Of a stretch of 64,000 nt of DNA, positions 1 through 64,000 are shown one piece after another (the stretch's first letter is position 1; the number at the start of each line of letters is the position of its first letter). The position numbers and the translations under genes are program-made. This DNA is from Neoechinorhynchus agilis (taxonomy: Eukaryota > Animalia > Acanthocephala). The notes beneath the pieces are model-generated. The model was not told the origin of the DNA. It did not search any database and saw nothing but the letters and a program-made list of their open reading frames with translations. The stretch lies in the NCBI GenBank assembly GCA_051530055.1, contig CM121343.1, positions 6,666,389 through 6,730,388 of the forward strand, in the 5' to 3' direction.

Positions 1-630
1 CAAATAACAATGAATATTCTTTTCAACAGGTTAAATGAATGTTGATTATGGAGTGGATCACGGGTTCGAAAGTCGGTGGTTATTCTTATGAGGTTGGGTC
101 TTTTTTCCTTTTCATTTCAATTGATGGCATGGAAAAATGAAGATTGTTTTGCTCATGTAAAAAGGGAACGGCTTTAGAGTTCCTGTTTTTAGAGAGTTTC
201 GCGCAAATAAACACAAACTCCAATGTTTTCCCGTTGATGATATAAAATGCAATCGCTTTGTCCAATTAAAGACACAATCCGACGTTGGTGCATTTAACAC
301 CTTCATTTTGACATCATCCGAGGACTTGTCAAGATCTTTGGAATGCCTCGACTGTACGAATCCATATTTCTGTTATATACTGCATTTTTTATAAATATGC
401 CAACAACTAAACTTAATAAGATTAAGGTTTTAGGATACTCTCACATTTAATATGTCTATTAAACACGACCTTTGCAAATTCAAGAGGCTCTTACGCGTGG
501 TTAAAGTTTACAAGATTCAAATCCTCATTTTTTCCGTTAGACGCTTAGAGAATCCGATATTTCGGTTACTCGTGTCCGAAATAACGGGTTTAATTTTATG
601 CAATCACTTCACTTAGTCGGTTTTAATACT

Positions 631-1496
631 TAAAATAATTTACTGAAAAGAGAACTCAGGTTCCGAAATATTTAATTCAATAATTAATGTTTAATTCTCG
701 GGGTGGTGACAGCTCTTCAAAAAATAATTTACTGAAAAGAGAACTCAGGTTCCGAAATATTTAATTCAATAATTAATGTTTAATTCTCGGGGTGGTGACA
801 GCTAAAAAACAAAGAGAACTCAGGTTCCAAAATATTTAATTCAATAATTAATGTTTAATTCTCGGGGTAATGACAGCTCTTCAAAAAATAATTTACTGAA
901 AAGAGAACTCAGGTTCCAAAATATTTAATTCAATAATTAATGTTTAATTCTCGGGGTAATGACAGCTCTTCAAAAAATAATTTACTGAAAAGAGAACTCA
1001 GGTTCCAAAATATTTAATTCAATAATTAATGTTTAATTCTCGGGGTAATGACAGCTCTTCAAAAAATAATTTACTGAAAGAAACTCAGGTTCCAAATATT
1101 TAATTCAATAATTAATGTTTAATTCTCGGGTTGACAGCTCTTCAAAAAATAATTTACTGAAAAGAGAACTCAGGTTCCGAAATATTTAATTCAATAATTA
1201 ATGTTTAATTCTCGGGGTAATGACAGCCTTCAAAAAATAATTTACTGAAGAGAGAACTCAGGTTCCAAAATATTTAATTCAATAATTAATGTTTAATTCT
1301 CGGGGTAATGACAGCTCTTCAAAAAATAATTTACTGAAGAGAGAACTCAGGTTCCAAAATATTTAATTCAATAATTAATGTTTAATTCTCGGGGTAATGA
1401 CAGCTCTTCAAAAAATAATTTACTGAAGAGAGAACTCAGGTTCCAAAATATTTAATTCAATAATTAATGTTTAATTCTAGGGGTGGTGACAGCTCA
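631..1496 (+). repeat. Tandem array, ~89-bp unit, ~10 copies; each unit carries a degenerate minimal hammerhead motif
   Basis: TACTG recurs at 641, 730, 894, 983. The unit contains CTGAA(G/A)A-G-AGAAC-TCAG-GTTCC-(G/A)AAA-TATT-TAATT. Confidence 0.95.
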
Positions 1497-2141
1497 CCGA
1501 AGACCAAAATTAGATTCCCCGAATGTAATTCTCAAAGAAAATTATAATAATTCAAAAATGTATTTCATGGACTGAATTTGGTATTTAAATTAGACGGATC
1601 AATACTATTGGTCTTGTCAGAGGATTTTCATTATATACAATATTCTTAAAGCCATCATCTACAATTTAGAGCACAATTATCGCATTGATCTTGAGCAATA
1701 ATGATTACCATAGATGTTCATAATGTTAAATGTATATTCATTAAACACGGTTTGGATATTTCTTTGAAAAGAACGAAAACTGGCGAATATTTGCATTCAT
1801 TTTAAAAGAACATTTTCTTTAACGAAAATTGCTTTTTAAGAGGATTTATAAAGAATAAGACTTATGAGCGCAAATTAAGACATAATTTTCACAAAATAAT
1901 CAGATGGAAAATTTTGTCTGGGGTTAATCAAATCGCAAGTTCAACTAATAAAAGTTTTTTAGTTCGATGATTGTGATGGAGTTATGATAAATTTTAATCT
2001 AGTTTATGGTTTAGATTCAATTTTCACTTTAAAAATCAATCCGCACATGAAGAAATTCGATTGATTTTCAATAATAATTTAATGTCAAATCATTTTGATA
2101 CGCACTTTTTATAGTCAAAACGATTGATTCGACAATGGGAT

Positions 2142-2342
2142 ACTTCTGATAGCGAATATATATTTAACATTGCTGATAAAATATGGTGAAGAAAATAAAA
2201 ACTGAGAAATTCGATTTTATTGTGAATTTTCGGCATTAGCGAGATAGTCTGAAGAAGGCCTACGCTAAGGCCGAAAATTCACAATAAAATCGAATTTCTC
2301 AGTTCTTATTTTCTTCACCATATTTTATCAACTTCTGATAGC
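2142..2342 (+). mobile_element. Fold-back element with hammerhead motif and 12-bp TSD (probable non-autonomous Penelope-like derivative)
   Basis: Direct repeat ACTTCTGATAGC at 2142-2153 and 2331-2342; inverted arms 2174-2241 and 2263-2330; CTGAAGA-A-GGCCT-ACGCTA-AGGCC-GAAA at 2249-2276. Confidence 0.8.
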
Positions 2343-2781
2343 TTTACTTGCTATTGGGTACCTTTCACTCTACAATTTCTTTATAAACTCAATTGTTAAT
2401 TAAAGATTGACCAAAGCAATTGTAACATTCAAAAGACCTTCACTTTAGATACTCAATCTTCGTTGCTTCTTCAAATACATTTAGAACTTTGAATTGCCCC
2501 AAAATATACTAGATCCAACGATTTGTGGGATTTTTATTAGGACAAAAGACATTTCCTCACTTTAGCGTAAATTGCATAATTCGTTTGATCTCTCGGGAAT
2601 CGCTTATTATGCTAGCATAATTCTAGCCAAACAGCGATAGCATAACAAGCGAAGATTTCGTTCCATTCCTTCATGTATAAATACTGGTTATTTGTATAGA
2701 TTGAAAAGCCAAAAAAAATCATTGCAAAATAATCGTGCCTCTTTAAACATTCGACATTTTTAATGGAATATCAAACTTATA

Positions 2782-2880
2782 CAAAATATCTCCTCCACAG
2801 TACAACGGGCAATGCTGCCAGCGTGATGGCAGCATTGCCCGGGGAAAAAAAGTTCGATTTTTATATTTTGTTAAAATACA
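2782..2880 (+). mobile_element. 3'-end fragment of CRE-clade non-LTR retrotransposon
   Basis: Translates (one frameshift) as QNISSTVQRGNAASVMAALPG, matching QNISLAVQRGNAASVMA at 33.4-33.6 kb. Confidence 0.65.
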
Positions 2881-3011
2881 ATCAACGCCGTCACCATTAA
2901 TTTAATATTATTTTTTTTAAAGAGACGTCGTGTACTTTTATTATTTCGTGCAATTGATTAAAGTGTAAACCATTTTGGTCACTGTGATAGCTTTATTTAC
3001 AAGCTCATAAA

Positions 3012-3663
<652 letters not shown>

Positions 3664-5023
3664 TGATCCTCTTTTGTAAATCTAAAGCAAGAAAGGAAAC
3701 ATTATATGGACCTTCTGCCGAGGAACGTTAGGTTGTCGGATGCTGATTCGTTGCACCCATGACATTAATAGCCTAATTAATGGCAGAAGCAGATTATGCA
3801 AAATGCGATAAGAATGGCTTACACAAGGAGACAGTAGAATCCTCGGAGAAAATAATGGGCGGCGTCTGATCTTTCACATCGCTGCTACCTTATCGGTTAA
3901 CTGTCAAATGTGCTCGAGAAACAATGGTAAATGGGTGGAACTAGCAGCATTTCAGCCCCGCAAAGCGACAAAGATAGTTAGAAATGCTGAAAGCAACAGA
4001 CAGAGATGAATTTTATTGGGGAAAATGCGAAGTCTTAAGAACCGCTCTCATCACTTGCTTTAAAACTATAATTTTGAGGATTTAAGACGAATATACGTAG
4101 AAATTAGTGTTTAGAATACTATGAAACACAAGCAATTGATTACAAGATTGATAATTGAAAAGGTTATCTATTAGATTTAGTAGAAGGCAAGGTTCTCCGT
4201 CTACTAGTTTACGTGCGTTTTCCTCGCAGTATTTTTGGGAGGGGGGGGCACTGATGCGTTTCCATCATTGTTTGTTGACGCAATTTTAGGTTTTTTGAAC
4301 AAACCATGGTAAAAACACATCCATTTTTGCCTATATCATCTTCTATCATTAAATTATCCTTACTTCACACTTGTGATAATTGATTTGAGATATCTTCTAA
4401 GAATTCATCCACGCCACGTGTTTCCACAACTTCGACTTTGATAACGGCCTATCACGCCCACAGTCACCCAACTCCACCTACTACAAGTTTATCTAATTAT
4501 TCCCAGAACAATAATTGCAACCGACGTTTGGAGAAAACCTCAAGTTATCGTTTGAAAATAATGGGACTCCAGTGAATACTCTTGCGAGGTTAGACGAATC
4601 TCAACAGGGTTGCTAAAGATTATTACTCTTCTTTGTTGTCTGCTATGGACGAATATAAAATTGGGAAAAAGACATTAAGTTGAAATACTCTGATATTTTC
4701 ATATTATTTTAAGTGTGTTCTTTGGTGGTGAGAAAAATAGATATCGATTTTTATATCACACAGAATTGTCGTCGGCCTGAATTTGATTCGAGTTGTTGTT
4801 GTTGATCATTTATTTTAATATTTTGCAACTGTTTACGACGTTTCATTGTTACATCCCAGAAACTAACTTGCGAAACAACCTGATGAAGTCCGACAGACGA
4901 AGTATTGAGAATTAATAAATCAATATCTATTCTTATCATCACCACGATTATTATAAACTCAAAATTATGTTATGGACTGTTTATTTCTAATGACTTAGGC
5001 ATTCTTCAAAAAGATTGATGATC

Positions 5024-5840
5024 AAACTAAAATTGAAAGTACGTTTCTTATTAGATTAAACATTAAACTGAACATAATGATTCGATTTTGGTCGCTTAAT
5101 TTACGTTTTATGATTATTGATTGAACATTGAATTGTTCATGTTTTTATATGGCGGAAAATTAAAAGAATTTATAGATCGTCATATAAAAACATTTGCGAT
5201 TATTGTACAAAAAGTCATCTTTACAACATAAATACGACAAATAATAAATTAAACTAAAATTGAAAGTACGTTTCTTATTAGATTAAATATTAAACTGAAC
5301 ATAATGATTCGATTTTGGTCGCTTAATTTACGTTTTATGATTATTGATTGAACATTGAATTGTTCATGTTTTTATATGGCGGAAAATTAAAAGAATTTAT
5401 AGATCGTCATATAAAAACATTTGCGATTATTGTACAAAAAGTCATCTTTACAACATAAATACGACAAATAATAAATTAAACTAAAATTGAAAGTACGTTT
5501 CTTATTAGATTAAATATTAAACTGAACATAATGATTCGATTTTGGTCGCTTAATTTACGTTTTATGATTATTGATTGAACATTGAATTGTTCATGTTTTT
5601 ATATGGCGGAAAATTAAAAGAATTTATAGATCGTCATATAAAAACATTTGCGATTATTGTACAAAAAGTCATCCTTACAACATAAATACGACAAATAATA
5701 AATTAAACTAAAATTGAAAGTACGTTTCTTATTAGATTAAATATTAAACTGAACATAATGATTCGATTTTGGTCGCTTAATTTACGTTTTATGATTATTG
5801 TACAAAAAGTTATGTGTGCGAGATAAATACGACAAAAAAT
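5024..5840. repeat. Tandem array, 227-bp unit, ~3.5 copies
   Basis: AAACTAAAATTGAAAGT at 5024, 5251, 5478, 5705; internal hairpin ATGTTTTTATATGGCG / CGTCATATAAAAACAT. Confidence 0.95.
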
Positions 5841-6229
5841 AGACCAATTAGATCACGTACCGTAAGTTACATTTGATAATTTTGAATTTATAAAACCTTC
5901 CAACAAAATTATTTCGTTTGTCTTAGATACGAAAATCTTATCATTACTTGGGCGATATGCTATTGCCGTGTCCTTTCATTTGTTAGAAAAATGAAAGCAG
6001 ATTTTTACAAGCTCAAGTTAATAGTAGTTGAGAAAGGGAAGATCTTCTTAAGGTGCATATGCTGGTTATCTTTAAAATAGAAATGTTTAAAAAAGTCTTT
6101 GAACATTTCACTGCATTTAATAAGATGAAAAACAAGCTTAAATTTAGTAATCAGTTGTGTGAGATTTTCTTGTAACTATAGCTGATAAAATAAATGTCAT
6201 TTAAAGTTCTGAGATGTGCTTCTATCAGC

Positions 6230-6700
6230 CAGTATATCGATAATCAGTCTCGATGGGACAGAACCGATTTAAGCGCTATGAATTTTGTGTCAGTCGTATG
6301 AATGAGTATTAACAATTTCTCATTCATATATTTAAAAGCATCTTTATCAAAAATGCCTCGTTACATTACTTCTTTATATTGCGATACAGCCAATCAAATC
6401 GGAATGCGAGCAATTTTGACACTTCAGAAAGTAGACCGCACTCTCTACTACATGCGCTTTCCATGGCTTCCAAATAATCGCTACATTTTCAGGTCTAATT
6501 AATTGCATTTCCTCTGTTTTTAAAATCGAGACACCCAGATCGTTTGGTACCGCGGCGCAGGACCTGATCAACAATTGTCTAAGAGATTGAGACGATCCAA
6601 AGGCAGGAAGGCAACTAAGTGAACCCCGAGGTGGGGGCGGTGGTGTAAATGATTTCTGCGATGAGATTTTGAAGGTAATTAATGACTTTGATATTTCAAA
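6230..6700 (-). CDS. Possible small spliced gene of unknown product downstream of LETM1
   Basis: GC-richer open frames (e.g. CSDYLEAMESACSRECGLLSEVSKLLAFRFDWLYRNIKK followed by a GTAATG donor); no family recognised and exon structure unresolved. Confidence 0.25.
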
Positions 6701-6937
6701 ATGGATAGAATTTAAAACATTTTTGCTACATGATATTTTCATAAATAAAACTCGATGGAAAAAAATGCGAGCATGAAACATACTAATTAAATTCTAAACC
6801 ATGAAGTCAAAATCGAAGTTTAAAAGCATCAAGTTTCTCCAAGATTCCATTCTGAACTGCATATCACATTTGAACTAATTCAACGAAATTTAATAATGTA
6901 TCACGCGTAAGTACACGGAAATTCTACTAAGATCCAT

Positions 6938-9039
6938 CTATCTGTATTCAGTGGATTTATTATCACTTTCATCTAGTTTTCCTCCAGTTATCGTTTCTGA
7001 TACTTCTTCAAGAGTTTCCGTTGTAAGCTCTATGTGTTCGCTGCTCATATATTGCAACACCTGATGAAAAATGATATATTTTTTAGACAAATAACGATTA
7101 TACCTTAAATAACTCTCCGACGTCGATTTTATTGTCGCCTTTAACGAGGTTGGCAATCACTGCCCCGCGTAATTCAGATGGTTCCGTGACATTATCAGGC
7201 TTTAAGCGTTCAATTATATCAAGTACGTCGTCCAATTCGACTAAACTTTGCCTATTGAAAAGACAACAGTGAAATCATTTCTTTGTAGAGAATAAACACA
7301 CCTTCTTCTACTAATCGTTGATTCGTTATTCGGTTCCACATTAGTGTCTGCCTTTTCCCATGGCTCAAGCTCGGATGCCTATTTGTCAAAACAAATAACA
7401 ATTGCAAAAATCAAAGTACAAAAACTACCAATATTCCTTTTTGAATGTTTGATCTCTTATTCTGAAGCTCAGAATGAATTCGATTCACATTGGCAAGCAT
7501 TCGGTCAAGCTTTCGAGCTAGTACGTCTTTCAAATGACCGGGTTTCTCATTGATAACTGCCGCATCCTTTTTCTCCTGCGAATCTTCAATATATTCATCA
7601 ATCTCAATCGTTGATAGGTTGATATTCTTCTTTTTAGCCAATGCAAGAATCTCGCGAGCTAGTTGATTAGTAACACTCTCATCTTCACCCACATCGGGAA
7701 TCTGCCTGGGTTGTTTTCCCTCCAAGTCAACTTCAGCTCGTTCACTTGCGATTGCCTTATCTTCTTTTCTAACAGCCATCAATTTCTCTTTGTTAGGTAC
7801 TCGTTCACCGGCAAGTTCGGCTAATTTCCAAGCAGTTGCTTGCTCAACATCCAGTGGTAAACTAGTAATGACCCCTTTCAGGAAATCAGTCTCCACTTCT
7901 TGATCGGCTGGTTTCTCCACTTCAGCCTCTATCGGTTGTTTTTCAATATCGAAAACTGGAAGCGATCTAGGAGCATAAAAGAATGCCCGGGATAATAATA
8001 GAAGCGATATTGGAACTTTTCTATTCAAACTGAAATCCGTCCATTGTTTTAACTGGAAACGAAGTCGGTCATCAGTAAGGCCGAAATATGCCATTCCACG
8101 ATCATGGCAAGCCCTTTGAAGCTCGTTAGTAGTCAAAGTATCGATTCCATCTCGAAGAATCAAACGATCATCTCGTTCAAGACGGTTTATCCGTGAATGA
8201 ATAAGTCCACGCAACATCATATTCGGACCCAGAGTTGGTAGATCGAGAAGTTCACAAAGACAAATTAGGTTTATCCGATTAAGACTATTTAAAGTAAGAT
8301 CGTTCTCGAAAAGACCTGCAAATTTTAAGACTTCTTCATTGGAAGGTTGTTCTTTATCCGGCGAACGGATTCTTTCCATAAAACTGGTGAATTCCATATA
8401 CGTGTCTTTTCCTAAGTTAGAAGCATGATCCAGTAGCACATCCCTCAGAATATTCGCCACTTGATAATCCTTCTTCATCCGCGCTTCCTTTCGACTATCC
8501 GATAAGTTTTGTGCAAAAGTGCTCGGTAGAGCATTTGGAAAGAATTTTAAATATACCGGAAGCAAAAGTTCCATGAATGGGATGATTATGAACACCATAA
8601 ATGGTACCAATCTAATTACATCGTTGATTGTCGTGATCATATGCCGTTGTTCACGTCGACTAAGCCGATGTCCTCGGCCTAGTTTCCATAATAACTTACT
8701 GGCAATCTTTAGTTCAAGGAAAAAAAGACGAAAGCCGTGATAGTAATGCACTAATTCAGTTTTAAAACGAAACCAAAAACTCGGCTTGACTATCTGTGTT
8801 GCACTCTTTTGGTCGGTTGGTTTTAGCTGCTCCGACGGAGGAACCGTCGTTGCCAATGTTCGGCAAGGCGTAATAAAATACGAGTTCAAATAAGGTCGGA
8901 AATTCGATTGAAGGAGCACGCGTTGAGTTGAAGAACGATGAACTGAACAAATGAATCTCGGACTAGAATTGAATACAAACAACCGGAACAAGCTTCGATG
9001 GGACATCGTTGCTTTAAACAGTGAGATCGAGTTCTCCAC
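6938..9039 (-). CDS. LETM1: LETM1 mitochondrial inner-membrane cation/H+ exchanger; exons 9039(or 9006)-7429, 7378-7302, 7251-7104, 7060-6938
   Basis: HYYHGFRLFFLELK, RLVPFMVFIIIPFMELLLP TM segment, LFENDLTL, LTTNELQRACHDRGM, EF-hand-like C-terminus (DNKIDVGELFKVLQY). Three GT..AG introns of 50, 50 and 43 nt keep frame. Confidence 0.95.
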
Positions 9040-9953
9040 ACGATCCTTTAAGAAATCTGGAAGAGCAAGTTAGACTCAATGAAGGATATGAGCCGGAAAA
9101 TCTAAGAACTGTGCCAAAATGGAGCTTCCTGATTTGGGAAATAAATAATATCAAAAGCTTCGATGGGCAATCGTTGCTTTGAACAGTGAGATCGAGTTCT
9201 CCACACGATCTTCTAAGAAATCTGGAAGGCGGGCAGAACTCAATGAAGGATATGAGCCGGAAAATCTAAGAACTGTGAAAAAATGGAGCTTCCTGATTTG
9301 GGAAATAATGAATATCAAAAGCTTCGATGGGCAATCGTTGCTTTCAACAGTGAGATCGAGTTCTGCAAACGATCTTCTAAGAAATCTGGAAGGCGGGCAG
9401 AACTCAATGAAGGATATGAGCCGGCAAATCTAAGAACTGTGCCAAAATGGAGCTTCCTGATTTGGGAAATAAATAATATCAAAAGCTTCGATGGGCAACC
9501 GTTGCTTTGAACAGTGAGATCGAGTTCTCCACACGATCTTCTAAGAAATCTGGAAGGCGGGCAGAACTCAATGAAGGATATGAGCCGGAAAATCTAAGAA
9601 CTGTGCCAAAATGGAGCTTCCTGATTTGGGAAATAAATAATATCAAAAGCTTCGATGGGCAACCGTTGCTTTGAACAGTGAGATCGAGTTCTCCACACGA
9701 TCTTCTAAGAAATCTGGAAGGCGGGCAGAACTCAATGAAGGATATGAGCCGGAAAATCTAAGAACTGTGCCAAAATGGAGCTTCCTGATTTGGGAAATAA
9801 ATAATATCAAAAGCTTCGATGGGCAACCGTTGCTTTGAACAGTGAGATCGAGTTCTCCACACGATCTTCTAAGAAATCTGGAAGGCGGGCAGAACTCAAT
9901 GAAGGATATGAGCCGGAAAATCTAAGAACTGTGCCAAAATGGAGCTTCCTGAT
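8990..9953. repeat. Tandem array, 164-bp unit, ~6 copies, overlapping the LETM1 start
   Basis: AAGCTTCGATGGG at 8990, 9155, 9319, 9483, 9647, 9811. Confidence 0.95.
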
Positions 9954-10534
9954 CTTTGAAGGAATGAATACGCGGGACTAGTACGACAGAGACTCCGCCG
10001 GGGTTTCCCGACGAGTACCCATGCATACAGTCATCGATGACGTGTCATCGTTGCCGTTTCGTTTAAATTTCCGACCTGCATTTGAGTTCGAGTTACAAAT
10101 TTCTCCCAAGCCAGCAATTTTTCGGTTCCGTTGATCGCTTAATTTCCGTGCTGGTTAAGATTGAAACTCATATGATGGAATATTCAGACGTCGAGGGTGA
10201 ACGAGGAGATTAAAGAAAGATGTTCCTTTTCCGCGGGATGAATCCAATCTCACGTTCCCGTGATGCCATGGAATAATTTAATGGTTCGGGGTTATCCGAC
10301 GAAATTTTGAAGTTCTTGGTTCCCAAGACTGGTTTGGAATGCGATAACGGTGCTCCACCGATAACGCAAAAACCTTTCTTTTTTTGAAATCACTAAATTC
10401 GTGGAGATCGCACTTGACAAAACGATTGCACAATAGCCAATGGGAAATCATTGTTTCGTCAAGGAAAGATCGTTTTTGGACTGCACAGAGCTTGGGAAAT
10501 CTCGAAAAGGCAGATTAGAGGATACGTTTGAAAG

Positions 10535-11310
10535 AGAACTAGGAAAAAAGAAGCTTCTCGCATCGTTTTTTTGAACTACGATCAAACGCCAACAAATTTT
10601 GTTCAATAAATCGCATTTGAAGCTTAGAAAACATAAATTAATAAATTAAACTAAAAATCAAATATTTGAAGGATTCGTATTTAGTATATTTTCCTTTTTT
10701 TTATCGGCCTTGAATGCACTCTATGAATTCTCATTTTTCTTATCATCTTAAAAAACGTGAGATGACAAGTTAAACAGAATTTAATCATATCGAGAGAAAA
10801 TCCATCGTTCGGTTAAAAATTATTTTATTATTAGGAAATATTTCGAAAGAGGAAACCTCGCCTTTTTAAATATGTAAGTTTTAAAGAAAACTAAGAAAAA
10901 AGAAGCTTCTCACATCGTTTTTTTGAACTGCGATCAAACGCCAACAAATTTTGTTCAATAAATCGCATTTGAAGCTTAGAAACATAAATTAATAAATTAA
11001 ACTATAAATCCAATATTTGAAGGATTCACATTTAGTATATTTTCCTTTTTTTTAATCGTCCAGAATGCATTCTATGAAATCTCATTTTTTGTTATTATAT
11101 TTAAAAACGTGAGATAAGAAGTTAAACAAAATTTAATCATATCGAGAGAAAATCCATCGTTCGGTTAAAAATCATTTGGTTATTAGGAAATATTTTGCGA
11201 ACTTGCATATTTGAAAATTCGAAGTTTCCTCTTTCGAAACATTTCGCGAATAATAGAATGATTTTTAACCGAGCGATTATATTCACCACAAGTCAAAATA
11301 AACAGAATTT
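10535..11310. repeat. ~352-bp direct duplication ending in a fold-back element with degenerate hammerhead motif
   Basis: Units ~10535-10860 and ~10885-11200; inverted copy at ~11225-11280; TAAACAGAATTT at 10771 and 11299, with TAAACAAAATTT at 11123. Confidence 0.8.
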
Positions 11311-11759
11311 GTATGATCGATGATATTAATAAAAAGCATTTCAACAATACCTAAAATTTTCGTGAAATCAAACAAGTTTCACCTTGATCTTTAATTATGT
11401 AAAGTTTACTATACATTCCAGCAATTTATATGCTGGTGATTGAAAGATGGATCGATACGTGAGTTTGTGAAACTGTCATGAACTGGATTTGAAGATTAAA
11501 GTTAAACATCATTATATTTTCGTCTATTGATTTCTAGTAATGGAACTTATAATCTGCTAAAATAGCATCAATCGTGATTTTTTTTTGAAATTTAATTGGC
11601 ATTATGGCAAGATTTAGCTACCAAACGCTTAATTCTTAGAACGTTCAGATTTATTGCCAATATGAGCTTTGCGGTCCAAAATTTGTCTTCATTAATTGCT
11701 GATTTTACGTTTCGATCACCATAAATGATACAGATTTTGCAATACTTCACTGATCAAAA

Positions 11760-12880
11760 AGGTACTCTCGCCTCATCCGTAATCTAAAAAGGGATTATGT
11801 GTCCTATGGCTTGGCCCGGGAGTTCAGGGACCGTGTATCCGTTCAAATTCCCTTTCATTGAGTTTTTTAACACGCCGCTAGTTTTAAGCTAAAGTTTTGT
11901 TTCATTGTGTTGGACACTGCAATGTGTAAGGTTTCCAAAACAAGACGTCTTTTTTAGGCGTTGATCTCTTTTTATAATTCGGTGTTGAAAAGTCTTTTGC
12001 TCTCTCTCTCTTGATGCCCAGCATCGTTTGTTCCATATAGAATCCTTCATACTGTTCGGAATGCATTCTTTAAAAAAACATCTCTGTTTTACCCTTTCTC
12101 TTGAATGTGTTTCTGAGGTCGATTCCTTTATTATTGTATAGAGGAATTCCAGTCTTCTTCATCGTGATGGAATGGATAAGTTGATTGATCTCATCGTTGA
12201 AGAAATGTACTATTTTGAAGCATACAGACGATTTTTTTGTGCCGATGGTCGTTACTGGCTTTGAGGGATATTCCCTCATTTTCAACTCCTCGACTATCCT
12301 CTCCGTTTCTTCACGTAACTCGAGTAAATGAAATCAGGGAGGCGCTTCGGAAATACGAAGTGGAAGCAAAGATTTCATGCCTCATCGGTTGGTTCGTTCA
12401 CGAAAAAGTGCATTGAGCACTTTGCGTTGAACGTTTAATCAAGACGTCCAAGAACGAAATCTCACCATTATCATTTTCTCTCTATTGACTGTCCACTGTA
12501 TATGTTGATCTTGAATGTTCGATGCTACATTTTGTGAGTCGTTGTTGTGGTTTAAATCAGTCAGAATAAATACATCATCCACATAATACCACCACCGATT
12601 TGCATTCACTATGCAGTTCCAAGAAAGTGGACTCCCAATCCCGCGTGTTTATGCCGACCAAAATCGGAGCAAATGACGAATCCATGGCTAAACTATCTCT
12701 TTGATCGTTAAAAGAACCATCGAATTCATTAGATAACGGAATACCAAGTGACGAGGTCCAAACGTGGTTCGCTGCAATGCTAAGTGAGTAAATCAGCCGA
12801 CAATTCACTCGTTTTGGTCAGGAGGACATTGGTGAAAAGGGCTTTCACATCGGCCTTAAACATTCTGTCTTGCTCGATGT
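11760..12880 (-). mobile_element. Decayed Penelope-like element (RT + GIY-YIG)
   Basis: Minus-strand fragments QRDSLAMDSSFAPIL, YVDDVFI, ISFLDVLIKR and GFYMEQTMLGIK (GIY-YIG second motif); many stops and frameshifts; homologous to 37.4-38.3 kb. Confidence 0.85.
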
Positions 12881-13330
12881 TTAGTTTCCTGATCTAAATC
12901 GCAAACGTGAATCCATCGTCGATGTGCGAGGCGGCAGTTTTTAAATTTAATCTTAAGGTGGAGCGAGCGTTGCGGAAGGACGGAAAACGGCGAAATACCT
13001 CGATTTAACCCATGAGTTTGTTCCTTTTGGGGTTGAGACCTACGGATCTCTTGGCAGTGAGGCTCTTCAACTCCTGAGGGATCTGAAGCGATGCCTTCAG
13101 GTCCGAGGGATCTGAAGCGATGCCTTCAGGTCTGAGGGATCTGAAGCGATGCCTTCAGGTCTGAGGGATCTGAAGCGATGCCTTCAGGTTATAACCGGTA
13201 ATGCAAGGCCAGGATCATTGTCCTGTTGAGAGGCAACACTGCAAGCATTCGGGCGACAATTGAGGACGAGGACGGCTAGGCATTTTTTGCCGGATACAGT
13301 TTTCCTCCAAGATTTTGATAAGTTCAATGT
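12880..13330 (+). mobile_element. CRE-clade retrotransposon 3' (RLE) remnant with an internal 29-bp tandem repeat x4 (13074-13189)
   Basis: RKTAKYLDLTHEFVPFGVETYGSLGSEALQLLRDLKRCLQ; repeat unit CTGAGGGATCTGAAGCGATGCCTTCAGGT. Confidence 0.8.
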
Positions 13331-14170
13331 GATTTACGCCTTTTATAATACTTATTCAGAGTTCCTTCTTTCGAAAATAATAATTTCATGAAAAGAGATC
13401 AAATTCTCACCCTAGGACATTTTTATGAAAACGAATGAGCGAATGATATTTTATAAGAGCGGTTAGGCTAATTATCGATATTCGCTAATGTTTCCACATT
13501 TTATATTGATTTTACACGTTAATGAACATTATCTTTGAATGTAGTAGTTTATTGCTCTTTTGACAATTAAAAATCCATAAGAAGAAAGATGAAAGGTGAT
13601 TTGATATTTGCTCGATTAAATTGAGAAACTACTAACGATTTCGGCGATTAAATACCAATATTTTGAAATGTGTGATTTATGATGCAACTCGAATCCTTTA
13701 CATAATTAAGCATATGAGAATCCGGAGGGACGTACAAAGTTCGAACCTCGTCGGGTAGTCAATTGCTAACAAACTGAGATGATGAACCCGACGAGGTTCG
13801 CAGAACGTCTTTAATCGAAATAATCATTTACCGCGGTTGTAGACTTCTAAAAAATAATTCTCTAATCACATTCCCCGGTACCTCCTCGCGCATATCGACA
13901 TCATTACCGTACGTTTTTGAGAGTTTAAGTTATTTAATCACTTCTCTGATGTAAGAGATCGGTGTGGCTTCATGCTAAGGAAAAACTAAAAAGCCCAGGA
14001 AGGAATGTCCTAAATCAGAATTATCAAATTTCGTTACTTTTTGATGAAATTGATCGGACATTGATAGGGTTTTTTTGTGTGGAAATCATGGTATATTTTA
14101 CAACAGAAAAGAGATTGTCACTGACATCCAGTTGCTGTAATATTTCAAAAACTTAAGAACGGATTTGAAG

Positions 14171-14400
14171 TGAGGTAACCTCAACAAGAGTCTCAAGAAA
14201 AAATGTCTTAAGGTGGACATTCAGTCTCTGTTACACCTCAAAAAACATCAGAACGAATTCTATGTGAGATAACTTTTACTATATGAGGTAACCTCTCAAG
14301 AGTTTGAAGGAAAATGTCTTAAAAATTTCGTAGGAACGAATATGATGTCAGATAACCTTTACTATTTGAGGTAACCTCAACATGAGTCCCAAGTAAGCAT
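14171..14400. repeat. Degenerate short tandem repeat (3 x TGAGGTAACCTC near-palindrome) upstream of the LRR gene
   Basis: TGAGGTAACCTC at ~14171, ~14284 and ~14367, with shared flanks (GATAACyTTTACTAT, AAAATGTCTTAA). Confidence 0.6.
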
Positions 14401-14447
14401 TTCTAAAAAGTGTGGTATAAAACGCGAGACAAGACTCGTAGTCCTCG

Positions 14448-15644
14448 ATGAATCTCCTACTCTTTGTCTTAAGTTTTCTATTTGTTCTCCTGGTTTACGG
14501 AGGTTCACGACCATCAGACAAATGTGTTATCCTTGATCCGATTGATGGGGATTTTTCGATTCAGTGTGCTTCAAAACATACCAATGCCACTACACCTATT
14601 GAAGCTTTAAGATCGAAAGCAAATGAATCAGCAGTCAGTCTTAACATTACAGGTATTGGTATCGATGATATTCCAAATAATCTATCGGGCATTCTACCAA
14701 GCGTTACCACCTTAAAGCTTGGATATCCGCCTTCAAAAAAGTTCGGGAGATGCACCGGAAAATGCACAAACAAGTTCTATAACATTGAGAAACTGGAATT
14801 GAGGTACGTTAATTTAATTGAAATGGAATTCAACAATTCGCTTCCGAAGCTCAAAGATTTAAGAATTATAGGCGGACAGATTACAAAACTGGATGACTCG
14901 TTTCAGGCAAAACTTCCTAATCTTGAAATTCTTAGTATTATTGCAACTGAACTGTCAAGTCTTGGAGTAATCAAAAATATTTGTTCACTTCGGCGCTTAT
15001 CCCTGGATTACAATAAGATAACTTCACTCGATATTGACAGCGCAACTTGTTTCAAAAACCTTACCAGACTTACACTGCACGGAAACGTGATTCAATCGGT
15101 CAAAATCGATCACGACGCTCTACCACAACTCAAATATCTTCTACTGGATTTCCATGGCGATCCTAATCAATTAATCACAGGTCTGAAGTTACCAGAACTG
15201 ATAAGATTGAGTATAAGAAAGTCGAATAGTAAGGAATTTAATGTTCCTAACCTGGAAAAGTTACCTAAACTGAAAGTAATGTATTTTGAGGAAGGCAAAT
15301 TGGAAAGAGTTCCGATTGGTAACCAACAGACTAAGGAAAATATAAATATCCTTAGCCTTGCAAATAACAATATCAGCATTGTAAATGAATCGGATTTTGA
15401 AGAATGGACGAATCTAAATATACTTTATTTAGAACGAAACAACATCAAGAAGTTATCATCGAATTCATTCTCGAAGCTGATTAGTTTATGGTATCTTGAT
15501 TTAAGCGACAACTCAATTTCGGAATCATACACCAATGTTTTACTAGGTCTACCAAGTGATACAAGAGTGTTCCTTAACGGAAATCCGATAACTACTATTC
15601 CGCCATCTATTCTTGCACCTGTAACGAGTGCAAACGAATCTTAA
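14448..15644 (+). CDS. Secreted leucine-rich-repeat protein, single exon, 398 aa
   Basis: Hydrophobic N-terminal signal peptide; ~10 LxxLxLxxNxI repeats; no TM segment seen. Confidence 0.85.
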   Translation: MNLLLFVLSFLFVLLVYGGSRPSDKCVILDPIDGDFSIQCASKHTNATTPIEALRSKANESAVSLNITGIGIDDIPNNLSGILPSVTTLKLGYPPSKKFGRCTGKCTNKFYNIEKLELRYVNLIEMEFNNSLPKLKDLRIIGGQITKLDDSFQAKLPNLEILSIIATELSSLGVIKNICSLRRLSLDYNKITSLDIDSATCFKNLTRLTLHGNVIQSVKIDHDALPQLKYLLLDFHGDPNQLITGLKLPELIRLSIRKSNSKEFNVPNLEKLPKLKVMYFEEGKLERVPIGNQQTKENINILSLANNNISIVNESDFEEWTNLNILYLERNNIKKLSSNSFSKLISLWYLDLSDNSISESYTNVLLGLPSDTRVFLNGNPITTIPPSILAPVTSANES

Positions 15645-16323
15645 TAAAATCCATAAACGGAAAAAAAGTCAATAAATTAAATGACGATTTACCGTGTGGA
15701 GTTGTGCGCTTAAATAGTGAAATCACGTAACCAAAGTCATCGGATTTCGAAATCAATGAGCGCCATGTTCATCCGAAACTCCTTTTAAAGTAAAATCACT
15801 TGCTCCAATCTTGTTTTTCTCTTCTACTTTTCTCACAATCGATACAAAGTATCTTTACGCCCATTCATTTTATTTCTATTGCTGGATAAAATCATAGCCG
15901 TCAACTATTAGTTCAAATTAATTTTAATTGGTGTTAGAATTTTTGAATAATATTTGGTTCGATTCTACTTCGTGTTCTTAATGTCTTGTTTGTCCCACAT
16001 TTGAGATAGATCGCAGTTGAAACATGGAATCTTGTAGACACGACCAGAAATACCATTCTTTGGCCGAAGTGCTGTTTGGAGAGTCCTGCCCTTCTTGTTA
16101 TGTCAATCTTTTTGATCACAGCTTCCATTTTTTAGCGACAAACGAACAATTTCGAAAAAGAAGGATTGCCGAGCACCAAAGAGCGATTCGTGCGCGGAGT
16201 GGACGATAGAGGCCATAATGATACAAAAAAACGGATACGCTTGTGGGCAACAAAGCGGATTACACACTCAATCTGCGGATCCCATCGGATAAACGAAATT
16301 GAGTGCTTCTTGAGTGCATTTCA

Positions 16324-16394
16324 GATAGACCGAAGAAGGCCTACGCGAAACCCGAAAATTATCAAATAAATCAATTATTTGATAATTCGCTATC
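16324..16394 (+). ncRNA. Degenerate type-I hammerhead ribozyme motif with full helix III
   Basis: GATAG-A-CCGAAGA-A-GGCCT..CCC-GAAA-ATTATCAAA..TTTGATAAT-T-C-GCTATC; helices I and III pair, the core (U4>C) and stem II are damaged; same family as 2249-2285. Confidence 0.6.
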
Positions 16395-16419
16395 AAATTT
16401 TTTAAGGTTTTTCAACTCG

Positions 16420-17500
16420 CGTCGGTCGAAACATTTTTATTTTCAAGATGATCCTTCACGTAAGATCTTTTATCAAGTGAAAGGATTGCCACGAGGCTAT
16501 CTCCCATCATTTTTTGTCGCGACACCCAATTCATCGTTGTATGCAGACGATCTTACGGCAGTAATTAGGAGTCCAATTACTTGGCTGCTATCTCGAGCCT
16601 ATCCTCTCTTTTTGACTTTCTTCGGCAATCTCTCGCTAAAATGGGTCTCTCTCACTAAACCTAAAAAACTTGGGTAGACGTAAAATCCAAGTGAATTTTT
16701 CGCAAACATTCTACATAAAGATATTCCTTATTACCAAAAAATCAACATTCTGGGCTATACTTTTACCAAAAATCTCACAATCAAAGACGACTTAACTGCT
16801 CAAACTCGCCCAGCTGCGGGCCAGACGCGTTAACAACCTCGGATTAGACCACAAGACAATTAAAACAATCTGAAATTCATGGGCTATTTCCGGCCTCGTC
16901 TTTTACTCCAGAGGTCCACCGCCTGACAAATCCTTGCATTTTCTGTGCAGCTTTCTCGACGTTCTATCTAAACTCTCCTATTCTTGGGCTGTAAAGGTGG
17001 CTTGATCTTTGAAGGATCGATCTTTATCTACAGCTTTTTTTCCGTCAAGCTAATATCCTTTTCCCGAATAAATCTGTGTGATTAAATATTTTTATTACCG
17101 AACATAATTGTATTTCGGTCTAATGTCAAGGTTTTCAGAAAGAGAAACCAGTGCACTCTGCGTTGGCCGATGTAACTCCAGTTTTATAAACTTTAACTCT
17201 TCTATCCGTGCCATTTTAACCGCTGATTTCCCTCAGGCTTTTGACAAAATTCTTTTAAATTTTATAATCGAAATATTGGAATTTTTTGAGGTCCCTTGCA
17301 TTCTTTTCTCCAGGATATGTAATATTTTATTCGCGAAATCTTTTTATTAGGACGATGACTCCTCTAAATCTCTTCCCGGCGTTCCGTAAAGTTCGCCGAT
17401 CTCTCCTAATTTATTTCTCCTGGCTTCCCACTACATTGTACAAAAATTTAAGCTTCAACGACCCGTTATGCAGATTACTTTAATTAAACAATGTACAAAA
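16420..17500 (+). mobile_element. Highly decayed L2/CR1/Jockey-type RT fragments
   Basis: GLPRGYLPSFF (GVPQG-like), SLYADDL, INILGYTFTKNL, and separately AILTADFPQAFDKI; the motif order implies two pieces. Confidence 0.55.
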
Positions 17501-17639
17501 AATGAACCTTTTATTTAGAAAAAGCTTAATGCATTTTCAAAGTTCATTCGAGTCGGCATCGCAAAGATCTTAGTCTTCTTCAATAATCTCATGGACCTCG
17601 ATAATAATAAATCCAATAGTAATCCTAATATCCGAATAA

Positions 17640-20395
17640 ACTTCGTATCCTCAGACATACTCTTAATCAATTCGTGGATTGTCGACTGACTTCTCAACCG
17701 CATGTTATCTTTTCGATTGTTCTTATTTGAGCAATTTAGGCGGATGGAAACAAATTTATCAATTTTCACCAATATTTCGGCGTTTCCTTCCGCTGCTGAT
17801 CTCGTGGGTGTTCTTCATAGGAACATTCTGAAACGGATCCCAAAGGGCGCACGATATCTAGTAGCTAAAGGATTCACCACACTTCTGCTGGACTGCTTCG
17901 AGCAGAATTCAGTCCTCTTGGACACGGCTCTTTGCTTTTCCCAGACTAATACTTTCCGTTAGCGACAGTTGGGAGGAGTCCCTCACTGCGGTAATCAAAA
18001 GACGCCTCGTTTCCTTTGAGGAAAGTTTCCTGAGCATTCGTCGTTTAGCAAGGGAGGATCCCAAACAACGTGCGAATGAGACTAACTGTCATGGAACATC
18101 TACGAGACCGCTTACTGAGCGCGTATTTTCAAAACTCGCTGGTGGAGAAGTTCTGGGAGCAGTCCGTATTTTGTCCTTCTCTGATACGTTTGCAAGTGAT
18201 TCGCCGTCCACACTTCAGGGTTTAAAGTTGAAGCATTGGCAAAGTTCAACCCAAACAGAAATTCCTACATGTTCCGGCCCTCAAAGACACTCCACTTTGA
18301 CAGTTGAACTGAGAATGGCCATATCCGCCTTCGCCAATAGCTCTGGCCATGGCCTCGATGGCCTTCATCCTCAGCGCCTAAAGGATATGATGTCGTTCTC
18401 AGTTGGAGATGCAGGCCACTCCCTTGCTACCCATCTTTGTCGACTAGTCAACCTTTTCATCGAAGAAAATTTACATCCGCGGACAATTGAGTTATTTTTT
18501 GGTGCATCTTTGTGCACTTTGAACAAAAAGACTGGTGGGATTCGTCCCATCGCCGTTGGCTCTGCTCTACGTCGGCTCGCGGGTAAAATCCTTTGCAAGC
18601 GTATTGCAGAAGGGATAGGACAGCAACTTCGCCCAGTCCAACTGGAATGCTACACATCCTGCGGGGCCGAAGCCATTGTCCACGCACTCCGCCAGTTTAT
18701 CACCGACAGTTCAACGCCGTGTGTGATTTTGAAGTACGACTTTACAAATGCCTTCAATTTCATTCACCGTACCGCTCTGTTTGAGTCACGTACCAGAAGC
18801 TTTTTCTTATTTTCTCAACGTATACGGGACTCCGACTCCTTTGCTGTTCAACGACCACCTCATTTGGCCCGAAAGAGGAGTACAGCAGGGAGACCCTCTC
18901 GGTCCAATCGATTTCCCCCTTGCAGTGAATCCAATAGAGCACTCTCTTGAGTCCAGCTTTAACGCTTGGTACCTGAACGACGCTACGCCCGGAGGTGATC
19001 CCTCCGTAGTACTGCGCGATCTGGAGACACTCGTAAGGGAGACTGCGAGATTGGGCTTTGAGCTTAATGCAGGGAAATGCGAATTGTTGGTAATGAACAT
19101 CGAAGACGAGTCATCGCAGAGCGAAATCGTCAAAGGTTTTAGAAATCTGTCACGCGGTTTAGAATTGATCACTCTAGACCGGCTGAGTCTTCTAGGGAGC
19201 TGCGTTTTCGATTCAAATGTGGAAAATAAAATCGATTATCTACTCCCGAACATCACGATGCTGTGCGATAGAGTCCGGGAACTTTCGTCACACGAGGCTC
19301 TATTCCTGATCAAGAATACCCTCTTCATCCCGAAACTCCTTTGTAAACTCCGTACGGCTTCCTTCTTCAAGCACGTCGATAAGTTAAAGAAGCTCGATGA
19401 CATTGTGAAGGCGTATCTCGAGCACATTTTAAATATCCAGCTATCAGACGAGGCCTGGCGACAAGCTTCTGTATCGTCCGGTGGCTTGGGTATTCCAAAA
19501 ACAGTAGATGTGTCGTTGCCAGCGTTTTTACGATCATTCGAATTGAGTAGGGATCTGGTAAAACGTACATTGGGACCAATGTTCTGTTTAGCGGACGAAT
19601 TTCTAGAAGCGGTCCATGAATGGTCGGAGAAGACGGGTTACAACCAAGTTCCCGTGAATGAAGCAGCCTATCTGGTATAAATCTTTAGTCGCTCAAGCTC
19701 ATAGTTCTCTAATTTCAAGCTCTCGCGACGAAGTCGAACGGGCTAGATTGCTGGCAGTCTCTACAAGAGAACCGGGAGCATGGTTAAAAGCCCTATCCAT
19801 TGCATCCGTGGGAACACTCCTCGTAGACGAAACGAACATCGCTGCCGGTGTGGAATGATCATGGATCCACTGGAGGGACATGGTTCTGTTTGCAACAATT
19901 CAGGGGGGCGTTTCTCACGGAATGCTGAATTGAACGACGTAATTTCGCGTGCCCTGAATACGGTGAGCCAAGCAACCTGTGCCGACTCGATGGTCGTCGT
20001 CCAGATGACGTCACCGTATTCCCGTGGCGAGAAGGCAAATGTCTTCTCTGGGACGCCCGTTCGCGGCAAGTAACGGGAGGTTTGTGGTGCAGTCCCCGGG
20101 GTGTCGCGGAGGACCGAAAGGTGGCGAAATATAGAGAATTAAGTGCGCTCGGTAGCTCGGCGCTTGGATTTATGAAGGAGTTATGCAGAGTAGACTCCAG
20201 ACCAAGGCAGGAAATACAAGAGCTGGTGCCTTCCTACGCCAAAACATTGTGTGGTCGCGATCCAAGGAGGAAACGCAACGAGTGTGTTCGCGACCACTGA
20301 GGGGAGAGCGATGCCTCTTCTTCGTGGACGGTGGTGATTGTTTAAACGTTTTGTTGTTGTGTGTAAATGAAAGAGTTGCTTTCAAAAAAATGCTT
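17640..20395 (+). mobile_element. Near-full-length decayed CRE-clade non-LTR retrotransposon (RT, CCHC finger, RLE)
   Basis: LKRIPKGAR, GGIRPIAVGSALRRL, KYDFTNAFN, GVQQGDPLGP, WYLND (YLDD mutated), CRCG..GHGSVC..RNAELNDVISRAL, RKVAKYRELSALGSSAL; several frameshifts. Confidence 0.9.
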
Positions 20396-20683
20396 CAGGT
20401 TCCCGAATAGCACACGTGCGTGCGTTGTTCAGAACCGTGAAAACGGAGTAAAACTCCGAAATATCGGTCCAAAATGAAAACATTTATTTTCAATCGCTTC
20501 AGTTGCTTAGATAACGACGATCGAAAACATACTGTCAATATAAATCTTTTTACTAAAACTGACGTGAATGCTCCAGATCCCAATTAGGCTCAACGGATTC
20601 AAATCCGTTACCGCCGCATAACCAAAAGGTGACGAAATACCTCGATGAAGAGAAGAAACTCACTGATGAGTCCCGGAGCACTC

Positions 20684-21134
20684 AGCGCAGACCAGCGCTT
20701 CCCAGACTAAAATCGGTGGACTGTGTGTTCATTTGGCCGTAAAAAAGACTACCAGCTGAGCCTCCGATGAAAATGCTAAAAAATGAAAATTCTTTTACCG
20801 AGGTATTCAACTTGGAACAGCTTTTAAATATATTTTATCCACATGGAAAGCTTGGGATATCTCGGTGGTTTCGGGCTGAAGATCTGAAATGGTTCTGTCT
20901 ACTGAGGATCCGACGAGCGCAGACCAGCGCTTCCCAGACTAAAATCGGTGGACTGTGTGTTCATTTGGCCGTAAAAAAGACTACCAGCTGAGCCTCCGAT
21001 GAAAATGCTAAAAAATGAAAATTCTTTTACCGAGGTATTCAACTTGGAACAGCTTTTAAATATATTTTATCCACATGGAAAGCTTGGGATATCTCGGTGG
21101 TTTCGGGCTGAAGATCTGAAATGGTTCTGTCTAC
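20684..21134. repeat. Two apparently identical 219-bp direct repeats (20684-20902, 20916-21134)
   Basis: Read directly; 13-nt spacer. Confidence 0.95.
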
Positions 21135-21279
21135 AGAACGAAAACTTTCTAAGATAAAGGAAATGGTACAGACTTTATCGGCTGATGATCAACCACTGTA
21201 CAACGTTCTGCAACCTTTCAAACATTCGAATGAAAAAAAAATTTAATTTAGAATTTCGTTAGATCACTTTTATCCGCAC

Positions 21280-22647
21280 TTAATAACTTCTGTAGAACTC
21301 TTTGGCCCGTAATATCGCTATAGAAAGAATACTACGGATTTCGTCTTTATTCGGTACTACATCAATAACGTTCTGCATCAGAAAAATCAACGTTGATTCG
21401 AATTCACTGAAATAATGGTAGGTTTCCAAAGCGATTTGTGTTTTCATGGTCTTAAAGAAGTTAGCGTTTCGGATGACTTTAACGTTTTCTTCAATAAAAT
21501 CAAGACACATAAGGAAGGATCTGCAAAGAGCTTCAAATTTCTCGCGATGTTTTCCGATCGCATACGAGTAATCTTTAAGACGCAAATCTTTTTGTTTGAT
21601 CACATTGGCTATCATCGCCAGTGATTTATCAAGAGGAACTCCATCATTGCATGCCCTTTTTCTAATCCAGTATTTGAATAAGAACTCAAGAACACGTTCA
21701 CAACTCTGCGAATTATACTTCTCATTCAATCCATTTCGTAGCATCTCCACTGATAGATCATCAATGAGAATCTCTTGTCTTGGTCGAAAAGATGTGTCGA
21801 TATGTGCCAGAACGAAGCTAGAAAACCTTTTAGCACGGATTGAAACGGGTACAATATTGGTATGATGGCGATAACATAAAAATTGGACTGTGGGCTTCGG
21901 ATCTTCACCTATAACTTGTATTTCATACCCAACCGATTGTCCACATGTCGGATGGAACATCATTTTACACCCTTTCTTAGCGCAGCTCACAATGTTGCCG
22001 AGCTTTCCTTGACAGACGACGCATTTGGATCCATTTCCTTTATTGTTAGCCTCCAACATTTTAAAATCGATGCTGTAATATACATTGCCGATTGAACGTT
22101 CATGATGAGACATTGAAGGGAAGGTGTCGGCGCAAACACTGTGGACAAATCTGGTACATTCCATCGCTGCTCCATGAGGCGATTGGATATTGATGACCTT
22201 CACTCGCCTCATCGCCGCGCATGGCTCACTGCGAGGACAAAGTATGCATTTTAGTGCATCCGCGTCTTCAGGCAACGGACAATACAAACACTTTTCACAC
22301 AACCAATCCCCGCTGGGTATCTTTTCTACTCCGTAGCACGCTGTATGGACCACCATGTCACATCTTTCACAAAGAATGAAATTCCCAACTCCACCATGAT
22401 GATCTCGAAGACATATTGCACACACCCATAATTCCTCTGACTGCAGTGGAGGATTCGGCTCCGCAAAGAAACATGCATTCTCCGCAGCGTTCAAAAACCA
22501 TTCCAACGTGCCGGCGTCGATCTTCACATCAATTCCCTCCTTATTAAGATGTATATTGATAAGATCCAAATCGAAAATATCGCCTTTATTCAGTTTGTAC
22601 TGACTTACCACTTTAAGTTGAGAATCTGGAGTCTCGGTCAATGACAT
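21280..22647 (-). CDS. PHD / Zn-knuckle / extended-PHD (PZP) chromatin reader, JADE/BRPF-like, single exon, 455 aa
   Basis: CAIC..CERC..VHTACYGV..GDWLCEKC; CILCP..HSVC; CVVC..CAKKGC..FHPTC; YWIRKR..DGVPL resembles the BRPF/JADE YWxLKR..NGVPL motif; no bromodomain. Confidence 0.88.
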   Translation of the reverse strand: MSLTETPDSQLKVVSQYKLNKGDIFDLDLINIHLNKEGIDVKIDAGTLEWFLNAAENACFFAEPNPPLQSEELWVCAICLRDHHGGVGNFILCERCDMVVHTACYGVEKIPSGDWLCEKCLYCPLPEDADALKCILCPRSEPCAAMRRVKVINIQSPHGAAMECTRFVHSVCADTFPSMSHHERSIGNVYYSIDFKMLEANNKGNGSKCVVCQGKLGNIVSCAKKGCKMMFHPTCGQSVGYEIQVIGEDPKPTVQFLCYRHHTNIVPVSIRAKRFSSFVLAHIDTSFRPRQEILIDDLSVEMLRNGLNEKYNSQSCERVLEFLFKYWIRKRACNDGVPLDKSLAMIANVIKQKDLRLKDYSYAIGKHREKFEALCRSFLMCLDFIEENVKVIRNANFFKTMKTQIALETYHYFSEFESTLIFLMQNVIDVVPNKDEIRSILSIAILRAKEFYRSY

Positions 22648-23189
22648 GGCCAGGTTCGTTACTTATAAAATGTATTACTGTTTAGTATTTGATCAGAAAC
22701 CTTATCTGAAAAGAACGGACAATCACCGGTGCATAAACGCTCACAAACAAAATGCCCATTTTTGGAAAAGGCGAAAACGTTTCGAAAGGTTCTAAATATC
22801 ACATTTAAATTCGGTGATCATTTTAATCATCGAAATTCCGATTTTATATTGAAATATGAGAACCGCTTCCTATGTCAATGACTTTTATACTCCAAGTACA
22901 ATGATTCTCTATTTCCCTTTCCATAACAGCAGTTTACTTCTAAAATTCGTTTCAGCACCGTCCTATGACCAACGAGTGCTCTAACATGTCATTATTATTG
23001 CAAATTGAAAGGATCAGTCGGTTCAATCTGGCTCAGCAAACTATAAAAAGTGCCAACTAATGAAGACGCCTAAAATCGAGCACTATTGCAAAACGAGCAA
23101 AGAAATTAAAAGTGCTAAAGTGAGTCGCACGGAATGTTGCGTAGAAAATCACGCAAGATAGAAATTTAACCGGATTATTAGTCTTCCAC

Positions 23190-23985
23190 TTTTTAAAGGG
23201 AATTTGAGCTCCTTTAAATCAGTGGAACTCTCATTATTGAATATAAAAGATAAACTGGATTATTCGTGACCTCCTTTTTAAAAGGAATTTAATGGGAAAA
23301 CGATAACTAAGCTTCTTTAATCAGTGGAACTCATTATTGAATATAAAAGATAAACTGGATTATTCGTGACCTCCTTTTTAAAAGGAATTTAATGGAAAAA
23401 TGATAACTAAGCTTCTTTAAATCAGTGGAACTCTCATTATTGAATATAAAAGATAAACTGGATTATTCGCCTCCGACTTTTTAAAAGGAATTTAATGGGA
23501 AAATGATAACTTAGCTTCTTTAAATCAGTGGAACTCTCATTATTGAATATAAAAGATAAACTGGATTATTCGCCTCCGCCTTTTTAAAAGGAATTTAATG
23601 GGAAAATGATAACTTAGCTTCTTTAATCAGTGGAACTCTCATTATTGAATATAAAAGATAAACTGGATTATTCTTGACCTCCTTTTTAAAAGGAATTTGA
23701 GGAGAAAACGATAACTAAGCTTCTTTAAATCAGTGGAACTCTCATTATTGAATATAAAAGATAAAGTGGATTATTCGTGACCTCCTTTTTAAAAGGAATT
23801 TGAGGAGAAAACGATAACTAAGCTTCTTTAATCAGTGGAACTCTCATTATTGAATATAAAAGATAAACTGGATTATGAATGACCTCCTTTTTAAAAGGAA
23901 TTTAAGGAGAAAATGATAACTTAGCTCCTTTAATCAGTGGAACTCCGATTATTAGATATAAAAGATTAAATAGATTATTCGAAGT
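23190..23985. repeat. Tandem array, ~102-bp unit, ~7.5 copies
   Basis: AATCAGTGG at 23217, 23319, 23420, 23523, 23625, 23728, 23830, 23932. Confidence 0.95.
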
Positions 23986-24819
23986 CTAAAGTCACAAAAA
24001 TGACGAATTTTTAAAACTTTAAGAACAAATTCAAAAGGTATTAGAATTTCACTCCGAATAAACAAGATCGGTCGCCGAAGTTACGATTCCACGAAGATCC
24101 CTCCATGACCGTCCATTTGCGTGCGTCGATACGCCATCCACTTACCTTCCGCTCCTGGAGAGGTCGCTAGAAAAAATTTGGAACGTCCGATGCAGTTCGC
24201 AACCTCGGGTATTTATACTTTTGCAGGTTTGGCTCGTGCGTTTACACTTTGCGCGCGGTCAGTCCCGAGGGTAATTGCGCGCCATAATCACGCGTCGTTG
24301 TGCGCATTTTTCACGGGCGCCTACGTCATTTTATAATCAATCGAGAGGTGAGGGATCGGGTTTAAAGCCGATGTCCAATCAGGATATCAAATCGAATCTT
24401 TTACTTTTTTGCAGGGATCAAATACTTCTTTAGCTCACCCAATCTGGTGCCATTGACTGTTCAATCAAAGAAATTGCGGTTCAAGATTTGGAATATGGAT
24501 CATATAAAGAAAGCAAAAAGAAATCTAACCATTTTCTTTGCTTTTTAAGAAGAAAATCTATTTTCGGTTCCTTCACACGAAATCCATTTTTCATGCTTTT
24601 CCTATTGGAACGAAATATTTATTTTGACAAATATTCCGGAATTTTATTCCTTCTTCCAAAACAACCTAGGGAAAAAGTTAAAGTCAATGAGGACGCTAAC
24701 TCGTACCCTGCGGCCCCCAAGGGCTAAATACGACTCAAGGTTCCACCAAGGTCAACGGGTCAAACTTTCGACTTTCGTGAGGTTCCCAGCGAGAGATCCA
24801 TTCTAACTTAAGCAACGGA

Positions 24820-25448
24820 GGGACGAGCTAACCTCTTCATGGACTTTGTTTTAACTCCTTACCGTGAAGAAAGAGTAAACCTCTGAAATATTAGTCCAAA
24901 TTCCTTTCAATCGCGTAAAGTGCTGATGGCTGGGAATTTGTAAGTTATCGCCTTAAACTCCATTTGAACCTTTGAGGGGGTTAGACTCGGTGACTCGTTT
25001 GTGCGAGCCGGCGGTCAAGGGTCCTTTTCATCGCCTTCAATGGCTCGAAGTTCGATTCACACGGCGATGAATTGAGATAAACAAGCTCTTAACCCAAATA
25101 ACCACGAATCGCAATGTTAAGAAACTTATCGGTGTTAAAATCGAGCAATGAAACCAAACAAGTTTTAAACGCTCTAATCTCTGTTCCAAGTTCTACTCGT
25201 CTACGTTTTCAAAATACACCGTCGATCAATTCAGTTTTATCAATGATAATCATTGGCCGGCGGCTACCGAAAAATGTGATTAATTCATTCGTTATATTTC
25301 AATTAACGGGACGAGCTAACCTCTTCATTGACTTTGTTTTAACTCCTTACCGTGAAGAAAGAGTAAACCTCTGAAATATTAGTCCAAATTCCTTTCAATC
25401 GCGTAAAGTGCTGATGGCTGGGAATTTGTAAGTTATCGCCTTAAACTC
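24820..25448. repeat. 141-bp direct repeat pair (24820-24960, 25308-25448)
   Basis: GGGACGAGCTAACCTC...CCTTAAACTC is present twice, near-identical. Confidence 0.9.
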
Positions 25449-25713
25449 TAGAAAAATTAGAATTTATTTTACCTTAGAATTAAACTAGCAGTTCTTTACA
25501 TTACATTGGACCCATTACATGTCATCGCAGCGTTGCCACGCTGGACCGCCAGACTCAAGTTTTGCCTGTCGCCCCAGTTCAATCACGAATTCCGCTAAAT
25601 CAGAAACTCTCGAGTCTTAGGAGTAGATCAATGCTTTGAGATTATTTAGCCAACAAGAAGCCGGTCGCCGATTAAATTCCAGTAAATCTAAGGACGTTAT
25701 TTTATGTAAAAGG

Positions 25714-26367
25714 ACCTGTAACCACAGCAACTACATTCGTTTGAAAATCAATCAACGGAGAGACCAAAGTCAATCGAACGATTAAACACGATGAGTCTTG
25801 TTTGCTATTTGCAGAATGCCGATTCAAGGATGCTACAAAAGTTCAGGACAAAGGTGAACGTAAAGGAGCATTCAAAGTTTCCATTTCATCTTCACGGTCC
25901 TCGTGGTATTATATATCTAAACGTTATCGCCATTAGCCGCTTGATTCCAACCAATGACGTGAGAAAACGGTGACAATAAAACGAAGTTATCATTCGAATT
26001 AGAAATCATTCATACGTTGAACAAATATCGAATCGATAATGATCACCATAATCTCTAAAAAGACGTTGTAAATATCTTTTTGGTTGCATGAATTTATTTT
26101 GAACCTTAAATCACAAGAATTAAGAAGGAAGCATTTTTACAATGCACCAAATACATTTTGTCTTTCTCAAGAAAGTGCAACTAATTTCCTTCATTTGTCA
26201 AATGGTTCAGGAGTTTCAGACTAGCGATCAAAACTCACAATGAATGTAACGTAGACATTTAAGATAAAAAAATTTACCATTTAACCAAATACACCAAAGT
26301 TACAATCACGATTCGTCAGCTTCAAACCTTGCTCAAATTTCCAAGATTCTAAGAACGTTGATTCCAA
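25714..26367 (+). repeat. Dispersed repeat, copy A; copy B at 30201-30557 lacks ~25899-26194
   Basis: ACCTGTAACC..CATCTTCACGGT and TTTGTCAAATG..GATTCCAA blocks are shared with 30201-30557. Confidence 0.9.
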
Positions 26368-26665
26368 GAACGTTGAAGATTTTCTATGCGATTGGAATTG
26401 TAACGCTAACTATTGGAAATATTTATTGGTCGAACCGATAGTGTAATCTTAGTACCACTAAAACATTTAGAGCATTTGGCTCATGGCGACAGTTTTTACT
26501 CCGCTGTATTTCAGAATGATATTCTCTAAAACTTTTAGATAAATCATTCGAAAAAACATGTTAAATCAGTCAGCCCAAATGCATTATTTGATCCTACTGT
26601 GCTATCTCCATATCCGAACGATATTTCAGTTTCGCTATATTTCTGAACTCATCAACCATAAATCT

Positions 26666-28788
26666 TTATTTCATTTTCTTGTGTGTTTCCATCTCGACAA
26701 GTTTCCTTTTCAGTTCTGTACTTTTTCCTCCCATGAATTGACCCAAAGATCCATCACTTTTTATAACTCTATGACAAGGAATTATAATCGGACACGGGTT
26801 CATGCGCATGCAACGTCCAACGAATCTGGCACAACGTCCATTTCCGAAACACTTTTCGCTGATTTGACGGTAAGAAACGGTGTCGCCATACTTTATATGC
26901 CGCTTTGGATCTTCAAAATTTTTAATATTTAAGTAGTAATCAACGTTGATAGTTTAGACAACAAAAATAAAGCGTTAGCAGGTGCATTCTTAAAAAACAA
27001 GAAAATATAAAATTTAATTTTTTGTTGGTCTGGAAAAATATGAATCAGAAATTCGAAATTATTGAATTGGAATTATTAGTACGATCTATTAACTAATGTC
27101 ATTTATCATTGTTCTCAGGGTAAATTTGATTGTATGTTGGCGAATCCAGTCCCCAGTGCTATCCATACTCATTTATTTGAGAAATATTTCACAAGGTTTT
27201 CCTTGCCTCTTCAGTCGCTACTGATTGTAAATTTTAAATGTGTGAATTGGTGTCTTTATTAATTGAGAAATATTTCACAAGGTTTTCCTTGCCTCTTCAG
27301 TCGCGGTTGCTTCTAAGTTTTAAATGTGTGGGTTGGTGTCTTTATTTATTTGAGAAATATTTCACAAGGTTTTCTTTGCCGCTTCAGTCGCGGTTGCTTC
27401 TAAGTTTTTAATGCGTGGGTTGGTGTCTTTATTTATTTGAGAAATATTTCACAAGGTTTTCGTTGCCTCTTCAGTCGCCGTTGCTTCTAAGTTTTAAATG
27501 TGTGGGTTGGTGTCTTTATTTATTTGAGAAATATTTCACAAGGTTTTCTTTGCCGCTTCAGTCGCGGTTGCTTCTAATTTTTTAATGCGTGGGTTGGTGT
27601 CTTTATTTATTTGAGAAATATTTCACAAGGTTTTCGTTGCCTCTTCAGTCGCCGTTGCTTCTAAGTTTTAAATGTGTGGGTTGGTGTCTTTATTTATTTG
27701 AGAAATATTTCACAAGGTTTTCTTTGCCGCTTCAGTCGCGGTTGCTTCTAAGTTTTTAATGCGTGGGTTGGTGTCTTTATTTATTTGAGAAATATTTCAC
27801 AAGGTTTTCGTTGCCTCTTCAGTCGCCGTTGCTTCTAAGTTTTAAATGTGTGGGTTGGTGTCTTTATTTATTTGAGAAATATTTCACAAGGTTTTCTTTG
27901 CCGCTTCAGTCGCGGTTGCTTCTAAGTTTTTAATGCGTGGGTTGGTGTCTTTATTTATTTGAGAAATATTTCAAAAGGTTTTCCTTGCCTCTTCAGTCGC
28001 TATTGTTAAAGTGTTTTATTGACATTTAAGTGCGAATAAAACACTAACAATAGCGACTGAAGAGGGAGAGAAAACCTTGCAAAATTTTTCTCAAATAAAT
28101 AAATGAATATCGATAACACCGGGAGCAGGATTCGCCAACGTACTATTAACTAATGTTTTGACTTGTGGTGAATATATTCGATCGGTTATAAATCATTTTA
28201 TTCGTCTGAAATATTTCGAAAGAAGAAACCTCGCTTTATCAATCATTGTTTGCAAGTTTGTTCAATTATGGGAGTATCTTCACCACAAGTAAAAAATTAA
28301 CATCCCGATGGATTTTCTTGAGATTAACTACTGTTTAGCGTTATCTCCAATGATTAATTTATTTCGTAATTAACTAATATTTTAAACGAATACGATACGG
28401 GTTTTTTAAGAATTTAAAATGTAAAAAATCAATTTAAAAATAAACAAATACGTGATGGAATAATTTAATATTTTTCACACACTTAAAGAACCAAAATTTC
28501 AAAGCGTACATTCGAAGCGAGAAACTTCAAAACTCGAATCATTGTTTCTGTTAATTTAAATGATTCCCAACAAATGAGTTCCGATGAATTGTCAAGAGCA
28601 ACTCCTGAGAAAAAATTTTCAAAGCATTGGATAAAATTGTCGCTTGTTTGAGTTTCATTGAAGTTCATACTTTTGTCCTCGAGTTTTATTATCTCGATCT
28701 CATGCAATCCTTTCGGGCAGAATGTATATTTTAGATGACATATTGGAGCCACATAAAAACCATTGCAAACTATGGCTTGGCACTTCAT
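26666..28788 (-). CDS. MGMT: O6-methylguanine-DNA methyltransferase, 2 exons (28788-28510; ~26902 or 26890 to 26666)
   Basis: Exon 1 APICHLKYTFCPKGLHEIEII resembles MGMT SPLGKLELSGCEQGLHEIKLL. Exon 2 reads IKYGDTVSYRQIS..ARFVGRCMRMNPCPIIIPCHRVIKSDGSLGQFMGG, with the active-site PCHRV. GTACGC donor at 28509; exact acceptor uncertain. Confidence 0.9.
27086..28156 (-). mobile_element. Fold-back element with 14-bp TSD enclosing an 87-bp x10 hammerhead-bearing array (MGMT intron)
   Basis: CTATTAACTAATGT at 27086 and 28143; GAAATATTT at 27181, 27267, 27354 ... 27963; minus strand CTGAAGA-G-GCAAGG-AAAA-CCTTGT-GAAA-TATT; inverted terminal copy at ~28040-28142. Confidence 0.85.
28145..28336. mobile_element. 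Second small inverted-repeat element at the same target site
   Basis: TTTTGACTTGTGGTGAAT / CTTCACCACAAGTAAAAA arms; flanks ATTAACTAATGTTT and ATTAACTACTGTTT; related to the 10.8-11.3 kb family. Confidence 0.65.
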
Positions 28789-29471
28789 GATCTAAAATTA
28801 AAACAATACACAAATTAGAGCATTTTGATCGCAAATGGAAGCGCGATAAAATTCCAATGAGAACTTGGTTTAGAAACACACGAACAATATCCAATATTTA
28901 TAAATTCTAAAAATCATAATGAATTTAACGATTTAATGTCAGTTGATATAAGCGAACAGAATCCTCTTTCGGACAACCGATCAGCACGTCACCTTATTTA
29001 TAACATTTTTTATTTGTCTTCAAAACTATCTCCGGATATCAAATTGCAATTATGATTCAAAACACATCCCAGAGATTGCGACCGCCACCGCATGACGGTA
29101 GAAAGATTAACAGTTCTACGGAATGATTTCTGGTTCATAATTAGCTCGTCTTGCATTCAACCAGGAATTATTGACGAGCTATATAATTCTCAAGCTCAGG
29201 ACCGAAAGCTAAAAAAATACCATCTTTGTTAAAAATCCTTCAAATAAAATCAATTAAAATATCAATATAGAATCATGAAGATGTGTACTACTTTGATTTA
29301 ATATTGGGCATCTAATAAATTAACGGAGATTTTTAAAGCTCTATCGAAAAGATCACATTTTAGTCAAGTGACTTTGAATAACAAAATTTAGTTTTTAGGA
29401 TCCTGAGGTTGATTTTGCCAAATAGAATTAATCGAGGTCGCAAAAAAAGGTGAACCAGTAGCGTTGTCGAT

Positions 29472-29664
29472 TACTTTAAAAGTATATTTTATGTAAATTT
29501 ATTAAATCGACATTTCGGCTCAATCCAGAGCCTTTATCAAGATTGTAAAGCTTACTTGAATTTTCCTCTGCTAACAATCTTGATAAAGGCTCTGGATTGA
29601 GCCGAAATTTCGATATAATAAATTTACATAATTTTTGTCGCCATTACACAACTACTTTAAAAGT
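29472..29664. mobile_element. Fold-back element with hammerhead motif and 12-bp TSD
   Basis: TACTTTAAAAGT at 29472 and 29653; 58-bp arms 29489-29546 and 29574-29631; AATC-TTGATAA-A-GGCTC-TGGATT-GAGCC-GAAA-TT-TC-GAT. Confidence 0.8.
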
Positions 29665-30200
29665 TACATACATCAGGAGTCTTCTAAGGAAGCAAATAGC
29701 TCAATATACTTCTAGATTTTGGTCTAAAAAATGCGCAGAGTCCATCGTTCCTAGTTTGTTGCATGATTGTCGATCGCTCGAGACAAAACTGCCCTGTTCG
29801 AAATAAACGCCGGCGGTTTATTGATCGAATGCGTTTTCGGAGAAGTCACGCTCGTGGATCGCCTAAAAGTCAATATCATTGAACCATCCACTGCATCCGA
29901 AGTCTTCGACTTCCATAAAATAGGACTAAATAAGGATGCGGAACCAAAGTATGGCAAAAATATAATTGCAGTATCCTTTCAATGAAAATATAAACTGACA
30001 TTTTGCCAAAACGTCTATGGCAAAATCAATATTGCGATCGTGGAGGAAACTCACATTCCGTGTTGAAAAAAAAGAAAAAATAAATTCTATTTCAAGATCA
30101 TTAAATATTTACACGAAAATTGAGTCGAATGAAATTAAAGTATCAAACTTAAATACATTTGAAACGCCGATTAAACTCACCCGCCGCGTTTCTGTAGCCG

Positions 30201-30557
30201 ACCTGTAACCATAGCAACTACATTCGTTTGAAAATCAATCAACGGAGAGACCAAAGTCAATCGAACGATTAAATCGATGAGTCTTGTTTGCTATTTGCAG
30301 AATGCCGATTCAAAGATGCTACAAAAGTTCAGGACAAAGGTGAACGTAAAGGAGCATTCAAAGTTTCCATTTCATCTTCACGGTTTGTCAAATGAATCAG
30401 GAGTTTCAGACTAGCGATCAAAACTCACAATGAATGTAACGTAGACATTTAAGATAAAAAAAATTTACCATTTAACCAAATACACCAAAGTTACAATCAC
30501 GATTCGTCAGCTTTAAACCTTGCTCAAATTTCCAAGATTCTAAGAACGTTGATTCCA
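30201..30557 (+). repeat. Dispersed repeat, copy B (internally deleted relative to 25714-26367)
   Basis: Direct sequence match, with a junction at ~30385. Confidence 0.9.
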
Positions 30558-30899
30558 AAACGCTAATCTTTTCCAAATTGAGAAGGAAAACATGTCAAAA
30601 TTCCAGTGGGCAAGGTTAATCGACGTGAATGTGGGCATTCGATTGACAAATTCATGCTGACGTCATTGTTACGTCATCAAAAGATTATTGCGTAAATACA
30701 CGGAAGAATCATTGTGCTTTGGATACGTTTTCTCAAGTTTATTTTGATTATCGTAGTTGAGGGAAAAAGATGCTTTCTTTTGGTAGTTTTGCAAGTACGC
30801 ATTTATATTTCATCTGCTATCAATGACAAACCTAGAGGAAATGTCGGAGTAATCCGACGGGGTCGCAAAACTACTAAAAGAAAGTATATTTTGTTTTAT

Positions 30900-30995
30900 T
30901 TTGGTGATAATAATCCCGGTAATAGCACATTTGATTTATTGGAAATATTTCGCGGAGGAGGTGACATCGCCTCATTGTAAGTTTTTAAATATGTG
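30900..30995 (-). mobile_element. Solo Penelope-like 3'-end / degenerate hammerhead
   Basis: GGTGAxAATAATCCCGGT..GAAATATTTCGCG is shared with 37277-37325. Confidence 0.55.
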
Positions 30996-31100
30996 ATGTT
31001 TGAAGATTGATCGATGATTTTATTTTAAAATCAGATTGGTTTCGAAGGCACAATCTTGTACACGTTTATCAACATTGCTCGAAGTTTGTTAATATGGTGT

Positions 31101-31173
31101 TTATTTTCAGCTAAGTCGGTGGAGCATGGGGCTCTTAATTCCAGGGTCGTGGGTTCGAGCTCCACGCCGGGCG
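31101..31173 (+). pseudogene. tRNA-Lys(CTT) pseudogene lacking the 5' acceptor strand
   Basis: D arm (GCTA AGTCGGTG GAGC), anticodon loop CTCTTAA (CTT at 31134-31136), T arm GTGGG TTCGAGC TCCAC, 3' acceptor GCCGGGC-G, then a T7 terminator; the expected GCCCGGC is replaced by TTATTTT. Confidence 0.85.
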
Positions 31174-31589
31174 GAATCTTTTTTTGCACGTTTTGTGCTT
31201 TATTAATGTGAAATCTAGAAAAGTTAAAAGAAATCTAACAAAAGAATTCCCTTTGAAATATTTCGTTTGTCTCGTCGGACTTCAGATCATTTGTAAGTTT
31301 TTACGGCGTTAATTAGCACCTATTTCCCATGTCATTTTGTAGCGCCTTCTTTAACAATTAAGAAACCTTAAAGTTACCATTGGCAAGCTCAGATTAAGAT
31401 AAAAATCGTTGGCTTAGTGAACCATATAAAAATGTTTTAAGTTCAAATGGGTTTTACCTTAACGAAATTTAAATGTACGGCCACTATATGAACTCTTTAA
31501 AACAATTTTATAATTCGATTAATATGACGAAACAAATACTTTTAACAAGCTATTTGAGATTATTGACAAACTAGACGTTTTAGCCGGCG

Positions 31590-31720
31590 TTTCCCGGAAG
31601 AGCCAAATGAATTCGAGGAAGGACAAAAGCTGGAATTTGGCGGGAGGTGGTGAGTGTGCGTCAAACAGATTGTTTGAATTGTTAAAAATATATTATGTTT
31701 TTCAAAAAAAAATTGAAACA
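31590..31720 (+). mobile_element. CRE-clade 3'-end fragment
   Basis: GAGGAAGGACAAAAGCTGrAATTTGGCGGGAGGTGGTGAG..CAAACAGATTGTTTGAATTGTT is shared in inverted orientation with 33345-33440. Confidence 0.75.
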
Positions 31721-32099
31721 TGATCAAAATTAAGCAAAATGAGTACATTCGATCTTTAACCATACTTTAAACAATTCAAAAGTCAATTTGGTTATCATTA
31801 TGCTTCTTCAGCATTAACATTAATGGACACTGCTTTACGGTCTTCGATTTCATTTGGTTAAATGCTAATATTGAGGTGATAACCACGATCAATTCGCTAA
31901 CGGCGAGTTCGGAATCCTATTTATAAACTTGGATGATGTTCATCGACTGAAATGGCAATATTTCCCGATCCTTCAATTGCTTTGCGCAAATCAAGACGCC
32001 TTTTGACAGATAATAAATCGAACAAAGAAAAAGTAGACCCTTGTCATTGATTTTCCACTTTTGTTTATTATCATCACAAATAGATTTAATCACCAATTG

Positions 32100-32700
32100 A
32101 TTTGAGGTTGCGTCAATAGCGAAATCAGATTTTTAAAAGGAAGTCTTAATCCAAGATTTTCGGGAAACAAACCCAATCATTTTTTCATGTTAAGCCAAAT
32201 TCCCATACTTTCGCCGGCGAACCCAGAAATATCTCTCAAATCAATAAAATATCTTTTATCCGGGATTATACTCATCACCAGTGTAAAGTATATCGTGACC
32301 CCATTAGAAAAAAAGATAGTTTTTTTTAATAAAGCCAATTTAATTTTGAATAGATCAGACGCTGTAAGTATTCCTGTTAAAGATGAATTCTCGGCGATTA
32401 AAGTGTAGACACAATCTCAATGACGATAAATATATATTGGCCACAAATAATGATAATTCGGAATTATGGACGACAAATGAAGAAGTGGATTGTGCGAGCA
32501 TTAGTTTCATCGATAAAGGAACTTCTCTAGTTGCGATAAATAGGGATTTTTATGAAGCAAAGCACAACCCATCTCTTGGAAGTGTGATTCTATTGGATGT
32601 TACCGACAAAGATGATATTCAATTTCTCGGCATTTCGGACGAGATGTTAGTCATGGATCGAGTGTATTTGGAAGCGAAGAAAGCGCATACAGCTGATTAG
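32100..32700 (+). CDS. Possible spliced gene, product unknown (weakly beta-propeller-like)
   Basis: GTAAGT..TGTAG intron of ~45 nt before a 98-codon open exon (DDKYILATNNDNSELW..); no family confidently recognised. Confidence 0.3.
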
Positions 32701-33344
32701 TTTTACTTTATATCTCAAAAGATGCGGTTTTAATTACATTCACGAGGATTAAATATTTCTTTTTAGATGAAGAACTTTTGTCGTGATTTTACTCATACTG
32801 GACTAACGGATCCACATTTCATTCATCCGGATCAGCGATTAAGGGAAACTATCACCAATGATAAAATTAGTTTATCCGATGCAATGCAAACTCATTGAGC
32901 TATTTGGATTAACTTTTATAAGCAGGATAAAAAATTCGCTTGCTTATCCTCGAGCCATGTACGGAAAAAGGCTGGACGATGTACGTTCAAAAAGGTTAAT
33001 GTCTGTAATGTCCTTATTTCAGCATATCATCGTTCCCGTTTTAGTTCTTGATGATTTGAACAATGATGGTTCCGTATTGTATTGTGGACTTAAAATGAAA
33101 TGGAACTTTATAGTTCGCAGTGTACGATGGATAAATTAAACTGAATAGATTAAGGGAAGTGAGAAACGAATTAAATGAAAAATTAGTGTCAAAAAACGCC
33201 TTTAAAACAATTTTTAGTTGTTAAGTTTTTAGTATCTCATCGTACATGTAATGTAAGATTGAGATTGTGTAATGTACAGTCGATTCCGATCAATGGGACC
33301 ACATCGGGACGCGATCTATTTGGTCCGATTAATCGGATTGGACT

Positions 33345-33601
33345 GTGCATGGAATAAAACACAATATATTTTTTTTAACAATTCAAACAATCTGTTTGAA
33401 GCAAACTCACCACCTCCCGCCAAATTTCAGCTTTTGTCCTTCCTCGACCGTCGCCATCACGCTGGCAGCATTGCCTCGTTGTACTGCCAGCGAGATATTT
33501 TGTCGAAGGAATACGCCTGCTCTTGATTCTCCGGTTGCCTCTCTCAATTTCTTCGAGAGATCCTGGAGCAGAGAGAGTGCCGAGCTGCCGAGCGCTCCCA
33601 T
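33345..33601 (-). mobile_element. CRE-clade 3'-end fragment (RLE C-terminus + 3' UTR)
   Basis: GALGSSALSLLQDLSKKLREATGESRAGVFLRQNISLAVQRGNAASVMA. Confidence 0.85.
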
Positions 33602-33809
33602 TTATTTTGGTTCTTTAGAAAATTTTTCTAATGAGCTGCTGATCCGATTAACCGGATTAAACTGTATCTAAAAAATTCGAAGATCTTTTATGTCCATTAT
33701 ATTTTTTCTTATGAAATACTAATTAATTTGTCAGCCTCGGACACTTGGATGGGCTATTGCAATAATAAGAAAAAGAAAATCTTCGAGCTTTCGACATCTT
33801 ACGGCTTCT

Positions 33810-34570
33810 TCAGGAATCTACAAAGGCGAGTGGAGATGTGAAGTGAGTGTTAATGTAGCGATATCGAAACGGAAGGTTCGTGTTGCCTATTGAGCAGTTC
33901 TGATGTCCAGACCGCCCGGATAATTCCACCAGGTCCTTTAATGTTTTGCCAATAAGCGAAACGAACTTTCCGCTTCGATGTCGCTTCTTTAACGCACACT
34001 TCATATCTACACGTGCCAATGTAGATTCCTGAGGAATCCGTAAGACGACGAAAGCTTGAAAATAAAGATTATTCAAAAACATTTTGTAAAGAATCTAATT
34101 TATCTTTTAGTTGAGATTTTCGCGGAAAGCGTTGTTAAACTGTAAGATCATTAGTTTGATGATATTCATGGTTGCACCTTCAGTCAGCATCTTTCACGAA
34201 CTTTCCAATGGCTCCGCGGCTTTTTTATGTCCTAAATCTATATCATCCCAATATAATGGTGTTAGTTCGATCAGAAAATTCCACATATACGAATAAATTT
34301 TTAAATATTCCTCTTCAGAAATACTGTCGTTTTTCATCCATAAATTCATGATCTTTTTGAACTCTGCTTTGCGCCTCTTAGTTTATTGTTAATTTGTGAT
34401 TAATTGAAGATTTGTATACTTCAACGTTTAATCTACCGATTTGCATTGTCCACTTTATCCCAGCGATAAACTAACGGACGCAATCGTACAATGTGACACC
34501 ACATCGGCAACCTTAATAACCAATATTTGAGACACACTTTGGTACTCGCTGAATCCGGATCTTAAGTAGG
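33810..34570 (-). CDS. Possible lineage-specific spliced gene or pseudogene
   Basis: Several open protein-like stretches (RRKAEFKKIMNLWMKNDSISEEEYLKIY..; VVLRIPQESTLARVDMK..), but I could not build a frame-consistent model. Confidence 0.22.
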
Positions 34571-35103
34571 CGGATTATTTTCCGGGTTCTGTGATCGGGC
34601 TCGGTATCCGTATGTGTAGACAATTTAAGTACATTTAAAATCCTTTTTAGTCGTCAGGACTTTAAGTACAAAAACACTTACCCGCGTATTTTAGTTTCAT
34701 TGTTGTTTTGTAATGCTCACGGCACTTTGTAATTGGGTTTATAAATCAATAATAAAGAAATGTTCATCAATGAAGAGTATTCGCCTTGTCACATTAAAAA
34801 TATAATAATAACACGTTTATTTGTTTTGTGGCATTGTTTTTTATTTAAGCGATAAAGATCGTGGGAAGTCCGTTCGGGTGAAAATATCCTGTAGGTGGAT
34901 GCCCACTCTGGTGGAAATGTTGTGGTTATTGTTTGTAGGAGAGTTTGTGAGGTTGGGTCTTTCCTCAGGTTCATTTCGGGTTATGATACCCGGGAAGTTT
35001 GGGAAGTATTGAAAAAAGGGAGCTTGGTAGCAGTTCAATTTAAATAGCTGCATAATTGTTATAACATTTAAATATTTAACGTAATGTGTCTTTTTTCAGA
35101 CAA

Positions 35104-35489
35104 ATGCCAAAGCCATCACCAGCGCCTGATTCGCAACGTGCCGCAATGGGATTTTTCCTTCATGTATTATCGTTGACGACGATGGGTAATTTAGAATTCA
35201 ATTTTGTTTATCTTAATTTTCCGGTTGTAGCAGTGTATTTAATATGGATGTTCGTGCCAGATGAATATTTCCACTCATCAGGAATATATTATTTTCCTAA
35301 TAGGTATGGAATTATTTCATTTACATAGTTGACCGTTATGGTTGTTTTAGGTATTGGGGAATCATTTTACCTTTCATCGCATTAGCAGGAGTGATCTGCA
35401 TTCCAATAATTTACGGATATATTTCGATGCGCACAATTCCACCTGACGACAGTGTGCAGCATTTAAATACGATCATTAGAGTATCATAA
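35104..35489 (+). CDS. PIGP: PIG-P, GPI-GlcNAc transferase subunit P; exons 35104-35185, 35231-35303, 35351-35489
   Basis: Spliced product MPKPSPAPDSQRAAMGFFLHVLSLTTMAVYLIWMFVPDEYFHSSGIYYFPNRYWGIILP.. matches the PIG-P pattern (SPxPxxxRAxxGF, YLxWxFxP, GxxYxPxxYW); introns of 45 and 47 nt. Confidence 0.9.
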
Positions 35490-35658
35490 ACTGTTACAAT
35501 TTGGTAGTTAAATCAATAGTTGTTTGTTCGTTGCCGATAAAGCCATCCACGTAGCGCACAATCCCAGGACTTCTTTAAAGATGTCTAGTGTTCAAAATTT
35601 TGCAGATTAAAGATCCTTTATCGCATGATCGCGTAAGTGAACGTAATTAACATGTTTC

Positions 35659-36042
35659 TTTTTATTGATGTGAATTATTTTAGTACTTTCGCCGGTCGAA
35701 TTTTATGTTTTTAAATCGGAGAAGTGATATGACCACTTGGAGTTCGTACATCTCTCCGGATCTACGGATACCTCCCGAGGAGGCGGGACTCATCAGTGAG
35801 TTTCTTCTCTTCATCGAGGTATTTCATCCCCGATCGTGGATTCGAACCCTGAAACAGGGATTCACGACACGAGTCCACCTCTACACAACTACGAAATGTA
35901 CAAACTCAGCTGACGAAATCGGTTTGCTGAACCGCATGTTTTTTATCATTTGTTACATTGTCAGCTGATTTTCTCGACCGCTTTTTAATTTTTTTATTGA
36001 TGTGAATTATTTTAGTACTTTCGCCGGTCGAATTTTATGTTT
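35659..36042 (-). mobile_element. ~280-bp SINE-like insertion with tRNA-like head, flanked by 52-bp direct repeats
   Basis: Direct repeats 35659-35710 and 35991-36042; B-box GGTTCGAATCC (minus, 35838-35848); 42-nt core identical to 20634-20675. Confidence 0.55.
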
Positions 36043-37269
36043 ATGGCAAACCGTTGAATTCGAATTGTTTTCGCTATTTACAGCATACTGAAGTGAATCT
36101 AAGTAAAACTGATGTAGAGCCTTTTCCTACTTACCGTGATGGACTGCTTTAAATAGGAAAACGCATTTTCAGTCTGTTTGAAGGATTAGAGTATTACATT
36201 TTGAATGTTAGTGCCCGTCACGAACAAGCACTTGTTTTCGGATACAACTCAAGACCGAGGATTGTGCTTTGGTTTAAAGGTGAAATAACAACACTGTGAA
36301 CCGTGAAATGAAAATGTTAATGTAAACTGCTAATAAAAATGATCGCACCAGGTTAAAATCAATGTATTTAGGCACGATTCCTTGGGTCGAAATCAACGGA
36401 AATGTTTCTGTCGGTATGTGAGGAGGTACCGGAGAATATGATTGGAATTATTGCTTAGCTCTAGTTTGTTCCCGACCAGGTTCGAAACGTCTTTAGGAAA
36501 TGTTTCTGTTTAATGTGTTATAAGGATGTCTTCGCAGGCGTTGGCTTTACTCTGTCCATCATAAAATCGATTTCTCACTGATAAATGGCTCGTCAGCGGT
36601 CCTAAAGTATTTGGAGCAGCATTGTAAAACATTAAACTGTAGAACTTAAAAAAAGAACCAAATTTTAAAGTTTTATTTATATCAGTGTTTTAGATCATTC
36701 CTTACTCGGCTTTTTCCTTTATGCACACATCCAACCGATATCTTACATCAGCGGAAATGATTGAATCAGTTAGACTCTCAAAAACATACGGTTATGAGCT
36801 TTTACGAATCGTTCCGAATCCTAAGGAACTCACTGCTGTATCATTGGAATTAATATCCAAGTGACATGATAAAAGAAGATTTACCTTTTTAGTCGAACAT
36901 TCGTCGATGCCCGCCTAACCTTGTTCTTTACAGTGTATTAATCCACTGGAACTGCCTTAGTTTAGAAAGTAATTTAAATGATACACTGCAGAATGTGCAA
37001 CTGATTGAAACGACTGCTATTTTTATATCTTGATTGCTTGAAAATTCGTGAATAATGTTTACTAAAAAAATCCAAATCAATCTACACGGTGTTTTTTTCA
37101 AATTTGATTTGATGATATAATAAAAAAGATACTGTCACGTAGCGCTTATAATGATTGGATATTCTGTAGGTTTTCCTCAGCGTCATCTGTTCAATTTTGA
37201 ATTGCAACTAGTCTTGGTTTTAATTTAAGGAGTAGCATAAACGATCCTAACAAAGACTATTAATTACTA

Positions 37270-38270
37270 CACTTTCGGTGAGAATAATCCCGGTCATTAC
37301 ATATTTTATTCGAAATATTTCGCGAGGTATCCTCGCCTTTTCAGTCATCTAAAAAAAAGTTTTCCACATTACGATTTTTGCTCGAGTGCGCGGGATCGCC
37401 AAACCCGAAGTTCAGGGACGTTTTTTTGTTTTTCCATTGATTTTTATCACGTCGCTGGCTGGAAGTTTCAAGCTAAAATTAGCTTTATTTCCCTCCATTG
37501 TGTTTAACGCAGGCGTCCATTTAAGATTTTTTTCTTTTTCCAGGAAGTAGGTGCCATTAAAATCAGCGCGATGTTTAAAAGTCTCTTGATAATTTGAGAT
37601 TGCCGTAGAATGCTCAAATCGAATGTAAGCTTGCTTGTGTTGCGAGACCCTCTTCTTAATGCCCTGCATCGTTTGTCCGATGTAATGAGTCGGCTCAGTT
37701 TTACTCTTCTTCTTGAATGTGCATCTGAGGGCGATTCTTTATTGTTATAGAGACGAGTTCCAGCCTTCTTACTCATAATGGAGTAGATCATTTGATTTGT
37801 TTCATCATCATCAATGAAGTTCACTTTTTCGAAACATATAAGCTCTGTGGGCGATTTTTGGTTGTGGTTGTTGTGTAAATGGTACTTCCTGCTTTTGATT
37901 CCGCGGTCTATAATCCATTTGGGATATCCCCTCATTTTTAGCTCCTGGACTATCTTCTCCCTTTCTATACTCCACGCCAATCGAGTGGATGCGATAAGAG
38001 AGGCTCATCGGAATTAGGACATGACAGCCGAGATTTTATACCTCATCGGTTGGTGACTTGACCAATGTGGTGGTCCCCATGGTAGGTTCGCCTTAGAACG
38101 CTTGACAAGGACGTCCAGGAAAGAGACCTCACCGTCGATGCCCTCTTCATTGACTGTCCACTGCATGTGTGGATCTTTACTGTTAAGTTCACCATTTAGA
38201 GAATCTCTGTTGTGGTTTGAATCAGTCAGAATGAATGCATCGTCTAGTTCACCTTGTTCAGATTATTGAT
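37270..38270 (-). mobile_element. Decayed Penelope-like element (RT C-terminus + GIY-YIG) with a 3' hammerhead motif
   Basis: DDAFILTD, VSFLDVLVKR, RGYPKWII, HYIGQTMQGIKKRVSQHK; hammerhead motif at 37311-37348. Confidence 0.88.
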
Positions 38271-39837
38271 AGTAGGTGAATTCATCATCTTTTTAATCTG
38301 TAGTGATACGATAACGTATTGGAGCAATCAAATCTGTCGAGATATTACATAAAGAAATTCGACACAATTACAAGGATAAAAAAATTAGTCCAGCTAAAAA
38401 AATCTTACAACTTTTATAAACACGTACAGGATTGTGCCGAAATATCGGAATCAGCCATATAGAAACAATGTTGGAAGCGCCTCCGAAGTATGTGAGTTAG
38501 CCGAGAGGTTCCCAAAGACATGCCGTAAGGCCATGAGTGTATGTGATTTAAGATAAATAAATCAAAACAGTATTTTATCTTGGTTGAAGAGGATATGGAA
38601 TTACATTCGCCTAAATTGCAAATCATAACGGCAAGTTCAACTGACTGATTTTTTTTGGAGTTTTAAACAATTCCATGTTGTCAGATTGAACGATTAAAGA
38701 TACAATATTCAAGTCATATTTATAGTCTTTTTAAGCTACGTCTGTAGCGTGTATCTATTCAAATTAGTCTCAATTAAGTACGCGTATAATTAATATAATT
38801 CTTCAATAATAGCTTAGCCCTTGTTTGGGGATGTAAACGTTATTGTGTTTATGATAAATTAACTTCCGAGAAATTGTTCTTCATGGAATTTCTACACTCG
38901 CTTATTTAAAAATATTCGACAATCAGAGATTAACGTTTAAAAATGTCAATTGTCGCCTTTTTTTAGATCAAAAATTGAAGTCAGAATTCATCCATTTTTT
39001 GGCATGTGAATTCATAAATCATAGCAGTCATTTTAATGCTTAAAGCAATTTTAGTCTTTTCGTCCAGTAGCGGAATACGCGCCTGATTGGAAAAATCTAG
39101 GAAAAGAATATCCAATCTCATCCGAATGTTCAAGAAATTAGTCTTAATTTGGCACAAAATAGTTTTAAAATGAGCAAATGTGAGTGTGTAACACTTTACG
39201 AAGTCAGCAAAAAAAATTCCGTTTAAGCAGCTTAGTGCAAAAGTTCGTAATCGTTACTAATACATATTCTGACCTTGTCCACAAATGATAAGATTAAATT
39301 TCTTAATCTAAATTCAAATGTACTCTCTTTAGATTCAAGTTTCACCCTCCATTTCATATCCATTATTTAAATTCTGGATCCTTGTTGTAGTCTTGAATAT
39401 TCATGCGTAATTTTATCATCGTAATAATGATCGCTGCGTATTACTGTTATGCAGGTTTATCGTCTTTTTTGCTTTAGTCACTTTAGCAAATACCCCATTG
39501 TTCAACAATCAATACCATTTGAAGCAAATTTATGTAAATGATAAATGGACACATATATTCCCGAACGTTGCATTTCATCTCTACTATGACAATAAGATTC
39601 TAGCTTTAGATTAATATGCGATCGAATTTAAATTTACAAAATGATGCAAATCGACCCATCACAAGTGTGGTCCTTTCTATATAAGGCACTCCAACAAAAC
39701 TGATTCGCAAAACAAGATCTTAGTTCTGTGCAAGACGATTATTGTGAAGCAACTCAAACTGACTGAACTTTTATTGCAGTCCAAAAAACGATATTTTTCT
39801 ACTTTAATGTTCTCACACCGTGCTATTCGCTCAAAAC

Positions 39838-40186
39838 ATTTAGTACTGATATTATGGAAAGCCTCTTTTCCCAACACCCTCATGTTTATTCCAGATTTAT
39901 TATCGAACGGAAAATGGGTGTTTTATTTATTTCTTACTTCAAATTTTCGACGTCTTCGTCAGGAAGCTTTTCTTCGGTTGTCTGAAAAGGAATCAGAGGA
40001 GGGCAACGCTGTCCGTCAGCTCATCCCTCTTATTGAGCATCCCCTCTATAAGAGGGATGAGCTGATTCCTTTTCAGACAACCGAAGAAAAGCTTCCTGAC
40101 GAAGACGCAAGGCGTCGAAAATTTGAAGCAATAAACAAATAAAACACCCATTTTCCGTTCGATAATAAATCTGGATTTAGTACTGA
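39838..40186. mobile_element. Long fold-back element with 12-bp TSD
   Basis: ATTTAGTACTGA at 39838 and 40175; arms 39890-40033 and 40048-40175; 14-nt loop; 40-nt one-sided tail. Confidence 0.85.
40091..40129 (+). ncRNA. Minimal type-I hammerhead ribozyme with intact core
   Basis: GCTTC-CTGACGA-A-GACGC-AAG-GCGTC-GAAA-AT-T-T-GAAGC: 5-bp helix I, 5-bp helix II, palindromic AATT helix III, predicted cut after 40124. Confidence 0.75.
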
Positions 40187-42205
40187 AATACCTTTACCAA
40201 ATAATCACACACAGTAGGTGGGAATTCGAAGGATAATTACTGTCATTTTCGATTAATGCAATAGCTAGATTTGTAAAGCCATCATTTAAAATTTGATGGG
40301 CTATCAGTTTACAAACAGGGCTCCAAGTAATTATGTTATAACAAGGGACAAATATCATGGATCCAAAAGTGAAGCTCTGCAGGTTATCATTAAAGCACAC
40401 TTAAATATTTTTAGGCACCCACGCATCCTCATTTTAGCTAATCAAAAGCAATTAAATGATTTTAAGGCCGTCCTATCAATATCGATCATGTATCATTCCG
40501 AACGGCACAAAATTGAACAAGAAACAAAAGTGAAATCCAATGATTTAAAACTGCTGTTAGGTGAGTTTTATACTTTACCGTTCAATATAAGCATCATTTA
40601 TAATTGGTATATATCGAAAAAGCTGCAATCGGACGCTTCCACCGCCTACGGCAACCTAAAACAGTTTTGAAGGAATCCCGTGATCAGGACATCTTCGGAT
40701 ATACTATTTTTTGGCTTAATTGATAGCTATGGATTATCTTAGGTAATAATATCGGTATATACGAAATGTCGACTTTTTTATAGATTTTAATAAAAACATT
40801 AGTTTGTTCGGGGTCACCTATTTTATGTCTATTTTCAATTCTTTAAACGTTCAACAGTTTTAAAGCTTGTTCTATTATCGAATTTATATATATATATCTA
40901 GAAAACGGTGTACGGAAATTCGCAATTATAAAATTTTATAACCAACTTTTAGTCAATTGCCCAATATTTTCGCATTTAAATGGTTTTATTTGAACAAAAA
41001 CATATTGCTTCAATTTTTTTATGGTGGACGTTTGTGCTTTAAATTGTGTGATGAAAAGTCCAAAATATCCCTCTCAAATTAGAAATTCTGATCTTCTAGA
41101 ATATTTATTGAACGTATGCAAAGCTGCTAAATAGAATGCGGCCGCATAAAAATGACAACGATTGGATGTTTTTGCTTATAAACGTAACTAATTAGTATCG
41201 ATTAATGTTTCGATAACGCCAGTTCTCAACTTTGTTAAACCTCAGATAAAAATTAATATTCTATCACGTGGTAGTGAGCGGAATTCAAATGAATATATTA
41301 TGTTTGATTTGAGATAAATATCCATTATATGGTTCGTTTAAATCTAAGATGGAATGTATATTTTTTAAATTTACGGATTAAAAATGCATGAGTGTAGACT
41401 GAAAAATAATGAGAATTTCTTATTGATTTAAATTTTGCTTTTTAGGTATGGTTGAATGGAACATGCTTAGGGGGCAAAGTCACGGCTTTGAAACGACGTT
41501 TAATTTGCTGGAAACTGCGCTGTTTTAGATGAAAAAAATTGACGAACTTAATTTTTTTTCATTTGCTATCATTACTAGGTACTAATAATGAAATGAGAAA
41601 TTAGTGTGGTTATTCTTGGAATCTAACAATTTGATCCCACGTTTGGATATATTATTTTACATTCAATTTCACCGAACTCTCATATCTATATTGTGATTGG
41701 CTCCTTAAAAGCGTACGTGGCCTAGCCACCAATTGTAATTTAGGACATTAAAGCACGGCTGTCTGTTGCTCTCTAGTAAAGCCTGGCTTTTAATAGCATT
41801 TTGACGCCTTCGCGTTCGAAACCCGCCAGTCTTGGATGTGATATCGATAAGTGGGTGTTGGTGCATAGCGTTGAGGAAGCGAGGCAACCGAACGCACAGC
41901 ATCCTATGTCGTACTCGATTTCAGTCGTAGATAATGAAAGATAGTGCACTTCGACAACTTTTCCACTTTCACAGACCGCGGTTTAAGTCATTAGGCAGGC
42001 AGAGAAGGAAAACCGACTTTGATTATAATCTAAAAGTAGAACATTTGCGCGAAGAATTGATACCAGGAGGATATTTGGTTCTCATCTCCAATGGTTTTAC
42101 TTGTTTCTATAATTTTATTAATTCAATTTCGATTGCAATTAGTAGCCGAGACGAGCTTAACATTGTAAGGTTTAATACCTTTCATTTTTAGAACATCGAT
42201 ATGTC

Positions 42206-43375
42206 ATGAATAGTCCATCATTCTGTTCATTAAATTATGTCCAAGGAGATCAACAAATTCATTTGGCTAATGTTGCTGCGGATACCAACATGTTTTCGGA
42301 TTTCTACAACAATGATGCCAATCGTAATAATTATATTTCTTGTTTGCCTATGGAATACGAGTATTCGACTCTTCCGCACAGTTCAGTGCCGATCAGAATG
42401 GCATCTGATGGATCATTTTTGAATTTCCCACAACAATTTCAAGTCAATGATTGGAATCAGCACCCACCTTTTCCTCAATCTGCTCAATTTATTAACCAAC
42501 AGATATTGAGAAACCATCGTCCAAGTGATCACCATCCTTCTCGACAAGTTATTCATCATCGATCGGTCATTTCTTCAAGCGATCAACATCTTTTAAGTGG
42601 AAACCAACGCCGAGATCGTTGGCACAAATTAAACCTTCCATATTCTCATGTAAATGGAAATCCAACGGTCGTTCAGACAATGGGAACGCCATATATCGGA
42701 TCATACGATCATGCCTTGGGACACTCAAATAATGGAATTTTAACACCCGATGCAGATTGCATGGAAGTTCACGTCCGTGCAAAACAAAGTGACCTCGAAC
42801 AGTTTGCCAAAGAATTTAAACAAAAACGAATAAAATTAGGATTCACTCAGGCTGATGTCGGGTTAGCAGTTGGAGATATTTTTGGAAGTATGTTCAGTCA
42901 GACAACAATTTGTCGATTTGAAGCTCTACAACTTAGTTTCAAAAATATGTGCAAGCTTAAACCGATGCTTCAAGCATGGCTGGAACGAACTGATTCGAGT
43001 ACTAATTCTCTAAATAGTTTAGACCGAATAGCTACACAGAATCGCAAAAGAAAAAAGAGAACGAGCATTGATAACGCATCCAAGGCTGTATTGGAATCTC
43101 ATTTTGAAAAAAACTCAAAACCAAATGCACAAGAAATATCGAGATTGGCTGAAAGGTTACATCTTGAAAAGGAAGTTGTTCGAGTATGGTTCTGCAATCG
43201 AAGACAGAAGGAAAAAAGAATAGGTGCTCCTATCAGAATCGGAGAAACGAATGATAATCAATCAAGAATTCAGCTAACGCAATGCTCACTTCGACGTTCA
43301 GATAGGGCTAACAAACATGATTTAATTGTTACGCATCGTGTAAATTTCGATGCGACTGATCAAATGTATTGTTGA
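42206..43375 (+). CDS. POU3: Class III POU transcription factor (Brn1/2, vvl-like), single exon, 389 aa
   Basis: [50 protein letters not shown]; class III-type linker and [24 protein letters not shown]. Confidence 0.95.
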
Positions 43376-46300
43376 TATCTATAGCACAGTGAACCATGAA
43401 ATGCCGAGCGTGTCATCATGGATCGTTATCCACAAAATTGCACTTTGTTTTACCTTCAGGTGGGCAGACACATTTTGCTGAGAAATTCTCGTTGGTCTGT
43501 AAGACTGCGAAACGAAGCCGGGATCGCAGCCAATCAGATGTAAAGCGAAAGCATAAATAACAAATTAAGGAGAAACTAGGCGCTTAGACGTAGATTAAAC
43601 CAGTAAAAGTGAACTATATGGAATTTCAACAATTTTGAATAAAAGTAAATATCTACGTGGAAAAAATCCTTAATTTCAGTCACTTGCTACCCTTTTAAAT
43701 TAGCCGAGAGGACTAAAAATATACGAAAAATTTCGGTGATCTGTGAAAGCATTTTTGTTGGTTATTGATTTCGTTGTTTGCGTTTGAAAAAAAATTAAAT
43801 TTATATTGTTTAAACAATTAAAAAATAATTTTCAACTTAACTATTTTCGCACCTGCTGCTTGTAAGTCAAATTTTTTGAAAACAAACGCCCAAATAATTA
43901 AAGAACTTTTTTAGGCGAAAATTTCAAATTTTGCTTGAAAAAGTATATTGCGCTTTGAATTTTCTTCGTTACAAGTTGATAGATGAACTAATCCGATTTA
44001 ATTAATTTAAGCACCTACACGTTCAATATTTGCCTAGTTGTGAATTAATTGATGAGTCAAGTAGCCATTAAATATAAGCATTTCCATCATCCAATAACAA
44101 CGTTTTATGATATTTTGATCTTTATATAAGGATTTATCTTAAATTTCATAACACATTGGAAGATTACTTGGCCTATCATATTTCCTGTGCTGCTTAATAA
44201 TTTTTTAGCTTCAGTGAGATCAAACTAGAATTTTATTTTTTGAATATTATCCATGTTTATTATCAATCGTATTAAATATTCGCGTATCCGCTATGTATTT
44301 CTAGCTTAATAACATCTCTTCCGGTACTTTTAAGTTGATTTAACGTTTTCCCTATTTTTAGTGTTTGAGCGAAAATGCCATAATTTAGAGTGCCTACTCT
44401 TTCCGTCTGACAGCACTCTCGGATGCGTCCAAGATGAAATTTCTAACTTGATTCATGAATGATCGATTATACTGTGATGATTGTGCATCCAAGTCTAGCT
44501 AGTAAATTCTACGGTACAACTTAAACAAGATTAGATATTCCATTCGATTATGTTAATCCGCCAGCCCTCAATAGTGCTCGAGGCGAATGAGATAATCATA
44601 TTACTAACTTGCACATCATTATTGTGAAATTATTAGACATTTGTCTTTGGGCGTCTTGGCAATCGAGACAGGTGGGGATATCTCAGAATCCAAGCAATTT
44701 CTGATACCCGTTGGGATATTTCAAATCGAATGAATGATCTGTATACCATGTGAGTTGCATTTATACAATCTAATTATCGTTTCATTATTTATTGAACGAT
44801 GACTTCAGAACATTAGTAACAAACTGCATTCAAAATATGGATCAGAAAATTCAGTTAATAAAACGCTAATTTTCTCAAAAGTATTTTTTATTTGGTGATA
44901 GAATAATTAGAGATTTATAATTCCCTTTTACAATATTTTGTCCGTCTCGTAGGACTTCTTTAGGTCAAGAAGGTAGATCAGAGTAATTGTTACTCAGGTT
45001 TAAGTAAAAACTCAAATCATTAGAGACTTTTGGTCATCCGCACGGATATGTTCATCAACCATTTAGAAAGTTTATGATAAATCCGTTAAGCTTTCGATAG
45101 CTTTCACACCATGAAACAAAAGTGGACGTACGAATACGGCATCCGGAGAAATCCGGAGTTATATTTGTTGCACCTCGGATTCATGTTCAAGTTAATGCAT
45201 TGTTCATTTGAGCATTAAAACATATTACAATAACTTCTAAAGCCAAGAATCTGTGCAATTTCACTCGTGTGCCACATTGTGAATAGGGAATTTCAAAAAC
45301 AGCTACTTTATTTGATACAAAGTGAAGATAATCCTCAGTATACTGAAATTAGCAATTCATTTCGATGCGTTTTAAAGCCGGTATTTCTCAATGCTAAAAG
45401 ACGTAAAGGTATTTTTTCAACTCCCAAGATCGATGCATTATTCCACATTTTTATGGAAGATTTTAACTTTTGAAGTGCTATCGAGTAAAAAATCCATTTT
45501 TCATTTTAGAAACGGTAAACGTACAGTCACAGATCTCTTGAATGGCTTCGATGTGATATTACAAAATGCTGAATGCTTGAGCTAAACGATATTTTGGCAT
45601 TATTTTTACTAATCAATTTTGAAAAGGCGAGTTGAACATGAGTAGATAGCTTATGTTCGCAATCGAAGGCTAATGCGATGAAAATCTATAGCAGCTTAAA
45701 GTAACTGAAAGTATTAGAACTTGAGATCATCGGTTTGTTCACTATAAAGAAATCATGAGGAAAATGCTATTGGTCCAACAAGCATCAATAAGCAAATTTA
45801 AAACTTTATTCACAAATTACATCGTCTTTTGGAATCAAAAAACCTAAATTCAGTAAACCACTGTCTTTCATCATTAATGAGAAGTTTCTAAGCAGTAAAA
45901 ATGAACAATTGCAATCTTAAATTCATTCGCAAAATGCTTCAAGGCTAAAAATATCAACTTATACATAGTCCAATGAATTATATCTTATGGACGAATCTTC
46001 ACTTCCTTAATACCTTCTATCGCAACAAGCTTTCATCTTTGGATTTGTTTAAAAGTATTTAAGAGAGATCGTATTTTGCAGTGTTTTCATTGGCTGCGAA
46101 AGCGTTCCCTACCATTTTTTAAGGAAAATGTGTGTTTTGATTAAGTCAAATGACCTTAGTTTTATAGTTAAGAAGCGGATCCTCGTATTTGCGATTTTTA
46201 TCGAACTATAATTCTACACAGATACATTTTGCCATTCTCAATTCACAGCAATGAAAAGGCATAAAGTAATAAAATCATTCAAATGAATGGGTTTATCACG

Positions 46301-47119
46301 ACTTGATAGAAGGGAAATCTTCATGGAGAATAAAAATAAAGCGCGAAAAGATAGAAGCAAAATTATCATACCGTTAAATTTGTTCTGTACCTATTTTTTG
46401 GGACATTAAGGATTGTATTTCAAGAAATAATGCCGTCAATTATTCGGATAAGAATGCTGTCCTATACTAATACCATTGCTTAAGAGAATCAAAGACCTCG
46501 AAGAAAAATAAGTGACTATCTTCAACAATAAAGCTAAAATTATGCAATTCTCTCCCAATTTTGTTTTTCTAAACTTCTCCGTATGTTGAAAACTTTGATA
46601 TATGCAGTCGAGCTTAAAAAATTAATAATTTAAATTTGATGTTGCGGTCATATCAAAAGTATCGTATCAAAATAGTTTCCGGTCCACGTTAATTCAAATA
46701 CATGACGTTTAACTGTATTAATATTCAAATCTCGTTCCAAAAACGTGTATCGCATTTCCAATATGGCACAAACATACCCAGTCCGGGAGATATTTCTCAA
46801 TGAGTGAGCGAACGGTCCATTAAAATGTATTACGAAAACCGAGTTTAGAAATGTGAGTAGAACAAGAATCCAAATTAGACTACGAAAAACGACATCACCG
46901 ATGATTGCCTAAGGTGCATTGTTGTAGAAAATCGCATTTATATGTAAATTGTTAAAGAGCAGCTTTGATCCACAGACGCGAAATTAATTATTTTCAACTC
47001 CACCAAAAAATAGTTTAGAGCCGGATACCTAACGAGCACTATAGAAGGAGTTTTCGTCCGCAGACAATAAACGAGGTTTAGTCGTGAGAAATAATTAATT
47101 ATAATAATAACACGCTTAA

Positions 47120-50100
47120 TTAATTAAAGTAAGGAAACGGTGTTACTATGGGTCTTCATGAACATTCGATCCAAATGATTAATTCCCTGAATGCGCTTGT
47201 AGATTTTGGAGTGGATGGCGAGATCTGTGGGAAAGTTGGTGGTTCTTGGCGTTGGAGAGTTTGCCAGGTTATTACAAAACGTTTTCTTGATCAAAGTGCG
47301 GAAACGGTGTTACTTTTAATCCTCATGAACATTCGATCCAAATGATTGGTTCCATTAATGCGGTTGTTGATTTTGGAGTGGATGGCGGGATCTGTGGGAA
47401 AGTTGGTGGTTCTTGGCGTTGGAGAGTTTGCCAGGTTATTATAAAACGTTTTCTTGATCAAAATGCGGAAACGGTGTTACTTTTAATCCTCATGAACATT
47501 CGATCCAAATGATTGGTTCCCTGAATGCGGTTGTTGATTTTGGAGTGGATTGCGAGATCTGTAGGAAAGTTGGTGGTTCTTGGCGTTGGAGAGTTTGCCA
47601 GGTTATTATAAAACGTTTTCTTGATCAAAGTACTTAAACGATGTTACTTTTAATCCTCATGAACATTCGATCCAAATGATTGGTTCCCTGAATGCGGTTG
47701 TTGATTTTGGAGTGGATTGCGAGATCTGTAGGAAAGTTGGTGGTTCTTGGCGTTGGAGAGTTTGCCAGGTTATTATAAAACGTTTTCTTGATCAAAGTAC
47801 GGAAACGGTTTTACTTTAAATCCTCATTAACATTCGATCCAAATGATTGGTTCCATTAATGCGGTTGTTGATTTTGGAGTGGATGGCGGGATCTGTGGGA
47901 AAGTTCGTGGTTCTTGGCGTTGGAGAGTTTGCCAGGTTATTATAAAACGTTTTCTTGATCAAAGTGCGGAAACGGTGTTACTTTTAGTCCTCATGAACAT
48001 TCGATCCAAATGATTAATTCCCGGAGTGCGCTTGTAGATTTTGGAGTGGATGGCGAGATCTGTGGGAAAGTTGGTGGTTCTTGGCGTTGGAGAGTTTGCC
48101 AGGTTATAATAAAACGTTTTCTTGATCAAAGTAAGGAAACGGTTTTACTTTAAATCCTCATGAACATTCGATCCAAATGATTGGTTCCATGAATGCGGTT
48201 GTTGATTTTGGAGTGGATTGCGAGATCTGTGGGAAAGTTGGTGGTTCTTGGCGTTGGAGAGTTTGCTAGGTTATTACAAAACGTTTTCTTGATCAAAGTG
48301 CGGAAACGGTGTTAATTTTAGTCCTCATGAACATTCGATCCAAATGATTGGTTCCATTAATGCGGTTGTTGATTTGGAGTGGATGGCGGGATCTGAAGGA
48401 AAGTTGGTGGTTCTTGGCGTTGGAGAGTTTGCCAGGTTATTATAAAACGTTTTCTTGATCAAAATGCGGAAACGGTGTTACTTTTAATCCTCATGAACAT
48501 TCGATCCAAATGATTAATTCCCGGAGTGCGCTTGTAGATTTTGGAGTGGATGGCGAGATCTGTGGGAAAGTTGGTGGTTCTTGGCGTTGGAGAGTTTGCC
48601 AGGTTATAATAAAACGTTTTCTTGATCAAAGTAAGGAAACGATGTTGCTTTTAATCCTCATGAACATTCGATCCAAATGATTAATTCCCTGAATGCGCTT
48701 GTAGATTTTGGAGTGGATGGCGAGATCTGTGGGAAAGTTGGTGGTTCTTGGCGTTGGAGAGTTTGCTAGGTTATTATAAAACGTTTTCTTGATCAAAGTG
48801 CGGAAACGGTGTTACTTTTAGTCCTCATGAACATTCGATCCGAATGATTAATTCCCTGAATGCATTTGTTGATTTTGGAGTGGATGGCGGGATCTGAAGG
48901 AAAGTTGGTGGTTGTTGGCGTTGGAGAGTTTGCTAGGTTATTATAAAACGTTTTCTTGATCAAAGTGCGGAAACTGTGTTACTTTCAGTCCTCATGAACA
49001 TTCGAACCGAATGATTGGTTCGATGAATGCGGTTGTTGATTTTGGAGTGGATGGCGGGATCTGAAGGAAAGTTGGTGGTTCTTGGCGTCGGAGAGTTTGC
49101 TAGGTTATTATAAAACGTTTTCTTGATCAAAGTGCGGAAACGGTGTTACTTTTAGTCCTCATGAACATTCGATCCGAATGATTGGTTCGATGAATGCGGT
49201 TGTTGATTTTGGAGTGGATGGCGGGATCTGAAGAAAAGTTGGTGGTTCTTGGCGTTGGAGAATTTGCTAGGTTATTATAAAACGTTTTCTTGATCAAAGT
49301 GCGGAAACGGTGTTACTTTCAGTCCTCATGAACATTCGATCCGAATGATTGGTTCGATGAATGCGGTTGTTGATTTTGGAGTGGATGGCGGGATCTGAAG
49401 GAAAGTTGGTGGTTCCTGGCGTTGGAGAGTTTGCTAGGTTATTATAAAACGTTTTCTTGATCAAAGTGCGGAAACGGTGTTACTTTTAGTCCTCATGAAC
49501 ATTCGATCCGAATGATTGGTTGCCTGAATGCGGTTGTTGATTTTGGAGTGGATGGCCGGATCTGAAGGAAAGTTGGTAGTTCTTGGCGTTGGAGGGTTTG
49601 CTAGGTTATTATAAAACGTTTTCTTGATCAAAGCACGGAAACTGTGTTACTTTTAGTCCTCATGAACATTCGATCCGAATGATTGGTTCCATGAATGCGG
49701 TTGTTGATTTTGGAGTGGATGGCCGGATCTGAAGGAAAGTTGGTGGTTCTTCGCGTTGGAGAGTTTGCTAGGTTATTATAAAACGTTTTCTTGATCAAAG
49801 TGCGGAAGCGGTGTTACTTTTAGTCCTCATGAACATTCGATCCGAATGATTAATTCCCTTAATGCATTTGTTGATTTTGGAGTGGATGGCGGGATCTGAA
49901 GGAAAGTTGGTGGTTCTCGGCGTTGGAGAGTTTGCTAGGTTATTATAAAACGTTTTCTTGACAAAAGTGCGGAAGCGGTGTTACTTTCAGTCCTCATGAA
50001 CATTCGATCCGAATGATTGGTTCCCTGAATGCGGTTGTTGATTTTGGAGTGGATGGCGGGATCTGGAGGAAAGTTGATGGTTCTTGGCGTTGGAGAGTTT

Positions 50101-53100
50101 GCCAGGTTATTATAAAACGTTTTCTTGATCAAAGTGCGGAAACGGTGTTACTTTTAGTCCTCATGAACATTCGATCCGAATGATTAATTCCCTTAATGCA
50201 TTTGTTGATTTTGGAGTGGATGGCGGGATCTGAAGGAAAGTTGGTGGTTCTTGGCGTTGGAGAGTTTGCTAGGTTATTATAAAACGTTTTCTTGATCAAA
50301 GTGCGGAAACGGTGTTACTTTTAGTCCTCATGAACATTCGATCCGAATGATTAATTCCCTGAATGCATTTGTTGATTTTGGAGTGGATGGCGGGATCTGA
50401 AGGAAAGTTGGTGGTTGTTGGCGTTGGAGAGTTTGCTAGGTTATTATAAAACGTTTTCTTGATCAAAGTGCGGAAACGGTGTTACTTTCAGTCCTCATGA
50501 ACATTCGATCCGAATGATTGGTTCGATGAATGCGGTTGTTGATTTTGGAGTGGATGGCGGGATCTAGAAGGAAAGTTGGTGGTTCTTGGCATCGGAGAGT
50601 TTGCTAGGTTGGCCATAAAACGTTTTCTTGATCAAAGTGCGGAAACTGTGTTACTTTCAGTCCTCATGAACATTCGATCCGAATGATTGGTTCGATGAAT
50701 GCGGTTGTTGATTTTGGAGTGGATGGCGGGATCTGAAGAAAAGTTGGTGGTTCTTGGCGTTGGAGAATTTGCTAAGGTTATTATAAAACGTTTTTCTTGA
50801 TCAAAGTGCGGAAACAGTGTTACTTTCAGTCCTCATGAACATTCGATCCGAATGATTGGTTCGATGAATGCGGTTGTTGATTTTGGAGTGGATGGCGGGA
50901 TCTGAAGGAAAGTTGGTGGTTCCTGGCGTTGGAAAGTTTGCTAGGTTATTATAAAACGTTTTCTTGATCAAAGTGCGGAAACGGTGTTACTTTCAGTCCT
51001 CATGAACATTCGATCCGAATGATTGGTTCGATGAATGCGGTTGTTGATTTTGGAGTGGATGGCGGGATCTGAAGGAAAGTTGGTGGTTCTTCGCGTTGGA
51101 GAGTTTGCTAGGTTATTATAAAACGTTTTCTTGATCAAAGTGCGGAAACTGTGTTACTTTCAGTCCTCATGAACATTCGATCCGAATGATTGGTTCGATG
51201 AATGCGGTTGTTGATTTTGGAGTGGATGGCCGGATCTGAAGGAAGGTTGGTAGTTCTTGGCGTTGGAGAGTTTGCTAGGTTATTATAAAACGTTTTCTTG
51301 ATCAAAGTGCGGAAACGGTGTTACTTTTAGTCCTCATGAACATTCGATCCGAATGATTGGTTCGCTGAATGCGGTTGTTGATTTTGGAGTGGATGGCGGG
51401 ATCTGAAGGAAAGTTGGTGGTTCTTGGCGTTGGAGAGTTTGCCAGGTTATTATAAAACGTTTTCTTGATCAAAGCACGGAAACGGTGTTACTTTTAGTCC
51501 TCATGAACATTCGATCCGAATGATTGGTTCCCTGAATGCGGTTGTTGATTTTTGAGTGGATGGCGGGATCTGTAGCAAAGTTGGTGGTTCTTGGCGTTGG
51601 AGGGTTTGCTAGGTTATTATAAAACGTTTTCTTGATCAAAGCACGGAAACTGTGTTACTTTTAGTCCTCATGAACATTCGATCCGAATGATTAATTCCCT
51701 TAATGCATTTGTTGATTTTGGAGTGGATGGCGGGATCTGAAGGAAAGTTGGTGGTTCTTGGCGTTGGAGAGTTTGCTAGGTTATTATAAAACGTTTTCTT
51801 GACAAAAGTGCGGAAGCGGTGTTACTTTTAGTCCTCATGAACATTCGATCCGAATGATTAATTCCCTTAATGCATTTGTTGATTGTGGAGTGGATGGCGG
51901 GATCTGTGGGAAAGTTGGTGGTTCTTGGCGTTGGAAAGTTTGCCAGGTTATTATAAAACGTTTTCTTGATCAAAGTGCGGAAGCGGTGTTACTTTCAGTC
52001 CTCATGAACATTCGATCCGAATGATTGGTTCCCTGAATGCGGTTGTTGATTGTGGAGTGGATGGCGGGATCTGAAGGAAAGTTGGTGGTTCTTCGCGTTG
52101 GAGAGTTTGCTAGGTTGTTATATAACGTTTTCTTGATCAAAGTGCGGAAGCGGTGTTACTTTTAGTCCTCATGAACATTCGATCCGAATGATTAATTCCC
52201 TTAATGCATTTGTTGATTGTGGAGTGGATGGCGGGATCTGTGGGAAAGTTGGTGGTTCTTCGCGTTGGAGAGTTTGCCAAAACGTTTTCTTGATCAAAGT
52301 GCGGAAACGGTGTTACTTTTAGTCCTCATGAACATTCGATCCGAATGATTGGTTCCCTGAATGCGGTTGTTGATTTTGGAGTGGATGGCGGGATCTGAAG
52401 GAAAGTTGGTGGTTCTTGGCGTTGGAGAGTTTGCCAAAACGTTTTCTTGATCAAAGTGCGGAAACGGTGTTACTTTTAGTCCTCATGAACATTCGATCCG
52501 AATGATTAATTCCCTTAATGCATTTGTTGATTTTGGAGTGGATGGCGGGATCTGAAGGAAAGTTGGTGGTTCTTGGCGTTGGAGAGTTTGCCAAACGTTT
52601 TCTTGATCAAAGTGCGGAAAACCAAACGAGTTTGGTCCTCATGAACATTCGATCCGAATGATTAATTCCCTTAATGCATTTGTTGATTTTGGAGTGGATG
52701 GCGTTATCTGAAGGAAAGTTGGTGGTTCTCGGCGTTGGAGAGTTTGCTAGGTTATTATAAAACGTTTTCTTGATCAAAGCACGGAAACTGTGTTACTTTT
52801 AGTCCTCATGAACATTCGATCCGAATGATTGGTTGCCTGAATGCGGTTGTTGATTTTGGAGTGGATGGCCGGATCTGAAGGAAAGTTGGTAGTTCTTGGC
52901 GTTGGAGAGTTTGCTAGGTTATTATAAAACGTTTTCTTGATCAAAGTGCGGAAACGGTGTTACTTTTAGTCCTCATGAACATTCGATCCGAATGATTGGT
53001 TCCCTGAATGCGGTTGTTGATTGTAGGTGAATTGGCGGGATCTGAAGGAAAGTTGGTGGTTCTTCGCGTTGGAGAGTTTGCTACAAGGTTGTTATAAAAC

Positions 53101-53365
53101 GTTTTCTTGACCAAAGTGCGGAAACGGTGTTACTACCAAGTCCTCATGAACATTCGATCCGAATGATTGGTTCCCTGAATGCGGTTGTTGATTGTGGAGT
53201 GGATGGCGGGATCTGAAGGAAAGTTGGTGGTTCTTGGCGTTGGAGAGTTTGCCAAAACGTTTTCTTGATCAAAGTGCGGAAACGGTGTTACTTTTAGTCC
53301 TCATGAACATTCGATCCAAATGATACGTTCAATGAATGCGGTTGTTTACTTTGGAGTGGATTACG
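47120..53365. repeat. Satellite array, 167-bp unit, ~37 copies
   Basis: CATGAACATTCGATCC at 47157, 47324, 47491 and onwards; monomer variants are interspersed. Confidence 0.97.
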
Positions 53366-54023
53366 AGTCCGGAGGGGGGTTTTAATGTCCGTTCTTGTTG
53401 GAAGTTCATTTTAAGTTCTGATGTTGGAGAAAGTGGGGAAGTATTGAAAAGGGAACGTGGGCTTAGGGAAGTGCTGCTCAGTGGATTTCGACAAATAAAC
53501 CTGGAGCGATGATCAATTTCTAAGTTGACTAAAAAATAGAAATGGTTCATTGATCAACCGCTTAACTACAAAACAACAAATTAAGAGCAAATCTTGGAGA
53601 TCTGTGAGCGCTGTGCAATGTCCGATGATCGCTGTTTCGTAAAAATTGTTAGATGGTCATAACTTAAATCTTTAACTGTGAGTTTTTAATGACCGATTGA
53701 CTCCCGATGCGAAAAGGGATGAATTTAGACTTGTGGAATGGATTGGTACCATGAGTAACGCATTCTAAGAAATGTTCAATGATCAAACTTAATGCGCAAT
53801 TGTTCAATTTTAGAAAAGAAGCGAATATTCTTGTTGAAGCTGCTAAAATTTCCTTTTTTTATAAGAATCGATCTAGAAATAATTTTTCAGTCCAAAATAC
53901 ATTACGTCTGCAACCTAAGAAAGAAGTTTGTCTCAGCTCTGCGCCATATATCCGGTCTTTTTGTGTTAGAAATTATCCGGTTGATCAAGAACTTTTCAAA
54001 TCTAAGACTTTTTTAATATCGAA

Positions 54024-57000
54024 ATGTTGATGATGACATCATCTGATATAATCAATCTATGCAGATCGATTTTTCCCGATCTCAATGATTGGACGGTCAA
54101 GGTGTTAGATTCGAATAAGAAATCGAATGACCGCTTTTTGTTTAGAGCTTTACCGAAGGATCAACCAATAACCTATTCGGTGCTTTCTCAAAGGATAATA
54201 AACAAATAATCGTGATCAGATTCTTCGGTCACAGTACTCATCTTTTTATCGATAGAGATAGTGAAATACACTATTTGAAGGAATTAAACCGTCTTTCATT
54301 GGCTCCACGGATATACAAAAGGTTTCCAAACGCTCTGGTATATGGATTTATACCCGGTCGAACATTGGATCCACTCGATTTAAGTGATCCTAAAATAGGA
54401 AGGTAAATTTTATTCGATCAGATTAAATATTAGTATTTTTTGAATTTTAGAGCTATTGCGAAAATGCTGGCTGTTCTTCATCAAGCTAAAGTTAATCCGT
54501 ATAACTGCAACACTGATCCTGTATTGATTAGTGGAATCGATCGATTTATCAATGTGTTGACGTACACCCTCTCTTGCAAACGACATTCCAAGTGAGTGAG
54601 AGGCACTTTCATTACTCACAATGCAAAACATGTCTAAGCGAATCCGCTTGATCTTTAATTAACTTTTTTTTGGGTTTAAAAAGTAACGATTTATTCGGCA
54701 AAAACATATATAATACTCTTTTTTCGTTTGCGTTATGAACCGCGACTTCTTTTTTTTTTGAATTTTTTGGAATTTCAAAAAAATCTATGTGCCTAGTTTT
54801 AGATTTTACTGGAATAACAACATAGATTTCGTGACTGTTCATTTCGAAATAATCAAAACAAATTGCTCTTAGATCGAATTTGGCATTCTAGGTCTTTAAA
54901 ACTGTCATGAATCCAAGTTGATTTGTTAGCATTTTGTCTTAGGCTTAAATTAAGGAAATGATACATTTGCACTCTAAATAATGAGTGAAATGCTTCCTTT
55001 GCTATCGATTTTTATCTGCTTTGCTTGTTTCCCTCCAGTCATAAACGCATTTTCTTAAAGTGCTCTTTATTTTCTCTGTATAACGTGAAAAGTGTCAGAC
55101 GCAAATGATTTTTGTTCCCACAATTTTCTAAATTGTTTTAAAAACTTATTTACAAATCAAGCACGAATTTCATTAAAACTTTCTGAAGCATAAACTCATC
55201 ATCTTCAATTTTTCGTTGAAGTAATGCGTCTCACATGGGCAATCAATACAATATTTAAGAAGTGCCCTCCATCTTTTTTGGCCTTATTATTAAAGAGGAA
55301 ATCAATCTTATCTTAATCCAACGATTTACCACTCTTAAAATGTTTTACCATGAATAGATAAATGAATTTATTGAACACACAAATAACAAATTTTAGGAAA
55401 TGGAGATTTTCCCAAATCGTGAATTTATATGAAAGGGGAGAAGGAACTCGTAGATTTAATTCCAAACACCTGTTGCTCTTCATAAATAAGAGCACTTTGT
55501 GATTGATATGCCCCTTGTGCTGGCGAAAATACTCAAATATGATCATTATGAACGTTTTCTAACTTACCGTGATCTAAACAATTTCTTTATCTGAACGATT
55601 TATTTTTGGCTGTGATTTGTAACTTCATGCATACCAAGATCTCAATTTCAAACAAAGAAATTTTTAAGCTTTGTCATATTTTATCAAATTAATCATGTAA
55701 TTGTAAAGCTTATATCAATTCCTTTGAAGCCTTTGTATTTTTGAGACCTGTGGTAAACATAATCACGGGCATGGTTAGAATTTTTTATTTAAATTTAAGT
55801 TATTGCAATGTTCTCTACAGGTCTAATTCTATCATCCTGAGTGATTTTCTATCGATGATTTGAATTTTTTATTTAAATTTAAGTTACATCAATTTTCATC
55901 ACAGGTCTAATTCTATCATCCTGAATAATTTTCTATCGATGATTAGAATTATTGATTTAAATTTAAGTTATATCAATTTTCACCACAGGTTTAATTCTAT
56001 CATCCCTACTGATTTTCTATCGATGATTTGAATTTTTTATTAAAATTTAAGTTATATCAATTTTCACCACAGGTTTAATTCTATTATCCCTACTGATTTT
56101 CTATCGATGATTTGAATTTTTTATTTAAATTTAAGTTACATCAATTTTAACCACAGGTCTAATTCTATCATCCCTACTGATTTTCTATCGATGATTTGAA
56201 TTTTTTATTTAAATTTTAGTTACATCAATTTTCACCACGGGTCTAATTCTATCATCCTGAGTGATTTTCTATCGATGATTAGAATTTTTGATTTAAATTT
56301 AAGTTACATCAATTTTAACCACAGGTCTAATTCTATCATCCTGAATAATTTTCTATCGATGATTAGAATTATTGATTTAAATTTAAGTTACATCAATTTT
56401 AACCACAGGTCTAATTCTATCATCCCACTGATTTTCTATCTATGAATGGATTTTTTTATTTAAATTTAAGTTATATCAATTTTCACCACAGGTTTAATTC
56501 TATCATCCCTACTGATTTTCTATCTATGAATGGAATTTTTTATTTAAATTTAAGTTATATCAATTTTACCACAGGTTTAATTCTATCATCCCTACTGATT
56601 TTCTATCGATGATTTGAATTTTTTATTTAAATTTAAGTTACATCAATTTTCACCACAGGTCTAATTCTATCATCCTGAATAATTTTCTATCGATGATTAG
56701 AATTATTGATTTAAATTTAAGTTACATCAATTTTAACCACAGGTCTAATTCTATCATCCCTACTGATTTTCTATCGATGATTAGAATTTTTTATTTAAAT
56801 TTAAGTTATATCAATTTTCACCACAGGTCTAATTCTATCATCCCTACTGATTTTCTATCTATGAATGGATTTTTTTATTTAAATTTAAGTTATATCAATT
56901 TTCACCACAGGTTTAATTCTATCATCCCTACTGATTTTCTATCTATGATTAGAATTTTTGATTTAAATTTAAGTTATATCAATTTTCACCACAGGTTTAA

Positions 57001-60000
57001 TTCTATCATCCCTACTGATTTTCTATCTATGAATGGAATTTTTTATTTAAATTTAAGTTACATCAATTTTCACCACAGTCTAATTCTATCATCCTGAATA
57101 ATTTTCTATCGATGATTAGAATTATTGATTTAAATTTAAGTTACATCAATTTTAACCACAGGTCTAATTCTATCATCCCTACTGATTTTCTATCGATGAT
57201 TAGAATTTTTTATTTAAATTTAAGTTATATCAATTTTCACTACAGGTCTAATTCTATCATCCTGAGTGATTTTCTATCGATGATTTGAATTTTTTATTTA
57301 AATTTAAGTTACATCAATTTTAACCACAGGTCTAATTCTATCATCCCGAATGATTTTCTATCTGTGATTAGAATTTTTGATTTAAATTTAAGTTATATCA
57401 ATTTTCACCACAGGTTTAATTCTATCATCCTGAGTAATTTTCTATCTATTAATAGAATTTTTTATTTAAATTTAAGTTATATCAATTTTCACCACAGGTT
57501 TAATTTTATCATCCCTACTGATTTTCTATCTATGAATGGAATTTTTTATTTAAATTTTAGTTATATCAATTTTCACCACAGGTTTAATTCTATCATCCCT
57601 ACTGTTTTTCTATCTATGAATAGAATTTTTTTATTTAAATTTAAGTTATATCAATTTTCACCAATGGTTTAATTCTATCATCCCTACTGATTTTCTATCT
57701 ATGAATAGAATTTTTTTATTTAAATTTTAGTTATCAATTTTCACCACAGGTTTAATTCTATCATCCTGAGTAATTTTCTATCTATGATTAGAATTTTTGA
57801 TTTAAATTTTAGTTATATCAATTTTCACCACAGGTTTAATTTTATCATCCCTACTGATTTTCTATCTATGAATGGAATTTTTTATTTAAATTTTAGTTAT
57901 ATCAATTTTCACCACAGGTTTAATTCTATCATCTCTATTGATTTTCATCAATTTTCACCACGGGTTTAATTCTATCATCCCTACTGATTTTCTATCGATG
58001 ATTAGAATTTTTGATTTAAATTTAAGTTATATCAATTTTCACCACAGGTTTAATTCTATCATCCTGAGTAATTTTCTATCGATGATTAGAATTTTTGATT
58101 TAAATTTAAGTTACATCAATTTTAACCACAGGTCTAATTCTATCATCCCTACTGATTTTCTATCTATGAATGGATTTTTTTATTTAAATTTAAGTTATAT
58201 CAATTTTCACCACAGGTTTAATTCTATCATCCCTACTGATTTTCTATCTATGAATGGAATTTTTTATTTAAATTTTAGTTATATCAATTTTCACCACAGG
58301 TTTAATTCTATCATCTCTACTGATTTTCTATTGATGATTTGAATTTTTTATTTAAATTTTAGTTATATCAATGTTCACCACAGGTTTAATTCTATCATTC
58401 CTACTGATTTTCTATCTATGAGGTACTTGGTCGCTTTTTTCTGAGTTGTAATTTTTTCTATCGTGTCCTTAAAGTTGGTTTCTTTGCGTACATTAACGTA
58501 CTACTAAAAATCGATGCAATGATTTATTTCCTTATTCTTCAGCTCGTCTAGTTTCTACTCTTGATAATTACAAATCCGGAAAAAACTGCAATCGAACAAG
58601 GTTTTTCTAAATAGCATTCGCGATGCTTTTACTTTTTTTAGACAAGAAATGTCGACATTTATTTTTACGTTCGATAGATCTCTTCGATTGACTTTGGATT
58701 CAATCTTATACAGTAGCGTCAATGATCCATTCCATAGAGCTGAAGATGGTTAATTTAACCGCTTAGAATAGAATGTATACTTTTTAAGTATCTCTTAATA
58801 TAATTGAGCGAAATATAACTTATTTCACCACAGTAAATTTTTCTAGGATGGTAATGGCATTAGTACTGTATAATTTGTCTTGCCGTCTAGCTAATGCATC
58901 GATTGCATGCAAACAGGGACCAGAAAACGTGCCAGAAGATGCAGAAAGCTCCGTTCTGGAACCGTACACCTTAATATTATATTCGTTTTTCGGCTATCGA
59001 GTATGCTTGCAATGGATTTTGTGCTTGAAGTTAAAACTTCTTTAATTGCAGACTACAGTTAGTAGAAACAAAAATATTAGAGAGCGTCTCTTACTCCGTA
59101 ATGCTCGGGAAACCGGATCAGGTCTTATGGATTTCCTTTTCTATGGCGTGTGTGCGCCCCATTTCCTTGCGGATTACTCGCTTCGCTTAACGATTTGTAA
59201 TCGCAAAATGCTTTAAAGTTCCTCCTCTCCAAGCTGCTTTCATCGACTCACTCTTTGAATAGCAATTCAAGCGAAATCTTTGTTAAGATTTTTTTTATAA
59301 TATCGATTAGTTGGTTACTAAGATTGAACATTACGATGGAGTTCGCCCAAGAAATCTAACACCTTATTGTAGAGGTTTGAAATTAGCCTCGACTTTAAAA
59401 TGATAAATTATGAGTAAATAGCCTAGCTTATGGTGTCGGACGGGGAATAGTAATAGGGCTCAAACTATTTCTAATGGTTTTATATTTATTTACACTTTAT
59501 TTGTTAAACGAAATGCGGGATATTAAATTCTGATTTTTTTCTCCGTTTAGAGAATGTAAGTATGAAACGTTGTGATATTAGGCATCGATACGCTACAGAC
59601 GAAGCTCATAATTTTAAGAGATAGTCAAAATTTATCTCTATGGAGGTTAAGAGATACTACTGAGAACACAGAAATTAAGTATAGTATGCGATTTTACTTG
59701 GCTTTAGTGAATTTTATGGATTTTCTTGGTTGAGTACATGGTGTTGAGTTTTTCTTATGTCCATAAGAGTAAATGGATGTCCCTTGAGTAGGCGTAAATG
59801 GAGATGGTGACAAATGCTTTACTCATCATCTTCGTACACTTTATATCCCTTAGGCGCATCTTTTTTCTTTACTTTTATTGTACCTTTTTGCATACTTTTT
59901 TTGTTTTGATCTCGATAAATTGACTTGAACGACAAAAAACCCCTAGAAAAAACAAAATTGTACAAATTTCCCTTTTTTACTTTGTAGCCTAAGTCGCCCG

Positions 60001-61174
60001 GATCGTCGACATGAACATAAGCTCTCAATTGAATTTCTAACAGACTTGATTGGACCTAATTTATTTGTGCCACGCACGATATTATTTTGGGTGTTGTTTG
60101 TTCAATATTCGATATTGAGATTAAAGTGTGTCTCTTCATTAGGGGGGTCGTCTGCAAACTACTAAAAATTCAGCGATCCCAAATGTTTTTCTCATGCGCA
60201 AAAATGCTGTCTCATGCTCTTCGCAGCGTTTCTTGCTTCCACAGCCGCCGAATAGCTCCGCAAACCACCAGTTCTCCAAGACTGCAGACAAACAGTGAGT
60301 GGTGGCACCACCAGCAAAAGAGAGCGGGAAAGGGTTTTCGCCAACATCGCTAGAATGCACAAGAATACTCGCTCGCTACTTTGCGCCGTGATAAGTGTGT
60401 ATGTGTATACATGTTCGTGGTGTCACACTCCACAATTCTCATGTTGGATGTATAGTTCCGCTCCTCTGCTCACAAATACACTTATTTAGACGTATCCATG
60501 ATTTCGCCGAAGGTCTTTGTAGCCATGGACGCTCCGTACTTGAAGTTCTCCGGAAAAGACCTTCAACTGAGACAGTCTTCTGTCATAATGATCTTTTGGC
60601 CAAAAATATTATCCTACCGCCAAACTGTTCGACTAATCAAAACAACCACGAACACTTTAATGTCCATTTCATCGACTATGAGTACTCGGGCTATAATTTC
60701 GCTGCTTACGATATCGCAAATCATTTGAACGAATATGCAGGTGCGGTGTGATGGTGCTCCAAAGATGATAAATTGATCTTATTTTATGCCTATAAAGGAA
60801 TGGATGATGCGAATTTCGATTTGATCCCAACTGGCCAGGCCATTGTCGATTGGTGCCGCAATTACTCCGAATTTGAACCTCGGGTCAAATCCGTTGATAA
60901 TCTCGTAAATGATGTTAAATTGTTTATGCCCGTAGGGTTCAGAGTATTGAATTTTGAGCACACCTGAACACTTTAATTTGAATAGATATCACACTTATTC
61001 TGGTCAATCTGGTCGCTGCTTCAACATTTTAATTCATCTAAAGGATTTGACTTCCTCAGGTTGGTATTGTTAAAAACCAAAAAAAAGGACCATCAATCAT
61101 GAACGCATCCTTTTCTTAGTTACGCAATGGCACGCTATGAGTTGTTCAGAACTCAATGGAAAATGGGAAACTGA
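54024..61174 (+). CDS. ETNK: Ethanolamine kinase; exons 54024-54101, 54146-54402, 54451-54591, 60490-60740, 60798-60931, 60986-61059, 61120-61174
   Basis: FTEGSTNNLFG, VIRFFG..T..FIDRDSE, VFCHNDLLAKNII (Brenner motif), FIDYEYSGYN..AYDIANHLNEYAG, SHLFWSIWSL, DFLSYAMARY; all introns are GT..AG and phase-consistent. Confidence 0.92.
55775..58420. repeat. Tandem array, 84-bp unit, ~31 copies, inside ETNK intron 3
   Basis: ACAGGT at 55817, 55901, 55985 and onwards. Confidence 0.97.
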
Positions 61175-61337
61175 TGATAATATATTGTTTTTTCTTCTAT
61201 AAAATCAAAATAAACAGATGATTATTGATTTTTTGAGGTTTTTGAACGGTTTATCATCGGAAACATGCGCATACATTGTAGATTCGTCATCCTGTTGAGG
61301 ATTCAAAGTGTCGTCAATAAAACCTTCATTATTTCAT

Positions 61338-62824
61338 ATGCTATTGAGTTGCATAGGATCACGGAACTATGATCGGAAGCTTAAAAGTGATAATGAAACG
61401 ATTTTGGACGAGAAACAGAATGAAGAAAAGCAAAGTGTTTTACTGAAGGGAAGTAGCAAAATAAAACGGAATGCAAAGGATGTGGATGGTTCAATCAACC
61501 GTCGCATGCGTCAATGTAAGAAAGATTACGAGCACACTTATCGACTGCTATTGTTGGGTAGCGGTGAAAGTGGCAAATCAACAATTGTAAAGCAAATGCA
61601 AATCTTGCACAAACAAGGCTTTAGCGACGATGAACGTAGGCGGAAACTAGCTGACATCCATCGCAATGTTCTCGATGCAATGAATTCTATCTTGAAAGCA
61701 ATGGACGAGCAAGTAAATGATGTTGAACTCCAAGACGAGGAGAAAAACCGACCATTAGTCGATTATGTCCTTAGAGCAAGCCAGGACATAAACTTCGAAT
61801 ACACATCCGAATTTTTTCGAAATATTAAACAGCTATGGGCTGACGGCGGCGTCCAGGCTACGTTCAAACGATCTAGCGAGTATCAGTTAATCGATTGCGC
61901 AAAGTATTTTCTAGACAAAGTCGATCAATTGGCGATGCCTGATTATTTACCTGATGACCAAGATATTCTTAGATGTCGAACGCAAACTCAAGGTATCCAT
62001 CAAGTCAAATTCGTTGTCGATAAAGTCAATTTTCACATGTTTGACGTCGGTGGACAACGATATGAGCGACGAAGATGGTGCCAATGCTTTCACGGAATCA
62101 CTGCTATATTATTCGTGAGTGCAATGAGCGACTATAATTTAAGTTTAGCGGAAGATAACAAACAAAATAGACTAAGAGAGTCTTTGAAATTATTCGATGA
62201 GGTTTGGAAGAATAGGTTTCTTCAAGGAGTCTCAGTGATCTTATTCTTGAACAAACAAGACGTACTTGATGAAAAAATCAGTTCAGGAAATGCACCACTT
62301 GAAGAATACTTCCCCGAATATTCCCACTATATTGCAGGGGTTCTCTTGTGAGGTTAAAAATGGAGAGTCTCTACTTTAAATCAAGGCCCGGTGCAAAAGA
62401 CCGCTTTGATAATGACACTGCCGAAACAATAAGAGCCAAATTATTCATCAGGGAGATGTTTTTGGCAGCGAAATTTCAACCGCCAGGTATTGCTCCAAGC
62501 GGAACAAGTGGAAGTTGTGATCAACATCGCAGTTCCGGGCATCTGAGTACAGGAGGACCGAATACTGAACGTAGAAGATCCAGACAATGTTCGACACCCA
62601 CCGATACAAATCACAATTCACGAAAACGTGTATCCCAAATCACAATACCGGGGGCAGGGAGTTCTCATGCTCATGTAAGACCATCCATTTCATCCACCAA
62701 TCCAATAAGGCAATGTTATGCTCATTTCACATGTGCAGTCGATACGCAGAATATCCAAAGGATATTTAACGACGTCAAAAATACTATCCAGATAATAAAT
62801 CTTAAGAACTATGAACTCATTTGA
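61338..62824 (+). CDS. GNAS: G-protein alpha subunit, Gs-like; probable 38-nt intron 62348-62385
   Basis: MLLSCIG N-terminus, [88 protein letters not shown] splicing restores frame; a frameshift or assembly error is the alternative. Confidence 0.88.
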
Positions 62825-64000
62825 TCGAGGACACCAATCGCCATCGATGCAAATAGATGAGCGCTGCAAGATCCTTGGTTACATGAGAAAGTGTGCTCGT
62901 GAGTGAATGTGAGTGGGCTTGTGTATAAGAATCGTTTTCGAGTGCGACTGTAACCGACGGAGTTTGTTTTTCAATTGGAATCGGCGTGAAAGGAATTTTT
63001 TTCATGATAATCAAATACACTTTGAAAACCGGAAAGCAATTGTGTAATAAGGTCTTTGAATAATTTATAAAATAGAAATATTGTACATTGAATTGGAAAT
63101 AGAAGCATACAGGGCATGGGCAATCGCCGATAATCGTTCAGTGGGCCGTAAGGCCTAAAAAATTACTTAAGCGGTTCAAATCTTCATTCAAGTCAAAGGA
63201 GCAGACTAATAAAAAATATCGAGAGATTGTGTTGTAGTAGTTTAGTTGAATCAATCATCCTTGTTAAACGGCTAAAAACCTCGTTCTTAGAAATAGCGCT
63301 GGAAATGAGTTGTCGTTTGAACATTCAACTAAATTGTTCTACTCATATTAATCCTGCGCTTTGAAGGTTACATTTTAATCGCTTCCTTCAAGTTATCCTT
63401 TTATAAAGATTAAGTTTCGCAATTACTCGTAGTGGTTCGCCGTTTCATGGAGTAATACGTCTTGAATCGGTTCGTTTGAATGTTTAAATTAGATTCATTC
63501 GTCAATATCGCTTGAGCTGATCAACGCTAATACCACCAATATTGTAATTACTTATACATTGAATGGTATTTGTATCAATATTCTCTTGGAACTAAGCTCT
63601 AAGCTTCTTGGACATTGTAAGTGATGCTCTAGAAAACAAACAAAACAGGTTTGGTTGAACAAGATAGCAACTTAAAAAAACTCAAAATGCCATAAAAATC
63701 ACTTTTGTTGCAACAGTTGATCATAAATTCATTAAAACTGCTCAAACTCAACATCCAATTTTTATAGAATATCTTTTGCAAGAATATCCCGAAATCTTTT
63801 TATATCTTAACAATAAAATTATTATTCAAAAACAACGTAAAACTATAAATTTTCCAACCAAGCAGATTGACTCGGTAATTGGTGAGGTCGGACCAAGCAC
63901 CGCATGATTTTTAACCAAGGTTGGAAAATGGTTGATCGCAACAACACTTAATGCAGCCAACTATTTTTATCTTAGAATCAGCGATTCAAGTAGGGAATGC

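Follow-up and report, generated by a model that had tools for sequence, protein, structure and literature searches.

Hammerhead-bearing fold-back repeats in Neoechinorhynchus agilis as probable miniature insertions of Penelope-like elements

The window, by which we mean the whole 64,000-nucleotide stretch of Neoechinorhynchus agilis DNA analysed here, contains two decayed ORFs of Penelope-like elements (PLEs), together with fold-back insertions, tandem arrays and solo copies that carry hammerhead-like motifs (Table 1). PLE-A retains a decayed RT/GIY-YIG copy at 12434-12606, a stop at ~11868 and a decayed hammerhead remnant at ~11790-11750. In PLE-B, the ORF copy spans 37391-38253, the stop lies at ~37410 and the 3' terminus at ~37265, and ~60 nt after the stop codon there is a minimal hammerhead (37308-37350, minus strand; CTGAAAA-g-GCGAGG-ata-CCTCGC-GAAA-ta-U-U). 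The helix II pair GCGAGG/CCTCGC had been placed in the repeat complex E2 by an earlier, sequence-only reading of this DNA, but it is here, at the PLE-B 3' end, that it is intact. The product of a POU ORF (42206-43375) matches an N. agilis protein at 100% identity, in support of this host.

Table 1. Positions of the fold-backs, arrays, solo copies and Penelope-like ORFs in the window.
Feature	Positions	Strand	Description
89-bp tandem array (satellite)	632-1510	+	~9.7 units
E1 mini fold-back	2142-2342	.	copies head to head, intact predicted hammerhead
E1 TSD	2142-2153 and 2331-2342		ACTTCTGATAGC, exact
E1 tail	2154-2173		left, 20 nt; 3' extension of minus-sense copy
E1 minus-sense copy	2174-2241		truncated, ends inside helix II
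E1 plus-sense copy	2242-2330		89 nt
E1 hammerhead	2243-2286		intact; CTGAAGA-a-GGCCT/AGGCC-GAAA-at-U-C
E2 complex	10523-11312	-	352-bp tandem and inverted copy, joined head-to-head at ~11200
E2 352-bp tandem	10523-11226	hammerhead sense on -	decayed U3-A8-type hammerhead per unit
E2 inverted copy	11200-11312		ends in TTCACCACAAGTCAAAA
PLE-A, decayed Penelope-like ORF	11750-13000	-	RT motifs FKADVKALFTN, GSPLS, YVDD ~12585; GIY-YIG remnant
Decayed solo copy, E1 family	16323-16415	+	
Solo minimal-hammerhead remnant	20431-20471	+	GTGAAAA-c-GGAGT-aaa-ACTCC-GAAA-ta-U-C
E3 fold-back	27086-28156	.	
E3 TSD	27086-27099 and 28143-28156		CTATTAACTAATGT, exact, 14 bp
E3 tail	27100-27131		left, 32 nt
E3 minus-sense arm	27132-28015		~9.7 tandem 87-bp hammerhead units, 174-bp higher-order repeat
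E3 plus-sense arm	28038-28142		decayed hammerhead 28051-28094
Element D (E2/PLE-B family)	28157-28322	-	hammerhead 28204-28248, TTGATAA-a-GCGAGG...
E4 mini fold-back	29472-29664	.	
E4 TSD	29472-29483 and 29653-29664		TACTTTAAAAGT, exact
E4 copies	29484-29546; 29574-29631		minus-sense; plus-sense
E4 hammerheads, U3-A8, one per arm	29503-29546; 29574-29617	-; +	TTGATAA-a-GGCTC/GAGCC-GAAA
E4 tail	29632-29652		right, 21 nt
I1, older fold-back	33779-34063	.	arms 114 nt, 81% complementary
PLE-B, decayed Penelope-like RT/GIY-YIG ORF	37265-38253	-	YIGQT...RVSQHK...
E5 fold-back	39838-40186	.	
E5 TSD	39838-39849 and 40175-40186		ATTTAGTACTGA, exact
E5 tail	39850-39889		left, 40 nt
E5 minus-sense copy	from 39890		hammerhead 39935-39968, without 7-nt helix II tip
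E5 plus-sense copy	ends 40174		intact hammerhead 40090-40130, GCTTC-CTGACGA-a-GACGC-aag-GCGTC-GAAA-at-U-U-GAAGC

The sequence-only reading had listed five insertions of one architecture. Four of these (E1, E3, E4 and E5) do share a TSD, long inverted arms, a tail of 20-40 nt on one side and a minimal hammerhead, and the TSD coordinates proposed for them were borne out, all four being perfect and 12-14 bp long. The fifth, E2 (~11123-11310), was rejected as a clean insertion: it is the junction of an inverted copy with the 352-bp tandem, no clean TSD was found there and its hammerhead is decayed. The inverted arms measure 68 nt at 97% identity in E1, 58 nt at 97% in E4, and 67 nt at 94% plus 46 nt at 100% in E5. 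Read in hammerhead sense, the tail of each element continues one of its copies in the 3' direction.

The window holds five further members beyond those first listed, namely I1, element D, the E1-family solo copy, the solo remnant at 20431-20471 and the units of the 89-bp satellite at 632-1495. Each arm of I1 retains a hammerhead remnant (minus strand, 33779-33819; plus strand, 34023-34063) in which positions 15.1-16.1 read AGCU, and the TSD of this fold-back is no longer recognisable. Element D, directly at whose end the E3 insertion sits, has terminal inverted repeats of 17-18 nt (TTTTGACTTGTGGTGAA / TTCACCACAAGTAAAA), so that its second arm is only ~20 nt long. No TSD was found around the solo copy at 16323-16415, and the remnant at 20431-20471 scores 29.5 bits with a covariance model built in this analysis. 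Every unit of the 89-bp array contains a minimal-hammerhead-like motif (CTGAAAA/CTGAAGA-g-AGAAC-tcag-GTTCC-GAAA/AAAA-ta-U-U), and the terminal sequence of the array, CTCACCGAAGACC, resembles the 3' end of PLE-B and of element D.

A strict descriptor (CTGANGA or TTGANAA, 0-1 extra nucleotide, helix II of at least 4 bp, loop of 3-12, GAAA) matched nine times in the window, and all nine matches fell within E1, E3 (five tandem units), E4 (both arms) and E5, while 200 dinucleotide shuffles gave a mean of 0.70. With NN-U-H and helix I also required, 0.025 matches were expected from shuffles and four loci were observed. When the core was permuted and searched for in the real sequence, the true core ranked first of 5040 (three loci, against a mean of 0.066); the string CTGANGA alone occurs 47 times in the window. 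Every fold-back match also has features outside the descriptor: one extra nucleotide after A9, a G10.1-C11.1 pair (G-U in E3), complementary positions 15.2/16.2, U16.1, and C or U at H17. Among 12 distinct motifs, 84% of cells were paired, as against 53.5% after shuffling (0 of 500 shuffles reached 84%) and ~35% when partners were slid; positions 15.2-16.2 were complementary in 12 of 12, and C3-G8 and U3-A8 occurred in a ratio of 7:3. Helix I and helix II thus co-vary, as had been proposed, and so does the C3-G8 pair. The U3-A8 core is present in E4, in element D and at another N. agilis locus, L002. In E4, its form TTGATAA had been taken for a remnant; it is instead the covariant core known from Schistosoma PLEs, where Cervera and de la Pena (2014) reported it in Cercyon elements of Schistosoma mansoni.

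The motifs are supported as PLE-type minimal hammerheads, and they may be active ribozymes. Two points count against the reading of the fold-backs as PLE-made insertions. First, published PLE minimal hammerheads cleave poorly in vitro. Second, the Rfam hammerhead models gave no match in the window, even at E<=10, although this silence is expected because the motifs lack helix III.

The link to PLE machinery that the sequence-only reading had drawn is strengthened by the two decayed RT/GIY-YIG ORFs, one of them followed by a hammerhead, and by sequence homology. Over the arms of E3 and its tail, identity to the sequence immediately downstream of PLE ORFs at the N. agilis loci L001, L002, L003 and L005 is 84-89%. 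The 32-nt tail is conserved through to identical final bases in four insertions whose flanks are unrelated, indicating that it was copied from the element. The E2/D family matches the 3' end of PLE-B, an intact hammerhead of this family (helix II GCGAGG/CCTCGC) lies at L002:11506, and the same motif directly follows PLE ORFs in five other loci. L003 holds a full-size counterpart of the fold-backs, with inverted arms of 725 bp at 99.3% identity, endonuclease-coding sequence within, a 12-bp TSD (11/12 matching) and a tail on one side only. Nested in that tail is a 107-bp hammerhead mini-element flanked by ATTCAAATTAAC and AATCAAATTCAC, and three other tail copies carry the ATTCAAATTAAC/AATCAAATTCAC site once and uninterrupted, providing a paralogous empty site.

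We therefore consider it highly probable that the fold-backs are miniature insertions made by a PLE reverse transcriptase and GIY-YIG endonuclease in N. agilis. Each would consist of two copies, head to head, of a module from the 3' end of a PLE-family RNA: the 5' strand of helix I, the minimal hammerhead and ~25-60 nt of 3' sequence, to which another 20-40 nt is added in some cases. In published in vitro work, a purified PLE protein was able to cut both strands and extend them, and it began reverse transcription at two internal sites, which delimit the tail. Modelled on such work with a lizard PLE, the endonuclease would first cut both target strands ~12-14 bp apart; reverse transcription would then begin at two alternative sites, the distal start leaving a tail on that copy only; both cDNAs would stop or switch early, and so both be 5'-truncated, before being joined in the middle; and repair of the staggered cuts would yield the 12-14 bp TSD. 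The central 'loop' would be extra 5' sequence of the longer copy, and the unlike arm sequences probably represent different PLE lineages. PLE termini diverge fast while the hammerhead architecture is kept. The tandem arrays (87-, 89- and 352-bp units) would be multimers of this module in head-to-tail order, comparable to PLE pseudo-LTRs and to non-LTR retrozymes. Core mutations count against the PLE-insertion reading: CTGAAGC in half of the E3 units, and CTGAAAA in the PLE-B hammerhead and in the 89-bp array.

This DNA had also been put forward as an undescribed system. However, PLE insertions are known to be 5'-truncated, often with an adjacent inverted truncated copy and often with a 30-40 bp tail at one end only, and their published hallmarks also include TSDs and a hammerhead in the terminal repeat. 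The architecture found here is this published signature, and the fold-back repeats, which are real, represent mobile DNA of a type already known, now in a new host.

Plausible, if somewhat short of probable, is that E1, E4, E5, I1 and others are dedicated non-autonomous mini-elements, with a defined RNA of ~90-110 nt (short leader, minimal hammerhead, 3' recognition end) and their own master copies or tandem sources. Such an RNA would be copied in trans by PLE machinery, as a SINE is by a LINE or as in the proposed retrozyme, and the fold-back, solo and tandem forms would be alternative insertion products rather than dead-on-arrival truncations of autonomous PLEs. The longer copy is of similar size in several elements (89 nt in E1, ~106 nt in D, ~97 nt in the nested L003 mini-element, 87 and 89 bp in array units). 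Moreover, homology of the solo copy at 16323-16415 to E1 begins 7 nt before the hammerhead core, which is E1's own 5' boundary, and a start shared by two independent copies is unexpected under random truncation. E3 and the ORF-bearing PLEs have only the hammerhead, 3' end and tail in common: homology starts only ~7 nt before the hammerhead and the upstream part of E3 is its own spacer and tandem units, so that E3 is not a simple truncation of an ORF-bearing element. In E1, E4, E5 and I1 no coding similarity was found, nor did the 172 kb of N. agilis examined (64 kb + 108 kb) contain an ORF-bearing parent for them. HHR-bearing derivatives of PLE termini, including HHR tandem repeats, have been proposed in the literature as non-autonomous, and PLE terminal repeats suffice for trans mobilisation. 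On the other hand, each family has only one or two copies in the window, the E5 arms reach ~85-155 nt upstream of the hammerhead and L003 extends the continuum to at least 725 bp, as random 5' truncation predicts, and the 174-bp higher-order repeat within the E3 array suggests that it was amplified at the DNA level once inserted.

It is unlikely that the second arm arose by snap-back after a single priming event, the first cDNA folding on itself or the RT switching to the nascent strand and copying back. E5 would fit such an origin, being a near-complete hairpin whose loop measures 14 nt and whose junction contains an internal palindrome, and self-priming has been inferred from palindromes at inverted PLE junctions (Arkhipova et al. 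2013). However, the 5' ends of the two arms usually do not coincide, one E1 arm stopping inside helix II and the second arms of element D and of the nested L003 mini-element being short (only ~10 nt in the latter). The presence of a tail on one arm only agrees with reverse transcription starting independently at the two known initiation sites, and a purified PLE protein extends both strands. The E3 arms (53-69 nt) are only 80-86% alike despite a perfect 14-bp TSD, weakly suggesting two different templates.

Very improbable is that transposase moved these repeats as DNA-transposon MITEs or Foldback-type elements with an incidental hammerhead-like motif. Their small size, lack of coding sequence, AT-richness, TSDs and long inverted repeats speak for it, but their ends are asymmetric, no terminal inverted-repeat sequence is common to the families, and inner ends vary while outer ends are fixed. 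We know of no cut-and-paste superfamily with a TSD as long as 12-14 bp. The motif statistics exclude chance, and homology of the arms to the 3' ends of RT/GIY-YIG ORFs, the L003 counterpart and the paralogous empty site contradict a transposase origin. That such hammerhead-like strings turned up by chance in AT-rich hairpins, as the short core, its frequency in the window and the Rfam result might suggest, has a negligible probability and is refuted by the shuffles, the permuted cores, the covariation and the motif's position after other PLE ORFs.

Among known systems, the fold-backs resemble canonical endonuclease-containing PLEs (C-terminal GIY-YIG; Penelope/Poseidon, Neptune, Nematis/Perere-type) in 5'-truncation, inverted copy, one-end tail, TSD and hammerhead, and in N. 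agilis itself this hammerhead and tail also lie after RT/GIY-YIG ORFs. They differ in that both copies are cut to ~60-155 nt, leaving only the terminal module, and in their TSDs, which are uniformly 12-14 bp with tails of 20-40 nt, whereas 8-10 bp is quoted for Adineta vaga. They share with PLE minimal hammerheads (Cervera and de la Pena 2014) a type I topology that lacks helix III, an unpaired nucleotide separating A9 from 10.1, G10.1-C11.1, a helix II of 5-6 bp and a helix I of 3-5 bp, palindromic 15.2/16.2 allowing dimers, the U3-A8 core variant, high sequence diversity in one genome, and the occurrence of opposite-strand pairs at a spacing of 100-700 bp, as reported in 2014; here the host is an acanthocephalan and the motifs are known from sequence alone.

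The low-GC head-to-tail hammerhead arrays, related to PLE termini, recall animal non-LTR retrozymes, whose tandem repeats contain type I hammerheads and are expressed as circular RNAs; the arrays in our window are known from DNA. Published retrozyme units are ~150-450 bp with canonical hammerheads and loop-loop contacts, whereas two of the N. agilis arrays have units of 87-89 bp only, with minimal hammerheads and core mutations in many units. In LINE-1 twin priming, both target strands prime reverse transcription and give inverted 5'-truncated segments within one TSD, and in SINE/LINE pairs the non-autonomous partner has only the 3' recognition end in common with the autonomous element. PLEs differ from both in using a GIY-YIG rather than an APE endonuclease, in having no poly(A), in the two-site internal initiation that produces the tail, and in carrying a ribozyme within the module.

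The fold-back architecture that the sequence-only reading had reported for this window is real. Four of its five insertions (E1, E3, E4 and E5) carry exact target-site duplications (TSDs), enclose long inverted arms (identified by inverted-repeat search and folding) and have a stretch of 20–40 nt that adjoins just one of the two TSD copies. These one-sided tails, of 20, 32, 21 and 40 nt respectively, are always a 3' extension of one copy. The fifth insertion, E2 (~11123–11310), did not stand as such: self-comparison and alignment resolve it into a head-to-head junction of an inverted copy (11200–11312) and a 352-bp tandem repeat (10523–11226). No clean TSD was found for the E2 complex, an imperfect direct repeat of ~21 bp that flanks it (11124–11145 and 11301–11321) being too weak to accept. 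Nor did we find a convincing TSD for the 89-bp array or for two further elements, D (a member of the E2/PLE-B family) and the older fold-back I1.

Coordinates of the mobile-element features in the window
Feature	Coordinates	Strand	Detail
E1 TSD	2142–2153 (left), 2331–2342 (right)		ACTTCTGATAGC, exact direct repeat, 12 bp
E3 TSD	27086–27099 (left), 28143–28156 (right)		CTATTAACTAATGT, exact direct repeat, 14 bp
E4 TSD	29472–29483 (left), 29653–29664 (right)		TACTTTAAAAGT, exact direct repeat, 12 bp
E5 TSD	39838–39849 (left), 40175–40186 (right)		ATTTAGTACTGA, exact direct repeat, 12 bp
E5 left-arm hammerhead			covariance-model hit; 7-nt tip of helix II missing
Element D	28157–28322		covariance-model hit
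Older fold-back I1	33779–34063		covariance-model hit in both arms
Solo hammerhead remnant	20431–20471		covariance-model hit
Decayed E1-family copy	16323–16415		covariance-model hit; sole E1 relative found by the model, inside the window
89-bp satellite	632–1495		covariance-model hit in every unit
PLE-A	~11870–13000	–	decayed ORF with FKADVKALFTN, GSPLS and YVDD (motif scans, six-frame translation)
PLE-B	~37410–38253	–	decayed ORF with YIGQT...RVSQHK of the C-terminal GIY-YIG domain (motif scans, six-frame translation)
PLE-B hammerhead	37308–37350		CTGAAAA-g-GCGAGG-ata-CCTCGC-GAAA-ta-U-U; ~60 nt past the PLE-B stop codon
Sub-threshold Rfam miRNA-precursor hits	2203–2301, 27985–28068, 29525–29595

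The window holds two decayed Penelope-like elements (PLEs), PLE-A and PLE-B, both confirmed by tblastn with N. agilis PLE proteins. Used as a protein query, the stitched, decayed PLE-B translation matched one N. agilis protein, which in turn matched four more; the loci of these five proteins (L001–L005) cover 108 kb of assembly GCA_051530055.1. Directly past the ORFs in four of them (L001, L002, L003 and L005) lies sequence 84–89% identical to the E3 arms, hammerhead included, which upholds the proposed link to the PLE machinery and an RNA-mediated origin. In four insertions whose flanks are unrelated, the 32-nt tail of E3 stops at the same bases; it must therefore have been copied from the element and not added as filler. 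For the E2/D family, the terminus matches both the PLE-B 3' end, some 50 nt beyond the PLE-B hammerhead, and L002:11506, where the family's hammerhead is intact (TTGATAA-g-GCGAGG-ttt-CCTCGC-GAAA). The GCGAGG/CCTCGC helix II that had been assigned to E2 is in fact the one past PLE-B. No parent with an ORF was found for E1, E4, E5 or I1 in 172 kb (the window and the five loci), and BLAST across the 108 kb of the five loci gave no further copies of these four.

The hammerhead-sense strands of both arms face outward in every element. Two copies therefore have their 3' ends on the outside and meet in the middle, at variable points of 5' truncation; the apparent loop is the additional 5' sequence of the longer copy. 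This plan, a head-to-head, 5'-truncated inverted copy with fixed outer and variable inner ends, is common to E1, E3, E4, E5, I1 and D, and the same head-to-head inverted architecture recurs in a full-size copy in L003 and in a mini-element nested within it. Second-arm lengths run from ~10 nt in the nested L003 element and ~20 nt in D, through 60–155 nt (E1, E4, E5 and E3), to 725 bp in the full-size L003 copy. Two other repeats of the window lack hammerhead motifs. One is a 76-nt inverted repeat (31613–31688 and 33372–33447, 96% complementary) around 1.68 kb, which could represent either an inverted duplication or some other type of element; near it is a tRNA-like match (31109–31165) of 27.1 bits, against an Rfam threshold of 29. 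The other is a segment duplicated at 25713–26372 and 30200–30562 with ~97–98% identity, whose first copy holds an additional 296 bp (25899–26193). The boundaries of this extra segment are not canonical intron ends, and since it contains neither a hammerhead nor an inverted repeat and is not flanked by a TSD, we rejected it as a fold-back element.

What the mini fold-backs show in small, the L003 copy shows at full size. Its 725-bp inverted arms are 99.3% identical and include endonuclease-coding sequence, its 12-bp TSD reads AATTGATTTTAT and AATAGATTTTAT, and its tail is on the right side only. Nested in that tail, between ATTCAAATTAAC and AATCAAATTCAC, is a hammerhead mini-element of 107 bp. 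In the three other tail copies the nested element's site occurs once and unbroken, which provides a paralogous empty site for it. An orthologous empty site was sought through the neighbouring POU gene, whose POU-domain ORF, within the window, matches an N. agilis protein with 100% identity; no syntenic sequence was found in the collections, because even the closest relatives from other species match it in the conserved domain alone. A second homeodomain-like coding segment, with a weak match (~30% identity) to POU-class proteins, lies on the minus strand at 3180–3458, ~1 kb from E1.

Rfam returned no hammerhead family for the fold-backs, either at the gathering threshold or at E ≤ 10 (Hammerhead_1 and its relatives included), and the curated covariance model of the canonical type I form, with helix III and loops 1 and 2, does not describe their motifs. 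Because of this we wrote a minimal-motif descriptor of our own: CTGANGA or TTGANAA, 0–1 extra nucleotide, a helix II of at least 4 bp, a loop of 3–12 nt, then GAAA. On both strands of the window (128 kb) it matched nine times, always within E1, E3 (five tandem units), E4 (both arms) or E5, against a mean of 0.70 matches in dinucleotide shuffles, or 0.025 once NN-U-H and helix I were also required. As shuffling destroys hairpins, we added a control of permuted cores on the real sequence, in which the true core ranked first among 5040 (3 loci, mean 0.066), the next-ranked cores being overlapping spellings of its own sites. The association of hammerheads with the fold-backs is thus beyond chance, as had been proposed. 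A relaxed descriptor with at least three contiguous helix I pairs recovered E4 and E5 and no others; helix I of E1 and E3 is short and imperfect, as published for PLE motifs.

The details of the motif are those of the minimal hammerheads described from PLEs, which have an extra nucleotide after A9, a G10.1–C11.1 pair, complementary 15.2/16.2, U16.1 and H17, may carry a U3–A8 core covariant, and occur as opposite-strand pairs 100–700 bp apart (Cervera and de la Pena, 2014). In the window the extra nucleotide follows A9 in all nine strict matches, though the descriptor allowed none or one, and complementary 15.2/16.2, U16.1 and H17 (C or U) are constant, though undemanded by it. The closing pair 10.1–11.1 of helix II is G–C in E1, E4 and E5, and G–U in E3. 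Thus the core, its U3–A8 covariant, the A9 extra nucleotide, palindromic 15.2/16.2, U16.1 and H17 are all shared with the PLE motif, and a stable helix III is lacking, although the 15.2/16.2 palindrome would permit a helix III in dimers. The TTGATAA of E4, previously taken as a remnant, is the U3–A8 covariant itself. In published tests, PLE minimal hammerheads self-cleave weakly.

The reported covariation of helices I and II was also sustained. In an alignment of 12 distinct motifs, taken from the window and the other N. agilis loci, 84% of cells pair. Shuffles gave 53.5%, with 0 of 500 reaching 84%, and sliding the partners gave ~35%; the covariation score was 0.79, compared with 0.22 for shuffles. 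Both helices covary. Pairing in helix II stands at 95%, and four of its five pairs are changed on both sides, values to be read with caution as helix II pairing was a criterion for selecting the motifs; in helix I, pairs one to three are formed in 9–10 of the 12, with CG/AU/UA exchanges. C3–G8 and U3–A8 occur in a ratio of 7:3, positions 15.2/16.2 are complementary in every motif (UA 6, AU 3, GC 2, UG 1), and A15.1–U16.1 is invariant (12/12). Further, unrelated minimal-hammerhead families at L003:11242–11348, L003:13702–13743 and L005:13319, with the core and helix II variants CTGAAGA-a-GATCCG/TGGATC, TTGAGAA-g-GAGGC/GCTTT and CTGAAGA-a-GGCGT/GCGCC, give a measure of the diversity of the motif inside one genome.

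From the 12 motifs we built a covariance model. Run on the window and the other loci, it added the members marked in the table; its hits in the other loci gather directly past PLE ORFs or at the inverted partners of these ORFs. Array units of 87, 89 and 352 bp carry minimal, partly mutated hammerheads. We treated as chance a 14.8-bit match at 21110–21152, within a very young 232-bp tandem duplication of 100% identity (20684–21134), as well as matches of ~11 bits, a chance level, in the 84-bp units of a 2.6-kb AT-rich satellite (24% GC, 55771–58421). The model found no hammerhead in a 6.3-kb satellite of 167-bp units (47104–53361; unit identity 87–93%, GC skew very strong at +0.28 to +0.37). 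Tandem repeats are strikingly dense across the window, with other arrays at 5021–5800, 8990–9970, 23207–23981 and 13065–13189 (units of 227, 164, ~103 and ~29 bp), that of 164 bp starting at the 5' end of a LETM1-like ORF (7411–9039, minus strand). Other very young repeats are a 141-bp direct repeat (24820–24960 and 25308–25448, 99% identity, 488 bp apart) and an inverted match of 42–48 bp (20628–20675 and 35784–35831, 96–100%) between sites 15 kb apart. The solo remnant and the decayed E1-family copy flank a GC-rich block (16450–20300, up to 48% GC) with frameshifted non-LTR (LINE-type) RT ORFs at 18171–18950 and 18748–19680 and a YADD motif at ~16540, which is 87% identical to a copy at L001:804–2715.

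Taken together, the sequence features indicate that the fold-backs are PLE-type insertions. Such insertions have a published signature: they are 5'-truncated, lie next to an inverted copy that is truncated too, and carry a tail of 30–40 bp, in many cases at just one end. The fold-backs of the window and L003 show the same features; the suggestion of an undescribed system is therefore withdrawn. The insertion site of E3 is immediately at the end of D. This position, that of the mini-element inside the L003 tail and the constant TSD length of 12–14 bp all agree with the reported recognition of PLE tail sequence by the PLE endonuclease. Purified lizard PLE cuts and extends both target strands, and its RT starts at two internal sites that bound the tail. 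The anatomy seen here fits this biochemistry, and we infer the same mechanism for these insertions, in a presumed order of steps: both target strands would be primed, and the two RT start sites would leave the tail on one copy. Near-perfect hairpins such as E5 could possibly arise by snap-back self-priming instead, but the unequal arms and one-sided tails favour two priming events.

Within this PLE-type origin, there are hints of a defined non-autonomous module of ~90 nt behind fold-backs and arrays. E3 shares with the ORF-bearing copies only the stretch from ~7 nt before the core through the tail, having upstream of it a spacer of its own and 87-bp units; two E1-family copies share a start 7 nt before the core; and a length of ~87–107 nt is common to the array units and to the longer copy in several elements. 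Against this, copy numbers are tiny in the window and the loci examined, the arms of E5 and L003 are longer, and a 174-bp higher-order repeat in E3 suggests amplification at the DNA level. We therefore consider it conceivable, if somewhat improbable, that N. agilis carries dedicated, very small non-autonomous PLE parasites copied in trans by the PLE machinery. In such a module a leader of ~7–20 nt would precede the minimal hammerhead, which a 3' recognition end would follow; insertion would yield a solo copy, a fold-back or a head-to-tail array of 87–89 bp units. If true, these would be the smallest hammerhead retroelements or retrozyme-like units described, and the hammerhead plus 3' end would be the minimal cis-requirement for PLE retrotransposition.

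Cut-and-paste MITE or Foldback elements can be dismissed, as the ends are asymmetric (one-sided tail), the TSDs measure 12–14 bp and the arms derive from retroelement 3' ends. The best sub-threshold Rfam hits on the fold-backs, to the miRNA-precursor families MIR1509, MIR1120 and mir-4850 (the top two from plants), are hairpin artefacts; for annotation, PLE hairpins are easily mislabelled as MITEs or miRNA-like genes. More generally, a pattern that seems novel from sequence alone can be a textbook one, here the PLE insertion signature in miniature. The window documents PLE minimal hammerheads, including the U3–A8 core variant, in an acanthocephalan, and its mini-insertions reduce a PLE to the minimum that is still inserted (hammerhead, 3' end and sometimes tail), which is of use in defining what the RT/endonuclease recognises.

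The closest parallel among known systems to the tandem units is with animal non-LTR retrozymes, for which a descent from PLE termini has recently been argued. These have tandem units of ~150–450 bp with a canonical type I hammerhead and are expressed as circular RNAs of unit length, whereas the 87-, 89- and 352-bp units described here have minimal, partly mutated hammerheads and thus fall outside the structural definition; the 87–89 bp arrays, if expressed, would be unusually small retrozyme-like units. The putative ~90-nt module would be akin to retrozymes in its origin from PLE termini, at a size far below their published units.
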